In this document: positions 1 through 64,000 of the stretch, piece after piece
How positions within the stretch are numbered: the first letter of the stretch is position 1
Layout of the letters: every line of letters begins with the position of its first letter
Assembly (NCBI GenBank): GCA_964491925.1
Contig: CAZBGZ010000002.1
Location: forward strand, 49,492 to 113,491
Source: an uncultured Candidatus Saccharibacteria bacterium
Lineage (GTDB): Bacteria; Patescibacteriota; Saccharimonadia; Saccharimonadales; JAGQNJ01
DNA length: 64,000 nt
Reading direction: 5' to 3'
Translations under genes and position numbers: made by a program
The notes under the pieces: generated by a model
What the model saw: only the letters and a program-made list of their open reading frames with translations
Database searches by the model: none
Told to the model about the DNA's origin: nothing

Positions 1-229
1 TTTGTCGTGTAGTCTTTTTGCTAGGCTCATCGCTGAAGCAAAAAGGGCTACCACCAACGATAACTCCAGAAAAATTATCAAGATGAAGTTCGGGTAGTCC
101 GTCTTGTTCCATACGTATGCGATGTGTATCAGACATTTCTAGATTCCCGTATCTCAAAAAAGCTTCGTATTCATTATCTGCCAGCGCGTCCTCTGGCCTC
201 AACTGCAAAAATAAAAACGGTTTTATCAT
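1..229 (-). CDS. class I glutamine amidotransferase-like protein, N-terminal 76 codons only (gene runs off the left edge)
   Basis: Not in the ORF track because there is no stop in the window. Hand translation from ATG 229-227: MIKPFLFLQLRPEDALADNEYEAFLRYGNLEMSDTHRIRMEQDGLPELHLDNFSGVIVGGSPFCFSDEPSKK. The LRPED...IR...LD.FSGVIVGGSPF pattern resembles GATase1 N-termini from memory. Confidence 0.55.
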   Translation of the reverse strand, partial: MIKPFLFLQLRPEDALADNEYEAFLRYGNLEMSDTHRIRMEQDGLPELHLDNFSGVIVGGSPFCFSDEPSKKTTRQ

Positions 230-236
230 AACAACT

Positions 237-245
237 AATATAACA
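237..245 (-). promoter_or_regulatory. extended -10 element, leaderless-type spacing
   Basis: Minus strand reads TGTTATATT; 7 nt to ATG at 229. Confidence 0.45.
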
Positions 246-258
246 GGTTGGCTTTTTT

Positions 259-267
259 TGTTATTAT
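259..267 (+). promoter_or_regulatory. extended -10 element, leaderless-type spacing
   Basis: TGTTATTAT; 6 nt to ATG at 274. Confidence 0.45.
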
Positions 268-273
268 GCGATT

Positions 274-909
274 ATGAAAATAACAAAATATGAGCATGCT
301 TGTCTGGATATTCTTGATGAATCGAATCGCCTTGTTATTGACCCGGGTGAACTAAGCCAATCCTTCGCAGACTTTGAGAATATTAACGTTTTAATTATTA
401 CTCACATTCACGGGGACCATTTTGACCCTAAAAAAATCAAAGCCATTATCAGTGCGAATCCAAATATAAAAATTTTTGCCACCAGCGAAATAGCCGGCGA
501 ACTAAAAGGGCGAGTTGTGACAGTCCCAGAATTGGGGAAACTATACAGTACGGATTCTTTCAATTTAGAATTTTTCGGTGAGTTACATGAAATGGTGGAC
601 CCAAAAACACCACAAGTCGAGAACATTGGCGTGCTGGTCAATAACAAATTGTACTATCCAGGCGATTCATTCACGGTGTGCCAAAAACCATTCATAGTTC
701 TTGCCGTACCAAAATCAGGACCTTGGTTTCGTGTTAGCGACTCTCTTCAATTATTTGAAAAGTCGAATTGTCAGCTCGTATTTCCAACTCATGACGGACT
801 ACTGAATGAAATTGGACATGGGACTATAAATAATTGGCTCAAAACGTTCGCAGAAAGGAATAATAAAAACTACCACCCACTAAAAATAGGTGAATCATTG
901 GAAATTTAG
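274..909 (+). CDS. MBL-fold metallo-hydrolase
   Basis: 211 aa; THIHGDHF (HxHxDH metal-binding motif) about 40 aa from the N-terminus. Confidence 0.75.
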   Translation: MKITKYEHACLDILDESNRLVIDPGELSQSFADFENINVLIITHIHGDHFDPKKIKAIISANPNIKIFATSEIAGELKGRVVTVPELGKLYSTDSFNLEFFGELHEMVDPKTPQVENIGVLVNNKLYYPGDSFTVCQKPFIVLAVPKSGPWFRVSDSLQLFEKSNCQLVFPTHDGLLNEIGHGTINNWLKTFAERNNKNYHPLKIGESLEI

Positions 910-1622
910 CTGATTATTGTGCCAATTTTTTCGCCGTTAACTAATTTTAGTAGATTATCTTCTTTTGAAGCATCGAACACTGCGATTGTTATTCCATGCT
1001 CTACTGCCATGCCCAATGCTGCTTGGTCCATGACTTTAATCTCTCGGTTTTCGACGGCATGCTGCAAAGTTAAATTATCATGCAGCTTGGCATCGCTATG
1101 TTTCGCAGGATCTTTGTCGTAAACACCTTCGACTTTTGTAGCCTTAATAACAATGTCACAATCTAATTCAAGACCCGTTAGAACAGCCGCTGTATCGTGC
1201 GTAGAATACGGACGGCCTGTACCTCCAGCGACAAGCAAAACTCGATCATTCTCCAGGTGTTTTTCAGCTAGACGGTAAGAATAGCTTTCTGCCAGTTGTT
1301 CAACAAAAATATTACTGAGACATCGGGTGGGGACACCGTGGGCCTCAAATATATCTGTCAATGCCATAGCGTTCATTAAGCCGGACAACATTCCCATTTG
1401 GTCAGCCGTAACTCGCTTTATGCTGCTATCCTTTGATAACTCTTCACCTCTGACCATGTTGCCGCCACCGACTATCACCACAACCTGTACCCCTTGGCGT
1501 TGTACTTTTGATATTTCCTCAGCCAAATACTTGGCTACTTCTGGGTCTATTCCGTATTCGTGATTGCCAGCCAGTTGCTCGCCAGATAGCTTCAATAGGA
1601 TGCGTTTGTACTTTGTACTCAT
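906..1622 (-). CDS. pyrH: UMP kinase
   Basis: 238 aa; KRILLKLSGE...VVIVGGGN...TGRPYSTHDTAA, typical PyrH amino-acid-kinase fold motifs. Confidence 0.93.
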   Translation of the reverse strand: MSTKYKRILLKLSGEQLAGNHEYGIDPEVAKYLAEEISKVQRQGVQVVVIVGGGNMVRGEELSKDSSIKRVTADQMGMLSGLMNAMALTDIFEAHGVPTRCLSNIFVEQLAESYSYRLAEKHLENDRVLLVAGGTGRPYSTHDTAAVLTGLELDCDIVIKATKVEGVYDKDPAKHSDAKLHDNLTLQHAVENREIKVMDQAALGMAVEHGITIAVFDASKEDNLLKLVNGEKIGTIIS

Positions 1623-1632
1623 CTAAGAGACA

Positions 1633-1641
1633 AGTCTAGCA
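1633..1641 (-). promoter_or_regulatory. extended -10 element, short-leader spacing
   Basis: Minus strand TGCTAGACT; 10 nt to ATG at 1622. Confidence 0.4.
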
Positions 1642-1672
1642 GATACGTTGTTATATCGCTATACTTTATGTT

Positions 1673-2470
1673 ATGAAATTGTATAGTTGGAATGTAAACG
1701 GGATTCGGGCAGTCTGGAATAAAGGTGAATTCAAAAAGTTCATAGATACCCACAAGCCAGATGTGTTGTGCTTGCAAGAAACAAAAGCCCAGCAACATCA
1801 ATCCGAAGTTGACATCGAGGGATACGAAGAATACTGGAACAGTGCTGAAAAAAAAGGTTACTCTGGCACTGCAATTTTTTCAAAACAAAAACCTCTGGCG
1901 ATTATCAACGGTTTCCCAGAAGATATTATCAAAAAACACAAAGTTACCGGCGATGTATACGGCGACCCGAACAAAGAGGGTAGGGTGATGACTGCCGAGT
2001 TCAAGGATTTTTATGTCGTAACTGTTTACACCCCCAATTCCAAAGATGACCTCAGCCGAGTCCAACTGCGACATAAGCATTGGGACCCGGCATTCTTGGC
2101 CTACATAAAACAACTCGAAACCAAAAAACCAGTACTTGCTTGTGGCGACCTAAATGTTGCTCATACCGAGGACGACCTGGCTAGGCCCAAGCCAAACATT
2201 GGCAAGCGAGGTTTTACCAATGAAGAGCGTGAGGGCTTCCAAAATTTCGTAGACAATGGGCTACTGGATACCTTTCGTTTATTCACTCAGGGGAATGGTC
2301 ATTATAGCTGGTGGACACACTTTGCAAAGGCACGAGAACGTAATGTTGGCTGGCGCATTGATTATTGGCTAGTAAGTAGCAATATAAAAGACAAGATAAA
2401 ATCTGCCGAAATCCACCCAGAAGTCATGGGCTCGGACCATTGCCCAGTCAGCATAGAAATAAAGGCATAG
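1673..2470 (+). CDS. xth: exodeoxyribonuclease III (AP endonuclease)
   Basis: 265 aa; MKLYSWNVNGIRA...LCLQETK...GSDHCPV ExoIII family signatures. Confidence 0.93.
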   Translation: MKLYSWNVNGIRAVWNKGEFKKFIDTHKPDVLCLQETKAQQHQSEVDIEGYEEYWNSAEKKGYSGTAIFSKQKPLAIINGFPEDIIKKHKVTGDVYGDPNKEGRVMTAEFKDFYVVTVYTPNSKDDLSRVQLRHKHWDPAFLAYIKQLETKKPVLACGDLNVAHTEDDLARPKPNIGKRGFTNEEREGFQNFVDNGLLDTFRLFTQGNGHYSWWTHFAKARERNVGWRIDYWLVSSNIKDKIKSAEIHPEVMGSDHCPVSIEIKA

Positions 2471-2471
2471 T

Positions 2472-3005
2472 GTGAAACTAAAGATTTTGGTTGCATCACG
2501 TAATAAGATAAAAAAGTTAGCAGTCGAGGATGCCTTTAGACAATTCACTAACGCCGACTTTGAAGTTTTTTTATCAGACAACGAAGTTGACAGTGGCGTC
2601 AACGCACAGCCACTTACTCAAAAAGAAACAGCGGAGGGTGCTATCAATCGATTAAGGGCCCTAGGCGAGAGAAACGAATATAATTATCTAGTTGCCATCG
2701 AAGGTGGAGCATTCAACGTAATCTTACCATCAGGTCAAAAATGGTTTGAAGCGGGTTGCGCCGCTGTATTGTCCAAAGCTGCCAAAAACCCATCGGTGGC
2801 CTTCGCACCAGCCTATCCAATACCAGAAGAATTTGTGAAATATCTAAAGTCAGGCAAAGACCTAACTGAAGCTATGGAAATAGTTACAGGTATACCGAAT
2901 ACAGGGGCTGCCGCAGGCTTTAACGGTTGGCTGACCCAGGGGAAAATAGATCGTCGTGCCGGTTCGGCACTGGCTGTCCTGCTAGCACTATATGAATTAA
3001 GTTAA
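2472..3005 (+). CDS. inosine/xanthosine triphosphatase-like (YjjX/DUF84 family)
   Basis: 177 aa, GTG start; N-terminus VASRNKIKKLAV...VDSGVNAQPL..ETAEGAINR resembles E. coli YjjX as I remember it. Confidence 0.65.
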   Translation: MKLKILVASRNKIKKLAVEDAFRQFTNADFEVFLSDNEVDSGVNAQPLTQKETAEGAINRLRALGERNEYNYLVAIEGGAFNVILPSGQKWFEAGCAAVLSKAAKNPSVAFAPAYPIPEEFVKYLKSGKDLTEAMEIVTGIPNTGAAAGFNGWLTQGKIDRRAGSALAVLLALYELS

Positions 3006-3019
3006 TGCGCTTATGTTAA

Positions 3020-3661
3020 TCATTCTGACGGTAGAGTGATAGGCAATCTACTTATGGGAATAGGTAATTGATCATTACTTAAATTTGCTTTAGCGAAAGC
3101 ATTATAGCAGCACACAGCCAGACCGCCGCTACTGAGTGCAACTTCACTAAAACTCTTCACTGTTGCGTCACGATCGCCTGGAGGCAGATCACTAGCCTGG
3201 GTGATTCCGCGCATGATATACAAAACGTTTTGAGAAAAAGGAGTTTCTTCAAAAGGAGTTTGAAGTATTTCGTCTGGGTCAGTGCTTAATGTAGTTTCCC
3301 ATGGCCGCTCATTAAGTACAATTTGTGCAGTGGCTTCTGCAGCAGCTCTAAAACTGAATTCATCTGCAGAGTGACCAGACTTTAGCCAGATTCCTAGCCC
3401 AAATTTGTCAAATAATCCTGCGGCGAATTTTGCTAATTGGAGCTGAGCAGTCATACCGCCCTGAGAATCGTGATCTTTGCCTTGTCGATGTAAAAGCTGG
3501 AAATTATGCCATTCCGTCCCCAGAAATCCATAGATGCTAGTTCGGTCAGAGTCTGGCAACTTTGCCCTAGCAATCTTTTTATCATATCCTGCTTTTCGAG
3601 CTGAATAGTCTAGCTCGGCAGGCAACCATCTTTCAAATTCGAGCATTGCAGTTGTTTTCAT
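3020..3661 (-). CDS. hypothetical protein
   Basis: 213-aa ORF with its own promoter-like element; no motif recognised. Confidence 0.5.
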   Translation of the reverse strand: MKTTAMLEFERWLPAELDYSARKAGYDKKIARAKLPDSDRTSIYGFLGTEWHNFQLLHRQGKDHDSQGGMTAQLQLAKFAAGLFDKFGLGIWLKSGHSADEFSFRAAAEATAQIVLNERPWETTLSTDPDEILQTPFEETPFSQNVLYIMRGITQASDLPPGDRDATVKSFSEVALSSGGLAVCCYNAFAKANLSNDQLPIPISRLPITLPSE

Positions 3662-3670
3662 CCAAATATA

Positions 3671-3679
3671 CTTATACCA
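3671..3679 (-). promoter_or_regulatory. extended -10 element, leaderless-type spacing
   Basis: Minus strand TGGTATAAG; 9 nt to ATG at 3661. Confidence 0.4.
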
Positions 3680-3702
3680 TTTTTACTCTTCTTAAACAAC
3701 TA

Positions 3703-3711
3703 TGCTAGTCT
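3703..3711 (+). promoter_or_regulatory. extended -10 element, leaderless-type spacing
   Basis: TGCTAGTCT; 7 nt to ATG at 3719. Confidence 0.4.
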
Positions 3712-3718
3712 AGAGAGT

Positions 3719-4429
3719 ATGAAGAGGTTTGCGGTTTTCGATATCGATGGTACGTTGATTCGTTGGCAACTTTACCACGCCGTTGTCGACCACCTAGCCA
3801 GAGAAGGACTGTTGGGGAAGTATGATCATAAAACCCTGCATCAAGCCAGGATGGTTTGGAAACGCAGAGAGACCTCGGATGCATTCAAAGATTATGAAAA
3901 AACTCTTATAAGTACCTACGAGAATTCGTTGCCTGGGCTCAGTACCAAAGATTTTGATATTGCGGTAGAAGCAGTAGCCCGCGAATACAAAGAACAAGTT
4001 TATAACTATACCCGCGGGTTGGCCGATTCGTTAAAAAACAAAGGTTACGTGCTACTAGCAATTTCTGGATCACACCAGGAATTAGTAAAACACATTGCAC
4101 AGCAATACGATTTTGACGATTGGGTGGGGACTATCTACCATAGAGTAGGCGACGGCTTCACGGGCTCAAAAACAGTGGCATCACTAGATAAAAAGGAAGC
4201 CCTACAAAATCTGGTAGACAAACACAACTTGACCTACGTGAATAGCTACGGAATCGGCGATAGCGCCAGCGATGCTGCATTTTTAGAGGTTGTCGACAAT
4301 CCGATTGCCTTCAACCCAGACCAACAGCTGTTCGACATGGCAAAAGAAAAAAGTTGGGATATTGTTATCGAACGGAAGAACGTTATTTATAGCCTAAAGG
4401 ACAACAATGGAAAATACATATTGGCATAA
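3719..4429 (+). CDS. HAD-IB family hydrolase (SerB-like)
   Basis: 236 aa; FDIDGTL motif I at the N-terminus, later ISGS and GDSASD motifs. Confidence 0.8.
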   Translation: MKRFAVFDIDGTLIRWQLYHAVVDHLAREGLLGKYDHKTLHQARMVWKRRETSDAFKDYEKTLISTYENSLPGLSTKDFDIAVEAVAREYKEQVYNYTRGLADSLKNKGYVLLAISGSHQELVKHIAQQYDFDDWVGTIYHRVGDGFTGSKTVASLDKKEALQNLVDKHNLTYVNSYGIGDSASDAAFLEVVDNPIAFNPDQQLFDMAKEKSWDIVIERKNVIYSLKDNNGKYILA

Positions 4430-5207
4430 ACAATCTAAAGACAAGCCGCTGTTTCCTGACCTGCTTTGGAGCAGACCAGAAAACAAACGCTTGGCAGGAA
4501 AACTGTTAATTATTGGTGGCAACAAATTCAACTTTAGCGCACCGGGGCAGGCTTACGAAGCAGCGGTAAAAGCTGGGATTGGCGTCGCCAAGGTTCTGAT
4601 GCCGGACGCTCTCAAAAAAACAATTGGAAGCGTACTAGAAAACTGCGAATTTGGCCCAACTAATAAAAGTGGTAGTTTCGCCCGTGCCGCATTAGACGTT
4701 TGGCTAGAATGGGCACCGTGGTCAGACCACGTTCTATTGGCAGGCGACGTTGGCAGAAATAGCGAGACTGCAATAGTTTTGGAGCAGTTTATACAAAAAT
4801 ACTCTGGGCCACTGACAATCGCCCAGGATTGCCTAGACCAATTTACGTCTAACCCGGATAAATTATTTTCTAGGCCCAACACAACAATTGTAGCTAGCTT
4901 TGCCCAGCTGCAAAAAGCTTGGCCCCACATCATTAAAAATGGCGAAGAAGTCATAAAATACGGTTTACCATTGCAAAAAAATATCGAGTTATTCCACAAA
5001 GTTACTGAAAAACTGCCAGTATCAATTATCACGAAACACAACGATGACCTGGTCGTGGCAGTAGCAGGACAAATTAGCACAACGCTAAATACAGATACTG
5101 TTTGGCGCGTAAGAACAGCGGCCGGAGCGAGCGTATGGCAACTACAAAACCCTTCTCAAACTTTCTCAGCTTTAACAGTAGCGGCCCACGAACAAACGCA
5201 GAATTAA
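4407..5207 (+). CDS. YjeF C-terminal / carbohydrate-kinase-like protein (possible NAD(P)HX dehydratase relative)
   Basis: 266 aa; overlaps the HAD gene by 23 nt; LLIIGGN...APGQAYEAAVKAGIG resembles the Nnr dehydratase N-terminal region, but the C-terminal GxGD motif was not seen. Confidence 0.4.
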   Translation: MENTYWHKQSKDKPLFPDLLWSRPENKRLAGKLLIIGGNKFNFSAPGQAYEAAVKAGIGVAKVLMPDALKKTIGSVLENCEFGPTNKSGSFARAALDVWLEWAPWSDHVLLAGDVGRNSETAIVLEQFIQKYSGPLTIAQDCLDQFTSNPDKLFSRPNTTIVASFAQLQKAWPHIIKNGEEVIKYGLPLQKNIELFHKVTEKLPVSIITKHNDDLVVAVAGQISTTLNTDTVWRVRTAAGASVWQLQNPSQTFSALTVAAHEQTQN

Positions 5208-5266
5208 CCTATCAATCGAAATAAGTATTGACAGATAGTGTTTCAAAGTATTTAATAATCATTAAC

Positions 5267-5653
5267 ATGAGCAGAGAAGATATGGGATGGATTACAGATA
5301 GAATACAACAGGTAGTATTTACTTCAGATATGTTACCTGGATCTATTCTAAAGATACACAGTCAAACTAATAGTGCCAAATTCATGACTCTCGAAGTACT
5401 TGGGTTATTTGAAGATACAGACCCATTAGTTGTTGTAAGGAGTGGCGGGGTAGAAGATTCTACCGGAACATGTACGGGTCTCTTGCTGGGATCGTTCGTA
5501 ACTGTTGGTAGGGTGGAAGAGCTTGAACCCGGTCATCTGGTACAGGGCAGCGACCTAGCAATAGAGTGTACCACTGGATATACGCGTGTTGAAACACTGA
5601 GAGGGCGAATGGAGCTAGTACCCCCAAAAACCCAGCCCATCCAGGCTGTATAA
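5267..5653 (+). CDS. hypothetical protein
   Basis: The track ORF begins at TTG 5228. The first ATG (MSREDMGW) at 5267 is preferred. Followed by a terminator-like hairpin. Confidence 0.45.
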   Translation: MSREDMGWITDRIQQVVFTSDMLPGSILKIHSQTNSAKFMTLEVLGLFEDTDPLVVVRSGGVEDSTGTCTGLLLGSFVTVGRVEELEPGHLVQGSDLAIECTTGYTRVETLRGRMELVPPKTQPIQAV

Positions 5654-5683
5654 ATAATCTAGTTAATCTGGTTAAATTACCGC

Positions 5684-5712
5684 GGGAAAGGGTTCCCAGG
5701 CCAGCTTTTTTT
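5684..5712 (+). terminator. candidate intrinsic terminator
   Basis: GGGAA-AGGG-TTCCC hairpin (5684-5697), extended by CTGG/CCAG pairing, then a T7 run at 5706-5712. Confidence 0.45.
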
Positions 5713-5723
5713 GTTTGATGTGT

Positions 5724-5812
5724 TGGTGCCGCAGGTCGGAGTCGAACCGACACGCTCGGTGAAGAGCACGGGATTTTGAGTCCCGCATGTCTACCAATTC
5801 CATCACTGCGGC
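5724..5812 (-). tRNA. tRNA-Leu (anticodon CAA)
   Basis: Minus strand GCCGCAGTGATGGAATTGGTAGACATGCGGGACTCAAAATCCCG...long variable arm...GGTTCGACTCCGACCTGCGGCACCA. 7-bp acceptor, anticodon loop CTCAAAA, CCA encoded. Confidence 0.9.
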
Positions 5813-5940
5813 ACGAGATGTTAAGTAATTTATACCAATTCCGTCACTCCAGTTAGGGTTGAGCGATAGCAGAACAGAGATAATTGTACTATAATTACTC
5901 TGTTAGTGCCAATGTTAGTGCAACAGAATAATTTCAGTAT

Positions 5941-7104
5941 ATGAGCCCAGAATCAGATCAAGCTAAAACGCCCAAAACTAGTAGCCGGCCCGAGCCAGCT
6001 GTCAATATCGCGCGAGCAAAACTTGACAAGCTATATGCATCCGAACCAATTGCCAAAGAAGAACTAAAATACACAAAACAGACAGACCCTTTAATTTCCA
6101 AACACCAAGCTTATATGTTAGGTCTCAGTAAATCTGGAAAGTCTTTGGCTGATATACAAACCGCCTGGCATGGATATTATGTGGCGTTGTCCGATAAAGA
6201 AAAACACGAAGTATGGCAAGAATTTTACGCCGAGCATGCCAAAAAAAGACCAGAAATAACGCCTGCAGTTGCCACCAAACAGCCAGAACTAGAACCAAAA
6301 CCAAACCACAAAAACGTAACCGATGTAAAAAAACGCATTTTGAGATCAGCAGAAGATAACCGCAGATACACTGCCAGAAAACAAAACATTCATTCAGTAG
6401 TCTTCGGCCTCGGCATGGGTTCACTAGTTATGTTCATTTTGTTATTTGGCTTTTTTAACGAAAGATTTATAGCGCCGTTCATTACTCCCAGTAGAACCGT
6501 CAGCTCAACACCCATAATCGTTGACCCTAATTCCAGTAGTGTTGGCCCCGAGTCAGAAGTAATTATTCCCAAGATTAACGTTGAAATACCGACGGTTTAT
6601 AATATTCCATATAATTCTAACCCTGATAAATTCGAAAAAAGTATTCAAACAGGCCTAGAGGGAGGGGTAGTACACTATTCAATAACTCCAGACCCAGGGC
6701 AAAAGGGCAATAGCGTTTTTGTTGGGCACTCTAGTAATAACATATTCAATAAGGGCAAATACAAATTTGCTTTTGTACTACTGAGCAAATTGGAAAAGGG
6801 CGATACATTTTACCTTACCAAGAATAAAGTACGCTATGCCTATAAAGTTTTCGAAAAGAAAATTGTAAACCCTAGCGATGTTTCTGTGCTCAAACCTACC
6901 AGTAAAACAGCCACGGCTACCTTAATAACCTGTGACCCGCCGGGCACATCATTGAACCGTCTAGTTGTTGTAGGAGAACAGATAAGCCCTGACCCGATAG
7001 AGAACAAAGCCAGCACAGCAACGGAGGCAAGCGCTTCAGAGCCGACAATTGTACCCGGCAATGCCGAAAGTTTATGGCAAAGAATCAAAAACCTAGTATT
7101 CTAG
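5941..7104 (+). CDS. sortase family transpeptidase with long N-terminal cytoplasmic extension
   Basis: 387 aa; TM helix near residues 160-185; C-terminal domain with VGHS and TLITCDP (TLxTC catalytic Cys motif). Confidence 0.85.
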   Translation: MSPESDQAKTPKTSSRPEPAVNIARAKLDKLYASEPIAKEELKYTKQTDPLISKHQAYMLGLSKSGKSLADIQTAWHGYYVALSDKEKHEVWQEFYAEHAKKRPEITPAVATKQPELEPKPNHKNVTDVKKRILRSAEDNRRYTARKQNIHSVVFGLGMGSLVMFILLFGFFNERFIAPFITPSRTVSSTPIIVDPNSSSVGPESEVIIPKINVEIPTVYNIPYNSNPDKFEKSIQTGLEGGVVHYSITPDPGQKGNSVFVGHSSNNIFNKGKYKFAFVLLSKLEKGDTFYLTKNKVRYAYKVFEKKIVNPSDVSVLKPTSKTATATLITCDPPGTSLNRLVVVGEQISPDPIENKASTATEASASEPTIVPGNAESLWQRIKNLVF

Positions 7105-7108
7105 TTAC

Positions 7109-8596
7109 TCAGTTGGCAACAACTAGACTTGTCTGAGTTAACTGAGATTTATTATTCGAACTTTTGGCGATAGGCGAAACAACAAACAACTGGCTATAGT
7201 CGGGGCTAAACATTGCAGGAAATTGTGAACCAGAACTTACAAGTGTTTGCTTATTAATCCCATCGAAGTCAAATATGGCCAATTTATTTTTTGAAACAAA
7301 AGCCAATCTATGACCGTCCATCCAGGATACTTGAGAGCCGGGGTCAATTTTGTCTGTAATTTTATAGTGATACTGTCTATCCTGATCTGCGTCATAAACA
7401 TCAAAATTTTGACCACTTTGAGCTGCTATGAACTGGCTGCTCTCAGAAAATGATACCTGGTCTACGCTTTTCAGTCTTAAGGTGCGGGTTGTTAGTTCAG
7501 TATCAGTTTTTTTGCGTAAAAAAGCTTTGACTGGATCTCGGTATACATAAGTATTGTCATCGTTTTTTGCACCAGCGACAACGAATAATTTGCCGTTGAA
7601 AGATGAAATGTCTAGATTATATTCTTTATCTAATGGAAGCTGTCTGAGCAGCTGAACTGTATTATTTTGTCTTATAAAGACATTGACCATTTTGGTATTT
7701 TTTTTGCTAACGTACATTATCGTGTCATTACCGTGGTGGTCAAAATCGATCACATTTTTTGCAACAAGACTCAGGGTTTTATCGTTAATCTGTCCTCTTA
7801 GTAGTCTATTGTCAGTCAACTGGAAGTAAAAGTTATCTGGTTTTTTGTCCCTAAGCACGGCAACGAGAGGCGACAGGTTAAAAGTGTTGTTGAGGTTGAT
7901 ACTAGAACTCGGTTTTTGGGCATCAATTAGAATAAAAGTCTTAGTTTCCCCTGATTTGTAAGATACCAGCAAATGTCGATTATCTTTTGCCCATTCTACT
8001 AATTCAAGTCTTTCAGCCTTTGCGCCAACTGGGAATAAGCTACTAGATAGTTTGAACCCAGTTTTTTGCTCGATTGAACTGCCAGAATTAAAAACATCAA
8101 AGCTTCCTAGCGTACCTGGTTGTTGTATTATTATTAATTTTTTGTCGGGTGACTGAGTAACTAGACCAGGCGCAGAGGCATATTGTTTTTTTCTACCTGT
8201 GATTAGTTTGTCTGGGAATAAAAGTGGGTACACTAATCTCTCCACGTTTCCACCGCGAAGCTCGACTGTTCTTTTCCATGGCCTGTAACCCTTTTTTAAA
8301 AACTCAAAATTATACTTGTCTGCCTTAAGATTCAAGCGATCACTAGTAACTGCAGTTTTAGAAAATGTACCCTCAGAGTTTGTGATCTTTACTTTAGCCT
8401 GATCTGGCGTTGAAGCCAAAAATACGATTCCATTTTGGAAAATATTCCCACTACGATCTACACCAAAACCAAATGAAGCATATAGCAATATTACCGCCCC
8501 CAGTCCAATAGCGATAGTCATTAGACCGTAACCAAGGAAGAGGCGACGAGAGTGGGCTTTGCGTTTTTTGGGGTCAAGAAAATCCATATTGGTCAC
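7109..8596 (-). CDS. membrane-anchored PEGA-domain protein with beta-rich C-terminal domain
   Basis: 495 aa; N-terminal TM; region AKVKITNSEG...YNFEFLKKGYRPWKRTVEL resembles a PEGA domain. Start is GTG 8596 or ATG 8587. Confidence 0.6.
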   Translation of the reverse strand: MTNMDFLDPKKRKAHSRRLFLGYGLMTIAIGLGAVILLYASFGFGVDRSGNIFQNGIVFLASTPDQAKVKITNSEGTFSKTAVTSDRLNLKADKYNFEFLKKGYRPWKRTVELRGGNVERLVYPLLFPDKLITGRKKQYASAPGLVTQSPDKKLIIIQQPGTLGSFDVFNSGSSIEQKTGFKLSSSLFPVGAKAERLELVEWAKDNRHLLVSYKSGETKTFILIDAQKPSSSINLNNTFNLSPLVAVLRDKKPDNFYFQLTDNRLLRGQINDKTLSLVAKNVIDFDHHGNDTIMYVSKKNTKMVNVFIRQNNTVQLLRQLPLDKEYNLDISSFNGKLFVVAGAKNDDNTYVYRDPVKAFLRKKTDTELTTRTLRLKSVDQVSFSESSQFIAAQSGQNFDVYDADQDRQYHYKITDKIDPGSQVSWMDGHRLAFVSKNKLAIFDFDGINKQTLVSSGSQFPAMFSPDYSQLFVVSPIAKSSNNKSQLTQTSLVVAN

Positions 8597-8601
8597 TAGT
8601 A

Positions 8602-8610
8602 CTTATATCA
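8602..8610 (-). promoter_or_regulatory. extended -10 element
   Basis: Minus strand TGATATAAG; 5 nt to GTG 8596 (14 nt to ATG 8587). Confidence 0.35.
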
Positions 8611-8720
8611 CGATTACACCTCTGATTCCAGGAAATTACTTGCGAGGTGGCAAGAGACGGTTTAAGATGTATAAGCAAAGCATTTTAGACAAATAAAATA
8701 CAACAGAGGGCAGTACACTC

Positions 8721-9875
8721 GTGGGCAACCATAAAAACAGTATAGAGTTAAATGGCAAGGTATATGATGTTGCTACTGGCCGTCAAATCAAACCTACCAT
8801 AACCCCACCTCAGGTAAAAAATCTGACAAATCAAAAACCCGTACATGCTAACAAAAAAGGGACAGTAATAGATGGTTTTGTCAGAAAACCAGTTCCAAGA
8901 AAAAATAATACTCAGCAAAAAACCTCAAAAAAACATACAACAGTTAAAAGTGGTCAAATTCACACACCTTCACTTGCCAATAACGTAGGGCTACACCTCC
9001 AGAAATCTAGAACACTGATGCGCGAAGCGGTCAAAAAACCAAGTACAAAGAACCTTGAAAAAAATAGATTAATTGCAAAACACGAAAAAGAAAGACTACA
9101 GCGAGCCCAAAGAGTCAAAAAAAGTAATAAAATCAAACGATTCGTATCGCCACTGCATAGCAGCACGCGGAATATTACAGAAAAAGCCCAACACAATAGT
9201 ACGAAAAAAGATAAAGCTCTCGAAAACAGAAATGTGTATAAAAATGACTCTTACTTGGCTGCCATTTCGCCAATCAACCAAAAAGTAGCAAGTCCAGTCA
9301 AGCCGCACCCAAAAACAGAAGAGGTGATAGCAAATGCTATGCTGAACTCAAACAGTCACCAAGCTAAAAAGGATCGTCCAGTAAAACCAAAACACAGACT
9401 TGCTCGTAATCTAGGACTTAGCAGAAAAGCCACAAACGTGGCCCTAACTGCATTGACGATTATCATTTTGGGTGGTTTTGTTCTGTATCAAAATATTCCC
9501 AATCTGAGTATGCGGATAGCCTCAAGCCGCGCAGGCTTTAGCGCCAACATGCCCGCCTATAAACCATCCGGATTTACAATGTCAGGGCCGATAGAGTATG
9601 GGCCTGGGAAAGTAAAAATATCTTTTAGTTCAAATAGTGACCAGAGAAGTTTTAGCCTTACCCAACAAGTATCCAACTGGAATAGTTCAGCTCTGGTTGA
9701 TAATTATATGGTAGCCAGCAATAAGCAGTTCCAAACGTTAGATGATAACGGCAAGACTATTTATATATATGATTCGAGCAATGCAACGTGGGTTAGCGGG
9801 GGTGTTTGGTACCAAATCGAAGGCAACTCTAGCCTCAACAGTGACCAATTGTTAAAAATAGCCAACAGTATCTAG
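8721..9875 (+). CDS. hypothetical single-pass membrane protein (basic N-terminal half, extracytoplasmic C-terminal domain)
   Basis: 384 aa, GTG start; Lys/Arg-rich first 230 aa, one TM (ALTALTIIILGGFVLY), then a ~130-aa globular tail. Confidence 0.5.
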   Translation: MGNHKNSIELNGKVYDVATGRQIKPTITPPQVKNLTNQKPVHANKKGTVIDGFVRKPVPRKNNTQQKTSKKHTTVKSGQIHTPSLANNVGLHLQKSRTLMREAVKKPSTKNLEKNRLIAKHEKERLQRAQRVKKSNKIKRFVSPLHSSTRNITEKAQHNSTKKDKALENRNVYKNDSYLAAISPINQKVASPVKPHPKTEEVIANAMLNSNSHQAKKDRPVKPKHRLARNLGLSRKATNVALTALTIIILGGFVLYQNIPNLSMRIASSRAGFSANMPAYKPSGFTMSGPIEYGPGKVKISFSSNSDQRSFSLTQQVSNWNSSALVDNYMVASNKQFQTLDDNGKTIYIYDSSNATWVSGGVWYQIEGNSSLNSDQLLKIANSI

Positions 9876-9898
9876 AGAACTTTTCACAATACCCAATC

Positions 9899-9907
9899 TG
9901 TTACAAT
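9899..9907 (+). promoter_or_regulatory. extended -10 element, leaderless-type spacing
   Basis: TGTTACAAT; 7 nt to ATG at 9915. Confidence 0.5.
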
Positions 9908-9914
9908 ACTTGCT

Positions 9915-11351
9915 ATGAGCAGTCTAGATGTCAGAACGCGTTTTTGCCCAAGCCCTACCGGGTATATGCACGTTGGTGGGGTGCGAACAGCTTTATTCGC
10001 ATGGTTAGTGGCAAAACAGAACCAAGGTACTTTTATACTAAGGATAGAAGACACCGACAAAAATAGAGAAGTCGAAGGATCTGAAAAACATATTTTGGAA
10101 TCTTTGAAATGGCTTGGTATCACATGGGCGGAAGGTCCGGATGTTCACGGTGAATACGGGCCCTACCGGCAAAGCGAACGTCTAGCCATATATAAAAAAT
10201 GGGCAGATAGGCTAGTCGCTGAGGGCCGAGCATATGCTGATCCATACACAAACAAGCAAACTCAGAAGTTTCGAGAAGACGCACAGAAAGCCAGACAGCC
10301 ATTTCTGTTTCGTAACCATAGGCCATCGAACCCACCAACCTGGGATGGTTCTACGCCACTTCGTTTCAAGTCCGAACCCAAGCCCTATAAGTGGCATGAT
10401 GAAATCATGGGGAATCTAAGCACGGGTCCAGAGGTTGTTGATGACTTTATTCTTATTAAATCGGATGGTTACCCAACATACAATTTTGCTCACATAGTTG
10501 ATGACTGCGAGATGAAAATTTCCCACATTATTCGTGGGCAAGAATTCGTATCATCAATGCCAAACTACTTGAACTTGTACGAGGCACTTGGGCTAGAGCA
10601 TCCTATTTTTGCAACCGTCCCACATATCCTAGCCCCGTCGGGGAATAAAAAATTGGGCAAACGAGATGGGGCAAAAGATATTTTAGATTATCGAAATGAG
10701 GGTTATCTACCCGAGGCAATGGTTAATTTTTTGGCAACCCTAGGGTGGAATGATGGCACAGAAGATGAGATATTCTCAATTGATGATCTAGTTAAAAAAT
10801 TCTCATTAGACAGAGTACAAAAGAGTGGTGCCAGATTCGACGAACGACGATTACTTTGGCTAAATGGGTCTCACATTCGGAGACTGAAGATTGAGGATTT
10901 ATTTAAGTCCGTCGAAAATTATTGGCCAGAAACAGCAGCAAGCTACGACGATGGCTATAAAAAACAAATACTAGGCCTATTACAAGAAAGGCTAAAGTTT
11001 TTTGCAGAAATTCCGGATCTAACATGGTTCTTTTTCACTGACGATATACCCGTGCAGCCAGAATTAATCGACTCACATAAACAGTTAAAAAAACTGGATA
11101 AGGTCGCGTTAAAGACTTTGTTAAAAACAAGCATGTCGTCTCTAGAACAGAGTGATTTCAGTCACACAGACTTAACAAACAGGCTCAACAAACTGCTGGT
11201 GGAAACGGATCAGAAACCAGCGATATTATTCAGTCTTATACGCATCGCTATCACTCAGGCGCCTTCAAGCCCGGGATTGGCAGATACATTGGCAGTATTG
11301 GGTAGAGAACGAAGCCTAAAGCGCATTCAAACAGCTTATGATACACTGTAA
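9915..11351 (+). CDS. gltX: glutamate--tRNA ligase
   Basis: 478 aa; RFCPSPTGYMHVGGVRTALF (HIGH-type motif) and LGKRDG (KMSKS-like) region. Confidence 0.93.
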   Translation: MSSLDVRTRFCPSPTGYMHVGGVRTALFAWLVAKQNQGTFILRIEDTDKNREVEGSEKHILESLKWLGITWAEGPDVHGEYGPYRQSERLAIYKKWADRLVAEGRAYADPYTNKQTQKFREDAQKARQPFLFRNHRPSNPPTWDGSTPLRFKSEPKPYKWHDEIMGNLSTGPEVVDDFILIKSDGYPTYNFAHIVDDCEMKISHIIRGQEFVSSMPNYLNLYEALGLEHPIFATVPHILAPSGNKKLGKRDGAKDILDYRNEGYLPEAMVNFLATLGWNDGTEDEIFSIDDLVKKFSLDRVQKSGARFDERRLLWLNGSHIRRLKIEDLFKSVENYWPETAASYDDGYKKQILGLLQERLKFFAEIPDLTWFFFTDDIPVQPELIDSHKQLKKLDKVALKTLLKTSMSSLEQSDFSHTDLTNRLNKLLVETDQKPAILFSLIRIAITQAPSSPGLADTLAVLGRERSLKRIQTAYDTL

Positions 11352-11395
11352 ATAGAAAATCAGCGCTGGAATTCATAAATCCACCGCAAAAAACC

Positions 11396-12598
11396 ATGGA
11401 CCAGAAAAACAAAGAAGAAACACTAGATATGAAAGATGTAGACAGCAATAAGGCTTATGAAATTGCCGGACAAGTTGCTGCGAATGCATTCGCGACAGAT
11501 ACCGAGCCGCCCGATTTTGCCGCTATCGATCCTAATAAAAAACTCCCGCCTCATAAAAGATTAGCAGCCTGGCATAAGAACCTTGGCAAAAAACAAAAGA
11601 TTGCCTTGCTCTTAGTTGCGTTGTTGATAATCGGTGGCGGTTGCTTTTTGGCATATACACTTTTGAAGGACAATAGTACCCCTCTCAGCCAAACAGCCGT
11701 GGTCAAAAAACCAACCACAGTACCATCGCTACTGACAGGTTTGCCCGTAAAACCAGAAGTTAATGAAAAACAAGTCACCGCGGTGATGATAGAAAATAGC
11801 CCGGATGCTAGACCACAGTCGGGGCTACGCGATGCTGGCTTGGTCTATGAAGCGGTTGCCGAAGGTGGGATTACTAGGTTCTTGGTACTTTTTCAGGACA
11901 CAGATTCCGGTTACATTGGCCCCGTAAGAAGTGTACGCCCATATTACCTAGACTGGCTGGTGCCTTTTGACGCAGCCGTAGCCCACGTCGGCGGCAGCCC
12001 AACTGCATTAAAACAAATACGTGATCAAAATATAAAAGATCTAGACCAATTTTCTAATTCTCAGGCCTATCAACGGGTCACTAACAGATTCGCCCCACAC
12101 AACGTATACACTAGCACTAAAAACTTGAACAAAGTCGAATATCAAAAAGGCTATAAAAAAAGCCAATACATAGGGTTTGCTCACACTCCAAAAGAGCAAA
12201 AAGCTACAAAGGTAACAGCTAAAAATATAACCATGAATCTGTCTGGGCCACTTTTCAATGTCGGGTATAAATACGATGCCGCCTCAAATACCTACAAAAG
12301 AAGTGAAGGTGGGCAGCCTCACATCGACGAAAAAACTAAAAAACAATTATCTCCAAAAGTCGTAATCGCACTAGTGATGAATAGAACTCAGGATGGCGTA
12401 TATTCGGTATACAGGACAACCGGTGAGGGCAAAGCATTCATATTCCAGGGTGGGACCGTCATAAAAGGCAATTGGACAAAAAAAGATCGAAAAAAACAAT
12501 TCTCGTTTGTTGATGCCGACAACAAAGTCATAAAGCTAAGCCCGGGCAAAGCCTGGGTTACGATCGTTGAAAATGGCGCAGTAAAATATTCTCCTTAA
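11396..12598 (+). CDS. DUF3048-like membrane-anchored protein
   Basis: 400 aa; one TM, then AVMIENSPDARPQSGLRDAGLVYEAVAEGGITRFLVLF, which matches my memory of the DUF3048 core. Confidence 0.7.
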   Translation: MDQKNKEETLDMKDVDSNKAYEIAGQVAANAFATDTEPPDFAAIDPNKKLPPHKRLAAWHKNLGKKQKIALLLVALLIIGGGCFLAYTLLKDNSTPLSQTAVVKKPTTVPSLLTGLPVKPEVNEKQVTAVMIENSPDARPQSGLRDAGLVYEAVAEGGITRFLVLFQDTDSGYIGPVRSVRPYYLDWLVPFDAAVAHVGGSPTALKQIRDQNIKDLDQFSNSQAYQRVTNRFAPHNVYTSTKNLNKVEYQKGYKKSQYIGFAHTPKEQKATKVTAKNITMNLSGPLFNVGYKYDAASNTYKRSEGGQPHIDEKTKKQLSPKVVIALVMNRTQDGVYSVYRTTGEGKAFIFQGGTVIKGNWTKKDRKKQFSFVDADNKVIKLSPGKAWVTIVENGAVKYSP

Positions 12599-12637
12599 TC
12601 TTCTACGGTAGTTTATTTTTCAACAATAAAAGCACTA

Positions 12638-13894
12638 TTAAGCACTCTTTAGAAGTAATTCAAAATACTGGGTACCACCGAATGGAATTTTTTGTTTCAC
12701 TACGTTTTTGCTGTTCATGGTATTCGCCGAGCTAATAACAAAACTACCATAGCGCTCATTTATCTCGTCCACTGCCGTTGTTAGCCACTCTTCTTTGCTG
12801 ATGTCTTCGAAAATGCTCGTTTGGCTACGATTCGAGGGCGTCAACTGATAGCAAGTGATGCCCATGCTGGCCACTATCATGTGTTTTGGTCGCTGGTTGA
12901 ATAAATACAAAGCACGCTCATAAACACTTTTGTCAGTATAGAAAGGGACTTTGAACATTTTGCGTTTGTACCAGCCTTCGCCGTTAGCGAATGAAGCCCA
13001 GACCAAGACACCACGCGAATCAACATTGTTATATCGTAGTTTTCGCCCAGTTGTCTCGCACAAATACTGAAACCTAGATAATATTGTATCTTCGTCCATT
13101 GTACGCACATCCAGCACGTACTGTCGCCCAACGTTGCCCAGTTTTGTTTTGTAATCATCGACCTCATAACCGCGCAAACGTTGATACCAGTCTTCTCCCA
13201 CAACAGATCTAAAAACTGCTTTTCTAAGAGTGTCAGAAGATGCGTCCAGAAACTGTAATGGCGTATTTATACCCTGAGCATTGAGCCTAGCCTCATAGTG
13301 TTCAGCAATCCCTGGCAAATCTGTCAATTTCAGTCGAGCATAAATCTGTCGCAGGTTTTTATGAGTAATGACGTCCAAACCATCTGGTTTGTGCAAACCC
13401 GCCGCTAACTTTGCCAAAAATCGGTTAGGGGCTATGCCGACATTAATCCGCATCCAGTCACCAATTTCATCTCTAACCCGTCTTTTTATTTCGTGACCGA
13501 TAACGCTCAATGGCCGGGTATTTATAGACCGTCTTGTGTCATGAAAATCAATGATTCCTTCGTCTATACTCTTCATCTTGACGTCGGGCGAGTAGCTTTT
13601 CATAATGTGTGCTAATTTTTGATAAACATAATGGTACTTTGGCGGGTCGGTCTCTAGCATAACTAAATTGGGGGCCAGTAACTTAGCTTCGTCAAAGCGC
13701 ATACCTACTTTTATGCCTTTGGCTTTGCCTTCGTACGAGCAGGCGATAACACAGGCGCCCTTAGACAGCCTGTTCGTCACAGCGACGGGTCGACCACGCA
13801 AGGACGGGTGCGCCTGCTGCTCGGTTGTAGCAAAAGCACTGTTCAAATCAACGTGCATAATGTTAGGTTGTTCACTATTCAGGGGTAGCTGCAT
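12638..13894 (-). CDS. dinB: Y-family DNA polymerase (DinB/Pol IV-like)
   Basis: IMHVDLNSAFATTEQ...LRGRPVAV N-terminal Y-family signature. Start moved to ATG 13894 (MQLPL), which is preceded by GGAGGG 6 nt upstream. The track start is 13915. Confidence 0.88.
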   Translation of the reverse strand: MQLPLNSEQPNIMHVDLNSAFATTEQQAHPSLRGRPVAVTNRLSKGACVIACSYEGKAKGIKVGMRFDEAKLLAPNLVMLETDPPKYHYVYQKLAHIMKSYSPDVKMKSIDEGIIDFHDTRRSINTRPLSVIGHEIKRRVRDEIGDWMRINVGIAPNRFLAKLAAGLHKPDGLDVITHKNLRQIYARLKLTDLPGIAEHYEARLNAQGINTPLQFLDASSDTLRKAVFRSVVGEDWYQRLRGYEVDDYKTKLGNVGRQYVLDVRTMDEDTILSRFQYLCETTGRKLRYNNVDSRGVLVWASFANGEGWYKRKMFKVPFYTDKSVYERALYLFNQRPKHMIVASMGITCYQLTPSNRSQTSIFEDISKEEWLTTAVDEINERYGSFVISSANTMNSKNVVKQKIPFGGTQYFELLLKSA

Positions 13895-14159
13895 GCGAGC
13901 CCTCCAATATAGCAACCAGAGTCCATATCAAGCCTTCTGCATCGAACTCTAAACGATAATCATTTGTGCCGTCACTCATATCAAAGACATGTATCATTCG
14001 CCGGCCCTTGGTAGTGGGGTGGCGCAGTGCTAGCTTTGTGAATGATATTTCTTGATTTTTATATTTCATTCGCACGGGCAGGCAATTAGGCCCGTATTTG
14101 CCCTCGCCATAGCTAGCAATTACTTTGACGCGCTCACTCACACGTATAGTCGGATCCAT
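13875..14159 (-). CDS. small conserved-looking protein translationally coupled to the Y-family polymerase
   Basis: 94 aa from ATG 14159 (GGAG 9 nt upstream). Its TAG stop lies 20 nt inside the polymerase ORF. The C-terminal DGTNDYRLEFDAEGLIWTLVAI beta-hairpin-like pattern recalls a DUF6504-type family, from memory only. Confidence 0.55.
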   Translation of the reverse strand: MDPTIRVSERVKVIASYGEGKYGPNCLPVRMKYKNQEISFTKLALRHPTTKGRRMIHVFDMSDGTNDYRLEFDAEGLIWTLVAILEGSHAATPE

Positions 14160-14383
14160 ATTCAAAAACTCCAAATTAATAAAATAAGAGAACGAACGGT
14201 GGTTGTATAAAGCAATCCCTTAAAAAAATTCGCCGTTCACGATTAGTTTTTTCTGCTAGGGGAGCCTAGTGTTTGAATATAGAATCAGCAGGGACCGAAG
14301 TAATGCTGTCCAAGGTTTAAAAGCTCGCGAGCTATGGAATTAACTCATGCCCTCGTCGCTATCATGTATTATACACTAGCTAA

Positions 14384-14650
14384 TCAAGCCTCGGGTTCTG
14401 GTACGGGTAGGCCATGGATAGCGTCCAAGGGTATACCAAGTCCTCCTAGATAAGCTCTGACTTCATCAGGAGAAAATGGAGAAATTAGCTCAGGATCAAC
14501 ATCTGCTCTAAAGGTATGTACTTCTTTCCCCGGCACCAATGACACCGTTACGGCGTCAGGTATTCCTGCATTCGCTTCAATTTGCATTTCGTCCCGCATT
14601 TGTCTACAAGCCTGTCCTACGGCTGGGTGAACTTTATTTTTTACGCTCAT
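14384..14650 (-). CDS. hypothetical protein
   Basis: 88-aa ORF with a canonical promoter immediately upstream. Confidence 0.5.
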   Translation of the reverse strand: MSVKNKVHPAVGQACRQMRDEMQIEANAGIPDAVTVSLVPGKEVHTFRADVDPELISPFSPDEVRAYLGGLGIPLDAIHGLPVPEPEA

Positions 14651-14661
14651 GAATATGCAAA

Positions 14662-14690
14662 AATATAGCCCCTATAAAGAAAAAATGCAA
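14662..14690 (-). promoter_or_regulatory. sigma70-type promoter TTGCAT-17-TATATT
   Basis: Minus strand -35 TTGCAT (14690-14685), 17-nt spacer, -10 TATATT (14667-14662), 11 nt to ATG 14650. Confidence 0.45.
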
Positions 14691-14726
14691 GCATGAGCTT
14701 TAACGATCAGCCACGCTGTTAATTGT

Positions 14727-15533
14727 TTAGGAAGCTTGTCTATCGAGTTGAGCGTTGTATTCTTGCAGTGAGCTAGAGAACCCTTGCGAATAACCCGCCT
14801 GGACTAAGTCGTCTACAACCCCAGAAACATTACCGTTGCCAACCCGAAAGCCCATACCAACAGCACCGGCGTTCACAAAGTCTACGATACTTCTATCGTC
14901 GTAGTTGTCAGGATAGTCCTCGGGCTGTGGGTAGTCCTGCGGATCGCGCATTACTACAAAAGGGGAAGTATCACTTGCTTGCATAATCGTTACAGTCTCC
15001 CCCTGAGTTAGCGCTAGATCCCGCGCACCAGATTTCGTAAAAGCTGACATGTTATCTGGGTCCAACGTTGCATTATTAGGCTCATTTGTCAGCTCTATCC
15101 ATGATAGAGACTTTGGCCCACTATCTTTATCGGTGTCTGTATCCCAGTAGCCAGCCCATGTTCGACCTTCTTCATCGTGCAGTAAATAAGGCCGTACTAT
15201 TAATAGCTGCTGGTCATCAGGTATATTTTGAGCACGGTTAGTGTTTTCACTTTGGCCCTGTACTCTCACTGGCGTTTTTCTTGGGTTAACCATATCACCA
15301 GCTTTTAGAACACCAGGGAAAACCTCCAAACGACCACCGTTTTTTAACTTGTCCACAAATGCATCTTCACGTTTTTCACCTTCTTGGCGTGCATCATCAT
15401 TGGGGTTGCCACATGCGGCCAGAACACCAGAGCCAACAGCAACAATGACGCCCGAAGCTACTAGACCTTTTAGTAATCTTCTCCTAGTTGGGTCAACTGA
15501 CTCTGGTTGTTCTGTTCGATTAAATCTATTCAT
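14727..15533 (-). CDS. putative exported lipoprotein with twin-arginine-like signal
   Basis: 268 aa; N-terminus DPTRRRLLKGLVASGVIVAVGSGVLAAC has an RR motif, a hydrophobic core and a lipobox-like LAAC. Confidence 0.6.
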   Translation of the reverse strand: MNRFNRTEQPESVDPTRRRLLKGLVASGVIVAVGSGVLAACGNPNDDARQEGEKREDAFVDKLKNGGRLEVFPGVLKAGDMVNPRKTPVRVQGQSENTNRAQNIPDDQQLLIVRPYLLHDEEGRTWAGYWDTDTDKDSGPKSLSWIELTNEPNNATLDPDNMSAFTKSGARDLALTQGETVTIMQASDTSPFVVMRDPQDYPQPEDYPDNYDDRSIVDFVNAGAVGMGFRVGNGNVSGVVDDLVQAGYSQGFSSSLQEYNAQLDRQAS

Positions 15534-15656
15534 TATGATCTAATTTATTCTAATCCAGAATATTATACAGTTTTATACAAATATGTCAATACCGTGCAAT
15601 CGTATCAACATCTACGTGTTGAAAAATCACCGTAATTCCTGAACAAACAAGATTTC

Positions 15657-16313
15657 CTACATCGGGTATTCATTTTTAACGATAATTTCCATTTCTTGGG
15701 CCATAAAAGGGGCCAGGTTAATTAGCTGCAACGAGTTAATTGTTGCGCCCTTTAGCCCAGATATGCCTTTAAATATGCCCAGTTCAGAACTGGTGAAATC
15801 CACATCCTTCATTTTAACGCTCGAGACTTCTATTTTGACTATGGTGCAATTATCGAACTCCACATTCTTTAGCTGAGCACAATAAAAATCAGTGTCATCA
15901 AGTAAGCAATCTCTGAAAATAACGTTCTCTAACTTGCTGTATCGAAAATTAACCAAATCCAGTTTGCACTCCTGGAAAACAACGTCTTTCAGACTACTCT
16001 TGTATAGCTGCGCGCCGCTACAACGTGATCTAGATATAAGAGCGCTTCTCCATCCAGATTCTGCAAAGTTTGACCCTGCTAGTTCGCAACCAGATATAAC
16101 TACATCTTTGGCGGTGAATCTATCTAGTTCAGACTCTGATAAATCTACTTTCTCAAGTTTCGAACGCGAAATGCTAGCAGCCTTGACTTTGATAGCACAA
16201 AGGTTTTGCCGGGCAACGCTAACCTCTATCAACGCCTCATCCCTAATCAAAGTCTTTTTGGCATCTAGATCATCTTCGATCTCGTCACCGAGGTTTGGAG
16301 CATTAACCTTCAT
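15657..16313 (-). CDS. pentapeptide-repeat protein
   Basis: 218 aa; tandem A(D/N)LXX-type repeats visible, e.g. LEKVDLSESELDRFTAKDVVISGCELAGSNFAESGW...LKNVEFDNCTIVKIEVSSVKMKDVDFTSSEL. Confidence 0.85.
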   Translation of the reverse strand: MKVNAPNLGDEIEDDLDAKKTLIRDEALIEVSVARQNLCAIKVKAASISRSKLEKVDLSESELDRFTAKDVVISGCELAGSNFAESGWRSALISRSRCSGAQLYKSSLKDVVFQECKLDLVNFRYSKLENVIFRDCLLDDTDFYCAQLKNVEFDNCTIVKIEVSSVKMKDVDFTSSELGIFKGISGLKGATINSLQLINLAPFMAQEMEIIVKNEYPM

Positions 16314-16331
16314 AAACCAATAATACCAAAT

Positions 16332-17084
16332 CTAAAGTTCAAAAAATTCAACAACTGATCGAAATGCTTTTTCTCGTTCTGGCCTTAGATCGTGGTCTGA
16401 GCTTTCGAGAATTATCGGTCCAATAGGGTTTTCGGCTGCATCGAACAATGGCTGCATATTTTTAATTGGAACAATTTCATCTAGTTTTCCATGAATGAAT
16501 AAAATAGGGCAGTCAAAGTTTTTGATAAGATCAGCGATATCATACGTCTTTATATCTTTCCAAAACTGCGGCCCTATCTTACCAGCCCTTGGACTGGTCG
16601 AATCCCGAGTGGATACACCGTTTTCATTAAAATCAGGGAACAATCGGCTTAAAACATTGAATGCATTGGCAAATGAACCACTCATTACAATACGCTTCAC
16701 GCCTAAAATCTGTGCTGCTATAACCACATTCGAACCATACGAGTGGCTTACCAAACTAAGGTTTTTCTCGTCGATGTAGTCATATGCTGACACCATCTGG
16801 ACCACAGATTTTAGATCGCTAATAAGTTTCGTCAGTGTTGTCTGACTATAATCGCCCTCACTTTCGCCACAACCAGAAAAATCAAAGTAGTAGACGGCCC
16901 ACCCAATACTCGATAACCGCTGAGCAATTTCTGTAAATATTCCGTCTTCCTCTTTAAAATATCCGTAACCATGGCACAAAATAACTACTGGGAATTTCTG
17001 ATTTTTTGGAATTGTTGGCAAGACTTCAACACAAATAAGATTCTCATTTGAATCATTAAGTACCCCAAACTTGCGAGTTTTCAT
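16332..17084 (-). CDS. alpha/beta-fold hydrolase
   Basis: 250 aa; VVILCHGYG oxyanion region, SHSYG nucleophile elbow (GxSxG-like), C-terminal D...H. Confidence 0.8.
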   Translation of the reverse strand: MKTRKFGVLNDSNENLICVEVLPTIPKNQKFPVVILCHGYGYFKEEDGIFTEIAQRLSSIGWAVYYFDFSGCGESEGDYSQTTLTKLISDLKSVVQMVSAYDYIDEKNLSLVSHSYGSNVVIAAQILGVKRIVMSGSFANAFNVLSRLFPDFNENGVSTRDSTSPRAGKIGPQFWKDIKTYDIADLIKNFDCPILFIHGKLDEIVPIKNMQPLFDAAENPIGPIILESSDHDLRPEREKAFRSVVEFFEL

Positions 17085-17088
17085 GGCT

Positions 17089-17859
17089 TCATTCTAACAG
17101 AGAATTATTGTCGCATAGTCTGTGCCCTGAGAAGAAGCCAGACCAGTCAGATTCAGTTTGGCCGTTTAGAACCAGGCATAAATCAAGTTCCATATCAGTA
17201 GTGATATAAACCCATACGTTTTTCAGCTCTTCGTCCACAATTCCTTCAGGGAAAAGCATTTTCAAGTTATTAAAGGCGATGGTAGTAATGCAATCAATCT
17301 GCACAAGTGGTGTAGAGCACTTTTCGAACGAAACAAGTTCTAATTTCGGACGCCGAGTGATATCCAGATCAATGCTGTCTGAATGAATCTCTTGATCTGT
17401 TGCAGGCAATATAAAATCCCAATCTTGGCCAGTAGGGAATCTGAAATAAGCCGACACGTCTGGCAGCTTAGCTCGGAGTTTTTTAAGGTCAGGCGACAAG
17501 CCCTGAAACCACGGAAAGTTGACGCCCAAATGATCGATGGTCGCTATTTTGCCAGCCGAAGCAATGCGTTTAGCAATTATTGCAAGGGGAAGATGCTGAT
17601 AATTGTGGGGGCTTTTTTTGGTTTCTCCGGTCTGGTTTGAAATAGGTCGAGAAACTAATAGCTCTCCATCAAAGAACTCGATCGTTGGTTTTTTGCCCCG
17701 ATCAAGCGCTAATTCTAGTTTTGGAAATAAATTTTCTCGACTTGCTTTAACGGCGAACACCGAATCATTGATTTTGCCACATTCAGATAATAAAGCTGTT
17801 AGCTCATCAAATAAACTTTTGTTAAAAGGCAAATTAATCAGTACTTTTTGCAGATGCAT
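17089..17859 (-). CDS. hypothetical protein (weak VOC/glyoxalase-like IDHLGVNF motif)
   Basis: 256 aa; first gene of a three-gene operon with 4-nt and 18-nt gaps. Confidence 0.5.
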   Translation of the reverse strand: MHLQKVLINLPFNKSLFDELTALLSECGKINDSVFAVKASRENLFPKLELALDRGKKPTIEFFDGELLVSRPISNQTGETKKSPHNYQHLPLAIIAKRIASAGKIATIDHLGVNFPWFQGLSPDLKKLRAKLPDVSAYFRFPTGQDWDFILPATDQEIHSDSIDLDITRRPKLELVSFEKCSTPLVQIDCITTIAFNNLKMLFPEGIVDEELKNVWVYITTDMELDLCLVLNGQTESDWSGFFSGHRLCDNNSLLE

Positions 17860-17866
17860 ATAAATA

Positions 17867-17875
17867 ACTATACCA
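17867..17875 (-). promoter_or_regulatory. extended -10 element, leaderless-type spacing
   Basis: Minus strand TGGTATAGT; 7 nt to ATG at 17859. Confidence 0.45.
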
Positions 17876-17938
17876 GTGTTGGTTTACCATAAGCTTGTCA
17901 AATGGTTACTCTAAAAGACAAAACTTGAAGCTTGCCAG

Positions 17939-18445
17939 CTAAAGTCCAGAACCTTGGTAGCCACGTGCAACATAATCACCCCACGCAGTAACCGGTCCAG
18001 GGGTAACCATATCGAACTTTATCTGGTGAAGACCACCAGCAAGAATACCATGATCAATACACTGATGGTCTACGTTACCGTTCGCACTAAATTTATTAGA
18101 TGTTGCTCTGTGAATCCAGCCGTAATTGGTGAGTTCGTATATTTTCCATCGATAACTTGGACTATAAGGCATTGCCTGCCTATTAATGTTTGTATCGACG
18201 CATACCCAGCCACGACTATTGACTTTTGTGTAAAATAATCCTGAAAATTGATCACCAGACTCAGCTAGCCAATCTACAAATCCATCGTCTCTATAATCAG
18301 TTCTTGCTGTCAACGCAGTTTTGCGTGTGGCGGCATGCGATACCTGCAACGACACCACGCTCACAAATGCGAAACAAAGTAGCACAAACACAAATGTTGT
18401 CACAAACCTTATACTCTGACTTTTAACAAAATTAAATCTAATCAT
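17939..18445 (-). CDS. small secreted two-cysteine protein, paralog A
   Basis: 168 aa; signal peptide ending SHA-A. Core GWVCVD...YRWKIYE...GW...ANGNVDHQC...KFD aligns with the ORF at 33417..33893. GAGAGG SD 7 nt upstream. Confidence 0.6.
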   Translation of the reverse strand: MIRFNFVKSQSIRFVTTFVFVLLCFAFVSVVSLQVSHAATRKTALTARTDYRDDGFVDWLAESGDQFSGLFYTKVNSRGWVCVDTNINRQAMPYSPSYRWKIYELTNYGWIHRATSNKFSANGNVDHQCIDHGILAGGLHQIKFDMVTPGPVTAWGDYVARGYQGSGL

Positions 18446-18606
18446 GAAAAACCTCTCTATATTTATCGACTATATAATACTTTCGTAATATAGGCAACTT
18501 TAAGTTTCGAACTAGCACTTCCGACTGGATTGATTGCAAGCTGAACTAGGACACAACTTAGGGTCTCTGAAAAAACTCAATACATCCGACAAGACGATTA
18601 TCTAAT

Positions 18607-18683
18607 TGGTGATCCCGGCGGGATTCGAACCCGCGATCTCCTGGATGAGAACCAGGTGTCCTGAACCGCTAGACGACGGGACC
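18607..18683 (-). tRNA. tRNA-Glu (anticodon CTC)
   Basis: Minus strand GGTCCCGTCGTCTAGCGGTTCAGGACACCTGGTTCTCATCCAGGAGATCGCGGGTTCGAATCCCGCCGGGATCACCA. Anticodon loop TTCTCAT, CCA encoded. Confidence 0.9.
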
Positions 18684-18905
18684 TCGTCGATGTGTGATGT
18701 TTTAGTTTCTGGGCCAGCGACAAAATAAATTTGCTCGCTAACCCTAGAGACTAAAACAAGCCATCTTCCCTAAAATGCGCGAATCCTCTCGCACATTTGG
18801 GGAAATGCAACATAGATATTATGCATTGCATTTACAAAACATCCAAACCAAGACGCTTAGCGACTGTTTGGGTGTTTTAAAGGATAAACCGACCAAGCGG
18901 TAAGC

Positions 18906-18927
18906 CTTTTGTTATTTATAACAAAAG
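18906..18927. repeat. perfect 22-bp palindrome upstream of the histidine kinase gene (possible operator)
   Basis: CTTTTGTTAT-TT-ATAACAAAAG, flanked by CGACC...GGTCG and duplicated AAGCGG. Confidence 0.3.
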
Positions 18928-19055
18928 CAACAAGCGGGTCGTGTTTTGACGCAACAGGGGTATAACCTCAAAGCTTACTCTATTAAATTATTTTGAATTG
19001 CACTATACTAAAACGTAAGCAAAATAGGTGATAATAGGGTGGTAACTGATAGATA

Positions 19056-20846
19056 ATGCAACACGTTAAACCAAAATGGCTCCGGAACTACGCCTACTCT
19101 ATGCTATTGGTAGATATTTTGTTATTTGCAGGCTATTACTTCCTAAAAGCCACAAACGCTAGCCAGTCAAGAATTGACTTCTGGGGCATAACCCCATTGG
19201 TCCTAATTATTGCTGCTGTACATATTTTTACAACCCTAGTTGTTTATCCACTCGTCAGACAATACTCGGAGTGGGCTGCCTTCGTGACAGCTATGGTACC
19301 GTATGGCTTGTTACTATCGGCTGTCATCGAAACCAGCGGCAACACGAATCTATTCTATAGAGGCCTTTTTGTAATGCTAGTTTTTATGCTAAATATGGTT
19401 GGCCCATATCTGGCGATCGCATCTGTTGTAGTGGCTTGGATATTTCTATTTTTTGACTTTCTGAATTTAGGACACCCGATCCCGGAAGTAAGGGCGCTAA
19501 ATATAGTTATTGACATAATTGTAACCATATCCGCTATAGCTGGTTGGTTCTTTTTCAAAAAATACTACATACGAGACAAAGAAACTGCTGCAATGGCCAA
19601 CCTGCTCGAGCAAGAACAATTCAAGTCTAGTGTTATTTTAGAGTCTATCACTGATGGGGTCGTCGTCGTTAATACGGAGGGGGTAACTCAAATTATTAAC
19701 GCGAGTGCTGCTAATATGTTTGGCTGGGCAAAGGAAGAGGCGAAAAATCTACACTACAATTCCTTGTATAGCATCGTTGAGGAAGAAACAGATATTCAAG
19801 AATCTCAAAAATCTCAAAATGACCCAAACGACGTTGTCGCTTTGGTAATAAAAACTGGCAAGCCCCAACAAAAAGTTATTCAGGTGCAAACACGACATAA
19901 TAAGAGGGTTTTCGTCGATACAGTAGCCTCGCCGATATATCAAGATTTATTAACCGATTCGAACCAGCCGGCCACCAAGCAACTGGTTGGTGTCATTGTG
20001 GTTTATCGAGATGTTGACCAGCAAAAAAAACAAGAAAAACAGAGGACAGAGTTCATCAGCACCGCATCACACGAAATGCGGACCCCAGTTGCCGCCATCG
20101 AAGGCTATTTAGCCCTAGCCATGAATGATAAGGTTTGTCTGGTGGATGAAAAAGCAAGGGGATACCTAGAAAAAGCTCACGCATCAACCCAACACCTAGG
20201 CCAACTTTTCCAGGACTTGTTGACCTCTGCAAAAGCCGATGATGGACGACTAACTAGTCACCCTCAAGTTGTTGAATTAGGTGAGTACTTAGAGCACTTA
20301 ACAGAGGATCTGCGTTTCACAGCAGAGAAAAAAGGTCTAGCAATGAACTTTATTATGGGTTCAGAAGATACGCCAATGCCTTCGAGTAGCAAAGACAAGA
20401 AAGTCATAAAACCCCTATATTTTGTTGAGGTAGACCCGGATAGATTACGCGAAGTAATAACAAATTTAGTAGACAATGCCGTGAAATACACTCCTTCCGG
20501 TGGTATTTCAATTGGGCTCACAGGCAATAAAGATGTGGTTCAATTTTATATAAAGGACACTGGTTCGGGAATTCCTCCCGAAGATGCCAAGCACTTATTC
20601 CAAAAATTCTACCGCGTGGATAACTCGGCGACTAGGACTATTGGTGGTACTGGGTTGGGTCTATTCATTTGCAGAAAAATTGTAGAGCTTTATGATGGAA
20701 AAATCTGGATAGAAAGTAAAGTTGGAGACGGCAGTACTTTTTTTGTAAATCTACCTAGACTGGACAGCCAAAAAGCCCAGCTGCTTTTAAGCCAGAAGCC
20801 AGCAGAAGCATCGACTAATAATAAGCGGCCTAACATGGTACAATAA
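19056..20846 (+). CDS. sensor histidine kinase (multi-TM, PAS, HisKA, HATPase_c)
   Basis: 596 aa; about 6 N-terminal TM helices, FISTASHEMRTP H-box, DNAVKYT N-box, GTGLGLFICRKIVELYDG G-box. Confidence 0.9.
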   Translation: MQHVKPKWLRNYAYSMLLVDILLFAGYYFLKATNASQSRIDFWGITPLVLIIAAVHIFTTLVVYPLVRQYSEWAAFVTAMVPYGLLLSAVIETSGNTNLFYRGLFVMLVFMLNMVGPYLAIASVVVAWIFLFFDFLNLGHPIPEVRALNIVIDIIVTISAIAGWFFFKKYYIRDKETAAMANLLEQEQFKSSVILESITDGVVVVNTEGVTQIINASAANMFGWAKEEAKNLHYNSLYSIVEEETDIQESQKSQNDPNDVVALVIKTGKPQQKVIQVQTRHNKRVFVDTVASPIYQDLLTDSNQPATKQLVGVIVVYRDVDQQKKQEKQRTEFISTASHEMRTPVAAIEGYLALAMNDKVCLVDEKARGYLEKAHASTQHLGQLFQDLLTSAKADDGRLTSHPQVVELGEYLEHLTEDLRFTAEKKGLAMNFIMGSEDTPMPSSSKDKKVIKPLYFVEVDPDRLREVITNLVDNAVKYTPSGGISIGLTGNKDVVQFYIKDTGSGIPPEDAKHLFQKFYRVDNSATRTIGGTGLGLFICRKIVELYDGKIWIESKVGDGSTFFVNLPRLDSQKAQLLLSQKPAEASTNNKRPNMVQ

Positions 20847-20871
20847 TCCCATAAGAACATAAGCGTTAATA

Positions 20872-22113
20872 ATGCAAAAGGAAACCCAGGCAATGTCAAA
20901 GATAATGCTAGTTGAAGATGATAATTCGCTACGCGAGATATACGAAGCCAGATTAGCCGCAGAAGGCTATACGGTTGTTTCGGCTAAAGACGGCGAAGAA
21001 GCGCTCGCATTAGCCCTGAAAGAAAGGCCCGACCTAATAATTGCCGATATTATGATGCCGAAAGTTAGCGGCTTTGATATGCTCGATATCTTACGCTCAA
21101 CGCCCGAAACAAAAGACACAAAAATCATTATGATGACGGCACTCAGCCAAGCAGAGGACAAGGCTAGAGCCGAGAGTCTTGGTGCGGATAAATACTTAGT
21201 AAAATCGCAAGTAACACTAGAAGACGTCACCAGAGAGGCCAAAGACATGTTAGCGACGGTGGCTAAAGACTCAGACCTAGCTGTATCTAGTATGATAAGC
21301 GATAGTAGCAAACCTGTTGAGCCCACAAAGACACCAGAGGCATCTGTCCCGGCTGCAGATGTTCCAGCGCAACAACCAGCCGCAGCGCCGGCAAGCATAC
21401 CAGCAGAACCTGTGATTGCTACCGATAGCCCTGCTGACGATAGCACTTCCGCACTGCCAGCACCTGACCCAACCAACGCCCCGACTGACGAGCCCGCGGT
21501 CAGTCCCATTCCTGTCACCACACCACCAGAACCAACAGCGGATGAACCTGCCACGCCCGATGCTACCAGCGATACGCCAACCGAACCCGCCAAACCCGAG
21601 CCAGCACCCACCGCCATACCAGTAGCTGTGGCCGAGGACTCTAAAGACGAGACAGATTCACCGGCAACTGATGTTGAACCATTAGAAAAAGAGGCAAAAA
21701 ATCTTAGCGAGCCAGTCGAAGAAGAAAAAGAAGAAATGGATGAGCAAATGGACGAATTCATCGCGTCCAACCCAACACTATCTAGCTCTCCTGATGACAA
21801 TACTGCCAGCGATGACTCTCCACAATCGATTTCTGATGACAGCACTGGCGATAACGAAGTTAGTGATCCAGAAACAAAGGAAAAACAGAATGATAACGAT
21901 AAAATCACGACAAGTCAGTCATTTGTCAAAGACACTAATGACGAAGGGTCAGCAACGTCACTAGAGCACACCAAGCGAATTGAGCCAATTCCTGGTGCCG
22001 AAACGGAGAAACCAAAGCTAGAAGACTTACTAGCTAAAGAAACTGACGACACCAGCACGGCTCCTCCTGCCGTAAGCTCTGTAATTACACCTGAAGAACC
22101 AACCGATAATTAG
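20872..22113 (+). CDS. response-regulator receiver protein with ~290-aa acidic Pro/Thr/Ala/Glu-rich tail and no recognisable output domain
   Basis: 413 aa. The likely true start is ATG 20893 (MSKIMLVEDD; AAGGAAA upstream). REC motifs are DD, D in IIADIMMP, T in MMTA, K in KYLVK. The remainder is low complexity. Confidence 0.85.
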   Translation: MQKETQAMSKIMLVEDDNSLREIYEARLAAEGYTVVSAKDGEEALALALKERPDLIIADIMMPKVSGFDMLDILRSTPETKDTKIIMMTALSQAEDKARAESLGADKYLVKSQVTLEDVTREAKDMLATVAKDSDLAVSSMISDSSKPVEPTKTPEASVPAADVPAQQPAAAPASIPAEPVIATDSPADDSTSALPAPDPTNAPTDEPAVSPIPVTTPPEPTADEPATPDATSDTPTEPAKPEPAPTAIPVAVAEDSKDETDSPATDVEPLEKEAKNLSEPVEEEKEEMDEQMDEFIASNPTLSSSPDDNTASDDSPQSISDDSTGDNEVSDPETKEKQNDNDKITTSQSFVKDTNDEGSATSLEHTKRIEPIPGAETEKPKLEDLLAKETDDTSTAPPAVSSVITPEEPTDN

Positions 22114-22118
22114 ATTGT

Positions 22119-22127
22119 TGTTACAAT
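22119..22127 (+). promoter_or_regulatory. extended -10 element, leaderless-type spacing
   Basis: TGTTACAAT; 7 nt to ATG at 22135. Confidence 0.5.
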
Positions 22128-22134
22128 GTAATTC

Positions 22135-22809
22135 ATGAAACCAATTAGGGTTAATAAATTTGTAGCTCTCTGTAATACATCAATGTCTCGCAGAGCAGCA
22201 GACCGAGCCATTGAAATGGGTCGTATTAAAATAAATAGTGCTTTAGCGGTTCCAGGATCACTAGTCAACAACGGGGACCGAGTTACAATCGATGGCCGCC
22301 CGCTCAATCCACCCAAGCAGTTATTTACAGTATTGTTTAATAAACCCGTGGGTTATGTATGCAGTAAACGTGGACAGGGCAACCAGACAATTTATGATCT
22401 ACTACCCGAGTCATTCAGATCACTAAACCCAATCGGAAGACTAGATAAAGATTCCTCAGGACTACTGTTATTGACAAACGATGGTAACAGAGCGCAAGAG
22501 TTAACTCATCCCTCTAAACAAAAAGCTAAAGTATATGAAATTAAGCTAGATAAACCACTCTCTGATAAGGACGCAACAAAAATCACATCCGCGGGGGTAT
22601 TGCTCGGAGACGGAGAAAGCAAACTACAACTAGACAAATTGGGCAACAGTACTCTCGAGTGGAAAGTCTCTATGCACGAAGGGCGCAACCGACAAATACG
22701 CCGCACCTTTCAAGCTATGGACTACAAAGTAACTCGTATTCACCGCACACATTTTGGCCCATACAAACTAGGAGAGCTCGGAAGTGGTTTGTACAAGATT
22801 GTTAAATAG
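22135..22809 (+). CDS. rRNA pseudouridine synthase (RsuA/RluB family, S4 domain)
   Basis: 224 aa; N-terminal S4-like RVNKFVA...SRR, catalytic GRLDKDSSGLLLLTNDG. Confidence 0.85.
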   Translation: MKPIRVNKFVALCNTSMSRRAADRAIEMGRIKINSALAVPGSLVNNGDRVTIDGRPLNPPKQLFTVLFNKPVGYVCSKRGQGNQTIYDLLPESFRSLNPIGRLDKDSSGLLLLTNDGNRAQELTHPSKQKAKVYEIKLDKPLSDKDATKITSAGVLLGDGESKLQLDKLGNSTLEWKVSMHEGRNRQIRRTFQAMDYKVTRIHRTHFGPYKLGELGSGLYKIVK

Positions 22810-22850
22810 TATTTCAATCATATACCGCTGTTGTCAATATTAGTTACCTC

Positions 22851-22859
22851 TGTTATAAT
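22851..22859 (+). promoter_or_regulatory. extended -10 element, short-leader spacing
   Basis: TGTTATAAT; 11 nt to ATG at 22871. Confidence 0.5.
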
Positions 22860-22870
22860 GATGGTAAATC

Positions 22871-24340
22871 ATGAGTAAATCTAAAGTTCCGATTGTAGCT
22901 ATTGTTGGGCGTGCCAATGTTGGCAAGTCTAGTATTTTTAATAGTATTCTGCGTCGGCGCGAAGCGATAGTAGCCAATGAGCCGGGGACGACACGCGATA
23001 GCATATCTGCAAAGGCCCAGTGGGAAGAACACGATTTTTGGCTAGTTGATACTGCCGGTATGAAAGATCCCGAAGACGATTTTGAATTTACTATACAAGA
23101 GCAGATACAGCAGGCAGCTGAAAGCGCTGATATCATCTGGGTTGTTATCGAGGCAGATGCCGCCATAACAGATGAAGACAGGCGAGTAGCTAAGCAGGCA
23201 CTAAAAACCAGAAAACCTGTTTTTCTAGTCGTTAATAAGGCCGACAAAAAACCAAAGGCGCACACATCTGACTATCAACGCCTAGGCATCAAAGATATAT
23301 TCCTAACATCTGCTACCCAAAATCGTGGCATTCCTGCGATGTTAGATGTTTTGATAGAACGCATACCTAAAACCACAATTACTAACGACCCGGACCGTAT
23401 TACAGTTGCATTGCTAGGACGTCCAAACGTTGGTAAATCTTATCTATTTAATACTCTTGCCAAGAAACAACAGGCAATTGTTGCAGATGTGGCTGGTACC
23501 ACGCGTGATATCAATCGTGCAACCGTAAAATACATGAAAAAAGAGATTGAACTACTAGACACGGCTGGGATTCGTCGAAGTGGCAAAATAGAGCATGGTA
23601 TTGAAAAGTTCAGCGTTATCCGCACCCTCGCGGCCATAGAACAGTCTGACGTGTGTTTCTTGCTGATGGATGCTGGCGAGCTGAACACGTCACTAGACCA
23701 AAAAATAGCTGGCATGATAAAAGAATCAGGCAAGGGGCTGGTATTGGTTGTCAGTAAATGGGATACTCTAGAATCCGTACGTGGGCGCGCCGAACAAGCA
23801 GAAGAAAGAAAAAAGGCCAAACAAGAAGCAGCCCTAAAACAAAAAAGTTTAACAAAACAAGAAAAGAAAAAACTTTCAAAGTCTATCAGCTACGACAAGC
23901 ACGGTGTTATAAATAAGGACGCTTTTACTCGTGATGCGATAGCTCCACAAATCCAGGCTAACTTCTTATTCGTGCCTTGGGCATCGCTAATATTTACCAG
24001 CAGTGTCACTGGTCAAAATGTCACAAAATTATTCGATCTTGCCCAAAATATCGTGAATTCTCGACACACTCTGATAAAAACACCTCTCTTGAACCGTTGG
24101 TTGCAAGATGTCACTGACCAGCACCCGCCAGCTGGCCTAAAAAATAAAACGCCGAAGCTAAACTACATTATTCAGGAAGCCGAAAGCCCAACAAACTTCC
24201 AGGTATACGGGCGTGATACAAAGTTTCTACACTGGAGTTACAAACGATTTATGGAGCGCAAACTACGTGAAAAATATGGCTTTGAAGGTACCCCAGTAAA
24301 ATTCTGGTTCTTCGACAGCCGCGACAACACAAAAAATTAG
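22871..24340 (+). CDS. der: ribosome-biogenesis GTPase Der (EngA)
   Basis: 489 aa; two P-loops (GRANVGKSS and GRPNVGKSY), two DTAG motifs, NKAD and SKWD, KH-like tail. A Lys/Glu-rich insertion sits before the KH domain. Confidence 0.9.
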   Translation: MSKSKVPIVAIVGRANVGKSSIFNSILRRREAIVANEPGTTRDSISAKAQWEEHDFWLVDTAGMKDPEDDFEFTIQEQIQQAAESADIIWVVIEADAAITDEDRRVAKQALKTRKPVFLVVNKADKKPKAHTSDYQRLGIKDIFLTSATQNRGIPAMLDVLIERIPKTTITNDPDRITVALLGRPNVGKSYLFNTLAKKQQAIVADVAGTTRDINRATVKYMKKEIELLDTAGIRRSGKIEHGIEKFSVIRTLAAIEQSDVCFLLMDAGELNTSLDQKIAGMIKESGKGLVLVVSKWDTLESVRGRAEQAEERKKAKQEAALKQKSLTKQEKKKLSKSISYDKHGVINKDAFTRDAIAPQIQANFLFVPWASLIFTSSVTGQNVTKLFDLAQNIVNSRHTLIKTPLLNRWLQDVTDQHPPAGLKNKTPKLNYIIQEAESPTNFQVYGRDTKFLHWSYKRFMERKLREKYGFEGTPVKFWFFDSRDNTKN

Positions 24341-24365
24341 TTATTGGACTGATTGAGCAGCGTGC

Positions 24366-24374
24366 TGATAGACT
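24366..24374 (+). promoter_or_regulatory. extended -10 element, leaderless-type spacing
   Basis: TGATAGACT; 6 nt to ATG at 24381. Confidence 0.45.
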
Positions 24375-24380
24375 AGTTCT

Positions 24381-25049
24381 ATGGGTTTATTCACTAGGCG
24401 AACATCAGAGGAGATGGGACAACCGTATTATGAAATCACCAGCAACCCTCAGACTGGTTCTTCTTTGGTATCGAAAAATACAGTGCTTCTAGTAGGCCTG
24501 GGCAACGTTGGCAAAAAATACGACGGAACACGTCACAATATTGGTTTCGAGTGTATTGATGCGTTCGTAGAGGGGCAGGGATTCCCAGCCTGGACAGAAA
24601 AAAAGAACCTAAAATGCCTGGTTACAAAACACACAGTCGGCAAACTGCAGATTATTGCTATCAAACCGACAACCTATATGAACGAAAGTGGGCAAGCAGT
24701 TACTGCGGTTCAGCGGTTTTTCAAAGTTAATAATGCATGCACTATAGTAATCCACGATGATATCGATGTAGCTTTTGGCCAAATCCGTACCAGGATTGGT
24801 GGTGGATCTGCCGGAAATAACGGGATAAAATCATTGATAGCGCACATCGGTGAAGATTTTGGACGAATCCGTATCGGGGTGAAAAATAATCTATTAGAAA
24901 AAATGGGTAGTGCCGATTTTGTGTTGGCTAAATTCAACAAAGAAGAACAATCACAGATGATAAAACTAAAAAGGGAAGTATCAGCACTAATCAGCGAATA
25001 TACCGCTAGTGGCGAGCTACCACACGACACCCGCAACTTCCTACTTTAA
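24381..25049 (+). CDS. pth: peptidyl-tRNA hydrolase
   Basis: 222 aa; LLVGLGNVGKKYDGTRHNIGF signature after a ~30-aa N-terminal extension. Confidence 0.9.
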   Translation: MGLFTRRTSEEMGQPYYEITSNPQTGSSLVSKNTVLLVGLGNVGKKYDGTRHNIGFECIDAFVEGQGFPAWTEKKNLKCLVTKHTVGKLQIIAIKPTTYMNESGQAVTAVQRFFKVNNACTIVIHDDIDVAFGQIRTRIGGGSAGNNGIKSLIAHIGEDFGRIRIGVKNNLLEKMGSADFVLAKFNKEEQSQMIKLKREVSALISEYTASGELPHDTRNFLL

Positions 25050-25056
25050 AAATACG

Positions 25057-25644
25057 TCACAATTTAATTGGTAATTTTAGGCTTCGTCCTCTGAAATCAA
25101 GCATTCTAAGCAACCGCTTGCCGTTACTTCTGCCAGCATGATGCACCATATCATAATGCACTCTTCGCTGATTAACTTTTCTCAAACCCTGGCGCAGAAA
25201 TATTACATCGCGCGGCCCGTATTCCCATAGTAAATGTGGCTCAACGTTAACACTTCCATCTTCCTCTAACAAAAAAGGTTGATTAGACGCTGCAAAAAAC
25301 GCTTTTTCCCCAAAAACTGGTATAACTAATGTTATCCCCTCGGGGCATTCCTCATCTTGATGAGATGAAAGAAGGAATCGAGAATCTTCCGCTGATTTAT
25401 ACCGAAATGCAGCGCCTAACATCATGCGAGAACGACCGTTGGGTTCAATATCCTTACGAACTATTTCCAACTCCGGTAGCACAGCAAGTATCCCTTGCGG
25501 GCTCATTGTCTCTAATCCCTGTTCAGCCAGAGTTTTTATTGAGTCTTCTGTAATCATTCCTGCGACCTTTGCCGCGCCTTGAATAACGCAAGCTTCCAGC
25601 ACTTCAGGACTATATTCATTAAATTGTGTCGAGAATGTGATCAT
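25057..25644 (-). CDS. hypothetical protein
   Basis: 195-aa ORF. Contains SHQD...HH (HxD...H-like) residues, but no family was recognised. Confidence 0.5.
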   Translation of the reverse strand: MITFSTQFNEYSPEVLEACVIQGAAKVAGMITEDSIKTLAEQGLETMSPQGILAVLPELEIVRKDIEPNGRSRMMLGAAFRYKSAEDSRFLLSSHQDEECPEGITLVIPVFGEKAFFAASNQPFLLEEDGSVNVEPHLLWEYGPRDVIFLRQGLRKVNQRRVHYDMVHHAGRSNGKRLLRMLDFRGRSLKLPIKL

Positions 25645-25787
25645 TGAAACTTTTACCCATTATAACTGAAAAGAGCATACAGAGGGTTAGAAGTGTTATT
25701 GTAGCACTTCGCAAGGAAATTTTTCTATGACAACTTGTTATGGAAATCGTGGAATTTCGTGGTCACTCAAGCATGACTCTGGGCACT

Positions 25788-25827
25788 AAAAAGAGCCTCC
25801 AGAGGGGGTGGGCACCGCTGGAAGCTC
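25788..25827 (-). terminator. intrinsic terminator of the 25.8-26.2 kb RNA unit
   Basis: Minus strand GAGCTTCCAG, 15-nt loop, CTGGAGGCTC (10 bp with one G-U), followed by TTTTT (25792-25788). Confidence 0.6.
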
Positions 25828-26196
25828 ATTTCAGAGGACAAAGCTTGCGCCTTGTCCCCAATACCCTTCAACCCACCCCAGCGAAACATCAGCGCTAAAC
25901 GAATAGTAAAAGCCTGTGTCTGTTGCCCGTAAACGGGAAGCAATCATTTAGACTCGCTTTGAATTGGGGCCTTTTCAGTGTTTACGAGAAACCGCTGAAA
26001 AAGGTTGCTAGTTAAAGGGGTTAGTCTGTTTTAGAGCGTAGCCGTGTTCACGGCAGTGCTTTCAATAGTGGAGGGTAACAACTAGAAGGAAGCGCGCTCT
26101 AAAACAATCTAACTATTAACCCTGGATAACCCAAGGTAATGCTAGAATAGGGGGTATAAGGTACGATAAGCTTTAATAAATTAAAACTTACAGGTT
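25788..26196 (-). ncRNA. unclassified ~400-nt highly structured RNA (promoter-to-terminator unit lacking a long ORF)
   Basis: No ORF of 60 aa or more in any frame across 25645-26260. A strong promoter and a terminator bracket about 405 nt. Stems seen by eye are 26020-26038/26095-26113 (19 bp, 2 mismatches), 25970-25978/25995-26004, 25926-25937 and 25836-25857. Confidence 0.5.
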
Positions 26197-26199
26197 GCC

Positions 26200-26228
26200 A
26201 TTTTATCAAAAACATTTCATTATGTCAA
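26200..26228 (-). promoter_or_regulatory. near-consensus sigma70 promoter TTGACA-17-TGaTAAAAT
   Basis: Minus strand TATTGACATAATGAAATGTTTTTGATAAAATGGCAACC. -35 at 26228-26223, exact 17-nt spacer, extended -10 at 26208-26200. Confidence 0.6.
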
Positions 26229-26260
26229 TACTAAAATAGATAGTTGATTAAATAACAAAA

Positions 26261-27118
26261 ATGATTCAAAAACATAAACATAAGCAAATTCCGGTTCCTG
26301 GTATTCTGACCTCTGTTCCAGATGCCCCAGAAACGTTATTTTGTATAGGTGACACTCTGGATTATTTGCTCAAAAAACCGCGCATTGCCATTGTTGGATC
26401 GCGGAAAATGACCACCTATGGCCGTGGTATTACAGAGAAATTTTCTAGCGAATTAGCAGGCAAGGGTGTGGTGATAGTCAGTGGACTAGCATACGGAGTA
26501 GATGCTTGCGCACACCAAGCGGCTACTGATGCTGGCGGGGAGTGTATAGCGGTCTTAGCCTGTGGCTTAGAACAGATGTATCCCGCTGCAAACAGACTGC
26601 TGGCCAACAAACTAGTTGAAAGGGGTGGTGTGATTGTCTCCGAATACCCTAAAGGCACCGAGCCGCTAAGGCACCGTTTTTTAGAGAGAAATAGGATTAT
26701 TTCGGGGCTTGCTGATGCGGTGCTAATAACAGAGGCTGCCGAGCGCAGTGGAAGCCTAAATACCGCAGGCCACGCACTGAACCAAGGCAAACCAGTCCTG
26801 TGTGTACCAGGTAATATAACTAGCCCTTTGTCAGGCGGAACAAATAATTTGATTAAAAGTGGCGCTCACCTAGTTACTGACATTGACGACATTCTATCGA
26901 TTCTAGGACTCGACAAATCAAACCAGAGCACTATGCCCATAGCCCTAAACCAGGAAGAATTTATTTTATTGTCCCTGTTAAAAGACGGTGTTTCTGATGG
27001 CTCTGAATTAGCATGTAAAAGTGAGCTAAGCGCATCTATGTTCAACCAAACTCTAACTATGCTAGAAATCGAAGGTAAAATAAAACCTCTCGGCAACAAC
27101 CACTGGGCCATCCACTAG
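26261..27118 (+). CDS. dprA: DNA-processing protein DprA
   Basis: 285 aa; IAIVGSRKMTTYG...VSGLAYGVDACAH...RNRIISGL Rossmann-like DprA core. Confidence 0.9.
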   Translation: MIQKHKHKQIPVPGILTSVPDAPETLFCIGDTLDYLLKKPRIAIVGSRKMTTYGRGITEKFSSELAGKGVVIVSGLAYGVDACAHQAATDAGGECIAVLACGLEQMYPAANRLLANKLVERGGVIVSEYPKGTEPLRHRFLERNRIISGLADAVLITEAAERSGSLNTAGHALNQGKPVLCVPGNITSPLSGGTNNLIKSGAHLVTDIDDILSILGLDKSNQSTMPIALNQEEFILLSLLKDGVSDGSELACKSELSASMFNQTLTMLEIEGKIKPLGNNHWAIH

Positions 27119-27143
27119 CAACCTTGCTTTTTATACTTATGGT

Positions 27144-27152
27144 TGTTATAAT
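27144..27152 (+). promoter_or_regulatory. extended -10 element, leaderless-type spacing
   Basis: TGTTATAAT; 9 nt to ATG at 27162. Confidence 0.5.
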
Positions 27153-27161
27153 ATACAAATT

Positions 27162-28055
27162 ATGGTAAACAGAGAAGCTGACTTCCACCAGAACGGATTA
27201 GCGTCACCTATAATAGTTGCGGTTGATAATGGCGGAACAAATACCAGAATTGAAGCGTGCATCGGTGGCGAGCCGATGGCTAGCCATACATATGCGACAC
27301 CAACAGACTACTACAGCGCAATCACAGCTGTCGACCATACCATTCGCCAGCTCACAGGTGGGGTGCCCGTGGATGCAATTGGCTTCGCAGTTGCGGGGAA
27401 AGTTGAAGATGGAGTAATTACAAGCGCAGGGGAACTTCAAGACTATGGCTGGTGCCAACTTCCTTTTCAAAATGATGTTGCTGCAGCCCTAAATATTGAA
27501 CCTTCTAAGGTAAGGCTACTAAACGATTGTGTAGCTGCAGCAAAAGGACAAAGCGTTGACAGCATAAAAAGTGGTGAAGCCACAACAGCATTTGTCGAAA
27601 CAATAAGTACCGGATTCGGTGGAGCTGGTTTTGATGGCGACCGTTTAATCCCTGATGAACCAGGGCATGAGTTTTACAAGGATGGCGCAACTTGTGGTTG
27701 CGGAAGCATCGGTTGTGCAGAGGCTCATATTAGTGGTAGCGGGATCGAGCGGAAATACGGTATCCGAGCCGAAGATTTACCCGATGAAGTATGGGGTGAA
27801 GTAGTAAGGGACGCGGTTAATATACACGTAGATCTGCTAAACAGGCTCCATCAGGGTGGGCTAACCCCCGAAGTGGTTTATGTTTTTGGCAGTGTTGGCC
27901 TAAAATCTAGGCTAATGCTCCCTGGTATTACAGCGGGACTAATTGAAAATAGAGATAGATTATCCTTCCTACCTCTAGTAAAGAGAGCGACTCATGGTGA
28001 TGATAGTGGGTTAGTTGGTGCCCGCGAAGCAGCAAAAGAACTAGTTACAATATAA
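27162..28055 (+). CDS. ROK-family sugar kinase-like protein
   Basis: 297 aa; VAVDNGGTNTR ATP-binding start and CGCGSIGCAEAHISG zinc-binding ROK motif. Confidence 0.75.
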   Translation: MVNREADFHQNGLASPIIVAVDNGGTNTRIEACIGGEPMASHTYATPTDYYSAITAVDHTIRQLTGGVPVDAIGFAVAGKVEDGVITSAGELQDYGWCQLPFQNDVAAALNIEPSKVRLLNDCVAAAKGQSVDSIKSGEATTAFVETISTGFGGAGFDGDRLIPDEPGHEFYKDGATCGCGSIGCAEAHISGSGIERKYGIRAEDLPDEVWGEVVRDAVNIHVDLLNRLHQGGLTPEVVYVFGSVGLKSRLMLPGITAGLIENRDRLSFLPLVKRATHGDDSGLVGAREAAKELVTI

Positions 28056-28138
28056 ACCCGCTATTTGCTTTTTATATTTGCAAGATGTACTATCCTTGCT
28101 TGTATTAATAAGAAGGTTGCTCTAGCATAAGCAAGTAC

Positions 28139-30427
28139 ATGGCAAAAAATTTAGTAATAGTAGAGAGCCCGGCAAAAGCCAAAACGATCGAGAAATATCT
28201 GGGTAGTGACTTCACGGTCAAAAGCAGCATGGGTCATATCCGTGCACTACCTAGTAAAAACGGCAGCATAGATGTAGATAACAACTTCAAACCTGTGTTC
28301 GAGGTAGATCCCGGCAAACGAAAAATCATATCAGAGCTAAAAAAAGCCAGCAAAGCTGCCGATGCAGTCTGGCTAGCAAGCGATGAAGACCGCGAAGGGG
28401 AGGCAATAGCTTGGCATTTGGCAGAAGTACTTGGCTTGGACCAAAAGACCACCAAACGAATTGTTTTTCATGAAATAACCAAATCAGCCCTGGACAAAGC
28501 CGTTAAAAACCCTGGCGCAATAGACGACAAACTGGTCCAGGCCCAACAGGCCAGGCAAGCCCTAGACTATCTAGTAGGTTTCGAACTAAGCCCTGTTCTA
28601 TGGCGCAAAGTCGGACCAAAGCTTAGTGCAGGAAGAGTACAATCTGTGGCCGTAAGGTTAGTAGTAGAGCGTGAACGCGAAATAAAAGACCACGCCCCAG
28701 AATCTACATTCAAACTACGGGCAACCTTCAAATTGACTGACGGCACAGAGCTAATCGCTGATGCTCCAACAAAGTTCAAAGACAATGCAAGCGTTAAAAA
28801 AGTCCTGGAAGCATTTGCCCAAAGTGACTTTAAAATTGCCAATATCAGTAAAAAACCTGGTTCGCGTAGTCCCTCGGCGCCATTTACCACCAGCACCTTG
28901 CAACAAGAAGCCAGCAGCAAGCTCGGCTATAGCCCACGTAGCACTATGCAATTGGCACAGCGTCTATATGAAGCAGGATTAATAACCTATATGCGTACTG
29001 ACTCAGTTAATCTGTCCAATACTGCTCTTGGCGCTATGACTAATTTTATAAAGAAAGAATACGGCGAGAATTACCACCAATTTCGCACATTCAAGTCAAA
29101 AAGCAGCAACGCTCAGGAAGCTCACGAAGCCATCCGCCCAACAGATGTCAGTAAGCCTAAGGCAGGTGCTGACGCTCAACAAGAGAAACTATATAACCTT
29201 ATCTGGCGCCGAGCATTATCTAGCCAAATGGCGCCGGCAAAATTAGAGAAAACAACTATTAGTATTGACGTCAGCAAAAGCGACGAAGTACTAGAAGCAA
29301 AAGGCGAAGTGGTAATATTTGATGGTTTCTTGAAGGTTTACGGCCGATCTGGTGATGATACTCTTCTACCGCCCGTTAAGGCTGGCGAAAAGCTAGTCTT
29401 GGTCCAGGCCGAAGCGACCGAGAATCTCAGCAGGGCAGCAGCACGATACACCGAGGCAACCTTGGTCCGTAAACTAGAAGAAATGGGTATAGGACGGCCT
29501 AGTACCTATGCACCGACAATCGGCACTATTCAGGCACGTGAATATGTGGAGCGGGCAGATGTAGAAGGTGAGGAACGCCAAATCCAAAAACTAGTTTTGA
29601 GACAGGGTAAGCTTACCGAATCTAAAGAGCCCTTTATGTACGGCAAAGACTCTAACAAACTCGTGCCCACGGATACCGGCTTGGTTGTGACTGACTTTTT
29701 GGTCAAACATTTTAGTGGCGTGATGAATTATGATTTCACCAAAGAGATCGAAGAAGAGCTTGATGATATTGCTGAAGGGGAAAAAGACCGCGTAACGGTA
29801 CTGAAGCATTTCTATGGGCCATTCCACAAATTAGTCGAGGACAGCGCTGATATCACCCGGAAAGAGGCTAGTCAGGCCCGTTTGGTTGGCCTAGACCCTA
29901 ACGGAAAACAGCCAATTTACGCCCGTTTTGGCAAATATGGCCCGATGCTCCAGCGCGGCGAGCAGTCTGATGACCCAAAACCGACTTTTGCACCAATGCC
30001 GGCAGGCAAAAAGCTAGATGACGTTACTCTAGACGAGGCGCTGAAGATGTTTGCCCTGCCAAGAACCGTAGGAAAAACAGAAAAAGGCGAAGAAATCGTC
30101 GCAAACATCGGACGGTTTGGACCATATGTCAAAGTCGGTAGCGTTTTTGTGTCTATAAAACCACATGATCCATTCACAATCGACGAAGTCACAGCCAAAC
30201 AGCTTTATAAAGAAAAGCTAGACGCTGAAAAGAAAAAGAACATCAAAGCATTCGACAGTGGTATAAAGGTTATCAATGGACCATTCGGGCCATATATTAC
30301 TGACGGAAAAAAGAATGCCAAAATCCCAAAGGATTTGAAACCAGAAGATATTGAAGAAGAGCAGGCCAAAAAGATTCTAGACGAAGCTCCAGCCCGCAAA
30401 AAACGAGTCATCCGCCGTAAAAAGTAA
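28139..30427 (+). CDS. topA: DNA topoisomerase I
   Basis: 762 aa; N-terminal Toprim LVIVESPAKAKTIEKYLG, DEDREGEAI, ITYMRTDS active-site Tyr region, Lys-rich C-terminus. Confidence 0.95.
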   Translation: MAKNLVIVESPAKAKTIEKYLGSDFTVKSSMGHIRALPSKNGSIDVDNNFKPVFEVDPGKRKIISELKKASKAADAVWLASDEDREGEAIAWHLAEVLGLDQKTTKRIVFHEITKSALDKAVKNPGAIDDKLVQAQQARQALDYLVGFELSPVLWRKVGPKLSAGRVQSVAVRLVVEREREIKDHAPESTFKLRATFKLTDGTELIADAPTKFKDNASVKKVLEAFAQSDFKIANISKKPGSRSPSAPFTTSTLQQEASSKLGYSPRSTMQLAQRLYEAGLITYMRTDSVNLSNTALGAMTNFIKKEYGENYHQFRTFKSKSSNAQEAHEAIRPTDVSKPKAGADAQQEKLYNLIWRRALSSQMAPAKLEKTTISIDVSKSDEVLEAKGEVVIFDGFLKVYGRSGDDTLLPPVKAGEKLVLVQAEATENLSRAAARYTEATLVRKLEEMGIGRPSTYAPTIGTIQAREYVERADVEGEERQIQKLVLRQGKLTESKEPFMYGKDSNKLVPTDTGLVVTDFLVKHFSGVMNYDFTKEIEEELDDIAEGEKDRVTVLKHFYGPFHKLVEDSADITRKEASQARLVGLDPNGKQPIYARFGKYGPMLQRGEQSDDPKPTFAPMPAGKKLDDVTLDEALKMFALPRTVGKTEKGEEIVANIGRFGPYVKVGSVFVSIKPHDPFTIDEVTAKQLYKEKLDAEKKKNIKAFDSGIKVINGPFGPYITDGKKNAKIPKDLKPEDIEEEQAKKILDEAPARKKRVIRRKK

Positions 30428-30487
30428 AATTCTGGATATCAGACACTGAACGCTATATTCTAGAATATTGTTTTATGCGTATTTTTA

Positions 30488-30496
30488 TGCTATAAT
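30488..30496 (+). promoter_or_regulatory. extended -10 element, leaderless-type spacing
   Basis: TGCTATAAT; 6 nt to ATG at 30503. Confidence 0.5.
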
Positions 30497-30502
30497 ATAA
30501 TA

Positions 30503-31129
30503 ATGAACTTGGTAGAAGTAGAAGATTTTGGTATTGAATCTGCATGCAACCCAGATCAACTGTACGGACTTTTAAAAAGGCAGCTTTCAGGGGAATTACC
30601 AGTATTCATTGATGATTGTGGTGGGGATTCAACTGAATCGCTCGATAGGTTCACTGATGTTGCGAATGCCCTGGGCATTGAACAAAGGGCTACATATACT
30701 ATTTGGATTGGGCACGAACTATATGGTGAGCCTCAGTTTCACCAACCCAACACCAGTGAGTATGGTCGTTTTTCCGATCAAGATAGGTCATGGCATGTGG
30801 ATGGTACAAATATTGCAGAAGCCGGGCCCAGATTGCCATTTTATTTTGACATGATTAGTGGACGAGTCGAAGTAACTTTTATACCGATACTGCCCAGGAA
30901 TAAACAAACAGCCCAGTGGGATGGGAATGTCATACAAGAATATGAATCAGGATTAATAAAGGTTGATACAAGAGTTTTATTACCAGTCGCATATCAAACA
31001 GCGCTGGGAATTGGTCAAAGACTTTCGTTCTTAGCGTTGGGGGATGACAGAACTTTGCATAAATTTCATTCGTTAACAACTGAAAGAAAATCAACTAGCA
31101 CAACTTTTAAAGTATCGGCTCAACAATAA
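30503..31129 (+). CDS. hypothetical protein (WHVDG HxD-type motif; possible cupin/dioxygenase-like fold)
   Basis: 208-aa ORF; only SWHVDGT...LHKFHS noted. Confidence 0.45.
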   Translation: MNLVEVEDFGIESACNPDQLYGLLKRQLSGELPVFIDDCGGDSTESLDRFTDVANALGIEQRATYTIWIGHELYGEPQFHQPNTSEYGRFSDQDRSWHVDGTNIAEAGPRLPFYFDMISGRVEVTFIPILPRNKQTAQWDGNVIQEYESGLIKVDTRVLLPVAYQTALGIGQRLSFLALGDDRTLHKFHSLTTERKSTSTTFKVSAQQ

Positions 31130-31235
31130 CTACTCTATTTAAACCCGCGCGTAGAGCAAGATAAAAAAATTCTGGCATCCAGGCATGTATAAAGTGCGTA
31201 ATTTTGAGCTTTGCAAGAAGCAATACGGTAGTAGA

Positions 31236-31244
31236 TGTTAAAAT
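31236..31244 (+). promoter_or_regulatory. extended -10 element, leaderless-type spacing
   Basis: TGTTAAAAT; 6 nt to ATG at 31251. Confidence 0.5.
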
Positions 31245-31250
31245 TTAGAC

Positions 31251-31736
31251 ATGCAGTTTGTCAGTAATGCGCCGAAAGATTATGATTGTCCTATTTGTTT
31301 AGGGTTGCAGGGCAGTGATAGCGAAAAAACTTTGCTGAGAGAAACGGATGTGGTTTATAGGGACGCTTTAGTTACCGGGTTTATTAATTCTTTCTTTATG
31401 GGGAACAATCCTGGTCATGTGATTTTGGTGACCAACAAACACTTTGAGAATATCTACGATATTCCTATCGAATACAGTCATAGGGTTATAGAGGTTGCCG
31501 GCAAGGTTGCTGTCGCTATGAAACAGGCTTACGGTTGTGACGGCATAACCACCCGGCAAAATAACGAGCCAGCCGGTGACCAGCATGCATTTCATTATCA
31601 TTTTCACATTTTCCCTCGCTATAAGGACGATGGTTTCAACAAAGTCCAGCCCTCAGATAAACGCCTAGCCCCACCAGAAGAAAGGGCAGAATATGCACAT
31701 AAGCTATCTGCAAAACTAAAAAATCCCAACTCTTAA
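31251..31736 (+). CDS. HIT-family nucleotide hydrolase/transferase
   Basis: 161 aa; histidine triad HAFHYHFHIFPR. Confidence 0.85.
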   Translation: MQFVSNAPKDYDCPICLGLQGSDSEKTLLRETDVVYRDALVTGFINSFFMGNNPGHVILVTNKHFENIYDIPIEYSHRVIEVAGKVAVAMKQAYGCDGITTRQNNEPAGDQHAFHYHFHIFPRYKDDGFNKVQPSDKRLAPPEERAEYAHKLSAKLKNPNS

Positions 31737-31783
31737 AACCCTTGTGCTTGCTTGTTTGTACTAACGGTGTATAAAAGTTAGTT

Positions 31784-32362
31784 ATGGCTGTTACTTTGCC
31801 GTCGATGGAAATTGAAACCTCTGGTGGCCCGTTGCATCAGGCCTTCCAGATTGCTGCAGAAGCCCACGGCGATCAAATGTACAGAGAAGGATGGCCCTAC
31901 ACGGATCATCTGCTAGAGGCCGCTAGACTAGCATGGGATATGGGTTACGCCAAAGAGGTGCAGGTGGCCCTATTGTTGCATGACACCCTTGAAGATACTT
32001 ATTTAACAGCCGAGAGACTTATAGGCCTAGGTGTAGCGCAAGTATGCGTAGATGGGGTTGTTGGAATGACCGCTTTTGATACCGACACAACGAAAGAAAA
32101 AATTGGTCGGGCACGTTCACACCCGTTAAGTCATATCGGAAAAGTCTGTGATAGCAGCAGTAACCTGGCGTCAACTATTCGGGCGGTGGCTTTAGAGGAA
32201 TTACCAACTATAGCAGGTGAATTTGCTCCTGACGATCCTGGCTTGAGACTCCACAGAATTCACAAATATTCGACCTATTTGGGGTTGCTCGAACCAGGCC
32301 TGCCGTCCCCAGGAGATATCCGTCAATGGTTGGACCAGCAACCCCCAGAACACAGGTTATAA
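31784..32362 (+). CDS. HD-domain protein resembling RelA/SpoT-type (p)ppGpp hydrolase domains
   Basis: 192 aa; AHGDQMYREGWPYTDHLLE...ALLHDTLEDT matches the H...HD...D pattern of the SpoT hydrolase/HD_4 type. Confidence 0.65.
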   Translation: MAVTLPSMEIETSGGPLHQAFQIAAEAHGDQMYREGWPYTDHLLEAARLAWDMGYAKEVQVALLLHDTLEDTYLTAERLIGLGVAQVCVDGVVGMTAFDTDTTKEKIGRARSHPLSHIGKVCDSSSNLASTIRAVALEELPTIAGEFAPDDPGLRLHRIHKYSTYLGLLEPGLPSPGDIRQWLDQQPPEHRL

Positions 32363-32379
32363 ATGCTAGAGTCGAACAA

Positions 32380-32649
32380 ATGCCGTACCTAATTGACACA
32401 AGTGAGCTTGAGGCACGTGCAGCAACCCTTGCTGTCATTGAAAGTAGCCTGGGCCCAGAACTTGATGCATGCGAGACTATACTCGCAGACCTTTCTCTTA
32501 TGGCTGAGCGTGCCATGGGTGGCATCATGTGCGGAGTTAGTGCTGCGCAACTGGTTGGGTTGTCCAGCGGCGAGGACTTAGTAGGCGATATAATACCAAC
32601 CAGGGGAAACTCTTTCGTGGGGGGTATTTGGCGACAAAATCTGTGGTGA
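32380..32649 (+). CDS. hypothetical small protein
   Basis: The track ORF begins at 32326 inside the HD gene. ATG 32380 (MPYLIDTSEL), 17 nt after the HD stop, is preferred. Confidence 0.4.
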   Translation: MPYLIDTSELEARAATLAVIESSLGPELDACETILADLSLMAERAMGGIMCGVSAAQLVGLSSGEDLVGDIIPTRGNSFVGGIWRQNLW

Positions 32650-32864
32650 CGCCCGATGTAGTATATACCGAGATAGCGGATGTATCTGCTGGAGGATCAC
32701 CAGTCCCGTCTTTGATATTTAGACCTGTGGAGCTCGACGAGTTAACAGAGTTTGTCCGCAGTTACTTTCCTGGGCATACCGTAAACTATCCCGCAATTGG
32801 GGTACCACTAGTCGGCAACCTCATCTCGGTCAAAAGGCTCCAGCCAAACATCATGATGCCATAG
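32628..32864 (+). CDS. hypothetical small protein, translationally coupled
   Basis: Track start is TTG 32628. GTG 32646 overlaps the upstream TGA (GTGA), suggesting coupling. Confidence 0.35.
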   Translation: MATKSVVTPDVVYTEIADVSAGGSPVPSLIFRPVELDELTEFVRSYFPGHTVNYPAIGVPLVGNLISVKRLQPNIMMP

Positions 32865-32873
32865 TGTTAGAAT
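32865..32873 (+). promoter_or_regulatory. extended -10 element, leaderless-type spacing
   Basis: TGTTAGAAT; 9 nt to ATG at 32883. Confidence 0.45.
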
Positions 32874-32882
32874 TAGTTTAAT

Positions 32883-33308
32883 ATGAAAGTTCTATTTGTA
32901 TGTGATCATAATCGCGGACGTAGCCAGATGGCAGCAGCCTTTTATAACAAATTTACGACTGCTGGGAGTGCTGATTCTGCAGGCACAACAGTCCTAACGC
33001 CGGGACAAACTATTGAACAGCGCGCCGAAGTTTCTGAAGGGTCAAAACATCTTTTGACCACAATGGATAACGAAGGCCTTGATATAAGGCAACGGGTCCA
33101 ACAGCCAATAAACCAGGGCATGATTGATAATTACGACTTGGTTATAGTTATGGCCGAGGAAAAATCTATACCAGACTACGTCAAAAACAGCGTTAAGTAT
33201 AAATTCTGGCAAGTCGAAGACCCACAGTCTAAAGGCCCAGAAAAAACAGAAGAAGTAAAGAATATAATCAAACAAAAGGTCCAAAACCTTATCAGACTTA
33301 AAGGCTAA
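32883..33308 (+). CDS. low-molecular-weight phosphotyrosine phosphatase / ArsC-type arsenate reductase family
   Basis: 141 aa; VLFVCDHNRGRSQMA = CX5R(S) P-loop at the N-terminus. Confidence 0.8.
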   Translation: MKVLFVCDHNRGRSQMAAAFYNKFTTAGSADSAGTTVLTPGQTIEQRAEVSEGSKHLLTTMDNEGLDIRQRVQQPINQGMIDNYDLVIVMAEEKSIPDYVKNSVKYKFWQVEDPQSKGPEKTEEVKNIIKQKVQNLIRLKG

Positions 33309-33345
33309 GGCCCCCGATAAAAAAACTAGATCCAATTGAGTACGC

Positions 33346-33374
33346 TTGACATTGACATAATGCAGGTATATATT
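33346..33374 (+). promoter_or_regulatory. canonical sigma70 promoter TTGACA-17-TATATT
   Basis: -35 at 33346-33351, 17-nt spacer, -10 at 33369-33374, then a ~36-nt leader with GGAG (33403-33406) before ATG 33417. Confidence 0.5.
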
Positions 33375-33416
33375 GTCTTGATAGTTAACTGGTGGGCATA
33401 ATGGAGATATAGAATC

Positions 33417-33893
33417 ATGATTAAAACCATCAAACTACTCCTTGTATCAGTAATGACCTTTTTGACTTTTACTATGGCTGGCTTTTCGGTGCCTCGAGTA
33501 GCAGCAGCTGCAACCGCAGAATCATACCCAAATCGAAGAGCTAGACATATAGAGTGGCATAATCAAGGTGGACCAAAGACATCCAACAGGATTACCACAA
33601 CTCGTAGTATTGACGGCCATGGCTGGATTTGTGTTGACGCCAACTTTGATGATGGCCCATTTGATGTCTTGACGCGTTATCACTGGTACATAGAGGAATA
33701 TGTTCCTGGAAGAGGTTGGGTCGAACAGCGACAATCAACAGAGTACAACGCGAATGGCAACCTGGATCATGCTTGCTACGACAATAAAATTGAAATCGGG
33801 AAAACCTACCGCGTTTTATTCGATCCCACACGCTCCACTTACATGGAAGGCACTTTCCACGTTTACGGCTATTTCATAAACTATCCGAATTAG
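33417..33893 (+). CDS. small secreted two-cysteine protein, paralog B
   Basis: 158 aa; signal peptide ending AAAATA. Core GWICVD...YHWYIEE...GW...ANGNLDHAC...LFD aligns with 17939..18445. Confidence 0.6.
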   Translation: MIKTIKLLLVSVMTFLTFTMAGFSVPRVAAAATAESYPNRRARHIEWHNQGGPKTSNRITTTRSIDGHGWICVDANFDDGPFDVLTRYHWYIEEYVPGRGWVEQRQSTEYNANGNLDHACYDNKIEIGKTYRVLFDPTRSTYMEGTFHVYGYFINYPN

Positions 33894-33957
33894 TCGACTG
33901 AAATATTAAATAAACTATTTTTTCCCATTATTATAAATTAATACATGCATACATAGT

Positions 33958-33966
33958 TGCTACAAT
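33958..33966 (+). promoter_or_regulatory. extended -10 element, leaderless-type spacing
   Basis: TGCTACAAT; 9 nt to ATG at 33976. Confidence 0.5.
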
Positions 33967-33975
33967 GTAGGGTAT

Positions 33976-34881
33976 ATGAAAAAAATTGTTGTTACACAAT
34001 TGATGGAATTTACACCAGAGCAATCTGATCGCATCAATAAACTAGGTGAGGTTGTTGAATATAAACAGCTGGCAAAAAGTCACGAAGAATGGCTAGATCG
34101 AGTTAAGGACGCCGACGTAATCTGCACGGGAAAGTTCGGTTTTAAACAAAAATGGCAAGAACTACACAATACTTTTGTGTCTCTACCATTTGTCGGGGTA
34201 GGCTTTTTGGATCCTGCCGTTTTAAAGCAGAACAACGTCATTGTCTCGCGTAGCCCCGGGTGCAACCGTCATGCAGTATCTGAATGGATTATTGCCATGA
34301 TATTGGTTATGACACGCAGATTAGATACCTATATTAATGTAGCATCAATGCCCACAGGAGAACTCCCACCTAATGATTTCGGCTTGTTCGAAAAAAACAT
34401 TACTATTCTCGGCAAAGGATTTATTGGCATCCGCGTTGGAGAGATAGCCAGCGTGCTAGGAATGAATGTTACCTATTTCACCAGAGACAACGACCTAATA
34501 AAATCAGTCAAAAATGCAGACATTATTGTTAACACCCTTAGCCATAACTCTTCGACGGAAAATATTTTGAACCAAGAGTTTTTCAATTCATTAAGAAAAA
34601 ACAGTTATTTTGTCACTGTTACGTCTTATGAAATATTCGATCAAAAAGCACTGTTTAATGCTCTCGACTCAGGTATATTAGCTGGTGCAGCAGTTGACTG
34701 TGCCAGTGCTCAAGTAGGTAGTAGTGATAGTCCAGACTACAAAGTCATGAAAAACCATTCGAAGGTACTGGCTACTCCACATATAGCAGCTTTTACAGAT
34801 GTGGCCGAAAGAATTAGAAACGACATGATGATAGAAAACATCGAAGCCTGGCTGAACGACAAACCACAAAACATTGTATGA
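33976..34881 (+). CDS. D-isomer-specific 2-hydroxyacid dehydrogenase family
   Basis: 301 aa; NAD-binding ILGKGFIGIRVG, catalytic-region ATPHIAAFT. Confidence 0.8.
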   Translation: MKKIVVTQLMEFTPEQSDRINKLGEVVEYKQLAKSHEEWLDRVKDADVICTGKFGFKQKWQELHNTFVSLPFVGVGFLDPAVLKQNNVIVSRSPGCNRHAVSEWIIAMILVMTRRLDTYINVASMPTGELPPNDFGLFEKNITILGKGFIGIRVGEIASVLGMNVTYFTRDNDLIKSVKNADIIVNTLSHNSSTENILNQEFFNSLRKNSYFVTVTSYEIFDQKALFNALDSGILAGAAVDCASAQVGSSDSPDYKVMKNHSKVLATPHIAAFTDVAERIRNDMMIENIEAWLNDKPQNIV

Positions 34882-35423
34882 AAAGTTTAGAAATAGTTGA
34901 GTTTGGGGATCCGATACTTCGTAAAACCGCCAAAAAGATATCTGTTTCTACTATCAAGTCGGCTGAATTTCAAAACCTAATTCGTGATATTCGTACCTTT
35001 TTGCTGAATGAAAAATTGGGTGTGGGGCTGGCAGCGCCGCAAGTCGGGGAGGGCCTAGCGCTGTCCGTTATCGCTATCAGGCCGACAGAGCACCGACCGA
35101 CAGTAAAAGAATTCGATCTAATCATTATCAATCCAAGCTACAAGGGGCTAGGGGATAAGAAAGAAATGTGGGAAGGATGTATCAGTTCTGGTGCCGGGCA
35201 AGCTGGACTTTTCGCAAAAGTGCCACGTTATAAGAAAGTAGAAGCAACATTTTGGGATGAGAATGGGCAAAAACAAACGAAACAGTTTTCAGGACTACCA
35301 GCACAGGTAATACAGCACGAAACAGATCATCTGAACGGAGTATTATTCGTAGACAAAGTAGCTGACACTAAAACGTTTATGACGATGAGCGAATACCGCA
35401 AACAGATCACGCCCAAAAAATAA
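34878..35423 (+). CDS. def: peptide deformylase
   Basis: 181 aa; GVGLAAPQVG, EGCIS, HETDHLNG motifs; ATGA overlap with the upstream gene. Confidence 0.92.
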   Translation: MKSLEIVEFGDPILRKTAKKISVSTIKSAEFQNLIRDIRTFLLNEKLGVGLAAPQVGEGLALSVIAIRPTEHRPTVKEFDLIIINPSYKGLGDKKEMWEGCISSGAGQAGLFAKVPRYKKVEATFWDENGQKQTKQFSGLPAQVIQHETDHLNGVLFVDKVADTKTFMTMSEYRKQITPKK

Positions 35424-35424
35424 C

Positions 35425-35433
35425 TGATACAAT
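35425..35433 (+). promoter_or_regulatory. extended -10 element, leaderless-type spacing
   Basis: TGATACAAT; 7 nt to ATG at 35441. Confidence 0.45.
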
Positions 35434-35440
35434 TAGTTAT

Positions 35441-36481
35441 ATGAAAAAGTTTGTTGAATTGCCAAAACTTAAAGCGGGAGATCAAGTTGCAGTTATCTCT
35501 CCATCCGCCGGACTGCCTGGACTTTTCCCATGGGTCCAAGACTTGGGGATAAAAAGACTAGAAGAAGTATTTGGCCTAAAAGCAAAAGAATACTCAACCA
35601 CGAGGCAAATGGGGTCTTCATTGCAAGGCAGGGCAAACGATATTCATGCTGCATTTTCTGACCCAAACAACAAAGCAGTTATCACCTCGATTGGCGGGGA
35701 GGACCAGATCAAATTGCTTAAATATCTAGATCCGGAGATTTTTTTAAAAAATCCCAAACCATTCTTTGGCTTTAGCGATAACACGCACCTGAGTAACTTT
35801 TTATGGAACCTGGGGATTCCTTCATATTACGGCGGTGCAATAATGACACAGTTTGCTATGCAGGGCAAAATGCACGATCTGACTGTCGAGTTTCTAAAAC
35901 ACGCCTTATTTAATAATGGAGAGTACGAACTAAAATCCGCTACCGAATATAACGACATTGGGCTTGATTGGGCCGACAAAGCATCACTGTCAAAGAAACG
36001 AATCATGGAGTCTAATGAAGGACTGTTTTGGAACGGAGACCAAAGCTCTGAAGGCATACTGTGGGGTGGTTGTGTTGAATTACTCATACAGCAAGCGTTA
36101 GTTGGTAAATATCTGCCAAAAAATGAAGAACTAGAGGGCAGTATATTGTTCATAGAAACCGCCGAAGATATTCCTGAGCTTTGGCTAGTCGAGTCCTTGC
36201 TAGTAGGTTTTGGTGAGCGCGGCTGGTTTGATAAATTTCAGGCGGTTCTGGTGGGTAGACCTAAAGCATGGGACTTCGCGAAACAAAACAGCGCAGAGCA
36301 GAAAGCAAACTATCGACAACAGCAACGCTCAATAGTAGTAAAAACGGTCCGTACATACAATAAAACCATTCCAATAGTGCAGAATCTAGACTTCGGGCAC
36401 ACAGACCCGCAGATTGCACTACCGGTTGGTAATCATGTCAGAATTGACCCATCGATGAGAAAAATATTCCTAACTTACTGA
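35441..36481 (+). CDS. LD-carboxypeptidase (peptidase S66; LdcA/MccF-like)
   Basis: 346 aa; LKAGDQVAVISPSAG N-terminus, GFSDNTHL nucleophile-Ser motif, C-terminal E...H region. Confidence 0.78.
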   Translation: MKKFVELPKLKAGDQVAVISPSAGLPGLFPWVQDLGIKRLEEVFGLKAKEYSTTRQMGSSLQGRANDIHAAFSDPNNKAVITSIGGEDQIKLLKYLDPEIFLKNPKPFFGFSDNTHLSNFLWNLGIPSYYGGAIMTQFAMQGKMHDLTVEFLKHALFNNGEYELKSATEYNDIGLDWADKASLSKKRIMESNEGLFWNGDQSSEGILWGGCVELLIQQALVGKYLPKNEELEGSILFIETAEDIPELWLVESLLVGFGERGWFDKFQAVLVGRPKAWDFAKQNSAEQKANYRQQQRSIVVKTVRTYNKTIPIVQNLDFGHTDPQIALPVGNHVRIDPSMRKIFLTY

Positions 36482-36550
36482 TAATTCGTGCCAGCAAAGA
36501 GGTATCGTTTTACTTTTGGTGATATAATATATGTAGAAAGTGGGGTGTTT

Positions 36551-36808
36551 ATGAGCAGAGAATATGCTGAAGAAGAAGCGCGAAAAATTGGCGAAGAAAT
36601 TGGAGTAGATTTTGAAAAATTCTCTCTGAGCGAGTTTCGACGCGGCCTAGAGGTGGAGATGGAGCATGGTTCACTGTGGGGCGACGAAACTAATGTAACA
36701 AAGGACGATCCGCATTTTACTGGCAAGATAGCTTGGGCTCACCTGAAAGAAATACCAGATTATTACACGCGCCTGGGCAAAATGGAAGCCGAGGCAGAAG
36801 GCAAATAG
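36551..36808 (+). CDS. DUF5661-like small protein
   Basis: Start moved to ATG 36551 (MSREYAEEEA). EFRRGLEVEMEHG...TNVTKDD...KIAWAHLKEIPDYYTRL matches my memory of DUF5661. TGATATAAT at 36520-36528. Confidence 0.55.
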   Translation: MSREYAEEEARKIGEEIGVDFEKFSLSEFRRGLEVEMEHGSLWGDETNVTKDDPHFTGKIAWAHLKEIPDYYTRLGKMEAEAEGK

Positions 36809-36918
36809 TTTCCACAGGTTGTAATCAAGGCAAGTATATATTGTTGTAATATTCCCATGCATTTAGTGTGCAAAAACAGCCACTTTGTGCTACAATTTAT
36901 ACATAGCAAATAATATGC

Positions 36919-36947
36919 TTGACTTTTAAAACATTAAGTTTTATAAT
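36919..36947 (+). promoter_or_regulatory. canonical sigma70 promoter TTGACT-17-TATAAT
   Basis: -35 at 36919-36924, exact 17-nt spacer, -10 at 36942-36947. A second upstream element TGCTACAAT lies at 36888-36896. ~40-nt leader with AAAGG. Confidence 0.5.
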
Positions 36948-36993
36948 TACATGTATCAGGTGGTTTTGATAAGCTAAGCAAAGGTAAAAATCA

Positions 36994-38034
36994 ATGGCAG
37001 AGCAAGCAACAACAAATCTAGACATCGAAAAACTGGTAAACAATATTGTCGGTGTTATCGAAAAAGAACGCGAACGTGAAATAGTATCTAGGCGTTTTGG
37101 CCTAAATGACCGCAAAGAAACCTTAGAACAGATAGGGGAATTGTTGGGCATTACCCGTGAGCGTGTCCGTCAGTTAGAAAAAGCAGTTGTTGCCCGCCTT
37201 AAAGCTCGTGCCGAAAAAGGTGACTTGCCAAACATTACAGAGATAGAAAATGTGCTGTTTCAGAATGTTACATCAATGGGCGGGGCAGCAAGAATTAGTA
37301 ATCTTTCAGCTAAACTGACTAAAGATAACAGCCGCATCGATCAGGCTCGTGTATCTTTTCTAACAAAGCTTTGCCCAAAACTGACCGTTCTAGACGAAAA
37401 TGACTTTTATTTCCAAGGTGTTGCCTTGGCATCAAACTTCAAAGAAGCCCAGCTAAAGAGCAGGGTAGAGGCCGTTATAAGTGCTATCAAAACCATTGGC
37501 GAACCAACTAGCATCCAAAAAATTGCCACAGAGGACGGGAAGGGGACGCCAGAAGAAGTAGCAGCTATTGCCAGTCTTTCAAAACAACTTGCGACCCTAA
37601 ACAACCGATGGGGACTTATTAAGTGGCCTATGGTCAACCCAAAGAACATTAGAGACAAAATATACATAATTTTAGTTGAAAACGGCAAACACATGCACTT
37701 TTCAGAGATCTCTGCAGCCATCAAAAAGTCAGAATTCCGCCGAAAAGACGTCACAACCCAAGCTATTCATAACGAACTTATCAAAGACAAGCGATTCGTC
37801 CTTGTGGGCCGCGGTATCTACGCCCTAAAAGAGTGGGGATACAAAAAGGGAACTGTCGCCGATGTTATAACAGAAGTGTTAAAAAAGGCAGGCGAGCCAC
37901 TACACCGCGACGAAATCGTCAAACGCGTACTAAAAGACCGTTACGTTAAAGAAACAACCATTCTTTTAAACCTACAGGGCAAACCACAGTTCAAACGAGT
38001 AGCAAAAGCTACCTACGCTCTAGCCGACGCCTAA
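36994..38034 (+). CDS. sigma-70 region-4 HTH protein with two C-terminal HARE-HTH-like domains
   Basis: 346 aa; RRFGLNDRKETLEQIGELLGITRERVRQLEKAVVARLK (r4). Later HFSEISAAI...FVLVGRGIYALKEWGY and EPLHRDEIVKRV...ATYALA winged-helix repeats. Confidence 0.65.
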   Translation: MAEQATTNLDIEKLVNNIVGVIEKEREREIVSRRFGLNDRKETLEQIGELLGITRERVRQLEKAVVARLKARAEKGDLPNITEIENVLFQNVTSMGGAARISNLSAKLTKDNSRIDQARVSFLTKLCPKLTVLDENDFYFQGVALASNFKEAQLKSRVEAVISAIKTIGEPTSIQKIATEDGKGTPEEVAAIASLSKQLATLNNRWGLIKWPMVNPKNIRDKIYIILVENGKHMHFSEISAAIKKSEFRRKDVTTQAIHNELIKDKRFVLVGRGIYALKEWGYKKGTVADVITEVLKKAGEPLHRDEIVKRVLKDRYVKETTILLNLQGKPQFKRVAKATYALADA

Positions 38035-38050
38035 TCTCACAAACAAACCC

Positions 38051-38623
38051 ATGCAACGAATTTTTCACGGCGATCGTAGTGTGGAGCTAGCCACATTTGA
38101 CTGGTACCTAGACCGTGTCATTGATAGTCGTTCTGCTATTCAAGAAATTGGAGAGATCCGCCCCTCAGACAAAACCTTTGTACGTACACTCTCATTGCGT
38201 ACTGAAAGAACACAATTTGCCAGTCTTGCCGAGCTACTAATCACTGCTGACGATGAATTTGCTAAAGTTGCTAGTGCCTGTGGTTCTACTGTCATCAGCC
38301 ATGCCTGGGGCACTGTGCTCCCCCCAATTGATATAGCGATGGGTGGCGTGACCACAGGGGTAATGTTTGCCAATCGTGAGCAAATGGGCAAATTTCACCC
38401 CTTGCTTCCAAAAGCTCAGTATCTAGCAGTTAAAATGCCTATAATTGATATTACAGGCGATCCTACGGTTCCGCTTGATCACAAATCCCAGACAGCTTAT
38501 AAACGCGAAGGCGGACCTCTATGGCAAGCCGAACTTGCTGTATCGCAGTGCATTGAAGGGGTTGACCGCGTAAGCGGTATTCTGGACACCTATTGGGTTG
38601 ACCTAGAGCCAGTCTTTGACTAA
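38051..38623 (+). CDS. hypothetical protein
   Basis: 190-aa ORF, last + strand gene before the convergence gap. Confidence 0.45.
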   Translation: MQRIFHGDRSVELATFDWYLDRVIDSRSAIQEIGEIRPSDKTFVRTLSLRTERTQFASLAELLITADDEFAKVASACGSTVISHAWGTVLPPIDIAMGGVTTGVMFANREQMGKFHPLLPKAQYLAVKMPIIDITGDPTVPLDHKSQTAYKREGGPLWQAELAVSQCIEGVDRVSGILDTYWVDLEPVFD

Positions 38624-38805
38624 AATTAAACAGAACATTTTGCGAACATGAATATGTGCGTGGACTCCGGGTAGTGGAAGCTATTATTTATAGATAACGT
38701 AACATCACAAAGACAACAGGCAACCTAAAACTAGATCTAAAATTTAGCAAAAATAATGAGACAAACAGTGAAGTAGAGAGAGCAGTACAAAAAGATATAG
38801 ATACT

Positions 38806-38833
38806 ATGTCGCACAATGTATATTTTGCGACGT
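38806..38833. other. dif-like Xer recombination site candidate
   Basis: TATGTCGCACAA-TGTATA-TTTTGCGACGT. Arms are a near-perfect inverted repeat (GTCGCAcAA / TTtTGCGAC). The 18-nt core CGCACAATGTATATTTTG matches E. coli dif CGCATAATGTATATTATG at 16/18 (dif recalled from memory). Confidence 0.35.
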
Positions 38834-39277
38834 TCTATTATTATAGATAGATGATTAACCATACCTCGCCTAACAGGGGAGTTTTTGCGTTTTTGGCACA
38901 TTGGATTGTTTTTGATGATAGTTCGCTCTCAGCATGCTCTTAGAGTTATATAGCTCTTTGTATGCCTGCGTGCGTGTGACTATACTCACATATCCACTAA
39001 TAGTTTTCCACAACAATAAATTTGCTTTTTCACTATTTTGAGTCTATTGTTATGTTTTTTACTATGTTCCCTGCACTTGTGATCATTTCACGAAAATTTG
39101 ACATTTCACGTTTTCGATATTGTTTATATGTTTTTTCAAAACAGCTTATCGTTTTAAAACGTGAACAAAATAAGAACTAGAGGGGTAGAGTAGGAAGAAT
39201 CTATGTATACCCGTAAACCAACTACTACGCAATATTTAGACTCGCGGGCCTGCTAATTTTTAACGTCAAAAAAATTA

Positions 39278-40189
39278 CTATTTGAAATAAACTCTCTCCT
39301 CTACCCTAACGTCGATATATTGTTTTGGAATCTGTTTCTTATTTTCTAGCTCGCTGTTTACTGCCAAAAAAGCTCCAATTTGCTGCACGGGATCAGAAGT
39401 CACGGAGAACTTTATATAATAGGGCTTTTTGTCAATGAATACATGCAACTCATTGGCATAATCAGGAAGTTCCATGTGGCTAACATTAATGTTTTTCTGC
39501 CCCAGCTGATACATAACTGTTTGGATAAAATCTATGCTTGATGTAGTCATAGCTTGCGTGCCTGGCCGCAAATGCAATCCTGAAGTATCAGACACCTTTA
39601 TTAGTCTGCGTGATGAACTCTTTGGCAATTCCTCGTCAGATACAACAGCCCTCCCCTTTTCATCAATAACAAATGATTCTTTGTTGGAAGTTAAAATGCA
39701 AACCGGTTCGGCGATTTTGAAATAAACACTAGGCTTTCGGCCAATTATGGGTAGTGTTACTGCAACAGTAGTAATTTCTGGGAACTCTTGACTCATAGCC
39801 TCTTCCAAGCCGGAAGTGTTAAGTGTTAGTTTGTTTTTATTCATAATAGATCCGCTCAGCCATCGATTGGCGTATCCTATGTACTCTGTTTTGGGCCGCA
39901 GAGGTACAGAGGCCGATCCCAGAGTTTTTTCGTTCACTATCACTACTCTTGACTGATTTCCCAGTGTTGTAGCATAGCCTAGACATAGAATTATTGTAAT
40001 AACAGCTAAATAGCCTGGCATTCTTGATACAAAAGAGGCTTTTTCTTCATTTTGGCTTCTTGATTCTGCTTGAGGCTGTTTTTTGCTTTTGTAGTATGAA
40101 AATACTGCCCTATTTCGAGAAGGCTGTCCAAATACTTCTCTCGAGTCAGAGATGGTATTTTTGTTTTTTTTACCGCCAAATAACTTCAT
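39278..40189 (-). CDS. ftsQ: FtsQ/DivIB-like cell-division protein (TM + POTRA-like)
   Basis: 303 aa; cytoplasmic basic N-terminus, one TM, beta-rich ectodomain; positioned directly after murG. Confidence 0.6.
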   Translation of the reverse strand: MKLFGGKKNKNTISDSREVFGQPSRNRAVFSYYKSKKQPQAESRSQNEEKASFVSRMPGYLAVITIILCLGYATTLGNQSRVVIVNEKTLGSASVPLRPKTEYIGYANRWLSGSIMNKNKLTLNTSGLEEAMSQEFPEITTVAVTLPIIGRKPSVYFKIAEPVCILTSNKESFVIDEKGRAVVSDEELPKSSSRRLIKVSDTSGLHLRPGTQAMTTSSIDFIQTVMYQLGQKNINVSHMELPDYANELHVFIDKKPYYIKFSVTSDPVQQIGAFLAVNSELENKKQIPKQYIDVRVEERVYFK

Positions 40190-40199
40190 TGTACTAGAA

Positions 40200-41366
40200 T
40201 CACCTCTTCCTGGCCGACTTTTCAGCTAGCTCTATACACATATTGGCCAGTTGATCCGTAGCATGAGGTTTTGCCAATTTTGATATGTTTTCTTTTAGCT
40301 GATCTCTTAATGCAGGAGATGATAGGACGACCCTAACCTCGCTAACAAAGATATCAGGTTGAGTCATGTCTTTCTCCTCTATAACCATAACAGCCCCGCT
40401 TGCTTTCAAATAATGTGCATTTTTTGTTTGCTGGCCATCAGTAAGTTCTGGATTTGGAACAAGAATTGTTGCTTTTCCCTGCACTGCCAGCTCGGCAACA
40501 GTCGTCGCCCCTGCCCTGGTAATTACCAAATCTGACGATCCTGTGTAAAGGTAAAAATCATCAACGAATTCTTTGACAATAATCCTGCTCATGAGCTGAT
40601 TGTTAAAATTATTGTAAATATTTTCTTTAGTTTCCCCTGTTATATGCAGTACATAAAGACGTGGGAATTCTTCTAGTAGTTGTTTGGCAATGGATACAAA
40701 GGCTTTATTCAACCTTTGTGCTCCCAGACTTCCACCTGTTACACATATAACTTCACTGTCTGCAGGTAGCCCAAGCTTAGAGCGATATTGCTTTTTTAAT
40801 ACATTTGAAACTGGCACAATATTGGCATTTAAAGGAATTCCAACATATCGAATTTTTGCTTTTGGGTATTTATAAAACTTGGCTGGCATCCCAACTGCGT
40901 GCCATTGAGCATTTTTGGAAATCAACCTGTTCGCAAGCCCCGGTACGGTATCAGAATCATGAGTAAAATATGGTATGTGCAGAATTTTGCAAGCAAAACC
41001 CAGAGGAACGCCTACAAACCCACCTTTAATAAACACTGAATGTGGTTTAACTTTATTCAAAACTCTAAGGCTCTGAAAAAATCCAATAATAAAGAAGAAA
41101 AAGTCCCGTAAGTTTTTTATATTAGTCGAATAATCTAACAAATGCTGAATCTTTGAACGGTTGTGATATCGTCTGAATTTGCCTGCTCGAATCGAAAAGA
41201 CTTCGTCGACATCTGCAGATTTTTTTGGCAAACTAGAAAAACGCCCACCTTTCTCTATGACATAGGAAATTTCAATCTCGGAGTTGGTCTGTTTTAATTT
41301 ATGTGCGACGGCTAGAAGTGGCGTAATATGGCCGCCGCTCCCCCCGCCCACCAGCATGATTTTCAT
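40200..41366 (-). CDS. murG: undecaprenyldiphospho-muramoylpentapeptide beta-N-acetylglucosaminyltransferase
   Basis: 388 aa; MKIMLVGGGSGGHITPLLAV, TGGSLGA, RAGATTVAEL motifs. Confidence 0.92.
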   Translation of the reverse strand: MKIMLVGGGSGGHITPLLAVAHKLKQTNSEIEISYVIEKGGRFSSLPKKSADVDEVFSIRAGKFRRYHNRSKIQHLLDYSTNIKNLRDFFFFIIGFFQSLRVLNKVKPHSVFIKGGFVGVPLGFACKILHIPYFTHDSDTVPGLANRLISKNAQWHAVGMPAKFYKYPKAKIRYVGIPLNANIVPVSNVLKKQYRSKLGLPADSEVICVTGGSLGAQRLNKAFVSIAKQLLEEFPRLYVLHITGETKENIYNNFNNQLMSRIIVKEFVDDFYLYTGSSDLVITRAGATTVAELAVQGKATILVPNPELTDGQQTKNAHYLKASGAVMVIEEKDMTQPDIFVSEVRVVLSSPALRDQLKENISKLAKPHATDQLANMCIELAEKSARKR

Positions 41367-42555
41367 GGGTAGAACCCTCGTTTATTTGCGCACTAGCTCG
41401 ATATGAAGTATACCTAGAAATAGAAAAAACCAAACCAACTGACGCGGTAACAAACAGCACGCTGGTGCCACCATAGCTAATGAAAGGCAAAGTAATGCCC
41501 TTTAAAGGCAAGAGCCCTACCATAGCACCGATATTGATTATAGTCTGGGTACTAAGCCATGCTAGTACTCCAGTAACCAGTAATCTTGAATAGTCGTCCG
41601 GTGCCAGTTCTAGAATTTTCATTATTCTTGCAAACAGAGCAACTAGAAGTCCGATTAATACCGCCGTCCCGACAAACCCAAATTTTTCGGCGTATATAGC
41701 GAAGATCGAGTCATTTGCAGCCTCCGGCAAGTACCCATACGCCTGGACACTACGTGCCAATCCAAGGCCAAACATACCACCAGAGCCAACAGCAATCAGT
41801 GCTTGGCACGACTGATAACCAGCACCTTGACAATCCGCGGTTGGGTTTAAAAAAGTCTGAACACGACTACGCCGATAGCCACTAGTTGTAATTGCCAATG
41901 TTGCACCCATTAATATTATTCCAGCCACCATCATCACGCGTTTTAATGGCAATCCAGCCACAAAAGCCATCGATCCCATTATCGCCACCATCACGGCCGA
42001 AGAGCCCAGGTCACTTTGCAGCACAGCAACAACTGCGCCTATCACAGCCAAAGCAATTAATAATGGTTTTAGAGTCTGGTTCCAATCGTTTAATACGCCT
42101 CTATTAATCCTGTCGCTGAGAAATCCCGCCAACCATATAATAAGAGCAAATTTTATTAACTCTGCTGCCTGAAACGAAAAGCCACCTAGCTGAATCCAAC
42201 GATAGGCACCGTTAATTCTGTCGCCGAATAGTCGAACTGCCAAAGAAGCCAGTGCAGCGAAAATTAATAAGGGCTTCTCTAGTTTCCGCCAAGAAGATGG
42301 GGCAATATTGCCAACAATTGCGAAAGAAATTACGCCGAGCCCGATAGCTATAAGTTGTTTACTGATAAAGTAGCTTTCGCTAACTCCCCTAGAAGCCGCC
42401 AAGGCAGGGCTAATTGCGAAAACCACTATTAACCCAATAACTAAAAGCACAACACTGAGCAATGGCAATAAATAATCTGGCCTATGTCTTCTGCCAGTTT
42501 CACTAGAGTTGGGCCTACCTTGCAGTGGGCGTCTTGTTACCGATATAACATTCAT
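41299..42555 (-). CDS. ftsW: SEDS-family peptidoglycan glycosyltransferase FtsW/RodA
   Basis: Start moved to ATG 42555, which forms an ATGA overlap with the mraY stop. About 10 TM helices, PLPFISYGGTS-type motif (LPLKGITLPFISYGGTS). The 3' end overlaps murG by 68 nt. Confidence 0.85.
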   Translation of the reverse strand: MNVISVTRRPLQGRPNSSETGRRHRPDYLLPLLSVVLLVIGLIVVFAISPALAASRGVSESYFISKQLIAIGLGVISFAIVGNIAPSSWRKLEKPLLIFAALASLAVRLFGDRINGAYRWIQLGGFSFQAAELIKFALIIWLAGFLSDRINRGVLNDWNQTLKPLLIALAVIGAVVAVLQSDLGSSAVMVAIMGSMAFVAGLPLKRVMMVAGIILMGATLAITTSGYRRSRVQTFLNPTADCQGAGYQSCQALIAVGSGGMFGLGLARSVQAYGYLPEAANDSIFAIYAEKFGFVGTAVLIGLLVALFARIMKILELAPDDYSRLLVTGVLAWLSTQTIINIGAMVGLLPLKGITLPFISYGGTSVLFVTASVGLVFSISRYTSYRASAQINEGSTHENHAGGRGERRPYYATSSRRT

Positions 42556-43604
42556 ACATATCGCCCAATCACGAATAAGGCTATCCCTAATACGCCAGCG
42601 ACCTGCCCAAGTATCCAAAATCGCATAGTAACCTTAGTTTCTGGCCATCCAATAGCTTCAAAATGATGATGAATAGGAGATATTCTGAAGATTTTCTTTC
42701 CGTGCCTTAACTTTTTCGATATAGTTTGCAAAATAACTGATCCTGTCTCGGCTACAAAAATAATTCCAATTATTGGCAACAGCCAAACCGTATCAGTTAT
42801 CATTGCGACCACACCCAAGGCAGTTCCTAAGGCGAAGGAGCCAACATCTCCCATAAAGAACCTTGCTGGATAGACGTTAAACCAAGTATAAGATAGTAAG
42901 CCACCCACGACACTAAGACAAAACCCCGCTACACCGTAACGAGCTTCTATAAAAGCTATAACAGCATATGCACCAAATGCGATAGCTGCTAAACCACCGG
43001 CCAACCCATCTAAACCATCTGTTATATTAACTGCGTTAGCGGTAGCTACGACAACAAATACAAACAACGGGATTACTAGCCATCCTATGTTCCATGGCCC
43101 TAGTGATGGAACATGAATACTAGTGACGTCCAACTTTGCAAAAAAATACCAACCCCCGACTAAGGCCACTGCGGTCGTTAGAAGTAATTTTAACTTTGAA
43201 GGCAACCCTGCAACGCCCTTCCCAAGGCCTCGGATATTTATAAAATCGTCAATCAAGCCAACCAAACCAGCGCCAACAAAAGCAGCTAGCGGCAACCAAG
43301 TTTCTGAACGGCTAATATTCATGGTCAGAGTGATAAATGCAACGCTAACAACAAATATAAGCCCGGCCATAGTCGGGATATGACGCTCGTGTTTTTTCGC
43401 ATGTAATTTAGTGAAAACTTTTGCTACTTCACCAGTCAGAGTAGTCTGTCTAGGCTTTTTCCACCATTGATGGTTAAAAGCCAATGTTGTATAAATTGGC
43501 GTTATTAACATACTTAGAGCAAACGTAAAAATTCCTAAGCCTAATATACGAATTAGTGTGTCGGTGTTAATGATTAGTTCTAATGTTTGTGTCATATCGT
43601 TCAT
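42552..43604 (-). CDS. mraY: phospho-N-acetylmuramoyl-pentapeptide transferase
   Basis: 350 aa; NAVNITDGLDGLA, FMGDVGS, HHHFE motifs. Confidence 0.95.
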   Translation of the reverse strand: MNDMTQTLELIINTDTLIRILGLGIFTFALSMLITPIYTTLAFNHQWWKKPRQTTLTGEVAKVFTKLHAKKHERHIPTMAGLIFVVSVAFITLTMNISRSETWLPLAAFVGAGLVGLIDDFINIRGLGKGVAGLPSKLKLLLTTAVALVGGWYFFAKLDVTSIHVPSLGPWNIGWLVIPLFVFVVVATANAVNITDGLDGLAGGLAAIAFGAYAVIAFIEARYGVAGFCLSVVGGLLSYTWFNVYPARFFMGDVGSFALGTALGVVAMITDTVWLLPIIGIIFVAETGSVILQTISKKLRHGKKIFRISPIHHHFEAIGWPETKVTMRFWILGQVAGVLGIALFVIGRYV

Positions 43605-43619
43605 TTTATTATACCTTGT

Positions 43620-45389
43620 TTATCGACTTTTTGGTTGTACAGCAAAATTATCTATTAACATATCTGATGTTGCTGCGAATATTGGCCCTGCTGCTTTAGA
43701 GCCGGCATAACCAGCTATATTTGGTGAATTTACCCTGATGATAATAACGTATTCGACTTTGTTGCCACCAACAAATCCCATGAACATACCATTAAACCTA
43801 TCTTCATAGTACCCTCCCTCTGGTTTGGATATCTGTGCTGTTCCAGTTTTTCCACCTACGCTATAGTTGGGGCGCAAACTTTTCATGCCATAAACCAAAT
43901 AATTTTTTTTGATGACAGCTTCCATCAACTCTTTAGTCTCGTTGCTTGTCTTACTGCTGACCACATTTTGATTTAGAATTTGAGGCCGTTGTTGACTAAC
44001 CTTACCCTCGTCGGTTATAACTTGGTCCACTAGCCTTGGCCGATAGTATTTACCCCCGTTAATAACACTGGATAACGCCGCGCCCATTTGAAGTGGAGTT
44101 GCGGACATACCCTGCCCGAAAGAAGTATTTGCGTATTGTATGTTCAATCCAAAACCATCGTTAGGTTTTGGGATTGACCCGGGTTGTTCATAGCCTTGTT
44201 CAACTCCTGTGGCTTTGCCAAATCGATAATGATTAGTCATATAGTCATACCATGTACTCCGTGCTTTTTCGTTTATGTTTCCACCCCCCATCTGCATCAA
44301 CAACCAAGTTGCTCCTGTGTTTAACGATAGCGTCAATATGTCAGACACTGTTCGTGTTCCGGCACCCCCATCCTCTTCGATGTTTGTGACTGTTTCTCCG
44401 TCTACCTTGAAGAAACTTGGGTCGTAGTAGGATTGGTTTTTCTTTACAGACCCTTTATCTAATGCGGCCGCAGCCGTTAATGGCTTCATGACAGAGCCCA
44501 CTTCCAAGGGGCTGCTTACAGATTCGTTATTGAAGATATTAGCGTCTTTGGCTTTATAAAATTCAGCGGGATTATAAGTTGGATAATTGGCCATTGCCTT
44601 TATAGCACCAGAATTAGGGTCCATAATCAGGGCGCTGCCAGAATCCGAGCGTGCATTTTTAAGCCCGGCCTTTAGTATGTCTTCCAGTTGCTGCTGCATT
44701 GAAATATCCAGCGTAGTCACCACTTTGCTACCCTGTTTTGGGTCAATTTCAACGTTGTCACCACTTGCAGCTAGTGGAACGCCTTTGGCGTCAGTAATTG
44801 CTTTTAAGACCCCTGGTTTACCCCTTAATGTCGAATCCATGTATTGCTCTAGACCATAATTACCCCTGCCTTCGTCATTTACAAACCCTAGAATCTGAGC
44901 AGCCATAGTACCCTGGGGGTAGACTCTGACTGGTTGCTTTTTTAACACCACGCCTTTTAGTTCCAGCTCGTCAATAGCTCTTTTTTGTGCGGTTGAGACT
45001 TTCTTTTTTAGAACCGAATAGCGTGTGTCAGCTTTCATAGCTTTTTCGTACGTAGAGACGCTGCCACCTATTATTTTTGTTAACTTCTCGGCGCTTTCCT
45101 GAGGATCATCAATAATCTTTGGATCGGCAATTACAGTATATCTCTCTTCATTAAGAACAATCGAAACCAGCCTATCACCATCATGGGCTTCGATAGCCCC
45201 TCGCTCCGGGGCTATTTCGTACTGTTTTAGCTGTCCTTGCAGTGCAGCAGTTTTATAATAATTATGACGTATAACCTGTAAATAAAAGAGACGAACTAGC
45301 AAAACGGCAAATACAAGTACTATCAGCATGTACCAAGAACGTGCACGAAAAAGAGTATTGGGTGATTTTACCTGGTTTTGATCAACCAT
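43620..45389 (-). CDS. ftsI: penicillin-binding protein 2 / FtsI-type transpeptidase
   Basis: 589 aa; N-terminal TM, SVMKP (SxxK), SFGQG region, KTGTA (KTG). Confidence 0.9.
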   Translation of the reverse strand: MVDQNQVKSPNTLFRARSWYMLIVLVFAVLLVRLFYLQVIRHNYYKTAALQGQLKQYEIAPERGAIEAHDGDRLVSIVLNEERYTVIADPKIIDDPQESAEKLTKIIGGSVSTYEKAMKADTRYSVLKKKVSTAQKRAIDELELKGVVLKKQPVRVYPQGTMAAQILGFVNDEGRGNYGLEQYMDSTLRGKPGVLKAITDAKGVPLAASGDNVEIDPKQGSKVVTTLDISMQQQLEDILKAGLKNARSDSGSALIMDPNSGAIKAMANYPTYNPAEFYKAKDANIFNNESVSSPLEVGSVMKPLTAAAALDKGSVKKNQSYYDPSFFKVDGETVTNIEEDGGAGTRTVSDILTLSLNTGATWLLMQMGGGNINEKARSTWYDYMTNHYRFGKATGVEQGYEQPGSIPKPNDGFGLNIQYANTSFGQGMSATPLQMGAALSSVINGGKYYRPRLVDQVITDEGKVSQQRPQILNQNVVSSKTSNETKELMEAVIKKNYLVYGMKSLRPNYSVGGKTGTAQISKPEGGYYEDRFNGMFMGFVGGNKVEYVIIIRVNSPNIAGYAGSKAAGPIFAATSDMLIDNFAVQPKSR

Positions 45390-45406
45390 ATATGTATTAT
45401 AATGCC

Positions 45407-45757
45407 TTACCTGTTAACAGTGCCGGACGGTGCCACGCTAACTAGGCTTTTTGCTTGATCGCTATTCTTTACACGGTCTAAGGCCTGCAATCTGGCTGAT
45501 GCAACCTCCAGTTCGGCATGTTCTTGCCTTAGCTCAGTCTGTTGATGATTAAGATCGTTTATCTGATAGCCGTAAGAGTTGGTTTTTGTAACCTGTGTAA
45601 GATATAGCAATCCTAGCAAGCATGCTAAAACAACCAAAATAATTGTATTACTAACCGGCCCTATGCCTTTTTTGTCTGATCTAAAACTTGTTGTGTTTTG
45701 GTTCCGTTGTCCGAAATGTTGCTGTCGTCCAACCGCTAATGTGCTTGAGTATGTCAT
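45407..45757 (-). CDS. FtsL-like division protein (TM + coiled coil)
   Basis: 116 aa; one TM followed by LNHQQTELRQEHAELEVASARLQAL; canonical position between rsmH and ftsI. Confidence 0.5.
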   Translation of the reverse strand: MTYSSTLAVGRQQHFGQRNQNTTSFRSDKKGIGPVSNTIILVVLACLLGLLYLTQVTKTNSYGYQINDLNHQQTELRQEHAELEVASARLQALDRVKNSDQAKSLVSVAPSGTVNR

Positions 45758-45786
45758 ATTTTTTTATTTTTGTTTTTCCCTTGGTT

Positions 45787-45819
45787 CGGGGTGGGTGTTT
45801 TGACCCACCCCGTTTTTTT
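45787..45819 (+). terminator. GC-rich hairpin plus T7; terminator-like only in the antisense (+) orientation
   Basis: CGGGGTGGGT-GTTTTG-ACCCACCCCG (perfect 10-bp stem) then TTTTTTT. Lies between rsmH and ftsL, which are on the - strand. Confidence 0.4.
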
Positions 45820-45890
45820 GTAAAAGTTCTTTAAAGAACTTTTACTCGAACCTTGTATGTTCGGGAGCTGCTTTTTACCTGTATTGGCAT

Positions 45891-46796
45891 CTAAGCTCCT
45901 TCCTTTTGTTTTTTTATTTTTACTGCGGCTCGTAGCTTTGCACTACGGGCTCGTGGATTAAAAACTAATTCATCGTGACCTGCGGTAATTGGCTTTTTAG
46001 TTGCCAAATTCAGTTCGGTATCGTAGCCTGGACCACTTCTGTTTTTCAAGAACCTTTTTACGATTCTATCTTCTAGGCTGTGGAAGCTTATTATCGCTAT
46101 TCTGCCGCCTGGATTTAAAAGGTCTATCCATATCGGCAATGATCTCTCCAGCTGTCCCAGCTCGTCATTCACCGCAATACGCAGTGCTTGAAAAGTCTTC
46201 GTTGCCGGATGTACTTTCTGCCGCTTGCCGTATATTGCGTTCTCTATGACTTTTGCTAACTGACCAGTGCTAGTGATTGGTCTGTTGCTTATAATGGCAC
46301 GTACTATTCTATGAGCCCGGAATTCTTCGCCGTACTCTTTTAGTATCCGAGCCAGATCGTCGTTGCTAGCCCTGTTGATTATGATTGATGCCGTTATTTC
46401 TTGGCTGGCATCCATACGCATATCCAAAGGACCATCCTCTTTGAAAGAAAACCCACGATTTTTATTGTCAAGGTGCGGTGACGATACGCCTAAATCTGCC
46501 AAGATAAGATCGAACTTATTGCCTTTATCTGCTAGTTTTTTGGCTGCATCTGCAAAATTGTCTCGCATAATCAGCACATCACGACCAGCAAATGTCGCTT
46601 TGAGTTCTTCGGTAGCGTAGCTGTCTCTATCGACAAGCACGCTTCCCTCGTCTTGAAAGGTTCGCCCAAGTATCTCTTTAGAATGCCCGCCGTAGCCCGC
46701 TGTCACATCTAGGAATGTTTCTCCTTTTTGTGGCTTCAGCACTTTGAGCACTTCGTTTAGTAATACTGGGATGTGTTTTTGGTGATCTTTTGGCAT
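45891..46796 (-). CDS. rsmH: 16S rRNA (cytosine1402-N4)-methyltransferase
   Basis: 301 aa; HIPVLLNEVL, DVTAGYGGHS, DLGVSSPHLD, SFHSLEDR motifs. Confidence 0.95.
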   Translation of the reverse strand: MPKDHQKHIPVLLNEVLKVLKPQKGETFLDVTAGYGGHSKEILGRTFQDEGSVLVDRDSYATEELKATFAGRDVLIMRDNFADAAKKLADKGNKFDLILADLGVSSPHLDNKNRGFSFKEDGPLDMRMDASQEITASIIINRASNDDLARILKEYGEEFRAHRIVRAIISNRPITSTGQLAKVIENAIYGKRQKVHPATKTFQALRIAVNDELGQLERSLPIWIDLLNPGGRIAIISFHSLEDRIVKRFLKNRSGPGYDTELNLATKKPITAGHDELVFNPRARSAKLRAAVKIKKQKEGA

Positions 46797-47302
46797 ACCA
46801 TTTCTTTTTGTTTTTGTTTTACTTTAAGGTCACCTAATCAGTAGCCAACTTTTTTGTTTTGTATGTTTTTGTTTTTGTTTAAAAAATCCTTTTGGTGACA
46901 GAGGTAATTTAAACGGTTTTTGGTTTTACCCGGAAAGACCGTCATCGAAGAACTTCTGTCAGATTTTTTTGTTTGAGAGACTTTGTGTGAGGTGGAGTTT
47001 TGGGAGGTGTTTTATCTAATGTGCTAGGGTTTTTATATGGTGGTTACCCTTTTAATCCCACCTGTTGACTACCGAATAGCTAATCTTAAACAACACACCG
47101 TCCTGGCCTATTTCCTGGTGAAGCCAGAAATCTGTCAGTACTCTCAAACGTATTTCTGCGGCAAAAGGCTCCGGTGCTCCTTCACTGTATTTCTGTACAG
47201 CTCGGTCCGTGCTTCGCCTTCTCCTTGAACTACGATTGAGTATGTAGCTTAGTAAGTTTTTGTTATTCGGTTTTGACCGAATTGTTAAGGTGCCCCGTAA
47301 AA

Positions 47303-47662
47303 CTATTTGGACGACAAACGCCAATACTTCCCTGCACGCACAGCATAAACATCGCGTTTTATGCCTGCATAGTTCAGCAAATGCTGCTCTATACTTACGC
47401 GACCTTGCTTGCGGTCCAGGTCTGTGTCGGACTTGCCCATGCGAAATTGAACGTTTAGATCTGCAGTCTTCTCGTCAAGGATGCTTCCCTGTAACTGCGG
47501 TTCAACTTGTTCTTCCCATACTGACTTCGGATACATGTGCAGATATTTTTTAAATCCGCGCGTTATGACTACTCCGCTCGCAAACTCATCACGAAGTTCG
47601 GCCGGTATGGTTAACCGTCGCTTATCGTCTAGTTTCCTTTCGTAGTAGTCCACCGATGCCAT
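47303..47662 (-). CDS. mraZ: division/cell-wall cluster transcriptional regulator MraZ
   Basis: 119 aa; two DxxxR-type half-domains (LDDKRRLTIPAELR and LDRKQGRVSIEQHL). Confidence 0.85.
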   Translation of the reverse strand: MASVDYYERKLDDKRRLTIPAELRDEFASGVVITRGFKKYLHMYPKSVWEEQVEPQLQGSILDEKTADLNVQFRMGKSDTDLDRKQGRVSIEQHLLNYAGIKRDVYAVRAGKYWRLSSK

Positions 47663-47725
47663 ATATGAGCAATTGTCCCTTTAGTTTTATATGTTCTCGT
47701 GGTTTTTGTTTTTTGTGGTGGATTA

Positions 47726-47772
47726 ACCCACGTTTACCCACTGACATGAATATACTACCCACAGTGACCCAC
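47726..47772 (-). promoter_or_regulatory. candidate MraZ operator: four phased GTGGGT repeats
   Basis: ACCCAC on + (GTGGGT on the mraZ strand) at 47726, 47736, 47757 and 47767, with spacing 10/21/10 bp, 64-110 nt upstream of the mraZ ATG. A degenerate ATCCAC at 47807 is in the same helical phase. Confidence 0.55.
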
Positions 47773-47880
47773 AAGCAAGTACTTTTATCTGTTTCTATAC
47801 CTACTTATCCACAGTTTTGACAAAATTAAAAACCCCTGCACTATATGTAGTGTATTGGGCCTTTTACCCGGCACTATTTT

Positions 47881-49143
47881 TTATTTTTTATTTGTCGAGC
47901 GGATTGCATTTGCGAACCATTTGGCGCTTGGTCTGATTTCTCTTTTCATTCCGTTAGACCGATCGACACTGACAAGGCCAAACTTCGGCCACCAGCCATA
48001 GGCCCATTCAAAATTGTCTAGCAAACTCCAGTGGAAGTACCCGGCGACTTGGACACCCTCTGACAGCGCACGCTCCATAGCTATTATGGATTCCTCGATC
48101 CACCATTGTCTGTACTGGTCTTGTTCATCCGCTACGCCGTTTTCGGTCACGATTATCGGTTTTCTATAATGCGCCCAGGCCCTGACTAGCAGAGGATACA
48201 ATCCCTCTGGCTCCATATACCAGCCCAGATCATTGACCGGTACTTTAGGGTTGTCTTTGTGAAAACCTTTGTAATAATCTGTAAAGTAATAATTAAATCC
48301 CACAAAATCTTGCTGTTTTCTGATTCTGTTCACAAACCACCAATTATACGTATATCTCATAAATTTGGTTACAACTTCATCGATAATATTATGAGGTCTC
48401 TTTGCCTGAATGTTCGATAATTGCCCTGCTATGCCCACATTGATTGTAGGGTTTGCATGTTTTAATATTCTATAAGCCCGCTTGTGGGCGCTAACTAGAT
48501 TGCGATATATCCAAACAGCCTTTGGCCAGTTTTTTTCTTGTGGCGGCCAAAAACCGGTACCATAACTGAAAACCGTATAAACGTTTGGCTCGTTTAATGT
48601 TATTACATATTGCAAGTCCTTGCCGTATTCATCAGCGATTTTCTGAACAAAACGATCAAAAAATTTCAAATTCTCTCTCTTGGCAAATCCACCTTTGTCC
48701 GTAAACCAGACCGGCATGGTCCAATGCCAAATGTTCAAGAAAGGCTCAAGACCTTTTTTTCTCAGCTCCTTTATATAGCCCCTGTAATATTCGACTTCTT
48801 TTTCATTCCATTTACCCTCAACTGGCTCTAGTCTGGACCACTCTATGCCGAACCTAAAAGCATTGAGGCTTAGACTTTTTGCAATGGCAAAATCTTCTTT
48901 ATAGCGTTTGTAGTGGTCTACCCCACGACCAGAAACATAGTTATCCGGCTTTTCAGCCTGGGCTTTTATCGTGTCCCATCCTGGCAAGTTGCTTAGATGT
49001 TGATGGGCTATCTGGGCGTGCTCTTTGGCAACTTCTAATTCCCAAACACTCCACTGGTTATGGTTACCGCCCTCGACCTGATGCGAGGCTGTGCTGGCCC
49101 CCCAAAAGAAATTCGGTGGAAATTGAGATTTATATTTATCCAT
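47881..49143 (-). CDS. GH1-family beta-glucosidase
   Basis: 420 aa; FFWGASTASHQVEGG, TLNEP (acid/base Glu), VTENG (nucleophile Glu). Confidence 0.9.
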   Translation of the reverse strand: MDKYKSQFPPNFFWGASTASHQVEGGNHNQWSVWELEVAKEHAQIAHQHLSNLPGWDTIKAQAEKPDNYVSGRGVDHYKRYKEDFAIAKSLSLNAFRFGIEWSRLEPVEGKWNEKEVEYYRGYIKELRKKGLEPFLNIWHWTMPVWFTDKGGFAKRENLKFFDRFVQKIADEYGKDLQYVITLNEPNVYTVFSYGTGFWPPQEKNWPKAVWIYRNLVSAHKRAYRILKHANPTINVGIAGQLSNIQAKRPHNIIDEVVTKFMRYTYNWWFVNRIRKQQDFVGFNYYFTDYYKGFHKDNPKVPVNDLGWYMEPEGLYPLLVRAWAHYRKPIIVTENGVADEQDQYRQWWIEESIIAMERALSEGVQVAGYFHWSLLDNFEWAYGWWPKFGLVSVDRSNGMKREIRPSAKWFANAIRSTNKK

Positions 49144-49154
49144 AAGCTATTTCT

Positions 49155-49163
49155 ATTCTATCA
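49155..49163 (-). promoter_or_regulatory. extended -10 element, short-leader spacing
   Basis: Minus strand TGATAGAAT; 11 nt to ATG at 49143. Confidence 0.45.
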
Positions 49164-49242
49164 CTACCCTTACGCGTTCTTTCTCAAAGAACCAAATCTC
49201 TTCATACTTTCTCCAGCAGCTGAGAAAGTATGCAAAGACGCC

Positions 49243-49401
49243 GCCCCGACTCAAACCACGTGATTTAGGTTTTGGTGATTTTTGGCGTGCCTGTGGAACG
49301 CAAGCGATCCGATTCAATTTTCTTGGTGTATGGAATCGGATTGGTCCTCGGCATTAATTCGCCAAAAATCACCAAAACCTAATCAGTGTTTGAGAGGGGT
49401 C
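49243..49401. repeat. ~160-nt long inverted repeat / hairpin (35-40 bp stem, 72-nt core with inner 9-bp stem)
   Basis: Left arm 49243-49287 pairs with right arm 49360-49401. There are 21 perfect bp (AGGTTTTGGTGATTTTTGGCG), then 5+2+7 more bp separated by three 1-nt bulges. Inner stem is ATCCGATTC (49307-49315) / GAATCGGAT (49333-49341). Confidence 0.65.
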
Positions 49402-49425
49402 TTTAATGTAACTACAAAATTAGCG

Positions 49426-49770
49426 TTATTTATTTAGGATTTCTATTTTTTGGATTTTGCCAGCTTTGACTGTTACGTACTCTTGGCCGGAGGTTTTTAT
49501 AACTTCACCGTTTGGCTTCTCTCCAACGAAGTCAAAATCAAACAAAATCACGCCTGGATCCATCTTTTTTACGGAATTAACACGCCATTGCAGAGATGAA
49601 AACTGACCATGAAACTTTCTTTGCATAGCAATAATGTCTCCACTGCCAATGTACTTACCCGTATTCTGCGAAATATATATCGTCGTATCCGTAAAAAGCT
49701 TTTCGATATTATCAAAATCACTCTCGTTAGAAAGCTCAAAGTAAAGTTTAGCTGTCTTGATTGCATCCAT
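49426..49770 (-). CDS. SnoaL/NTF2-like small protein
   Basis: 114 aa; size and alternating pattern fit an NTF2-like cone; weak call. Confidence 0.45.
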   Translation of the reverse strand: MDAIKTAKLYFELSNESDFDNIEKLFTDTTIYISQNTGKYIGSGDIIAMQRKFHGQFSSLQWRVNSVKKMDPGVILFDFDFVGEKPNGEVIKTSGQEYVTVKAGKIQKIEILNK

Positions 49771-49779
49771 ATGGATATT

Positions 49780-49788
49780 ATTGTAGCA
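49780..49788 (-). promoter_or_regulatory. extended -10 element, leaderless-type spacing
   Basis: Minus strand TGCTACAAT; 9 nt to ATG at 49770. Confidence 0.5.
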
Positions 49789-49837
49789 TTCTGCAATTAC
49801 GGGCTGGGCGTCTGTCTCCGCAGAGGTAGAGTCGTAA

Positions 49838-50470
49838 TTAACCCGGAATAATTTTGGATGACTTGCCGTTTATAACAAGTGCTTGTTCGTCGGATATCTC
49901 AACAACCTCATAACCTTCACATTTTAATGATTTACTAATCTTTTTAACTACACCGCCAAATTTTTCGTTGTCTATGTGCGGTACAACGACTTTTTCTGTA
50001 AGGTTTAGGCCTTCAATAATAACTTTAGGAGCATCCTTTGGGTTATCTGCATCCTCAAAATACTTTAGTGTTGGTCCAGCTACAATGGCACCTGCACTTC
50101 CGCCACCGTATACTAATCCAGACCGTACAAGGTCGTTGATAATTTTATCAGCGCCTACATCTTTCAAAATCCATCTCAGGTAAAAAGAATTGCCCCCACC
50201 GACCCAAACCACATCTTTACTTGCCAGTTTACTTATCAACATTGGCTGTTTATCTTTATACTTCCGTAGGTCAACAAGCTCTACTTCATAACCACAGGAT
50301 TTAATGGCTTCACGGTTTTCAACCACCCAATCGACAGTATCATCATGGTACACATCAGCAGCATTTTCTATCAATGCTAATTTAATATCTTTCGCTGGCT
50401 TGCCAACGAGTTCAATGAAAGCATCCTCTTGCTCTCTTGAAATTGCCATTGAAGAAAGAAAAAGTTTCAT
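49838..50470 (-). CDS. peptidase S51 (dipeptidase E-like) family
   Basis: 210 aa; VWVGGGNSFYL and GGSAGAIVAG motifs. Confidence 0.72.
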   Translation of the reverse strand: MKLFLSSMAISREQEDAFIELVGKPAKDIKLALIENAADVYHDDTVDWVVENREAIKSCGYEVELVDLRKYKDKQPMLISKLASKDVVWVGGGNSFYLRWILKDVGADKIINDLVRSGLVYGGGSAGAIVAGPTLKYFEDADNPKDAPKVIIEGLNLTEKVVVPHIDNEKFGGVVKKISKSLKCEGYEVVEISDEQALVINGKSSKIIPG

Positions 50471-50479
50471 ATTAGCTTA

Positions 50480-50488
50480 ATTGTAGCA
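50480..50488 (-). promoter_or_regulatory. extended -10 element, leaderless-type spacing
   Basis: Minus strand TGCTACAAT; 9 nt to ATG at 50470. Confidence 0.5.
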
Positions 50489-50562
50489 TTTTGCCTTTCT
50501 GGGTTTGCGTAGCGTTTGTTATGAAGTGTCCCGTAGGGACATTTTACAAATAGAGTCGCCTA

Positions 50563-50704
50563 TGTTCAGCCCTGAGCAGATATTGTGAAAAGTAGGCGCC
50601 CTTGGGCGCGAGGATTGTTTGAGCTGAAAAACTGCTGTTAGCAGGTTTTCAGTGAGTTCCGGAGCGAGCCTACTTTTTATCAACAGATGCGTCAAGACTG
50701 AACA
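50563..50704. ncRNA. unclassified ~140-nt multi-stem element (strand undetermined)
   Basis: Closing stem TGTTCAG (50563-69)/CTGAACA (50698-704); 11-bp stem 50587-97/50668-78; 12-bp hairpin 50624-35/50641-52 with one mismatch; GC hairpin near 50596-50609. Confidence 0.3.
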
Positions 50705-50782
50705 GCGAGCGCGGCACTTTTGGTTACTTTTCTTGCTGCAGAGGAAAGTAATAAGAAACGGGTTCTCTTAAAAAGAGCTAAA

Positions 50783-51484
50783 TTACTTCATTTTCATGTA
50801 ATGCGCTTTGTCGGCTGGGTGTAAGCGTTCGAGACTGTAGCGCAACATTGTTCGGGGCATCGTTGGCGCGTATTTATATAGGAGTTCTTTTAGCCTAGCC
50901 TCATCTTTTTTGCCTGCTTCGCGCAGCATCCAACCTGTGGCTTTGTGCATCAGGTCTTCCTTATCATTCAACAGTATTTCTGCCAATCTGAATGTGTCAT
51001 CCAGGTCATTTTTACTTATAAAATGTGCTGTACTAACAATCGCTATTCGCCGCTCCCACATCTGTTTTGACCGCGCTAGTTTGTACAAAATCGCCCTATC
51101 TTTATCAGATAAATATTCGCCAACTATTTTGTGGCAACTAGTATCAACTATGTCCCAATTATTGATCCTGTCTGTCCTTTTTAAATACAAATCGTATAGT
51201 GATTTCCTGAGTACAGAATTTGCACGCTCTGCTTGATGTCGCATTATTATAACAGCCGCCAAGCGATGCTCATGAATCGGACTTTCCAACAGTTTTTCAA
51301 TCTCGTTAATTGGCAAACTATTATACTTTTTACATACCAACCTGGTTTGCGGTACTGTTAGCCCAATAAAAATATCGCCCTCTCCATATTGACCCTTACC
51401 AGTCTTAAAAAATCGCTGTGAATGAGCAGCCCGAACCGGGTCTTCATAACTATTAAGCTCACTCTCTATTTCTTTGGCTGTCAT
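50783..51484 (-). CDS. DNA alkylation repair protein (AlkD-like HEAT-repeat family)
   Basis: 233 aa; N-terminus ...DPVRAAHSQRFFKTGKGQYGEGDIFIGLTVPQTR and NNWDIVD motif are typical of this family. Confidence 0.78.
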   Translation of the reverse strand: MTAKEIESELNSYEDPVRAAHSQRFFKTGKGQYGEGDIFIGLTVPQTRLVCKKYNSLPINEIEKLLESPIHEHRLAAVIIMRHQAERANSVLRKSLYDLYLKRTDRINNWDIVDTSCHKIVGEYLSDKDRAILYKLARSKQMWERRIAIVSTAHFISKNDLDDTFRLAEILLNDKEDLMHKATGWMLREAGKKDEARLKELLYKYAPTMPRTMLRYSLERLHPADKAHYMKMK

Positions 51485-51510
51485 CAGAATTCCCTATGTC
51501 TACACTTATA

Positions 51511-53019
51511 CTATACTACTGAATCTTCGCCGAAGTGTTTTTTCAGACGAGATCGGATTGACCCAGGGTGGCGGCCAAAAACAGAGGTGGCTTTTTTAAT
51601 ATCTATTTTTTTGCCTGATGAAAACATATCCACCAGTTTTTTGTCATCGGCGTCGTTCCATGGTTTGTAGGCATTTGGGTAGTCTTTTCGCATTTTTTTG
51701 AGCTTTTCGGACCATGTATTTTTGGTGAGTGGTTCGGGTTTAGATTTACGGACGGCTGCTTTTTCTTTTAAATCAGCAAAACGTTTGGCATCTTTTCTGG
51801 ATGCAGCCCGTAGTTTTTCGTCAATTCTAAGAGCCTCTGGACTGACTTTCAAAGCCATCTTATTCAGCCCCATTAGACTAAGTGTGTCAAAACTACGCAC
51901 CCTAGACAACGCCACATAACCCATCCCCTCAACAAACGCTTTACCGAGGTTAATTCGTGCCGCATCTAGTGTCATCCCCTGGCTTTTGTGTACTGTTATT
52001 GCCCATGCAAGCCTCAGTGGTATCTGCGCCAAACTAGCGCGTTTTTTATCACCATCACGTAGTTCCCACGAGTCTGGCAAGACAGTTATCTTACGCCCAC
52101 TCTTCAAAGTTACGATCGGAAAGTCCGTCGATTTTTCAAAGCCCGTTACCTCACCCAAAGTTCCATTAGCGTATTTTTTATCTGGGCTATTTTTTATGAA
52201 CATAACCAATGCGCCTTTTTTTAAAACTAACACCTCGTTCGCCAAACAAGCACGTTTCAATGAATCAACGTACACTTCCTTGCCGGTTGTTGACATCTTG
52301 TATCGATGTTCTTCCCCGTCAAGGTCTTGCAGTCGGTGATTATTGATACTGTCGACATCAATGTTAGTAGTGTGCAGTTCCGTTACGTCGCCGAGGTCAA
52401 CCTGATTTCGCTTTAGTAACGATTCGGCATGACTGCGACGAATATCCCCTGCTCGCAATGCTTCTAAGATATCTAGAAAATCATCATCATTTTGGCGGTG
52501 TTGTTCCTCCAGATAACAGATTACCGGGTTCAGTTCTTGCCACACGTCAGCGTGAACTACAAATTGACCTTGATCCTGTCCACCCCTTGTAACCGGCGGT
52601 AGTTGGAAAAAGTCCCCGCATAAAATTACCTGAATGCCACCAAATGGCTCATCTTTTCCTCTGACCTTGCGAGCAACTTTATCAACCATATCTAGACGAT
52701 AGTGATGAAGCATAGAAATTTCGTCGATAATCAACACATCTGTTTTAGCAATAGTATCCCTGCGACCCTTATGCATGTGATCATGAAAATTTTTTGGTAA
52801 ACTATCCAAAATCCCGATTCCACTCCAGGCATGAATCGTATTGCCACTGAGATGCGTTGCGGCCAGGCCAGTCGTGGCAGTGACTGCCACTGTTTTTCCG
52901 TCCGCCTTAGCCGCCCGAATAAATTTGTTCAGCACATATGTTTTCCCCGACCCAGCTGGACCAGTTAAAAGTGCGTTTTCGCCACTCAATAAAATTTCTA
53001 ACGCTAACGCCTGATCCAT
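51511..53019 (-). CDS. PIF1/RecD-like SF1 DNA helicase with basic C-terminal tail
   Basis: 502 aa; Walker A GPAGSGKTY, LIIDEISM (Walker B), QLPPV, ITVHKSQG motifs. The last ~90 aa are Lys-rich and HTH-like. Confidence 0.85.
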   Translation of the reverse strand: MDQALALEILLSGENALLTGPAGSGKTYVLNKFIRAAKADGKTVAVTATTGLAATHLSGNTIHAWSGIGILDSLPKNFHDHMHKGRRDTIAKTDVLIIDEISMLHHYRLDMVDKVARKVRGKDEPFGGIQVILCGDFFQLPPVTRGGQDQGQFVVHADVWQELNPVICYLEEQHRQNDDDFLDILEALRAGDIRRSHAESLLKRNQVDLGDVTELHTTNIDVDSINNHRLQDLDGEEHRYKMSTTGKEVYVDSLKRACLANEVLVLKKGALVMFIKNSPDKKYANGTLGEVTGFEKSTDFPIVTLKSGRKITVLPDSWELRDGDKKRASLAQIPLRLAWAITVHKSQGMTLDAARINLGKAFVEGMGYVALSRVRSFDTLSLMGLNKMALKVSPEALRIDEKLRAASRKDAKRFADLKEKAAVRKSKPEPLTKNTWSEKLKKMRKDYPNAYKPWNDADDKKLVDMFSSGKKIDIKKATSVFGRHPGSIRSRLKKHFGEDSVV

Positions 53020-53094
53020 AGTCTATACAGTATAGCTCGGATACAATTTTTTATTGAAAATATTGCAAGCCTGATAACGTGCAAAGATCTTGTG

Positions 53095-53307
53095 TTAGCC
53101 GTAATATTTTCGGGCGGCATCAATAAAATGATGCCAGGCCTCTATATAAACGCGGATGTAATGCTCGTCAGTACGTGTAAATGCATAGCTTTCGTTACGG
53201 TTGTCAGAGTGTTCTAGGTTATCGTACAAGTGTTTCACCTGGTCATGAGCCCGATGGACTCGGCGTTGGGCCTCGCGATATTCTCGTTCGTACTGTTTGT
53301 TAGGCAT
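53095..53307 (-). CDS. hypothetical small helical protein
   Basis: 70 aa, 5 nt downstream of the NYN gene; charged and His-rich. Confidence 0.4.
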   Translation of the reverse strand: MPNKQYEREYREAQRRVHRAHDQVKHLYDNLEHSDNRNESYAFTRTDEHYIRVYIEAWHHFIDAARKYYG

Positions 53308-53312
53308 TTGCC

Positions 53313-53936
53313 CTACCTGGCTCCTTTCCTCTTGTAATCTTTGTAGGCTAATTCCCTACGCATTTCGTCGATTCTAATTATATACTTCTCGTAAGGTTTT
53401 AACAGAGACGAATAAAATCGATTTGGTGTCATTATGTGCTTCAATCTCTCTTTGCCTGCCAGGTACTCGGCCAGACAGTAAAAGTCACCATCGCCCGATA
53501 CAATGATCGCTTTTGAGTAGTTGGGCATTTCCTTCATCGCGTAAAGCACCAATTCGGCGTCTACATTCCCCTTCACTGCTCTTTTTGCCGTTTCGGAGTG
53601 ATCATTATGATTGTGATTCTTAGAATCTTTTTTAGACTGATTAGTATGGTCAATGTGTTCAGTTGTTTGGGAAGAATCATTCATAACTACAGTCGGTTTT
53701 AGTACTACCAGATAACCTAGCTCGTGCAAGGTGTTATACATTTCTTCATGCTCACTCATATACCCAATAAACAGATAGGCCCGCGTTACACCATGCTCTT
53801 TTTGCAAATACTGATATAGCTTGCTCCAGTCCATTTTCCAACCCATTTTCTGGGTACCTAGATTTAGGTTTTGACTATCAATAAAGGCATATACGCCCTT
53901 TGCTTTTTGATGTGTTTTTCGTCGAAACGGCCTCAT
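53313..53936 (-). CDS. NYN-domain (LabA/PIN-like) protein with His/Asn-rich insertion
   Basis: 207 aa; VYAFIDSQNLNLG N-terminal Asp motif and IIVSGDGDFYCLAEYL C-terminal acidic motif. Insertion HIDHTNQSKKDSKNHNHNDH. Confidence 0.78.
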   Translation of the reverse strand: MRPFRRKTHQKAKGVYAFIDSQNLNLGTQKMGWKMDWSKLYQYLQKEHGVTRAYLFIGYMSEHEEMYNTLHELGYLVVLKPTVVMNDSSQTTEHIDHTNQSKKDSKNHNHNDHSETAKRAVKGNVDAELVLYAMKEMPNYSKAIIVSGDGDFYCLAEYLAGKERLKHIMTPNRFYSSLLKPYEKYIIRIDEMRRELAYKDYKRKGAR

Positions 53937-53967
53937 CTTGAACTAATAATAGCACTTTATGTAAACT

Positions 53968-54534
53968 TTATTTTTGTTGTCGGGCTATTAATAATACTTC
54001 CACAAAATTTGCTACGGAAATATATACCGGAAATACTATCACCGAATAAGCCAAGCTACCACCTGCCGCTATACTAAACCAAGGGGCGACTACACCGCCC
54101 CAGAAAAACAACTGAGTTTCACTTTTTGGTTCACGCCAAGTCTTTTCAAGTGTAGGCCAAAAAGCTATTGTGTCAGCCAGTATCGACAGGTGCAGCGCCA
54201 ACAGAGCGCTACCTGTTTGCCACCATGCAACAAGACTCAACACCAACAACACATAGCAAAGCAGATCATTTTTTGATAAACCACCAACCCCATGCTTCAT
54301 GGCCAAACCAAAAAGCATAACTGATGACACTATCTCCCCTATAGTTAACGCCATTGTTAAGCCAGAGCCCAAACTGTGCTGCTGCGCTAGTGTAACGATT
54401 ATTAGCAACAAAAGCATCGTCCTTGCCGCCCTTGCTGGTTTTGCCCTACCTTTTACTATGTCAATCATATATGGGATGGTTACGGCAATTATTATCAAGA
54501 ATGAAACTATTGCTAGAATATTTTGCATAAGCAT
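53968..54534 (-). CDS. integral membrane protein (about 6 TM), unknown function
   Basis: 188 aa; strongly hydrophobic. The N-terminal IPYMIDIVKGRAKP is vaguely PQ-loop-like. Confidence 0.55.
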   Translation of the reverse strand: MLMQNILAIVSFLIIIAVTIPYMIDIVKGRAKPARAARTMLLLLIIVTLAQQHSLGSGLTMALTIGEIVSSVMLFGLAMKHGVGGLSKNDLLCYVLLVLSLVAWWQTGSALLALHLSILADTIAFWPTLEKTWREPKSETQLFFWGGVVAPWFSIAAGGSLAYSVIVFPVYISVANFVEVLLIARQQK

Positions 54535-54543
54535 TTTCCCTAA

Positions 54544-54897
54544 CTATACCTTATCAGTCTTAAAAGCAGCCCACCCAGTCGCCCTATATGGGGTCACCCA
54601 TACATTAAAACTACCTGGCTTTTTTATTAATTTGACGATTTCTTCACTTATTTGACTAGCGATTCCCTTAAAATGGATTGTAGCTTCTTCAACAGAGCAG
54701 TCAGCGCCCTCAGGATTTTTGGGCCAATTGATTTCAGCGATTTCTACATGCAGTTCGGTGTGCGCATCAGACGAAGACCCACCATGATTAACTTCCAAAG
54801 TTCGAATGGTTACATCTCCTGGCTGTGGTTTTTTTCTACCATATACAGCCTCAGACGTTACTTTCTCAGCTGCTGCGCGCCAAGTTTTTATCTGCAC
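54544..54897 (-). CDS. hypothetical protein; start codon uncertain
   Basis: 117 aa from GTG 54897. A strong AAGGAG lies about 50 nt upstream and is in frame only with non-canonical ATA/ATT codons. Confidence 0.45.
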   Translation of the reverse strand: MQIKTWRAAAEKVTSEAVYGRKKPQPGDVTIRTLEVNHGGSSSDAHTELHVEIAEINWPKNPEGADCSVEEATIHFKGIASQISEEIVKLIKKPGSFNVWVTPYRATGWAAFKTDKV

Positions 54898-54996
54898 TGG
54901 CGTTTTATCCGTAAAGTGCGTAATTGTTACTTGTGCTATCGCCTAACTCCTTGATTAACACTTGTATTATCTCTAGCTTTGCCAAAAAATACAAAA

Positions 54997-55020
54997 AGTT
55001 GTCCATTTTTTCGGACAACT
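54997..55020. promoter_or_regulatory. candidate operator: perfect 8-bp inverted repeat abutting the trmB-like promoter
   Basis: AGTTGTCC-N8-GGACAACT, immediately 5' of TGATATAAT (55022-55030). Confidence 0.4.
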
Positions 55021-55021
55021 A

Positions 55022-55030
55022 TGATATAAT
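55022..55030 (+). promoter_or_regulatory. extended -10 element, leaderless-type spacing
   Basis: TGATATAAT; 6 nt to GTG at 55037. Confidence 0.5.
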
Positions 55031-55036
55031 GGGGTA

Positions 55037-55816
55037 GTGAAACAGATTGAAACCATCAAGAAGTACCTGCAGAAACTCGATATAGAACCCGAGACCACTG
55101 ATGTTTATATAGAGTTAATAAAACTAGGTCCTTCCTCTGCCCTACAGCTCGCAAAATCGACCAAAATCACTCGTACACAAATATACCGCCATTTAGAGCA
55201 TTTACAGTCCCTAGGGCTAGCTAGTGCTGAAAAGTTGAGCTATGGGACATTATTTCGTGCTCTGCCTCTAGAAAACCTCGAGGGGCCTATCGCTAATAAG
55301 GAGGCTGAAAATGCTGCTATTCGTCGTAATCTAGGTAATATGGGCGATATTCTAGCCTCTATTAGCGGTACAGGTGGGCCCAAGGCAACCATTCAGCACT
55401 ATTACGGCCAGGGTGGTTTAAAACAGGTCAACTGGAACCTTACCAAGGCTGAAAAAGAGTTCAAAGTTTTCGAGGTAGCTCACCTGTCCCACCACCTAGA
55501 CGTTGCCTTCGCACGACGCTGCCGCGAACGTTATATGGAGAAAGGACTGACTAGCTATGACTTGACCAATGCCACCACAGTCCTAGCGAAAGATCTAGAG
55601 CCTTTTAACCCATCAAAATCATTTTCGCGACACGTTGACCCCAAGGTTTTGACCATCAACTTTGAAATGTACATGTATAACGACGTCGTGACTTTGGTAG
55701 ATTACAGCAAAGACCAGCCAATGGCACTAGAAATCCACCATCCGGCGCTCAAAATGATGATGGAGCAACTCTTTGACTCCATCTGGACCACCGCAACTCC
55801 CCTAAAAATCCAATAG
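55037..55816 (+). CDS. TrmB-family transcriptional regulator
   Basis: 259 aa; N-terminal winged HTH DVYIELIKLGPSSALQLAKSTKITRTQIYRHLEHLQSLGL plus a C-terminal effector-like domain. Confidence 0.68.
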   Translation: MKQIETIKKYLQKLDIEPETTDVYIELIKLGPSSALQLAKSTKITRTQIYRHLEHLQSLGLASAEKLSYGTLFRALPLENLEGPIANKEAENAAIRRNLGNMGDILASISGTGGPKATIQHYYGQGGLKQVNWNLTKAEKEFKVFEVAHLSHHLDVAFARRCRERYMEKGLTSYDLTNATTVLAKDLEPFNPSKSFSRHVDPKVLTINFEMYMYNDVVTLVDYSKDQPMALEIHHPALKMMMEQLFDSIWTTATPLKIQ

Positions 55817-55824
55817 TACTGTTT

Positions 55825-56763
55825 TTAGTTTTTAATGATATATCGATCGTCTTTTCCGGCAAGAATATTCAACATCGAGTCTGTTATCGTATCGCTCATG
55901 AGCTTCGCACCCGCTTCGGTAATTGTGTTTGAAGTTTTGTTAGAATACCAGCGACTAAAGGGGAGTTTTTCAAATTCAGGGAGCGACATTGGATAGTCAG
56001 AAATTACCCTTATTCTGCCCTCCTTCAGCGTTTTCAATAGCGCCTCTTCATCAATAACTCCTGGGTGTGTTGTATTTATCAATAAGGAATCGTCTTTCAT
56101 CATTCGCAGATTTTCTATATTGAATAGATTTTTTGCATCATCTGAAACACACAGGAACACAATGTTGCTTTGTTCTAAAAGCTTTGCCATTTCTAGATAT
56201 TGAACACCCAGCAAACCCTCCTTATCCTCATGGCGTCTTCGACTGTAATAACTCACGCTAGCTGGCCTGAAAGGTTTTAGCATTTCAGTAATAGCAGAAC
56301 CAATCCTACCTAGTCCAATAATACCTACATTCTGTCCCTCAATTCCTTTTGTGATAGCAAACTTTTTTGCCCCCATCCGCCCAAGCTCCAAGAACTCCCT
56401 ATTCATCATAAGACAAGCCGCAATCGCCCATTCAGAAACTTCATGCGTGGGGCCATCGGGCGCGTAAGTTATGGTAATACCGTTTTCAATAGCATGTGAC
56501 CAACCTGGTATAAAGTGTTGATAGCCTACGGCTGCTACTGATATTACTTGGAGCTTATCGGCAGCATCAATAACTTTATCAGTTATTCGCTCAATACCGC
56601 CCTGTAAATAGCCGATCTTTCCTCTAACTAATTCGCAAAGTTCATCTTCAGTTGAATCTGGCTTCTCGCATCTAACAATTGCATAACCTGCAGCCTCGAG
56701 CTTCTTAACATGCTCGTCGTAGATAAACAAAGTGTCAGTAACTAAAATTGTGCCCTTAATCAT
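55825..56763 (-). CDS. D-isomer-specific 2-hydroxyacid dehydrogenase family
   Basis: 312 aa; NAD-binding VGIIGLGRIGSAI. Confidence 0.8.
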   Translation of the reverse strand: MIKGTILVTDTLFIYDEHVKKLEAAGYAIVRCEKPDSTEDELCELVRGKIGYLQGGIERITDKVIDAADKLQVISVAAVGYQHFIPGWSHAIENGITITYAPDGPTHEVSEWAIAACLMMNREFLELGRMGAKKFAITKGIEGQNVGIIGLGRIGSAITEMLKPFRPASVSYYSRRRHEDKEGLLGVQYLEMAKLLEQSNIVFLCVSDDAKNLFNIENLRMMKDDSLLINTTHPGVIDEEALLKTLKEGRIRVISDYPMSLPEFEKLPFSRWYSNKTSNTITEAGAKLMSDTITDSMLNILAGKDDRYIIKN

Positions 56764-56904
56764 TCTTGGCTAATAATATCACTAAAGAAACACTAAATCT
56801 AAGTCTTTGCAGCCAAATGATGCGACAGATGTTTGAACACTATTGGGAAATAGCGAAATAGCCGGTTTTATACGGCTATTTTCGCGCACTTGGCTATCTA
56901 TAAA

Positions 56905-57276
56905 TTAGTCGCCAGGATTATAGTCTGAAAGCAGAGCATTCCAAGTCTGCGGACCAACAATTCCATCAACAGTTATGCTTTTTAGAGTTTGGAATTTCTT
57001 TACAGCTTTTTTAGTCTGCTGACCAAAAACACCATTAACAACTAGTCGTGGTTCAACGTGATAAACATTATTTAGTTTTCTCTGCAAAATACTAACACAA
57101 GGGTGTGTTGAGTTGGTTGTCATGCTTAGCATTGGCTGTCTACTCAAACATAAAGAATAGTTCCATGATACTGGTTTTGCCTTAGCAGATGCTGCTGGTG
57201 CCATTACTGCCCCAACGCTTGCTACTGATACTGCCACCATTACAAATGCACTGACTTTTTGAATTATTTTATTCAT
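56905..57276 (-). CDS. secreted peptidoglycan-binding-domain protein
   Basis: 123 aa; signal peptide ending ASA-K; LQRKLN...VNGVFGQQTKKAVKKFQ...VDGIVGPQTWNAL = PG_binding_1 pattern. AAGAGGAG SD 5 nt upstream. Confidence 0.75.
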   Translation of the reverse strand: MNKIIQKVSAFVMVAVSVASVGAVMAPAASAKAKPVSWNYSLCLSRQPMLSMTTNSTHPCVSILQRKLNNVYHVEPRLVVNGVFGQQTKKAVKKFQTLKSITVDGIVGPQTWNALLSDYNPGD

Positions 57277-57363
57277 AAAACTCCTCTTAAATAATTTCTT
57301 ATTGTTAGATTATACTATATTTAATGATTAATTACAATACCTAAAATATTTAGTTTTATAAGT

Positions 57364-60300
57364 CTAAATTTTAGATTTTTTTCGAGTTAGGTGTTTCCGC
57401 AAATTTGGAACGAGTTCTTGGAAGAAAATATATAGAATCGGCGTAACAAACAGTGATAAAATTCCAGAAACCAATAGTCCGCAAATTATAACTACCGATA
57501 ACGAACGATAGAATTCTGACAATACAGCAAGTGGCGCTAATGAAGCCAGAGCCATGACCTTTGTCAGCATAATGGGCCTGAATCGTACACCAGTGGCGTA
57601 GGCTATGGCATCTTTTGCTGGCATACCCTCTTTTTCTTTACGATTGGCCGCGTCTATCAGGAATATTGCCACGTTTTCTACCAGGCCCACTAGAATAATC
57701 ACACCGATTATCTCCAGGAAGCCCATCTGTCCCCCGCCCAAGTACGCGAGGCCAGGGAATATCCCTAGGAATGTCAACGGAATGGCGAATAGTATCACCA
57801 GTGGCATGCTGATGCTGTCAAAGAATATAACTAACAGAACATAGGTCAGTACGATAGCCAGTACGAGCGCCACGCCCAACTCCTGGAACGACTTATTGAT
57901 ACTGGCAACATCACCCTCAGAATACCCTTCTACCGTTAAACCATCGTTATATTTCTGCAGGTAGTTTTTGTTAAACTCATCAATCGCTAGCTTTTGAATG
58001 AGCGCCGCGTTTTGCTGGTCAGAATAGTCTTCTTTTAGCTTTGCGTTAACTACACCGATGGCTTCGCCTTCAACTTGGCGAATAGACCCAGGACTTTCTA
58101 CCTCTGCGACCGTAGCAATTTGGCCCAGACTTACTGGTTGGCCAGTCAAGGTCATCACATTTACAGATTTTATATCAGAAACTGTGTTAGGTTTGTGATT
58201 ATCGCTAGACAAGATAATTGGGATTTGCTGGTTATCAATATTTAACTTGGCTACCTGGTCCCCGTTATTCAACTGATACAGGCCAGCTAATTGCTCGCGG
58301 AGAGATATTGGGTTTACAGGATTTGTTTGCAGTTTTTTGCGGTCCAACCGCACGGAAATAAATTTGTTAGTTTGCGCTCCAGATCCGTTATCTACCTTTA
58401 TTACAGCTTTGTCCCCTGGCGAACAGTTAGGATCTATAGCGAATTTTCCATCCACGTCACATATTTGATTTAGGACTTTTGTGACCTCTAGGGCTACTTG
58501 CTTCTGCTTATCTAAATCTGCGGTTTTTATCCCGACACTAACTGGGAAGTTTGCGCTAGGTGGCCCTGCTGATGATGCGCCAATACTGATATCAAAATAT
58601 AATTTACTGGCATCTCCACTACTAACAGAATCACTAAAGTTTTTGGCTATTTTGTGAGCTGTCTGACCCGGGCGCTCGCTTGGATCGTTTAATCCAATAA
58701 AGTAGCTAACATTCCCAGCCCCCTGGCTATATATTGGGGCGACAAATCGTACATTTGGGTTTTTGATTACTTCGGCTAGTAGTTTTTTCGCACTTTCATC
58801 GGCCGAAGATGGAGAGGCTTGTGGCAATTTCGTAACGGACATTGTCAGCAACTTCCCCTCTTCAGGCTGTGCGAACTGAACAGTTTTTACCTTTCCGCTA
58901 CCCATGTAGTAGCCCGCCACAATAAATGGCACAACAACTGCAGATATAACAATGGCTAGTCTTATAAATACATTCAGGTCTAGTAGTTTTCGGTTAGTTC
59001 GAATCATCCAACGAGAGGCTCGCCACAGATTTTTCTCTTCGTCGTCAGATTTCCCCGGCTGTCTTTTGAGCATTACACTAGCCAACCAAGATAAAAATAC
59101 CAGAGGTACGATGTATGACCCAATTAGCGCTGGTATGATTGTCAGTGGTATGTAGGCAATAATGGCGCCAAACACCCCGGAGACAATTCCGAAAGGTATG
59201 AATACCAGGATAGATGTGACAACAGCAATAAACAGACCATATCCTATGTCATCTATGGCTGACAATACCGCTGCCCGACCTTTTTCGCCTTTATCAATGT
59301 ACCTTTGGATAACCTCTAAAACAACAATAGCCGGGTCGACGACCAAACCTATGACTAACACCAATGAGAACAACGTCAACGTGTTTAATTCGTTCCCCGT
59401 TGCCAGAAGTGTAATCGTAGAGAAAAAGAAACACAGTGGTATTGCAAGTGCTGCGATCACTGCAGCTCGCCAACTAACAAGTACCATCATAAATATAAAC
59501 ACCAACTGAATAGCACCAAAGGCAAACCCAATCCAACCAACGATTGGAATGCCCCACTTTTCTCCGGCCAACCCAGCGATAACTTCTTTTACTTGATCCT
59601 GATTATCCGTGTTGGTGTTATAAACCTCTACCAGTTTTAGGTTAGAAAATAATGCTTTCTGGTCTGCTGGCAGTTTTTTGAACTCTGCAGAGTTGGGATT
59701 AAAGTAGGTATCAATGACAGATTCGAGTTTTGTATTGTATGCGCTCAAGTCCGTCTTGTCATCAACATCAATGCCAAAAATAGCTGCCTTGTCAACAGAG
59801 CCTTTTTTGCCATCACGGTAGCCGACTACATCATCTGCTTGGTTTTTAAGGGCAAATTTGGTGTCGACAGAAGCTACATCAGACAGTTTCGCACTCTGAC
59901 CAGTTAGGCCGAGAATGGTCAACTGCCTGAGGTCATCCAGTGACTTCCCAGATAGTGAAAGAACTATGTTGTAGTTTTTCTCCCCGAATGTAGCATTCTC
60001 TGCAACTGGTATTTGTAATCCCCAGCTTTTTAGCTGATTTGTAACTATTTCCTGGCTGAGGCCGGCGTCGGCCATTTTCTGGGGATTCATTTTGACTACA
60101 ACTTGTTGTTTTAAATCCCCCGCCACGTTTACACTAATGACTTCCGGGTCTTGTTCTAGTCTTTTGTGCAATATATCCGTGGCCTCATATATAGATTCCA
60201 TGTCACTGCTACCCTTTTTGCTGACTAGTGCATATGAGTACTCGTCGTTGGATACTTTTGGAGATCCCACCTCTGGGGCTTGGCTGTTTTCTGGAAGACT

Positions 60301-60669
60301 GACCGATTTTACAGAAGAGTCAACTTTTGCTTTTACTGCTTCCGCATTTGCCGAATCATCTATTTGGACAACAACGCTAGAGAAGTTATCTAGACTCTGC
60401 GAGCTGTAAGATTTAACTCCGTCTATGCTTTTTATGCTGGCTTCTATCGGTTTTGTGACATCCTCTAGCACCGTGCCGGATGCTGCACCTGGGTATACTG
60501 TATTTACAGTAACAACTTTAATTTCCGGCGACGGGAAACCACTTGTGCGAAGAGCAAAAATAGATACGGCGCCAAAGGCAACCAAAGTAAATAGCGCAAC
60601 CAGCGTGATACGCGAGTGCTCTAAAAAATATTTCGCAATCCTTGTGTTTAAACTATGTCTCCTCGCCAT
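57364..60669 (-). CDS. RND-superfamily (AcrB-like) transporter permease
   Basis: 1101 aa; 12-TM topology with two large loops; N-terminal FLEHSRITLVALFTLVAFG...VYPGAS typical of the ACR_tran family. No adjacent adaptor or outer-membrane gene. Confidence 0.88.
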   Translation of the reverse strand: MARRHSLNTRIAKYFLEHSRITLVALFTLVAFGAVSIFALRTSGFPSPEIKVVTVNTVYPGAASGTVLEDVTKPIEASIKSIDGVKSYSSQSLDNFSSVVVQIDDSANAEAVKAKVDSSVKSVSLPENSQAPEVGSPKVSNDEYSYALVSKKGSSDMESIYEATDILHKRLEQDPEVISVNVAGDLKQQVVVKMNPQKMADAGLSQEIVTNQLKSWGLQIPVAENATFGEKNYNIVLSLSGKSLDDLRQLTILGLTGQSAKLSDVASVDTKFALKNQADDVVGYRDGKKGSVDKAAIFGIDVDDKTDLSAYNTKLESVIDTYFNPNSAEFKKLPADQKALFSNLKLVEVYNTNTDNQDQVKEVIAGLAGEKWGIPIVGWIGFAFGAIQLVFIFMMVLVSWRAAVIAALAIPLCFFFSTITLLATGNELNTLTLFSLVLVIGLVVDPAIVVLEVIQRYIDKGEKGRAAVLSAIDDIGYGLFIAVVTSILVFIPFGIVSGVFGAIIAYIPLTIIPALIGSYIVPLVFLSWLASVMLKRQPGKSDDEEKNLWRASRWMIRTNRKLLDLNVFIRLAIVISAVVVPFIVAGYYMGSGKVKTVQFAQPEEGKLLTMSVTKLPQASPSSADESAKKLLAEVIKNPNVRFVAPIYSQGAGNVSYFIGLNDPSERPGQTAHKIAKNFSDSVSSGDASKLYFDISIGASSAGPPSANFPVSVGIKTADLDKQKQVALEVTKVLNQICDVDGKFAIDPNCSPGDKAVIKVDNGSGAQTNKFISVRLDRKKLQTNPVNPISLREQLAGLYQLNNGDQVAKLNIDNQQIPIILSSDNHKPNTVSDIKSVNVMTLTGQPVSLGQIATVAEVESPGSIRQVEGEAIGVVNAKLKEDYSDQQNAALIQKLAIDEFNKNYLQKYNDGLTVEGYSEGDVASINKSFQELGVALVLAIVLTYVLLVIFFDSISMPLVILFAIPLTFLGIFPGLAYLGGGQMGFLEIIGVIILVGLVENVAIFLIDAANRKEKEGMPAKDAIAYATGVRFRPIMLTKVMALASLAPLAVLSEFYRSLSVVIICGLLVSGILSLFVTPILYIFFQELVPNLRKHLTRKKSKI

Positions 60670-60709
60670 TACTAGTAATTATATATGTATAGCTCGGAGA
60701 GTAAAATAT

Positions 60710-62083
60710 TTATTTTTCTTTTGCGACAACTTTGATTTGGGTTACATCGTGAAATCCATATTCACCGTGTATCCTACCAATACCGGATTGCTTATACCCA
60801 CCGAACGGGTTACACGCCCTTATGTAGCTAGCGTTGTTATGCGCGACCATCCCTGATTGAAGTGCAATTGCAACCCTGTCGAATCTGTCAGCATCATCAG
60901 TAAAAATATAAGAGCCCAAGCCGTACTCTGTGCTATTCGCTAATTCTATCGCTTCTCCTTCGGTCTTGAATGTCATCAGTGGTAATACGGGTCCAAAAAC
61001 TTCTTCTTTCCAAACCCTCATATGTTTATTAACATTCGTTAAAATCGTGGGCTTATAGAATGCCCCGTCTAGTTCCACAGGGGATCCACCACCTATTTCT
61101 GATATGGCGCCGTTTTGTAAAGCATCTTCTACTTGCTCTTGCAACAAAACCAGTTGACGTTTTGCTACTAGTGGGCCGAAATCAGTGGTTTCAGATAGCG
61201 GATTGCCAATTTTTTTATTTTCTACTAACTTATTTAGTTTTGAAATAAATTCTTTAGCTTTAGACTCATGAATAATTGCTCTTTTAAGGGCGTCGCACAT
61301 CTGCCCGCAGTTAGTAAATCTACAAACATATATGGTTTCAAGCACAGCGTCAATGTTAGCATCTTCAAAAATAATACCAGGTGCCGAGCCGCCTAGTTCT
61401 GCAGTATACGGAATGAGTTTTTCTGCAGCTACTTTTGCCAGATGCTTACCTGTTTTTGTGCTACCTGTAAAAGCGATCATATCTACATCTGCATGTGCTA
61501 AGGCGTCACCGACCGCACCGTCACCATAAACTAAGTTAAAAACTCCGCTCGGTATATCTGATTCTGTGACCATTTCTTCAAGAAGCTTTGCAAATAGTTG
61601 CACTTCTTCGGAGTGCTTCATTACCACCGTATTGCCGGCAATTAGCGCCTGCGCACAACCCCAAACAAAGTTTGAAAGTGGAAAATTCCATGGCACAATT
61701 GCCGCCACAACTCCAACGGGCTCTCGGTAGACCGTGTGCACTTCTCTATCGTCTTCAAAAGTTATTTTTGGGGCTAAACACTTTTCCGCAATATCACAAT
61801 ATAGATTTATAAAGTCTATACTCTCAGTTTGAGTGCTTTCTCTTGCTAGGCCTACGGGCATGCCCATTTCCTGTGCAGTTAGCTTGGCGATTTCTTCAGC
61901 ACGTTTTTCAAACACCGGAATTAGCGAACGCACTTTTTTGGACCGCTCAGTTACTGGCATCTCAGACCAGCCCTTAAAAGCAGCCCTAGCCTTTTTAACT
62001 ACAAGCGTCACTTCTTCGGGTGACGAAGATTCGACTTCGCCGATAATTTCGTAATTGAATGGATTTATAGACTTAATCTTCAT
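60710..62083 (-). CDS. NAD(P)-dependent aldehyde dehydrogenase
   Basis: 457 aa; FTGSTKTG, ELGGSAP, catalytic FTNCGQMC, EEVFGPV motifs. Confidence 0.9.
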   Translation of the reverse strand: MKIKSINPFNYEIIGEVESSSPEEVTLVVKKARAAFKGWSEMPVTERSKKVRSLIPVFEKRAEEIAKLTAQEMGMPVGLARESTQTESIDFINLYCDIAEKCLAPKITFEDDREVHTVYREPVGVVAAIVPWNFPLSNFVWGCAQALIAGNTVVMKHSEEVQLFAKLLEEMVTESDIPSGVFNLVYGDGAVGDALAHADVDMIAFTGSTKTGKHLAKVAAEKLIPYTAELGGSAPGIIFEDANIDAVLETIYVCRFTNCGQMCDALKRAIIHESKAKEFISKLNKLVENKKIGNPLSETTDFGPLVAKRQLVLLQEQVEDALQNGAISEIGGGSPVELDGAFYKPTILTNVNKHMRVWKEEVFGPVLPLMTFKTEGEAIELANSTEYGLGSYIFTDDADRFDRVAIALQSGMVAHNNASYIRACNPFGGYKQSGIGRIHGEYGFHDVTQIKVVAKEK

Positions 62084-62166
62084 GCCTTTATTGTATCAGT
62101 ATTTAGAATTATAGGTTTTACGTCAATTAGATCTGTAAGCTACTAATAATCCACGTGCAATCGTAC

Positions 62167-62580
62167 CTAGGAAATTTTTGCTAAGATGTAGCGGTAAATC
62201 GTCTGACAGAATAGGCTAACAATAAGACAAAAACTTGCAATCACTACCCCATCCACAACTAGTCTTTTTTCATTTTTCCGTACTCGAAGAAATTTCATCA
62301 TAAGCAAGGATATTAGAATTGCCAGTCCGGACATAATCACCGCGCAAGTGGTTAGTCTATCAAGTTCAGTTGTAACACCATTAAATAAATCTTGTTGATT
62401 GAATTTTTCTACAACGCTACTAAAGACTCCGTAGCTAACTGTATGGCTAATGGATACCAAAGTAGCCCACAAAATAACCGTCGATCCTGCAGCAACCAAC
62501 AGGCTAATACGTTGCACAACACGTGCAATATAATACGTCGTATCAGTAGATTTGAAATTTATGTTTTTATTTTTTGACAT
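62167..62580 (-). CDS. hypothetical membrane protein
   Basis: 137 aa with 3-4 hydrophobic segments. Confidence 0.45.
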   Translation of the reverse strand: MSKNKNINFKSTDTTYYIARVVQRISLLVAAGSTVILWATLVSISHTVSYGVFSSVVEKFNQQDLFNGVTTELDRLTTCAVIMSGLAILISLLMMKFLRVRKNEKRLVVDGVVIASFCLIVSLFCQTIYRYILAKIS

Positions 62581-62647
62581 TATTTTTTTCCTTTTTGTTG
62601 GTTTTTTAACGAACAGTCATGTATGTATTATATCACCCTTTAAAATT

Positions 62648-63868
62648 TCAATTTTTAGCGACAATCTGCGCCGGTTTAGAAATATACCTGATTAGTGATG
62701 GGATGGCCACGATTATGAATATTGCTAGGAGTGCCCTCTGAACAAAAATAATCCCTCTACTTTGCAAGCCCATACCTATCAGGATGCTGGCTCCTGCCAA
62801 AATCAAGTTTCCTACAAAACTATACGAGCTCATCGCAGTTGCTCTCCATTTATTTTCAATATGATCGTGGATAATTGGTCGCACAAAATTATCCATAACA
62901 GACGAAATTAGATTAAAGCCCAAAAAAGCTACCAAAAATATGCCCTTTATATCTATGGAATAGAGGCCGAAAACAGAGATTGTCATTATGCATAGATATA
63001 TAAGTTTTTGCTTATCAGTTTTCACTTTTTTTAGCACAATCAGGTTGAGTATTATCAGAGTTAACGCCTTTGCCATAGACAACGTCAATCCCCTTCCCGC
63101 CGGCGAAATATTGTAATGTATCATAGCCGCTTCGTTCAGGTTTTCTATGGACATCCAGGCAATTACGCTGAGCGTGCAACCATAGACTATTAATGGCCTG
63201 ATTCTTTTAATACTAAACAGATGTAAAAATCCTTGTTTGTTTGTTTTTATATACTTCTTAAATCTATGTGTCTTCGTGTTTGAAATTTTTTTGGACTCTT
63301 CGGTCGGAGTATCCAGTGACCGGATTTGCATTATTACTATTGCTCCACAAAGAAATGACAAGCTCTGTACAACGAATGGCAATAGATGGTTGAATGAGTA
63401 CATTAATCCTCCCAGGGCAGTTGATGCTATCAGGCCTGCCTGCCAAAAAAATGTTTCCTGGATTATTATCTTTCTATACAAGACCTTATCCATTCCTGGC
63501 AACTCATAAAGATGCGATTCTAAACTGCCGCTAATAAATGCACTCCCCAGTCCGCCTACTACGGCAGCTAGAATATATGCGGTAAAATTCCCACCCAAAT
63601 ATACTATCCCTGGCACTAACATACCGCACAAAGCGCCAATGACCGCGCTTCGTTTACGTCCAAAGTTGTCAGCGAAAGCACCAGTAGGGATCTCTGCTAG
63701 TAGTCCTATTAAATAGCCTACGGCAAGGTAGATTCCGAACTGGGATATTGTGATGCGTTCAGTAGCAAAGCCGAACCAAAATGGCCAAGTATAAAACCCA
63801 GCGAGTAGAAACTGGCTAATTAGAAAAAGTTTTGCACTGTGCGGAAAACCATTAAATTCTTTGATCAT
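62648..63868 (-). CDS. MFS transporter
   Basis: 406 aa; about 12 TM; GAFADNFGRKR (MFS motif A-like) after TM2. Confidence 0.8.
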   Translation of the reverse strand: MIKEFNGFPHSAKLFLISQFLLAGFYTWPFWFGFATERITISQFGIYLAVGYLIGLLAEIPTGAFADNFGRKRSAVIGALCGMLVPGIVYLGGNFTAYILAAVVGGLGSAFISGSLESHLYELPGMDKVLYRKIIIQETFFWQAGLIASTALGGLMYSFNHLLPFVVQSLSFLCGAIVIMQIRSLDTPTEESKKISNTKTHRFKKYIKTNKQGFLHLFSIKRIRPLIVYGCTLSVIAWMSIENLNEAAMIHYNISPAGRGLTLSMAKALTLIILNLIVLKKVKTDKQKLIYLCIMTISVFGLYSIDIKGIFLVAFLGFNLISSVMDNFVRPIIHDHIENKWRATAMSSYSFVGNLILAGASILIGMGLQSRGIIFVQRALLAIFIIVAIPSLIRYISKPAQIVAKN

Positions 63869-63877
63869 TTATCACTA

Positions 63878-63886
63878 ATTGTAGCA
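63878..63886 (-). promoter_or_regulatory. extended -10 element, leaderless-type spacing
   Basis: Minus strand TGCTACAAT; 9 nt to ATG at 63868. Confidence 0.5.
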
Positions 63887-63941
63887 TCGTGCTTTACTAG
63901 CACAGTAACATAATATTTCTATATCATTATAATTATTGCAA

Positions 63942-64000
63942 ATGTGGTTAATTATTGGCGGCATTTATTTGTTTCCAATTTGCGGGATGCAGTTCTTCAA
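63942..64000 (+). CDS. possible start of a hydrophobic protein (19 codons before the window ends)
   Basis: ATG 63942 preceded by TATAAT (63928-63933) with an 8-nt spacer; MWLIIGGIYLFPICGMQFF. Confidence 0.25.
   Translation, partial: MWLIIGGIYLFPICGMQFF

Follow-up and report, generated by a model that had tools for sequence, protein, structure and literature searches.

In the 64,000-nt stretch of Candidatus Saccharibacteria (TM7, CPR) DNA analysed here (the window; the genome has a mid-to-low GC content, 42%), many start codons stand directly behind a TGnTAnnnT string, which raises the question of where the corresponding mRNAs begin and how they are translated. The favoured reading, held with a probability of about 0.85, is that first genes of transcription units would be expressed as leaderless or short-leader mRNAs from sigma-70 extended -10 promoters abutting the start codon, with SD sequences serving internal genes.

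The distance d is the number of nucleotides between the last base of TGnTAnnnT and the start codon. It was scored for 63 ORFs of 100 aa or more, using the first start codon of each. In most of the extended -10 genes Pfam domains open 2–10 residues from the predicted N-terminus, and the starts match public gene calls on an identical contig, so the start codons can be taken as right. The motif occurs 195 times in the window, counting both strands, and lies at d = 6–11 in 24 of the 63 ORFs, where motif density predicts about 0.6 (d = 6, n = 8; d = 7, n = 5; d = 9, n = 8; d = 10, n = 1; d = 11, n = 2). A 25th case (minus strand, 245–237, d = 7, ATG at 229) precedes an ORF that leaves the window at its left end. 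The first-pass annotation had counted at least 22 such genes, at distances of 5–11 nt. Counting from the motif instead, 26 of the 195 copies have, 6–11 nt on, the ATG of an ORF of 100 aa or more; for three composition-matched control motifs the numbers are 1, 0 and 3. About 40% of the genes in this genome carry a promoter box right before the start codon and probably have a nearly leader-free mRNA. The features are collected in Table 1.

Table 1. Promoter boxes and SD sequences close to start codons in the window (spacer: nucleotides from the element, or from the SD where one is given, to the start codon).
Element	Spacer (nt)	Start codon	Coordinates	Strand	Gene product and remarks
TGTTATATT	7	ATG 229	227..245	-	ORF MIKPFLFLQLRPEDAL..., leaves window at left end; divergent from promoter at 259
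TGTTATTAT	6	ATG 274	259..276	+	metallo-beta-lactamase-fold protein
TGCTAGACT	10	ATG 1622	1620..1641	-	amino-acid kinase family; by our reading possibly UMP kinase
TATACT (plain, no TG)	7	ATG 1673	1660..1675	+	exo/endonuclease/phosphatase family; probably leaderless-type
TGCTAGTCT	7	ATG 3719	3703..3721	+	HAD hydrolase
TGTTACAAT	7	ATG 9915	9899..9917	+	glutamyl-tRNA synthetase (gltX)
SD GGAGGG	5	ATG 13894	13892..13905	-	operon-internal; impB/mucB/samB family, i.e. DinB-type Y-family polymerase; same start in public gene call
TGGTATTAT	6	ATG 16313	16311..16328	-	pentapeptide-repeat protein; TGCTATTAT in relative L001
TGTTAGAAT	6	ATG 17084	17082..17099	-	alpha/beta hydrolase
TGGTATAGT	7	ATG 17859	17857..17875	-	256-aa protein, no Pfam match
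SD GAGAGGT	5	ATG 18445	18443..18457	-	168-aa protein, signal-peptide-like N-terminus
TGTTACAAT	7	ATG 22135	22119..22137	+	pseudouridine synthase; promoter inside 21-nt gap behind upstream gene
TGTTATAAT	11	ATG 22871	22851..22873	+	double GTPase, putatively Der/EngA-type (our reading of its Pfam domains); -35 TTGTCA at 17 bp
TGATAGACT	6	ATG 24381	24366..24383	+	peptidyl-tRNA hydrolase
TGTTATAAT	9	ATG 27162	27144..27164	+	ROK-family kinase
TGCTATAAT	6	ATG 30503	30488..30505	+	208-aa protein, no Pfam match
TGTTAAAAT	6	ATG 31251	31236..31253	+	HIT-domain protein
TGTTAGAAT	9	ATG 32883	32865..32885	+	low-molecular-weight phosphotyrosine phosphatase family
TTGACA-17-TATATT (classical promoter), ~40-nt leader, SD GGAG	10	ATG 33417	33346..33419	+	158-aa signal-peptide-like protein
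TGCTACAAT	9	ATG 33976	33958..33978	+	2-hydroxyacid dehydrogenase
TGATACAAT	7	ATG 35441	35425..35443	+	LD-carboxypeptidase, peptidase S66
TATAAT (plain)	6	ATG 45389	45387..45401	-	FtsI-type penicillin-binding protein; N-terminal hydrophobic segment; envelope protein
TGATAGAAT	11	ATG 49143	49141..49163	-	glycoside hydrolase family 1
TGCTACAAT	9	ATG 49770	49768..49788	-	SnoaL-like protein
TGCTACAAT	9	ATG 50470	50468..50488	-	peptidase S51
TATACT (plain)	9	ATG 53019	53017..53034	-	PIF1-type helicase
TGCTATTAT	9	ATG 53936	53934..53954	-	NYN-domain protein
TATAGT (plain)	8	ATG 54534	54532..54548	-	188-aa protein; N-terminus strongly hydrophobic
TGATATAAT	6	GTG 55037	55022..55039	+	TrmB-type regulator; sole non-ATG start of the set
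TGATATTAT	9	ATG 56763	56761..56781	-	2-hydroxyacid dehydrogenase
TATAAT, ~30-nt leader, SD AAGAGGAG	4	ATG 57276	57274..57314	-	peptidoglycan-binding protein, signal-peptide-like N-terminus
TATAAT (plain)	8	ATG 60669	60667..60683	-	AcrB/RND-family match, 1101 aa
TGATACAAT	6	ATG 62083	62081..62098	-	aldehyde dehydrogenase
TGCTACAAT	9	ATG 63868	63866..63886	-	Pfam MFS_1 match; predicted polytopic membrane protein

Other details of the earlier description are borne out. The unit of TGCTACAAT, exactly 9 nt and ATG, described for three minus-strand genes, is found at 49788, 50488 and 63886, and a fourth copy lies on the plus strand at 33958. The extended -10 genes were said to lack SD sequences, and an SD 4-mer at 4–12 nt occurs in 0 of 24. 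They were also said to lack a convincing -35; the best match to TTGACA averages 2.83 against 2.51 in shuffled sequence, a weak enrichment, and the promoter at 22851 is the only listed extended -10 with a good -35. The gene behind it probably has a leader of 3–5 nt.

The same layout is present in related genomes. The gltX of the window is up to 89% identical to Saccharibacteria MAG gltX, and 41 of 43 related loci belong to Saccharibacteria or unnamed relatives. In 39 other Saccharibacteria loci flanking gltX the motif peaks at d = 6 (n = 86) and d = 7 (n = 45) over a background of about 4 per position, with a flat control motif, and a second, independent set, taken from around rRNA operons, has 23 cases at each of the two distances; the loci, about 1.5 Mb in all, are partly orthologous regions, so that these counts are not independent events. 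Comparably sized Saccharibacteria loci hold 2–8 cases each, and the non-Saccharibacteria loci (a Chitinophagaceae MAG and a Dehalococcoidales MAG) one each, too few to show a peak. The motif stands 6–9 nt (mostly 6–7) before the gltX ATG in 28 of the 39 loci, though the flanks are unalignable. In the relative L001 the 50-nt intergenic region common to the promoters at 1620..1641 and 1660 is 100% identical, and the counterpart of the gene at 274 has TGGTATAAT plus 7 nt, the flanks having diverged and the motif having been re-created at a shifted position.

A genome-wide scan against shuffled sequence had been proposed as a check; in the window such a scan found a positional excess: it holds 42 raw TGnTAnnnT-N5-11-ATG strings against 20.3 +/- 4.4 (maximum 33) in 200 dinucleotide-preserving shuffles (z ~5). 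The idea that AT-rich sequence before an ATG yields functionless strings of this kind by chance can draw on the plain TAnnnT without TG, which is common at 5–11 nt (18% of genes observed, about 13% by chance), but it is refuted by the window counts, the control motifs, the shuffles, the sharp d = 6–7 peak across the related sequence and the conservation before gltX.

The composition of the motif points to a promoter. Its logo reads TRTGnTAtAAT, with T at -17 in 69 of 110 cases and A at -16 in 66 of 110, and it is best interpreted as a sigma-70-family extended -10 (T-R-T-G-n-T-A-t-A-A-T) with little or no -35. Extended -10 promoters (TGn, with a TRTG -16 region) are known from Firmicutes and E. 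coli. They likewise have TG one base before the hexamer, a preference for T/R at -17/-16 and a -35 that is weak or can be dispensed with, but they normally drive leadered mRNAs with an SD, whereas those of the window stand immediately before the start codon. Since RNA polymerase begins transcription some 7 nt past the hexamer, a spacer of 6–7 nt would place the 5' end of the transcript at the A of the AUG or 1 nt ahead of it. Of 116 cases at d = 6, 111 have T or C just before the ATG and none has G, which fits the Y(-1)R(+1) rule with a start on that A. Such a transcript would leave no room for an SD, and its 5'-terminal AUG would be recognised by the leaderless pathway. Both the start sites and the initiation pathway are deduced here from this geometry.

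A different possibility is that the motif works at the RNA level, as a non-SD element on leadered transcripts that binds ribosomes or enhances translation. Its distance to the start codon is that expected of a ribosome-binding site, and about half of the genes lying 16–40 nt behind an upstream gene carry it, so that many tandem genes would each need a promoter of their own. Against this, the motif matches the extended -10 consensus exactly, down to the T and R that precede TG, and the Y(-1)/A(+1) pattern at d = 6 is a feature of polymerase start sites. The motif is also nearly absent from coupled genes, preceding 9 of the 190 that lie within 15 nt of a same-strand upstream gene, compared with 120 of the 426 genes that are spaced or divergent (OR 0.13, p 7e-13), which favours a promoter over a ribosome-binding site, though an RNA-acting motif of at least 9 nt would need intergenic space too. 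SD 4-mers show the reverse distribution (84 of the 190 coupled genes, 89 of the 426 others; OR 3.0, p 7e-9), in agreement with the earlier proposal that operon-internal genes use an SD; the SD sequences reported at 18445, 33417, 57276 and 13894 are all present as described. An inspection of the 16S 3' end had likewise been suggested: GGATTACCTCCTTTCT is found in 73 of 73 complete TM7-type ends, with the anti-SD CCUCC intact. These ends were assigned to TM7 through a 16S probe sequence, presumably TM7-specific as that of the TM7-905 probe. ATG peaks 5–9 nt downstream of GGAGG or AGGAG, and the SD pathway thus appears to be retained, with an evidently functional anti-SD. For UGnUAnnnU, no partner among rRNAs or proteins is known to us.

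Bacteroidetes use a TAnnTTTG -7 promoter. As in the window, many of their genes are without an SD and have a conserved AT-rich element near the start codon, but the motif is a different one, and in Saccharibacteria the element is restricted to first genes, with an SD at coupled genes and an intact anti-SD. The Bacteroidetes-type group B of GeneMarkS-2 has a non-SD motif before all genes, first and internal alike (PMC6028130), which again argues against an element acting in the mRNA; that reading is very improbable.

Overlapping and closely following genes, together with a minority of first genes that have 25–45-nt leaders, would use ordinary SD/anti-SD pairing. The first-pass annotation suggested two initiation regimes, leaderless for housekeeping genes and SD-led for genes of exported or envelope proteins; the two pathways would then each serve their own class of proteins, cytosolic or exported. 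Of the five signal-peptide-like proteins of the window, three (18445, 33417, 57276) have SD-bearing leaders of 25–45 nt, while only 1 of 24 extended -10 genes encodes one (extended -10 against SD, p 0.018); under a looser definition by N-terminal TM segments the figures for the window are 0 of 24 and 12 of 35 (p 0.0008), and the gltX-flank relatives have an OR of 0.38 (p 0.016), all by signal-peptide and TM calls that are crude hydrophobicity heuristics in categories defined after the window had been seen. Counter-examples are found in the window itself: a -10 box lies 6–9 nt from the ATG of the predicted MFS protein (63868), the penicillin-binding protein (45389), the RND-type protein (60669) and the membrane protein at 54534, and a TAT-signal-like protein at 15533 and a sortase have leaders without a clear SD. 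When the relatives are pooled, the share of signal-peptide or N-anchored proteins is 5.7% among extended -10 genes and 9.6% among all others, a difference short of significance (OR 0.56, p 0.11); the effect is absent from the independent rRNA-flank set (OR 1.24), and for polytopic membrane proteins there is no depletion (OR 1.25). Much more of the pattern is accounted for by how far a gene lies from its upstream neighbour. Initiation mode is predicted by that distance and not by protein localisation; the split is weak and mostly does not hold, and a functional partition is unlikely. The leaderless part of the earlier interpretation fares better, since every sequence-level test run (logo, Y(-1), spacing and anti-SD) agrees with it.

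The alternative that survives best accepts the promoters and concerns the longer spacers. Spacers of 9–11 nt, seen in 12 of 25 window promoters, would give leaders of 2–5 nt on the usual rule, and these mRNAs might be translated differently or poorly, in which case only about half of the listed genes would be truly leaderless. Of the 24 spacers with d = 9, 18 have a pyrimidine at position 6 and 18 a purine at position 7, implying a start 3 nt before the AUG, and the d = 9 class is over-represented in the window (8 of 24 genes) relative to more distant Saccharibacteria loci (5 of 104). Polymerase can, however, start up to 9–10 nt from the -10 box, and T precedes ATG in 15 of 24 d = 9 cases, so some of these genes may start on the A. 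Studies of start sites in Actinobacteria usually count leaders of 0–5 nt as leaderless. This alternative is a serious one, though somewhat less probable than its converse, and it leaves in place the favoured reading of start-abutting promoters with leaderless or short-leader mRNAs.

The layout itself is already known as GeneMarkS-2 group C of Actinobacteria and Deinococcus. Group C, defined by frequent leaderless transcription, includes Mycobacterium tuberculosis, Streptomyces, Corynebacterium and Deinococcus deserti; these have the -10 (Pribnow) box 6–8 nt before the gene start, and about 25–60% of transcripts are leaderless (PMC6028130). Common to group C and the window are a -10 abutting the first genes of operons, SD sequences on internal and remaining first genes, and a retained anti-SD. 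The window differs in its lineage, Saccharibacteria and the CPR being absent from the main text of PMC6028130, in its GC content, in the strongly extended (TRTGn) type of its -10, in the near absence of a -35 and in an unusually large 9-nt spacer class. No report of a leaderless-type layout in Saccharibacteria or the CPR, and no mapped transcription start sites for any Saccharibacteria genome, were found in the literature. A study of the same group of organisms, in which mRNA leaders and promoters lay outside the subject, found that Saccharibacteria lack bL9, that all CPR lack uL30, that CPR bS1 is short, with 3–4 domains, and that reduced detection of the anti-SD is confined to a subgroup of Parcubacteria (Tsurumaki et al. 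2022, PMC9297842). Speculatively, the reduced ribosomes of the CPR may be linked to leaderless initiation.

The element TGnTAnnnT occurs 195 times on the two strands of the window, and in 24 of the 63 ORFs with a length of 100 aa or more its end lies 6–11 nt before the first possible start codon, where about 0.6 cases would be expected from motif density. The spacings cluster at 6 nt (8 genes), 7 nt (5) and 9 nt (8), with one gene at 10 nt, two at 11 nt and hardly any at other offsets. A 25th case, at 245–237 on the minus strand, belongs to an ORF truncated by the window's left edge; overall the extended box is present in 25 of approximately 66 genes. The first-pass annotation, which had placed the element shortly before the starts of at least 22 genes and had found them to lack a Shine–Dalgarno (SD) sequence, is borne out on both points, as none of these genes in the window has an SD. 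Counted from the motif, 26 of the 195 occurrences have, 6–11 nt further on, an ATG opening an ORF of 100 aa or longer; TGnATnnnT, GTnATnnnT and the reversed motif, used as controls of matching composition, yield 3, 0 and 1 such cases, respectively. That annotation had also proposed a shuffled control: the raw motif-to-ATG pattern is found 42 times in the window versus 20.3 ± 4.4 times in dinucleotide shuffles of the whole window. Around five further genes (1673, 45389, 53019, 54534 and 60669, named by start position) carry a plain TATAAT-like box at 6–9 nt. Plain TAnnnT without TG was considered as a marker of this class and rejected, since chance alone places it before about 13% of genes. At the sortase gene, 5941, the TAATTT before the start is not conserved in the closest relative locus, L001; instead there is a conserved TATAAT approximately 50 nt upstream.

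The start codons of genes 4407, 5941, 8721, 9915, 11396, 13894, 14650 and 15533 are those of public gene calls on an identical 11.7-kb contig (Logan assembly of SRR14932609). Start codons are considered trustworthy since Pfam domains begin a few residues from the predicted N-termini: residue 6 at profile position 2 for GluRS, 5 at 1 for HAD, 3 at 1 for LMWPc, 2 at 8 for aldehyde dehydrogenase and 5 at 2 for GH1.

A TRTGn extended -10 is known in sigma-70-family promoters from Firmicutes and E. coli. In a logo of 110 promoters from related loci, aligned on the hexamer, T at -17 (69/110) and A at -16 (66/110) precede TG, one free base and T-A-t-A-A-T; as the promoters had been selected for TG and TAnnnT, only the flanking and inner positions provide independent evidence. 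The -35 element is barely detectable in the relatives, with a mean best match to TTGACA of 2.83 versus 2.51 in shuffles and a small excess of matches at 5–6 of 6 positions. The earlier statement that these promoters have no convincing -35 thus stands overall, with the exception of gene 22851, which alone in the window has a good one. With its TG, single spacer base, TAnnnT, T/R at -17/-16 and scarcely detectable -35, the element in the window and its relatives resembles the sigma-70 extended -10 and, by these features, is the TRTGn form of it.

RNA polymerase start sites prefer a pyrimidine at -1 and a purine at +1. Where six nucleotides separate the motif from the start codon (n = 116), a pyrimidine (T or C) directly precedes ATG in 111 cases, and G in none. 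The box also depends on gene arrangement: in the relatives an extended -10 is found before 9 of 190 coupled genes (overlapping or no more than 15 nt apart on the same strand) versus 120 of 426 spaced or divergent genes (OR 0.13, p 7e-13), an approximately 8-fold depletion before coupled genes. Because of this dependence and the pyrimidine before ATG, the box is read as a promoter from which transcription would begin at the start codon. With 9-nt spacers (n = 24), 18 promoters have a pyrimidine at spacer position 6 and 18 have a purine at position 7, a pattern that suggests a transcription start 3 nt before AUG. The start codon is ATG in 24 of the 25 window cases; in the pooled 6- and 7-nt classes there are 190 ATG, 14 GTG and 8 TTG, GTG and TTG being at background level. 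Start-codon usage was nevertheless rejected as a discriminator, as SD-led genes also mostly begin with ATG.

In the proposed mechanism, the compact extended -10 of the first genes of transcription units would set the mRNA start at AUG where spacers are 6–7 nt, and 2–5 nt before it where they are 9–11 nt. Such mRNAs would be unable to pair with the anti-SD and would have to use leaderless initiation. Coupled genes, together with a minority of first genes with leaders of 25–45 nt, would rely on the SD. This leaderless interpretation, and with it the earlier description of the mRNAs as mostly leaderless, is well supported by sequence evidence, from which the transcription starts are deduced.

The 9-nt spacer class is large in the window (8/24 versus 5/104 in more distant relatives). 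The combination of TGCTACAAT and exactly 9 nt, previously reported for three minus-strand genes, is found at 49788, 50488 and 63886, and also at 33958 on the plus strand. These four promoters were considered as copies of a repeated cassette, an idea which was rejected because they have nothing in common beyond the 9-mer. An in-frame TAG or TAA directly after the -10 box is present in five of the eight window promoters of this class (32865, 50488, 53954, 56781 and 63886) and in none of 16 from relatives; it may be due to chance or be lineage-specific.

The same pattern is found in related genomes. In 39 other Saccharibacteria loci around gltX (approximately 700 kb), which are partly orthologous, ATGs of long ORFs peak at spacings of 6 nt (86) and 7 nt (45), with a shoulder at 9–10 nt, over a background of roughly 4 at each position, while a control motif is flat. 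An independent set of 120 metagenomic contigs flanking rRNA genes with the TM7-type 16S signature peaks at 6 and 7 nt, with 23 cases each. A Chitinophagaceae and a Dehalococcoidales locus contain one case each, too few for a peak, versus 2–8 in Saccharibacteria loci of similar size. Before gltX itself, TGnTAnnnT lies 6–9 nt (mostly 6–7 nt) from ATG in 28 of the 39 loci, in surrounding upstream sequence which is unalignable, and several other loci have a plain TATAAT at an equal distance. Extension of the motif pattern to the phylum is confirmed by these counts. In one gltX locus, L037, an AGGAGG SD approximately 12 nt before the start takes the place of the leaderless-type promoter; one gene can therefore switch initiation mode within the phylum. 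In L001, which is about 80–87% identical in nucleotide sequence, the promoter of gene 274 has diverged around its box and a new TGGTATAAT lies 7 nt before ATG, and the box at 16328 is unchanged except for its free base. The 45-nt upstream regions are 80% identical between the window and L001 versus 65% at third codon positions, which is no more than suggestive of conservation, the syntenic part containing just five extended -10 sites, two of them in rearranged stretches.

SD-dependent initiation is clearly retained alongside the leaderless-type genes. In the relatives, SD 4-mers precede 84 of 190 coupled versus 89 of 426 spaced or divergent genes (OR 3.0, p 7e-9); the SD is thus commoner, and the extended -10 rarer, in coupled genes, in agreement with the first-pass annotation's view that operon-internal genes carry an SD. 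ATGs peak 5–9 nt after GGAGG or AGGAG (33, 42, 38, 45 and 30, versus a background of about 8). The SD leaders noted earlier at 18445, 33417 (with TTGACA-17-TATATT) and 57276, and the SD at 13894, are all correct. The window, with a GC content of 42–44%, contains two tRNA genes and no rRNA, and a search of it and the gltX-flank loci for a 16S gene from which to read the anti-SD found none. In metagenomic TM7-type 16S genes matching the target of the TM7-905 probe, from genomes other than that of the window, all 73 complete 3' ends read GGATTACCTCCTTTCT, so that the CCUCC is intact in the anti-SD check which had been suggested; the target of this probe is taken here to be the TM7-type 16S signature. 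In the contigs fetched via 16S (L044–L163), GGATTACCTCCTTTCT is almost invariably followed by AGGGAG or AGAGGAG, which can pair with the anti-SD and therefore may form a precursor helix. Reduced anti-SD detection has been reported only in a Parcubacteria subgroup (Tsurumaki et al., PMC9297842). Some genes (25644 and 20872) appear to have leaders without an SD.

The first-pass annotation had assigned leaderless initiation to housekeeping genes and SD leaders to genes for exported proteins, a division which is largely unsupported. Of five signal-peptide-like proteins in the window, three are led by an SD, and almost every extended -10 gene encodes a cytosolic protein, but a predicted MFS transporter (63868) has TGCTACAAT plus 9 nt, and an FtsI-type PBP (45389), an RND-type protein (60669) and a membrane protein (54534) have TATAAT or TATAGT at 6–8 nt. 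A clear SD is also lacking from the leaders of the genes for the TAT-signal-like protein (15533) and the sortase. Among relatives, the share of signal-peptide or N-anchored proteins is 5.7% in extended -10 genes versus 9.6% in all others (OR 0.56, p 0.11). Significance is reached in the gltX-flank set (OR 0.38, p 0.016), whereas the independent rRNA-flank set shows no signal-peptide depletion (OR 1.24), and polytopic proteins are not depleted in the extended -10 class of the relatives. Localisation was called from hydrophobicity by simple rules, and there is some orthology among the loci, which makes the depletion a weak trend at most; the strong predictor of initiation mode is gene spacing. 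The combined proposal, that Saccharibacteria as a whole express genes by default through leaderless initiation at extended -10 promoters lacking a -35, and that signal-peptide proteins are selectively kept on SD leaders, is considered improbable, at roughly one chance in eight. If true, the selective use of SD leaders would amount to a division of labour between two initiation pathways, and the leaderless default may be tied to the reduced ribosome of this CPR lineage or to its leaderless-rich actinobacterial hosts.

Among related loci in a species-representative genome collection, 41 of 43 are from Saccharibacteria, Nanosyncoccaceae or relatives. Housekeeping genes recognised by Pfam encode an amino-acid-kinase-family protein, GluRS, a Der/EngA-type GTPase, peptidyl-tRNA hydrolase, topoisomerase I, DprA and peptide deformylase, and the window also contains a two-component pair, accessory enzymes and several membrane or exported proteins. 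Promoter compactness allows divergent gene pairs to share intergenic regions of only 44–57 nt (see table) and makes an own box possible in genes 16–40 nt downstream of another gene, about half of which carry one.

Genes, promoter elements and divergent intergenic regions of the window
Feature	Position	Strand	Remarks
GluRS gene	9915-11351		89% identity to homologue of an uncultured Candidatus Saccharibacteria MAG
Cell-division/cell-wall cluster	47662-39278	-	MraZ, RsmH-type methylase, small FtsL-like, FtsI-type PBP (own TATAAT 6 nt before ATG), glycosyltransferase family 4 (MraY-like), FtsW, MurG-type glycosyltransferase, 303-aa unknown; PBP to MraY-like interval without Mur ligase genes
Gene 36994 (346 aa)	36994-38034	+	sigma-70 region 4 (residues 25-70) and C-terminal HARE-HTH (286-323), an unusual pairing; leader ~95 nt after TGCTACAAT at 36888-36896
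Extended -10 of gene 25644	25698-25706	-	TGCTACAAT, perfect; 53 nt before gene; no SD
Extended -10 of gene 20872 (response regulator)	20836-20844	+	TGGTACAAT, perfect; 27 nt before gene; no SD
Gene 15533 (268 aa)	14727-15533	-	no Pfam match; twin-arginine-like N-terminus TRRRLLKGLVASGVIVAVGS; conserved TATAAT ~27 nt upstream; no SD
Divergent region, 44 nt	230-273		extended boxes facing both ways, 245-237/259-267
Divergent region, 50 nt	1623-1672		TG-less TATACT opposite 1641-1633; 100% identical in L001, rest of aligned block ~80%
Divergent region, 57 nt	3662-3718		candidate box for gene 3661 is TATATT only 3 nt from ATG

The architecture is a known mechanism and not new, since it matches that of GeneMarkS-2 group C, in which a -10 (Pribnow) box lies 6–8 nt before first genes and an SD serves the rest (PMC6028130). 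This layout was found in 90% of the Actinobacteria genomes and 97% of those of Deinococcus-Thermus, and 25–50% of transcripts were predicted to be leaderless (PMC6028130). As in group C, the box lies 6–7 nt before first genes and is nearly absent before internal genes, which have an SD instead. Particular features of the Saccharibacteria loci are the near-exclusive extended -10 type and the scarcity of -35 elements, and a feature of the window is the large 9-nt spacer class. Depletion of the motif before coupled genes sets the pattern apart from the Bacteroidetes-type group B, in which one non-SD motif precedes both first and internal genes of leadered mRNAs.

Occurrence of this layout in Saccharibacteria or CPR seems to be unreported: full-text literature searches, covering few subscription journals, for leaderless genes in Saccharibacteria, CPR or Patescibacteria and for transcription start-site data in Saccharibacteria yielded only mentions in reference lists or on unrelated matters. 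To our knowledge, Saccharibacteria are the sole CPR/Patescibacteria group with cultivated, now genetically tractable members. Published expression cassettes for them borrow promoter regions from tuf and rpsJ, and leaders are not discussed in the paper that introduced genetics in Saccharibacteria (PMC10633639).

Approximately 40% of genes appear to be expressed from a 9-nt extended -10 located 6–7 nt before ATG, with neither -35 nor SD. The value of this lies mainly in annotation and genetic-tool design in CPR bacteria. It would provide a minimal design rule for expression constructs, and would help to annotate gene starts correctly in thousands of MAGs, since an SD-assuming gene finder will put starts in the wrong place. 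It would also explain the compact divergent intergenic regions of these streamlined genomes. Finally, the leaderless-rich bacteria would gain a deep-branching lineage, a point relevant to the question of an ancestral origin of leaderless initiation.

Follow-up and report, generated by a model that had tools for sequence, protein, structure and literature searches.

Positions 25788-26193 on the minus strand of the window (the whole 64,000-nucleotide stretch of DNA analysed) form, with a probability of about 0.85, a stand-alone structured non-coding RNA gene that belongs to a previously uncatalogued family of Candidatus Saccharibacteria. The RNA is ~405 nt long, with a 5' end predicted ~7 nt past the -10 element (+/-3 nt) and a 3' end formed by the U-tract. 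Its transcription is predicted from conserved promoter and terminator signals. The unit of promoter, RNA and terminator recurs, with compensatory base changes, in more than 120 independent sequences, a recurrence far above what chance would produce. The sequence-only reading of this region had called the gene an orphan. It is indeed unclassified, but it is a member of a widespread family and not a singleton.

Genomic context of the RNA gene

In the window, the RNA gene lies between dprA (26261-27118, plus strand), which is followed by a ROK kinase gene and topA, and a 195-aa ORF (25057-25644, minus strand) that matches no known family. Two further housekeeping genes, der (22871-24340) and pth (24381-25049), are found beyond this ORF on the plus strand. 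The gap beside dprA had been described as free of ORFs of 60 aa or more and as not AT-rich. Both descriptions hold: the longest ORF is 58 aa, and the RNA has a GC content of 45.5% compared to 42.5% for the window.

Nearly all copies of the RNA are placed between dprA-topA and pth-der, and the common gene order is topA <- dprA <- / RNA -> / <- pth <- der <- pseudouridine synthase. The RNA is a single-copy gene that keeps its place among translation and DNA housekeeping genes, in a genome of ~1 Mb. At most loci, pth is convergent with the RNA and lies just past its terminator. The 195-aa ORF, which has a promoter-like site of its own, is found co-oriented downstream of the RNA at 6 of 127 loci only. 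These counts do not fit a riboswitch or 5' leader; since the gene after the RNA is normally convergent, we conclude that the RNA is not a leader. The RNA is also unchanged where dprA is missing or located elsewhere (loci L140, L151, L172, L177, L178, L187 and L193). At one additional locus, the IMG/VR contig L195, dprA is not adjacent and the upstream genes instead encode methylases, an FtsK-like ATPase and RecT. That pth is usually convergent downstream, and that the RNA persists without dprA, indicates a stand-alone gene. A phage-borne copy was considered and rejected, as the one RNA-bearing IMG/VR contig has the look of a chromosomal segment next to a mobile element. The genes around the RNA include no evident candidate for an associated protein.

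Homologs and distribution

Among GTDB species representatives, the closest relatives of the window's DprA come from Candidatus Saccharibacteria MAGs (72-75% identity). Using nhmmer, we detected homologs of the RNA upstream of dprA in six Saccharibacteria MAGs (L001-L005 and L014). The first five match the window RNA with E-values of 1e-50 to 3e-37, and E-values for the whole MAG set extend to 8e-06. L014 is a more distant Saccharibacterium whose DprA is 38% identical and whose RNA is shorter, at ~270 nt.

Metagenomes were searched with a pattern made of two invariant blocks, TACCCTCCACT-N25-55-ACTAAYCCCTTTAAC. This pattern matched at least 120 metagenome stretches. Soil, rhizosphere and groundwater are among the sources, together with other assembled metagenomes. 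Anchored extraction yielded 96 unique full-length copies of 249-452 nt, all of which have both the promoter and the terminator. The family is diverse: 100 aligned copies fall into 76 clusters at 80% identity, the median pairwise identity is 40%, and no other aligned copy is more than 58% identical to that of the window. Co-occurrence of the motifs was not seen at any of 68 dprA loci from outside the Saccharibacteria, including four other candidate-phyla-radiation lineages, and a search of plasmids gave no match to the RNA. Judging from the sequences sampled, the RNA family is restricted to Candidatus Saccharibacteria.

Conserved promoter and terminator

The promoter (26200..26228, minus strand) consists of TTGACA (26228-26223), a 17-nt spacer and the TG-extended -10 element TGaTAAAAT (26208-26200), exactly as first described. 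It scores 11/12 plus the extended-10 TG against the sigma-70 consensus, which ranks it among the top three sigma-70 matches of the 64 kb. The further claim that it is the strongest promoter in the window went too far: a 12/12 site with a 16-nt spacer is present at 15589 on the minus strand, and a site of equal score (11/12 plus TG) is present at 22831 on the plus strand. Across the 96 unique homologs, 83 have TTGACA as the -35 element and the other 13 have TTGACT. A 17-nt spacer is found in 92 of these copies and the TG extension in 95, and the -10 element conforms to TAnnAT.

The intrinsic terminator (25788..25827, minus strand) was also located correctly in the initial description. It has a 10-bp GC-rich stem (25827-25818 / 25802-25793) and a 15-nt loop, followed by UUUUU. 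A consensus terminator scanner missed it only because the 15-nt loop exceeds the scanner's 8-nt limit. Homologs have similarly strong terminators, with GC-rich stems of 9-10 bp and U-runs of 4-7, and T-runs of 4-7 end 90 of the 96 copies. All nine of the nine stem pairs examined covary. The 9-nt terminator loop UGCCCACCC (25814-25806) is invariant, and the pair that closes it, G25815:C25805, covaries between G:C (56 copies) and A:U (44 copies).

Consensus structure of the RNA

The MFE of the RNA is -141.9 kcal/mol, compared to a mean of -110.7 +/- 6.0 kcal/mol for dinucleotide shuffles (z = -5.2), and 0 of 100 shuffles were as stable. All elements described here are on the minus strand. The fold begins with a 5' hairpin, P1 (26166..26191; GUAAGUUUUAA / UUAAAGCUUAU). 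In 99% of the 96 homologs the equivalent segment of ~34 nt forms at least 6 pairs, with differing sequences and a median z of -3.3. P1 is followed by J1/2 (26141..26165), a conserved and mostly single-stranded block with the sequence CGUACCUUAUACCCCCUAUUCUAGC and a mean unpaired probability of 0.57. Within it, ACCUUAUA is invariant or nearly so across 100 homologs; the adjoining C-run is lost only in L001-L003, and UACCCCC is kept in 97% of copies. A variable hairpin, Px (26108..26146), can form by pairing of UCUAGC (26146-26141) with GUUAGA (26113-26108), and encloses ACCUUGG / CCAGGGU (26137-26131 / 26125-26119). The closing pairs of Px are standard in ~90% of homologs, and its tip takes insertions of 0-80 nt.

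The centre of the RNA is a three-way element (26020..26113) closed by the long stem P2, in which GUUAG-AU-UGUUUUAGAGCG (26113-26095) pairs with CGCUCUAAAACA-GA-CUAAC (26038-26020). This stem had been recognised in the window copy alone, and the homologs confirm it. P2 has an invariant GUUAG/CUAAY base, then an R.A/U.N internal loop, and then nine pairs that change on both sides. With these nine of the 14 pairs varying on both strands, 97.6% of cells are still paired across 100 sequences. The 5' strand varies by subfamily (e.g. UGUUUUAGAG, UGCGCGCAAU, UGCUGGUCUA and UACAUACAC). The exact sequence of the 19-bp stem is not a conserved feature, as it covaries freely among subfamilies. The three-way element contains a short hairpin, P2a (26066..26084), whose invariant loop UGUUACCCUCC (26080-26070) carries UACCCUCC; UACCCUCCACU is identical in 100 of 100 homologs. 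It also contains P2b (26041..26054; GCCGU / ACGGC), which in homologs is replaced by a hairpin of other sequence or length, or by none.

The 5' strand of P3 (CCCUUUAACU, 26010..26019) abuts P2 without a linker and lies within the invariant block ACUAAYCCCUUUAAC. RNAalifold assigns its partner to 25873-25864, with 98.2% of cells paired. P3 is formed by CCCUUUAACY and GGUUGAAGGG, and is invariant apart from a U:G to U:A change. Its 3' strand (GGUUGAAGGG, 25873-25864) is part of a longer G-rich strand, GGGGUGGGUUGAAGGG (25864..25879), the other end of which contributes to P3.1 by pairing of GGGG (~25879-25876) with CCCC (~25969-25966). P3.1 shows a G:C to C:G exchange, and the size of its loop differs between subfamilies, from 3 nt (short forms) to >100 nt (long forms). 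P3 encloses a variable 3' domain (25880..26009). In the window copy this domain has hairpins at 26003-25970, 25959-25938 and 25937-25926, and a helix at 25921-25911 / 25896-25884. The domain includes a conserved helix: compensatory changes are seen in close relatives, and one pair (columns 500/563 of alignment A3) covaries from A:U to G:C family-wide. Between P3 and the terminator is an optional hairpin (25834..25859; GGGGACAAGGC / GCUUUGUCCUC) that is absent from L002-L004 and from most homologs.

Covariation and invariant blocks

We tested 42 pairs of the consensus structure across the alignment. Standard pairs account for 96.4% of cells, compared to 84.6% in shuffles. Changes on both sides are seen in 19 pairs, and the covariation score is 0.363, compared to 0.136 for the shuffles. 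None of 500 shuffles reached any of the observed pairing or covariation values. When the 3' partners were slid by 1-3 columns, pairing fell to 34-54%. More helices are supported by comparison of close relatives. The structured RNA proposed in the sequence-only reading is supported by its folding energy and by covariation among homologs.

Five blocks are invariant or nearly so: ACCUUAUA(CCCCC), UACCCUCCACU, ACUAAYCCCUUUAAC, GGGUGGGUUGAAGGG and UGCCCACCC. Two of these blocks are C-rich hairpin loops, UACCCUCC and UGCCCACCC, with predicted unpaired probabilities of 0.93 and 0.85, respectively, compared to 0.36 for the whole RNA. Around the five blocks, lineage-specific hairpins expand the periphery, taking the RNA from ~250 to 450 nt. 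Blocks of 9-16 nt that are invariant phylum-wide are commoner in RNP and ribozyme cores than in base-pairing sRNAs.

Alternative pairings were also compared. GUUAG has two conserved possible partners, CUAAY downstream (the base of P2) and UCUAAC upstream (Px). As there is almost no variation in either partner strand, covariation gives no means of choosing between the P2 base and Px. The G-rich strand can pair with J1/2 instead of forming P3, and this is the window copy's own MFE structure. Among the MFE structures of 100 homologs, the J1/2 alternative is found in 43 and P3 in 54, with a median energy difference of -0.6 kcal/mol. As a conserved helix, the J1/2 alternative is unsupported, since 80.8% of it is paired compared to 81.5% in column shuffles and it is lost in L001-L003. 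A two-state conformational switch between P3 and the J1/2 pairing is possible. A pseudoknot between CCCACCC of the terminator loop and GGGUGGG is also not supported. Both sequences are invariant, so no covariation is possible between them, and the G-run is paired in cis in P3.1 and P3; furthermore, L104 and L194 alter the G-run while the loop is unchanged. No covariation-backed pseudoknot or tertiary pairing was found in the family.

Possible functions of the RNA

Tentatively, we suggest that the RNA is abundant and acts in trans, through exposed C-rich elements that would bind a G-rich RNA or a C-specific protein. P1, the single-stranded block, P2, P3 stacked on P2, the variable domain and the terminator hairpin would together make a rigid scaffold. 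This scaffold would display three unpaired C-rich elements, namely the UACCCUCC loop, the UGCCCACCC loop and the UACCCCC of J1/2. These elements might then hold a G-rich stretch of RNA or an RNA-binding protein specific for C, and the captured partner would be regulated or sequestered, as occurs with 6C and RoxS/RsaE (RNA partners) or with CsrB and 6S (protein partners). In ~0.9 Mb of Saccharibacteria loci, sequences complementary to the C-rich motifs showed no enrichment, and target matches within the window are no better than chance. SD-like motifs precede 8 of the 57 ORFs in the window; this low number argues against general anti-SD mimicry by the RNA. The loss of the J1/2 C-run in L001-L003 was counted against the C-loop mechanism.

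A second reading, possible although we do not think it likely, is that the RNA is a lineage-specific 'housekeeping' RNA that forms the core of an RNP or a ribozyme. The invariant blocks would then serve in tertiary contacts or in an active site and not as seeds for binding. Five blocks have stayed invariant in sequences that are otherwise ~40% identical, and the stacking of helices without a linker and a fixed core with an expanding periphery follow the evolutionary pattern of RNase P-like RNAs. The single copy, the conserved synteny with housekeeping genes in a ~1-Mb genome and the conservation of a near-consensus promoter point the same way. Against this reading, no pseudoknot or tertiary pairing with covariation support was found; the pairing of the terminator loop with the G-rich strand is broken in two homologs without compensation, its G-run being used in P3.1, and no gene for an associated protein is evident nearby. 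The stronger version of this idea, an extra phylum-wide 'core' RNA that is a compact, tertiary-folded RNP component or ribozyme without counterpart among the universal RNAs, we consider doubtful. If true, such an RNA would have been retained in ~1-Mb genomes that shed most regulatory baggage, and its function might be linked to life as an epibiont or to the translation machinery, which is unusual in the candidate phyla radiation.

The position of the gene raises the question of a role in cis, through promoter competition with dprA, through read-through transcription antisense to pth-der, or as the leader of the 195-aa ORF. In the window and at 90% of 77 loci, the dprA start codon is ~23-32 nt from the -35 element of the RNA and, therefore, the two promoters must overlap; indeed, a plus-strand promoter-like site overlaps the RNA promoter. 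The convergent pth just beyond the terminator at most loci also speaks for a role in cis. Nevertheless, a cis-acting element is improbable. The RNA is unchanged at loci without an adjacent dprA, such as the eight named above, and promoter competition needs neither a covarying structure of 250-450 nt nor invariant loops. The strength of the terminators speaks against read-through, and the rarity of the downstream 195-aa ORF, with its own promoter-like site, speaks against a leader.

Tests against known RNA families

A search of the window against Rfam 15, at the gathering score and at E<=10, gave no credible match to the RNA. The best weak match was to a plant microRNA precursor (25 bits against a threshold of 90), and merely reflects a long hairpin. 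Sixteen short homolog loci gave no match and no consistent weak matches at E<=5, and 147 kb of long homolog loci, searched at gathering, gave only tRNAs and noise. In particular, neither the window at E<=10 nor the 16 homolog loci matched the models RF00010/11, RF00023, RF00169/RF01854 or RF00013. Covariance models for raiA, OLE, ROOL, GOLLD and HEARO also gave no match in the window or the 16 homolog loci, and there was no Rfam match to 6C RNA or RoxS-RsaE at E<=10 in the window.

Hallmarks of the universal RNAs were sought separately in the 100 homologs. ARAGORN found only two tRNAs in the window and nothing in the homologs. The RNase P motifs CR-I (GGAAAGUCC) and CR-V (ACAGAAnnnGGCUUA), which make up the P4 helix, were found in 0/100 even with 1 mismatch allowed. 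The tmRNA T-arm GGUUCRAnUCC was likewise found in 0/100, and the SRP helix-8 motif in none exactly and in one with a mismatch. The 5' and 3' ends of the RNA are separate hairpins, which leaves no tmRNA acceptor stem and no 6S-like closing rod, and the consensus fold, with independent end hairpins and multi-way junctions, is unlike the 6S rod with its central bubble. These results uphold the earlier judgement that the RNA is not RNase P, tmRNA or SRP RNA.

It remains to consider a highly divergent RNase P, tmRNA, SRP or 6S RNA that standard models miss. The length and single-copy status of the RNA would fit. In one complete Saccharibacteria genome, the NCBI pipeline annotated no more than 2 ncRNAs (PMC8830319), and one of the usual three might therefore go undetected; however, another Saccharibacteria MAG was reported with 4 ncRNAs (PMC9302068). 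Given the negative Rfam and ARAGORN searches, the missing hallmark motifs, the separate end hairpins and the lack of a conserved tag ORF, this explanation is very improbable. The RNA failed every test for membership in a known family, and is very probably a real RNA gene of a new family.

The only coding alternative, as had been pointed out, is a 38-codon ORF (25947-25831, minus strand), which the window copy contains and which stops 3 nt short of the terminator. An in-frame ATG is absent in 63 of 79 scorable homologs, and ORF lengths vary erratically from 9 to 89 codons. A 39-nt segment is deleted in close relatives, and part of the ORF lies in a hairpin that they lack. We rejected it as a gene or tag ORF because it is not conserved among homologs. 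A resemblance to guide RNAs was also considered: in the window copy, GUUUUAGAGCG pairs with its own complement to form the P2 stem, and this stem resembles the repeat/anti-repeat duplex of Cas9 crRNA:tracrRNA (GUUUUAGAGC...). The Cas9-like GUUUUAGAGC is a coincidence, since the stem covaries and other subfamilies have unrelated sequences in its place that still pair. The window contains no gene for Cas, IscB, TnpB or Tas and no repeat array or spacer, and the RNA is present in it in one copy only. There is hardly any chance that the locus is a small-protein gene or a guide-type RNA of a mobile or CRISPR-like system.

Significance and comparison with known systems

A full-text literature search found no description of this RNA. 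According to a 2022 preprint on the TM7x transcriptome, no small RNA had yet been validated in that strain (10.1101/2022.03.25.485537), and a paper on Saccharibacteria genetics makes no mention of non-coding RNAs (PMC10633639). This is a genuine structured ncRNA, apparently undescribed and phylum-restricted, and it is conserved throughout a phylum whose members are ultra-small and depend on a host. That a 250-450 nt gene with a near-perfect promoter has been kept in a ~1-Mb genome implies strong selection. As Saccharibacteria are now cultivable and naturally transformable (PMC10633639), questions about the RNA are directly testable. From the present alignment a new covariance model could be made, and with it the gene could be annotated in thousands of MAGs.

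The general category to which the RNA belongs, that of lineage-specific structured ncRNAs of unassigned function, is already familiar. Discoveries of new large structured RNA classes are infrequent, and several such classes later proved to be ribozymes, RNP cores or RNA-only assemblies. OLE, the raiA motif, ROOL, GOLLD and HEARO are, like this RNA, hundreds of nt long with their own promoter and terminator, and share with it covarying helices, conserved unpaired nucleotides and lineage limits. The raiA motif is typically found beside the competence gene comFC. This RNA differs from all five in its architecture, in its length of 250-450 nt and in being found, in our sampling, only in Saccharibacteria.

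The universal housekeeping RNAs (RNase P, tmRNA, SRP and 6S) resemble this RNA in being single copy and phylum-wide, in having a strong constitutive-type promoter, and in combining a conserved core with variable peripheral helices. Their defining motifs and folds, however, are all absent from it. 6C RNA of Actinobacteria (RF01066) and RoxS/RsaE of Firmicutes are similar in another respect, as they are phylum- or order-wide and have invariant, exposed C-runs. The C-runs of 6C and RoxS/RsaE pair with G-rich mRNA sites. Those RNAs are ~90-115 nt long and consist of two or three simple hairpins, whereas this RNA is 3-4 times longer and has long-range helices. The exposed, conserved C-rich loops are therefore a trait it shares with 6C and RoxS/RsaE as a functional resemblance and not as membership in either family.

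Promoter arrangement between dprA and the RNA gene

In the stretch 26195-26263 (+ strand), approximately 32 nt separate the dprA start codon from the -35 element of the RNA gene (TTGACA, 26228-26223). This proximity is shared by related loci: across 77 of them, the extrapolated distance from the dprA start to the RNA -35 has a median of 23 nt, and it is below 80 nt in 90%. Because the distance is so short, the dprA and RNA promoters must overlap back-to-back. A weak promoter-like site on the + strand, TTGCCA-17-CATTAT (26195-26223), does overlap the RNA promoter, and from the sequence it is conceivable that the two promoters could compete. Elsewhere in the window, a perfect 12/12 match to the sigma-70 consensus, TTGACA-16-TATAAT (15556-15589, - strand), is found just upstream of a 268-aa ORF (14727-15533, - strand).

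Directly downstream of the RNA lies a 195-aa ORF (25057-25644, - strand), which is preceded by a promoter-like site of its own (TAGAAA-18-TACAAT with a TG, 25727-25698). Searches of this ORF against Pfam and NCBIfam gave no match, and weak relatives at the same position (30-35% identity) were seen at only five other related loci (L002, L003, L004, L150 and L178).

Possible alternative pairings of the RNA

In the minimum-free-energy fold of the window RNA, the conserved, mostly single-stranded block J1/2 (26141-26165) pairs with the G-rich strand (25861-25882), replacing the long-range helix P3. Across 100 homologs, the energies of these alternative folds differ by a median of -0.6 kcal/mol, which makes them nearly isoenergetic. 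No covariation support for the pairing of J1/2 with the G-rich strand was found in the same 100 homologs.

The ORFs 8721-9875 (+) and 33417-33893 (+) have complements of the invariant terminator loop UGCCCACC in their translation-initiation regions: GUGGGCA and GGUGGGCA, at 8721-8760 and 33385-33420, with predicted duplex energies of -22.9 and -18.4 kcal/mol, respectively. The number of such complements at initiation regions in the window is no more than expected by chance. GGAG, GAGG or AGGA was present at -22 to -3 in only 8 of the 57 window ORFs of at least 120 aa, as measured from longest-ORF starts with true start codons uncurated, which suggests low Shine-Dalgarno usage in this organism.

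Genomic setting of the RNA gene

The related locus L195 (IMG/VR contig IMGVR_UViG_3300049064_000004, 1-8444) carries the RNA gene with its promoter. There, the gene adjoins D12 and C5 DNA methyltransferases, an FtsK/PD-(D/E)XK protein, a RecT-like protein and KhpA, rather than dprA-topA. The arrangement looks like the result of a mobile element having inserted next to the gene, or else like a piece of chromosome that was binned as viral. Within the window, a 654-bp AT-rich gap (38624-39277, 34% GC) contains no ORF longer than 54 aa; in contrast to the RNA locus, it looks like ordinary intergenic DNA.

Follow-up and report, generated by a model that had tools for sequence, protein, structure and literature searches.

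A 24-bp core at 38808–38831 of a Candidatus Saccharibacteria (TM7) chromosome is well supported as a dif-type target of Xer recombination. Bacteria use dif sites to separate joined sister chromosomes, and we consider it probable that this one has a chromosomal dimer-resolution role; that the motif is a site-specific recombination site is more secure still. The first-pass annotation had proposed a dif-type, Xer-style site, and the proposal gains support from synteny, from an arm and centre shared with the XerC side of known dif sites, from the linkage of the same arms to Xer genes in Clostridia and from an inovirus found in the core of one relative. Because conserved elements flank the core, we rate the site a dif variant and not one more dif.

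In the mechanism we propose, the core, which with its outer bases measures 28–29 bp, would be the binding and strand-exchange site of a tyrosine recombinase of the Xer family. Each arm, GTCGCACAA and its counterpart GTCGCAAAA on the opposite strand, would be occupied by one recombinase monomer, and strands would be exchanged over the TGTATA centre; when the two copies within a dimeric chromosome recombined, monomers would result at cell division. The recombinase would be encoded elsewhere in this genome, and the site may be controlled by FtsK and may lie at the replication terminus.

A large part of bacterial diversity, mostly uncultured, belongs to Saccharibacteria and other CPR bacteria, and we found no description of dif or Xer for either in the literature searched. 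The motif offers a testable dif in which both arms are of XerC type and the flanking DNA is conserved. As a defined 24-bp site it could serve as a positional marker for curating and orienting metagenome-assembled CPR genomes, could reveal integrated phages through their hybrid junctions, and is a candidate neutral integration site in new Saccharibacteria genetics.

Anatomy and setting of the core

The window, the whole stretch of 64,000 nucleotides that we analysed, belongs to a Saccharibacteria chromosome. Its closest genome records are Saccharibacteria metagenome-assembled genomes, L001, with a MurG 94% identical, and L003, with a MurG 46% identical by locus search and 45% by tblastn; a look-up of the window's own MurG as an exact protein returned no record. 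That the window might be phage DNA was ruled out, as megablast of 36–42 kb against phage records returned nothing and the genes are chromosomal. The core lies in a gap at 38624–39277 where, as the first-pass annotation had described, two gene blocks converge and no open reading frame of 60 aa or more occurs; the longest inside the gap has 54 aa. Genes at 19056–38623 are all on the + strand save 25057–25644, and those at 39278–63868 are all on the − strand save 55037–55816. The further description of the gap as an AT-rich gene desert fared less well. AT-richness is slight (GC 0.407 versus 0.41–0.46 elsewhere), and the gap is not empty, conserved non-coding sequence filling most of its 654 bp.

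Leftward of the gap lie der, dprA, a ROK kinase gene, topA, def and genes for an LD-carboxypeptidase, a DUF5661 protein, a sigma-70 region 4 plus HARE-HTH protein and a 190-aa protein. The sigma-70 region 4/HARE-HTH gene (36994–38034, + strand), conserved in relatives, is the left-hand anchor. Between it and the gap, the gene for the 190-aa protein (38051–38623, + strand) adjoins the site, has no family match and is fast-diverging or replaced in relatives: its product shares only 32% identity with the L001 counterpart, versus about 88% for the aligned DNA of the two genomes, and L003 has a different gene in its place. The right-hand anchor (39278–40189, − strand) encodes a 303-aa protein without family match and is the last gene of the dcw cluster, where it holds the ftsQ position; upstream of it on the same strand come murG, ftsW, mraY, ftsI and rsmH. 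Neither dnaA nor dnaN is present in the 64-kb window.

The 29-nt motif TATGTCGCACAATGTATATTTTGCGACGT is present as reported, with its start at 38805, one base before the 38806 given earlier. The full site, at 38805–38833 on the + strand, comprises two arms, a 6-bp centre and asymmetric outer bases. Its left arm GTCGCACAA (38808–38816) and right arm TTTTGCGAC (38823–38831), each of 9 bp, are inverted repeats with one mismatch (8/9) around the centre TGTATA (38817–38822), just as had been claimed, so that the core reads GTCGCACAA-TGTATA-TTTTGCGAC. This is the arrangement expected of dif, two inverted arms around a centre of 6–8 bp with a total of about 28 bp. A match to the E. coli dif core CGCATAATGTATATTATG at 16 of 18 positions also held up, at 38810–38827, and is the sole match with three or fewer mismatches in the window; since 10 of 100 shuffles gave at least one match at that threshold, the resemblance to E. 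coli dif is weak when taken alone. For the 24-mer core, the window holds no second copy with three or fewer mismatches and no shuffle produced one, the next-best match in the window having seven mismatches. A second, degenerate site, which would be a sign of an integrated element, was looked for across the window and none was found.

The two arms differ by a C/T asymmetry that is invariant in 78/78 distinct Saccharibacteria loci among the matches listed, and the site is therefore polar, not symmetric. The ninth arm pair, G..C, is likewise present in all 78 of these listed loci, though it lies outside the pattern used for the search. Such conserved polarity fits a protein-bound recombination site, not a hairpin or a symmetric operator.

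Conservation in relatives and kinship with dif

Five relatives (L001, L003, L124, L125 and L127) were found through their proteins and are therefore unbiased regarding the motif. Together with the window they keep the core at the same place in 6/6 cases, between the sigma-70 region 4/HARE-HTH gene and the end of the dcw cluster, at MurG identities of 45–94%. Each core carries at most one substitution, in gaps that average 52% column identity as a whole, and variation is limited to a G-to-A change in the right arm and a C-to-T change in the left; the former occurs in 24 of the 78 distinct loci among the matches listed, the latter in L127. A metagenome scan with the pattern TCGCANAATGTATATTNTNCGA matched at least 120 contigs, with one copy per contig; loci anchored on the motif in this way are biased at the 19 fixed positions of the pattern. 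About 80 of those listed share one arrangement: the sigma-70 region 4/HARE gene is followed by zero to three variable genes and then by the site, which a non-coding stretch of about 400 nt separates from the dcw end. The site thus holds an equivalent position in 6/6 protein-anchored loci and, among the matches listed, in about 80 motif-anchored ones. Copy number was one in the 64-kb window, one in each of the at least 120 metagenome contigs and one in each of 24 viral contigs, counts that are per contig and not per genome. Linkage of the core to the dcw end also recurs in three more distant lineages (L019, L105 and L109).

The left arm and centre of the motif equal the XerC arm and centre of proteobacterial dif. 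Among published sites, Shewanella dif has CGCACAATGTATATT as its XerC arm and centre, and arms of sequence ATGTCGCA are found in alpha-proteobacterial dif predictions (PMC3025954 supplement); with the 16/18 match to E. coli, sequence relatedness thus extends to both established and predicted dif sites. The dif sites compared from that supplement close with ATTATG and then a tail of the TAAAT, TAAAC or GAAC type (PMC3025954). In our motif the right arm, TTTTGCGACGT, is instead an inverted copy of the left arm, and no XerD-type arm resembling TTATGTTAAAT is present; the motif is therefore not a canonical XerCD dif.

Placed beside the E. coli dif/XerC–XerD system, the site has in common the arms around a 6-bp TGTATA, the XerC side, the convergent gene blocks around it, the single copy (here per contig) and the hijacking of the site by a filamentous phage. 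It departs from that system in its right arm, which repeats the left arm in inverted form (8/9) where the conserved XerD arm TTATGTTAAAT would stand, in the roughly 570 bp of conserved flanking elements and in that no skew switch is demonstrable at the site. To our knowledge, canonical dif has no conserved flanks, whereas here about 570 bp around the site are conserved, a DnaA box included. Near-palindromic arms with a small fixed asymmetry are also a feature of single-recombinase Xer systems (XerS/difSL of streptococci, XerH/difH of Helicobacter and XerA of archaea). The sequence of the motif is presumably unlike both difSL and difH. Its Saccharibacteria copies also differ from difSL and difH in having no linked recombinase gene, an adjacency that does hold for the same arms in Clostridia, where they immediately precede a single Xer-family gene, the position that difSL has relative to xerS.

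An inovirus in the core and clostridial Xer genes beside the same arms

Use of the core in vivo is seen in L141, a Saccharibacteria contig listed in IMG/VR, and L010, the same chromosome region without the insert and hence the empty allele. The two contigs share 100% identity over everything rightward of and including the first site base, and on the left they are identical over the 563 bp before the site and the first 16 site bases; between these identical parts L141 carries an insert of about 5.5 kb with a GC content of 40.7%, versus 49.6% in the flanks. The left junction is a hybrid, TCGCACAATGTATATT joined to GCGATATTGCG (also read as TCGCACAATGTATATT joined to GCGATATTGCGAGA), and the right junction is an intact GTCGCACAATGTATATTTTGCGAC. 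The insert encodes a Zot/pI ATPase (PF05707, 25.8 bits against a cutoff of 20.3), a G2P-type rolling-circle initiator (PF23343, 44.5 bits against a cutoff of 27.8) and small hydrophobic ORFs, and no integrase is encoded in its 5.5 kb. The insert is an inovirus prophage that entered by a crossover inside the site, and the pair of alleles shows use of the site by an element that lacks an integrase.

The L141 inovirus behaves like elements that exploit host Xer at dif. Integrative mobile elements of that kind (IMEX) include CTXphi, VGJphi and TLCphi of Vibrio and other filamentous phages, and the likeness lies in the integrase-less 5.5-kb inovirus within the site and in the junctions, one intact and the other a hybrid that keeps one arm and the centre. 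The differences are the CPR host, the presence of the core in tailed phages too, and an L141 attP whose right arm is degenerate, with a 2-nt shift. Among the Vibrio elements, we take TLCphi to be the closest to this attP. Inoviruses with CPR hosts have already been reported, in a paper that makes no mention of dif or XerC (PMC6813254).

A further 23 predicted viral contigs contain the core once each. Six were checked for terminase genes and all have them: L134, L142, L143 and L149 by PHROGs, two of these with a portal gene too, and L139 and L156 by Pfam. Several core-bearing viral contigs are tailed phages (TerL, portal). The terminase genes stand downstream of the core, and the examined parts of the 23 contigs contained no tyrosine recombinase.

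An Xer gene is absent from the window and from within about 10 kb of the site in every Saccharibacteria locus (about 500 kb of loci in all); the window was searched by tblastn with the Xer protein of L035 and with an approximate E. coli XerD sequence. The link to Xer comes from outside Saccharibacteria. The non-Saccharibacteria loci are not all other CPR chromosomes: four are from Clostridia and many are phage genomes. In the four, all anchored on the motif (L013, L017, L035 and L066), TTTTGTCGCAAAATGTATATTTTGCGACAAAA lies 31 bp from the start of an Xer-family gene whose relatives are annotated as XerC in Sedimentibacter, Tissierellia and other Clostridia. Four further loci, L129–L132, were obtained through the Xer-family protein and not through the motif, and all four carry ATGTCGCAAAA-N6-TTTTGCGACAT upstream of the gene, with TATCTA, TACAAA or TAACTA as the centre. 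Across L035, L066 and L129–L132, the distance from GTCGCAAAA-N6-TTTTGCGAC to the downstream Xer-family gene runs from 31 bp to 1.3 kb. A separate half-site, TTTTGCGAC, stands just before the start of the gene in L129, L131 and L132, and in L130 the full site itself takes that position. Judged by sequence, these constant arms with a varying centre have the look of tyrosine-recombinase sites.

Replication, flanking DNA and other readings of the palindrome

The suggestion that the motif marks a replication terminus gains no clear support: raw skew follows gene orientation, and skew at four-fold degenerate sites shows no flip at the motif. Raw GC skew is +0.04 to +0.125 over 26–38 kb and negative from 38 kb on, and it is negative over 12–26 kb as well; at 38 kb the cumulative skew is merely back at its level at 1–6 kb. 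We computed four-fold-site GC skew on the coding strand for window genes and for 66 pooled related loci. To the left of the site, + strand genes gave −0.20 in the window (27 ORFs) and −0.35 in the pooled loci (185 ORFs), and − strand genes gave 0.00 (9 ORFs) and −0.02 (19 ORFs), respectively. To the right, the corresponding values were +0.07 (19 ORFs) and +0.03 (158 ORFs) for − strand genes and −0.37 (1 ORF) and −0.10 (10 ORFs) for + strand genes. At these sites the + strand is thus C-rich on either side of the motif. The window genes are described far more closely by a + strand bias held constant at −0.115 (SSE 97.9) than by a sign flip at the motif, which is itself no better than a fit without a strand term (SSE 139.4 versus 139.9); the best free skew step falls at 11–14 kb. 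As the constant bias fits and the flip does not, the raw skew switch is an effect of gene orientation.

A closed Saccharibacteria genome replicates bidirectionally in the normal way from an origin between dnaN and dnaA, so Saccharibacteria have a terminus (PMC6031116); that our motif marks it is not well supported. In three contigs, of 784,404, 836,626 and 733,923 bp, the site stands at 49.4%, 78% and 69% of the length, respectively, counted from the first base of each record wherever that falls on the chromosome. In Clostridia, synonymous-site skew changes sign at the site in L129 and L066, even among genes of the same orientation; in complete genomes of 4.68 and 3.01 Mb the clostridial xer gene and site stand at 41.9% and 1.5% of the length, positions that are uninformative by themselves, as they depend on where each record starts.

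Several further elements are conserved in the gap. GAAC-N7-GAAC has only two matches in the 64 kb, both in the gap and both on the + strand: box 1, GAACATTTTGCGAAC, at 38633–38647, about 175 bp left of the site, and box 2, GAACAAAATAAGAAC, in the same orientation at 39163–39177, about 355 bp to its right. In relatives the box occurs at −250 to −150 in 42/70 loci and at +300 to +450 in 68/74, against a background of 0.011 per kb, and it is specific to Saccharibacteria loci and a few likely relatives. A LexA box of the alpha-proteobacterial type, which it resembles, was rejected as its identity, there being no copy near dinB or elsewhere in the window. Just beyond the site, at 38845–38886 on the + strand, a conserved ATAGATGATTAAC in related loci is followed by a stem-loop, ATACCTCGCC-TAACA-GGGGAG, and a T run. 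This ATACC..GGGGAG hairpin reaches −4 kcal/mol or better in 63/71 loci and may be a weak terminator or a protein-binding site; its loop length varies, so a reading frame is not kept there. A second non-coding island (38995–39200, + strand), 60–77% identical in distant relatives, contains repeats, a C-rich tract, an AT-rich stretch and a G-rich end, with three ATTTG(A)C-TTTTyCAC repeats within 39018–39060 and 39094–39136; the related loci compared show neither a consensus RNA structure nor a conserved reading frame in it. The island includes a DnaA-box consensus, TTTTCCACA, at 39004–39012 on the + strand, invariant in 6/6 protein-anchored loci, and at distances of up to 600 bp from the site TTWTCCACA shows an 18-fold enrichment, its place being fixed at +150 to +300 on the + strand.

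Other identities for this DNA were discarded. A small ORF in the gap encoding MINHTSPNRGVF looks conserved in close relatives, but changes in loop length shift its frame in others, and the frame in which the DnaA box would be read takes three values across genomes. As sigma-70 promoters, TAGACA-15 nt-TATATT and TTGACA-14 nt-TATATT are wrongly spaced, and a scan gave no more sites than shuffles did. Compared by eye with the consensuses, the palindrome did not fit parS or the NrdR, Spo0A, ComK or Gram-positive LexA boxes.

We think it very unlikely that the palindrome acts as RNA, either as a bidirectional terminator hairpin between the convergent operons or as the 5′ part of a small RNA ending at the downstream stem-loop. 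No compensatory change in the core arms is seen among the 78 distinct Saccharibacteria loci listed; loop and stem are invariant there, the G-to-A change and the C-to-T change of L127 each break an arm pair without compensation, and complementarity in the flanks beyond the 9-bp arms is at chance level across the same listed loci. The strand at the site does fold better than shuffles (z = −2.2 as RNA, −3.5 as DNA), yet RNAalifold recovers the core hairpin only, and weakly (−2.4 and −8.3), and Rfam gave no match in 38000–40000 at E ≤ 1 and, for the whole window at gathering score, two tRNAs only. Convergent genes on either side, the stem-loop 30 nt downstream and a palindrome that is 3 to 5 bp longer, with several pair types, in non-Saccharibacteria loci speak for an RNA element; a T run is absent after the core and follows the second stem-loop in only 10/71 loci. 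With no compensation, no RNA family and no U tract after the core, an intrinsic terminator or structured RNA was rejected. We give least credence of all to an origin-like region, whether chromosomal oriC or a relic of a phage or plasmid origin, with the palindrome as a structural element. The DnaA box, the three ATTTG(A)C-TTTTyCAC repeats and the AT-rich stretch do occur together, and several phage-like loci have divergent gene blocks on either side of the core and a DnaA box close by; here, however, genes converge on the site over 20–25 kb on each side, raw skew runs from + to −, the opposite of an origin, and the window lacks dnaA and dnaN. oriC was accordingly rejected, the origin in the closed genome lying at dnaN–dnaA (PMC6031116).

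A further reading, which we hold to be improbable though less so than either of these, makes the palindrome one part of a larger DNA–protein locus at the dcw end, with the boxes, the DnaA box and the iteron-like repeats, that would act in replication control or chromosome organisation, for example as a DnaA-titrating or DnaA-reactivating site, a loading site or a fork barrier, and that mobile elements would use as a landing pad. It would account for conservation of the whole gap and not of the core alone, for the 18-fold enrichment of the DnaA box at a fixed distance from the core, for boxes found nowhere else in the 64 kb, for an island 38995–39200 free of RNA structure and ORFs and for the dcw-end linkage in L019, L105 and L109. 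It sits poorly with a core that has dif sequence and arm–centre–arm anatomy, that recurs alone, without the boxes, next to Xer genes, in phages and in other settings in bacteria, and inside which the inovirus junction falls.

The dif-type reading can itself take in the flanks. The core would then form part of a unit of about 570 bp conserved across the class, made up of the two directly repeated GAAC-N7-GAAC boxes at about −175 and +355, the stem-loop, the DnaA box, the iteron-like repeats and AT-rich DNA, which would provide accessory DNA for resolution selectivity or a DnaA link to termination and dimer resolution, with the core shared by CPR inoviruses and tailed phages as an attachment site. 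We offer this extension tentatively and think it rather unlikely to hold in full. If true, an accessory unit or DnaA link would be unprecedented for a chromosomal dif, and the same core would be a shared attachment site for inoviruses and tailed phages of CPR bacteria. The nearest parallels are plasmid cer/psi and lambda-type attP, in which a recombination core is likewise accompanied by conserved direct-repeat boxes and AT-rich DNA a few hundred bp off. The accessory role here is a candidate one, read from sequence, and a DnaA box takes the place of the ArgR, PepA or ArcA sites of cer/psi; unlike cer/psi and attP, the site is chromosomal and has accessory-like DNA on both sides.

Elements and strand bias around the site

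A 15-bp box, GAAC-N7-GAAC, with the consensus GAACAWWWTACGAAC, occurs as a direct repeat on the two sides of the dif-type site (window 38805-38833), at 38633-38647 and 39163-39177. These are the only two copies in the 64 kb of the window, and across Saccharibacteria the boxes keep their positions at approximately -175 and approximately +355 relative to the site. The box resembles the LexA box of alpha-proteobacteria; despite this likeness, the vicinity of dinB in the window is without a copy. To the right of the site lies a conserved non-coding island (38995-39200) with a DnaA box at 39004-39012, at which the consensus is invariant, together with an AT-rich stretch and three ATTTG(A)C-TTTTyCAC repeats. 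Neither RNA structure nor an ORF was found in the island, which looks like an origin, yet gene orientation is convergent on it.

The + strand is C-rich both left and right of the site, with a GC skew at four-fold sites of around -0.115 from 12 kb to 64 kb of the window and a bias that drops to around 0 left of 11-14 kb. If replication is the source of this C bias, the 20-gene + block at 19-38.6 kb would be transcribed head-on to replication.

Neighbouring genes

On the left, the locus invariably has the gene of a 346-aa protein with sigma-70 region 4 and HARE-HTH domains (36994-38034), whose sequence is conserved at 55-87% identity throughout the class. The protein has at least 7,996 relatives at E ≤ 1e-30, named in the source annotations as hypothetical, RNA polymerase delta subunit or DNA-binding protein. 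The gene that adjoins the site (38051-38623) diverges rapidly: its product is only 32% identical to the counterpart in the close Saccharibacteria relative L001 (10212-10769), whereas the aligned DNA of the two genomes is approximately 88% identical. Other genes substitute for it in more distant relatives, and its product had no family match.

On the right, the site borders the dcw cluster. In three loci of more distant lineages (L019, L105 and L109), the core again directly follows the dcw cluster or an FtsQ-like gene, with mirror orientation in one case, suggesting that linkage of the site to the dcw cluster end may be old; MurG identity is 26-29% in L019 and L109.

Xer loci and viruses carrying the core

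In six Clostridia loci with the same arms (L129-L132, L035 and L066), an Xer-family recombinase gene adjoins LysM and lexA genes and is preceded by a full palindrome, GTCGCAAAA-N6-TTTTGCGAC, with species-specific centres. An additional half-site overlaps the promoter region of the Xer-family gene, an arrangement suggesting that the gene may be autoregulated. In L132, phage-like genes and one more half-site abut the palindrome.

The 22-bp core also occurs, in one copy each, in the tailed-phage genomes L134, L139, L142, L143, L149 and L156 and in other viral contigs, where it is intergenic and precedes the genes for the small and large terminase. It could be an attP exploiting host Xer, a dimer-resolution site or a chance overlap with the packaging region; no integrase was found near the core in these contigs. 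A 5.5-kb inovirus prophage sits at the site in a Saccharibacteria chromosome (L141, IMGVR_UViG_3300025919_000034; oriented 564-6071). It carries genes for Zot and a G2P-type rolling-circle initiator, along with small coat-like ORFs. Its attP has a degenerate right arm, TTGCGATAT, 2 nt short of the length of the host arm.
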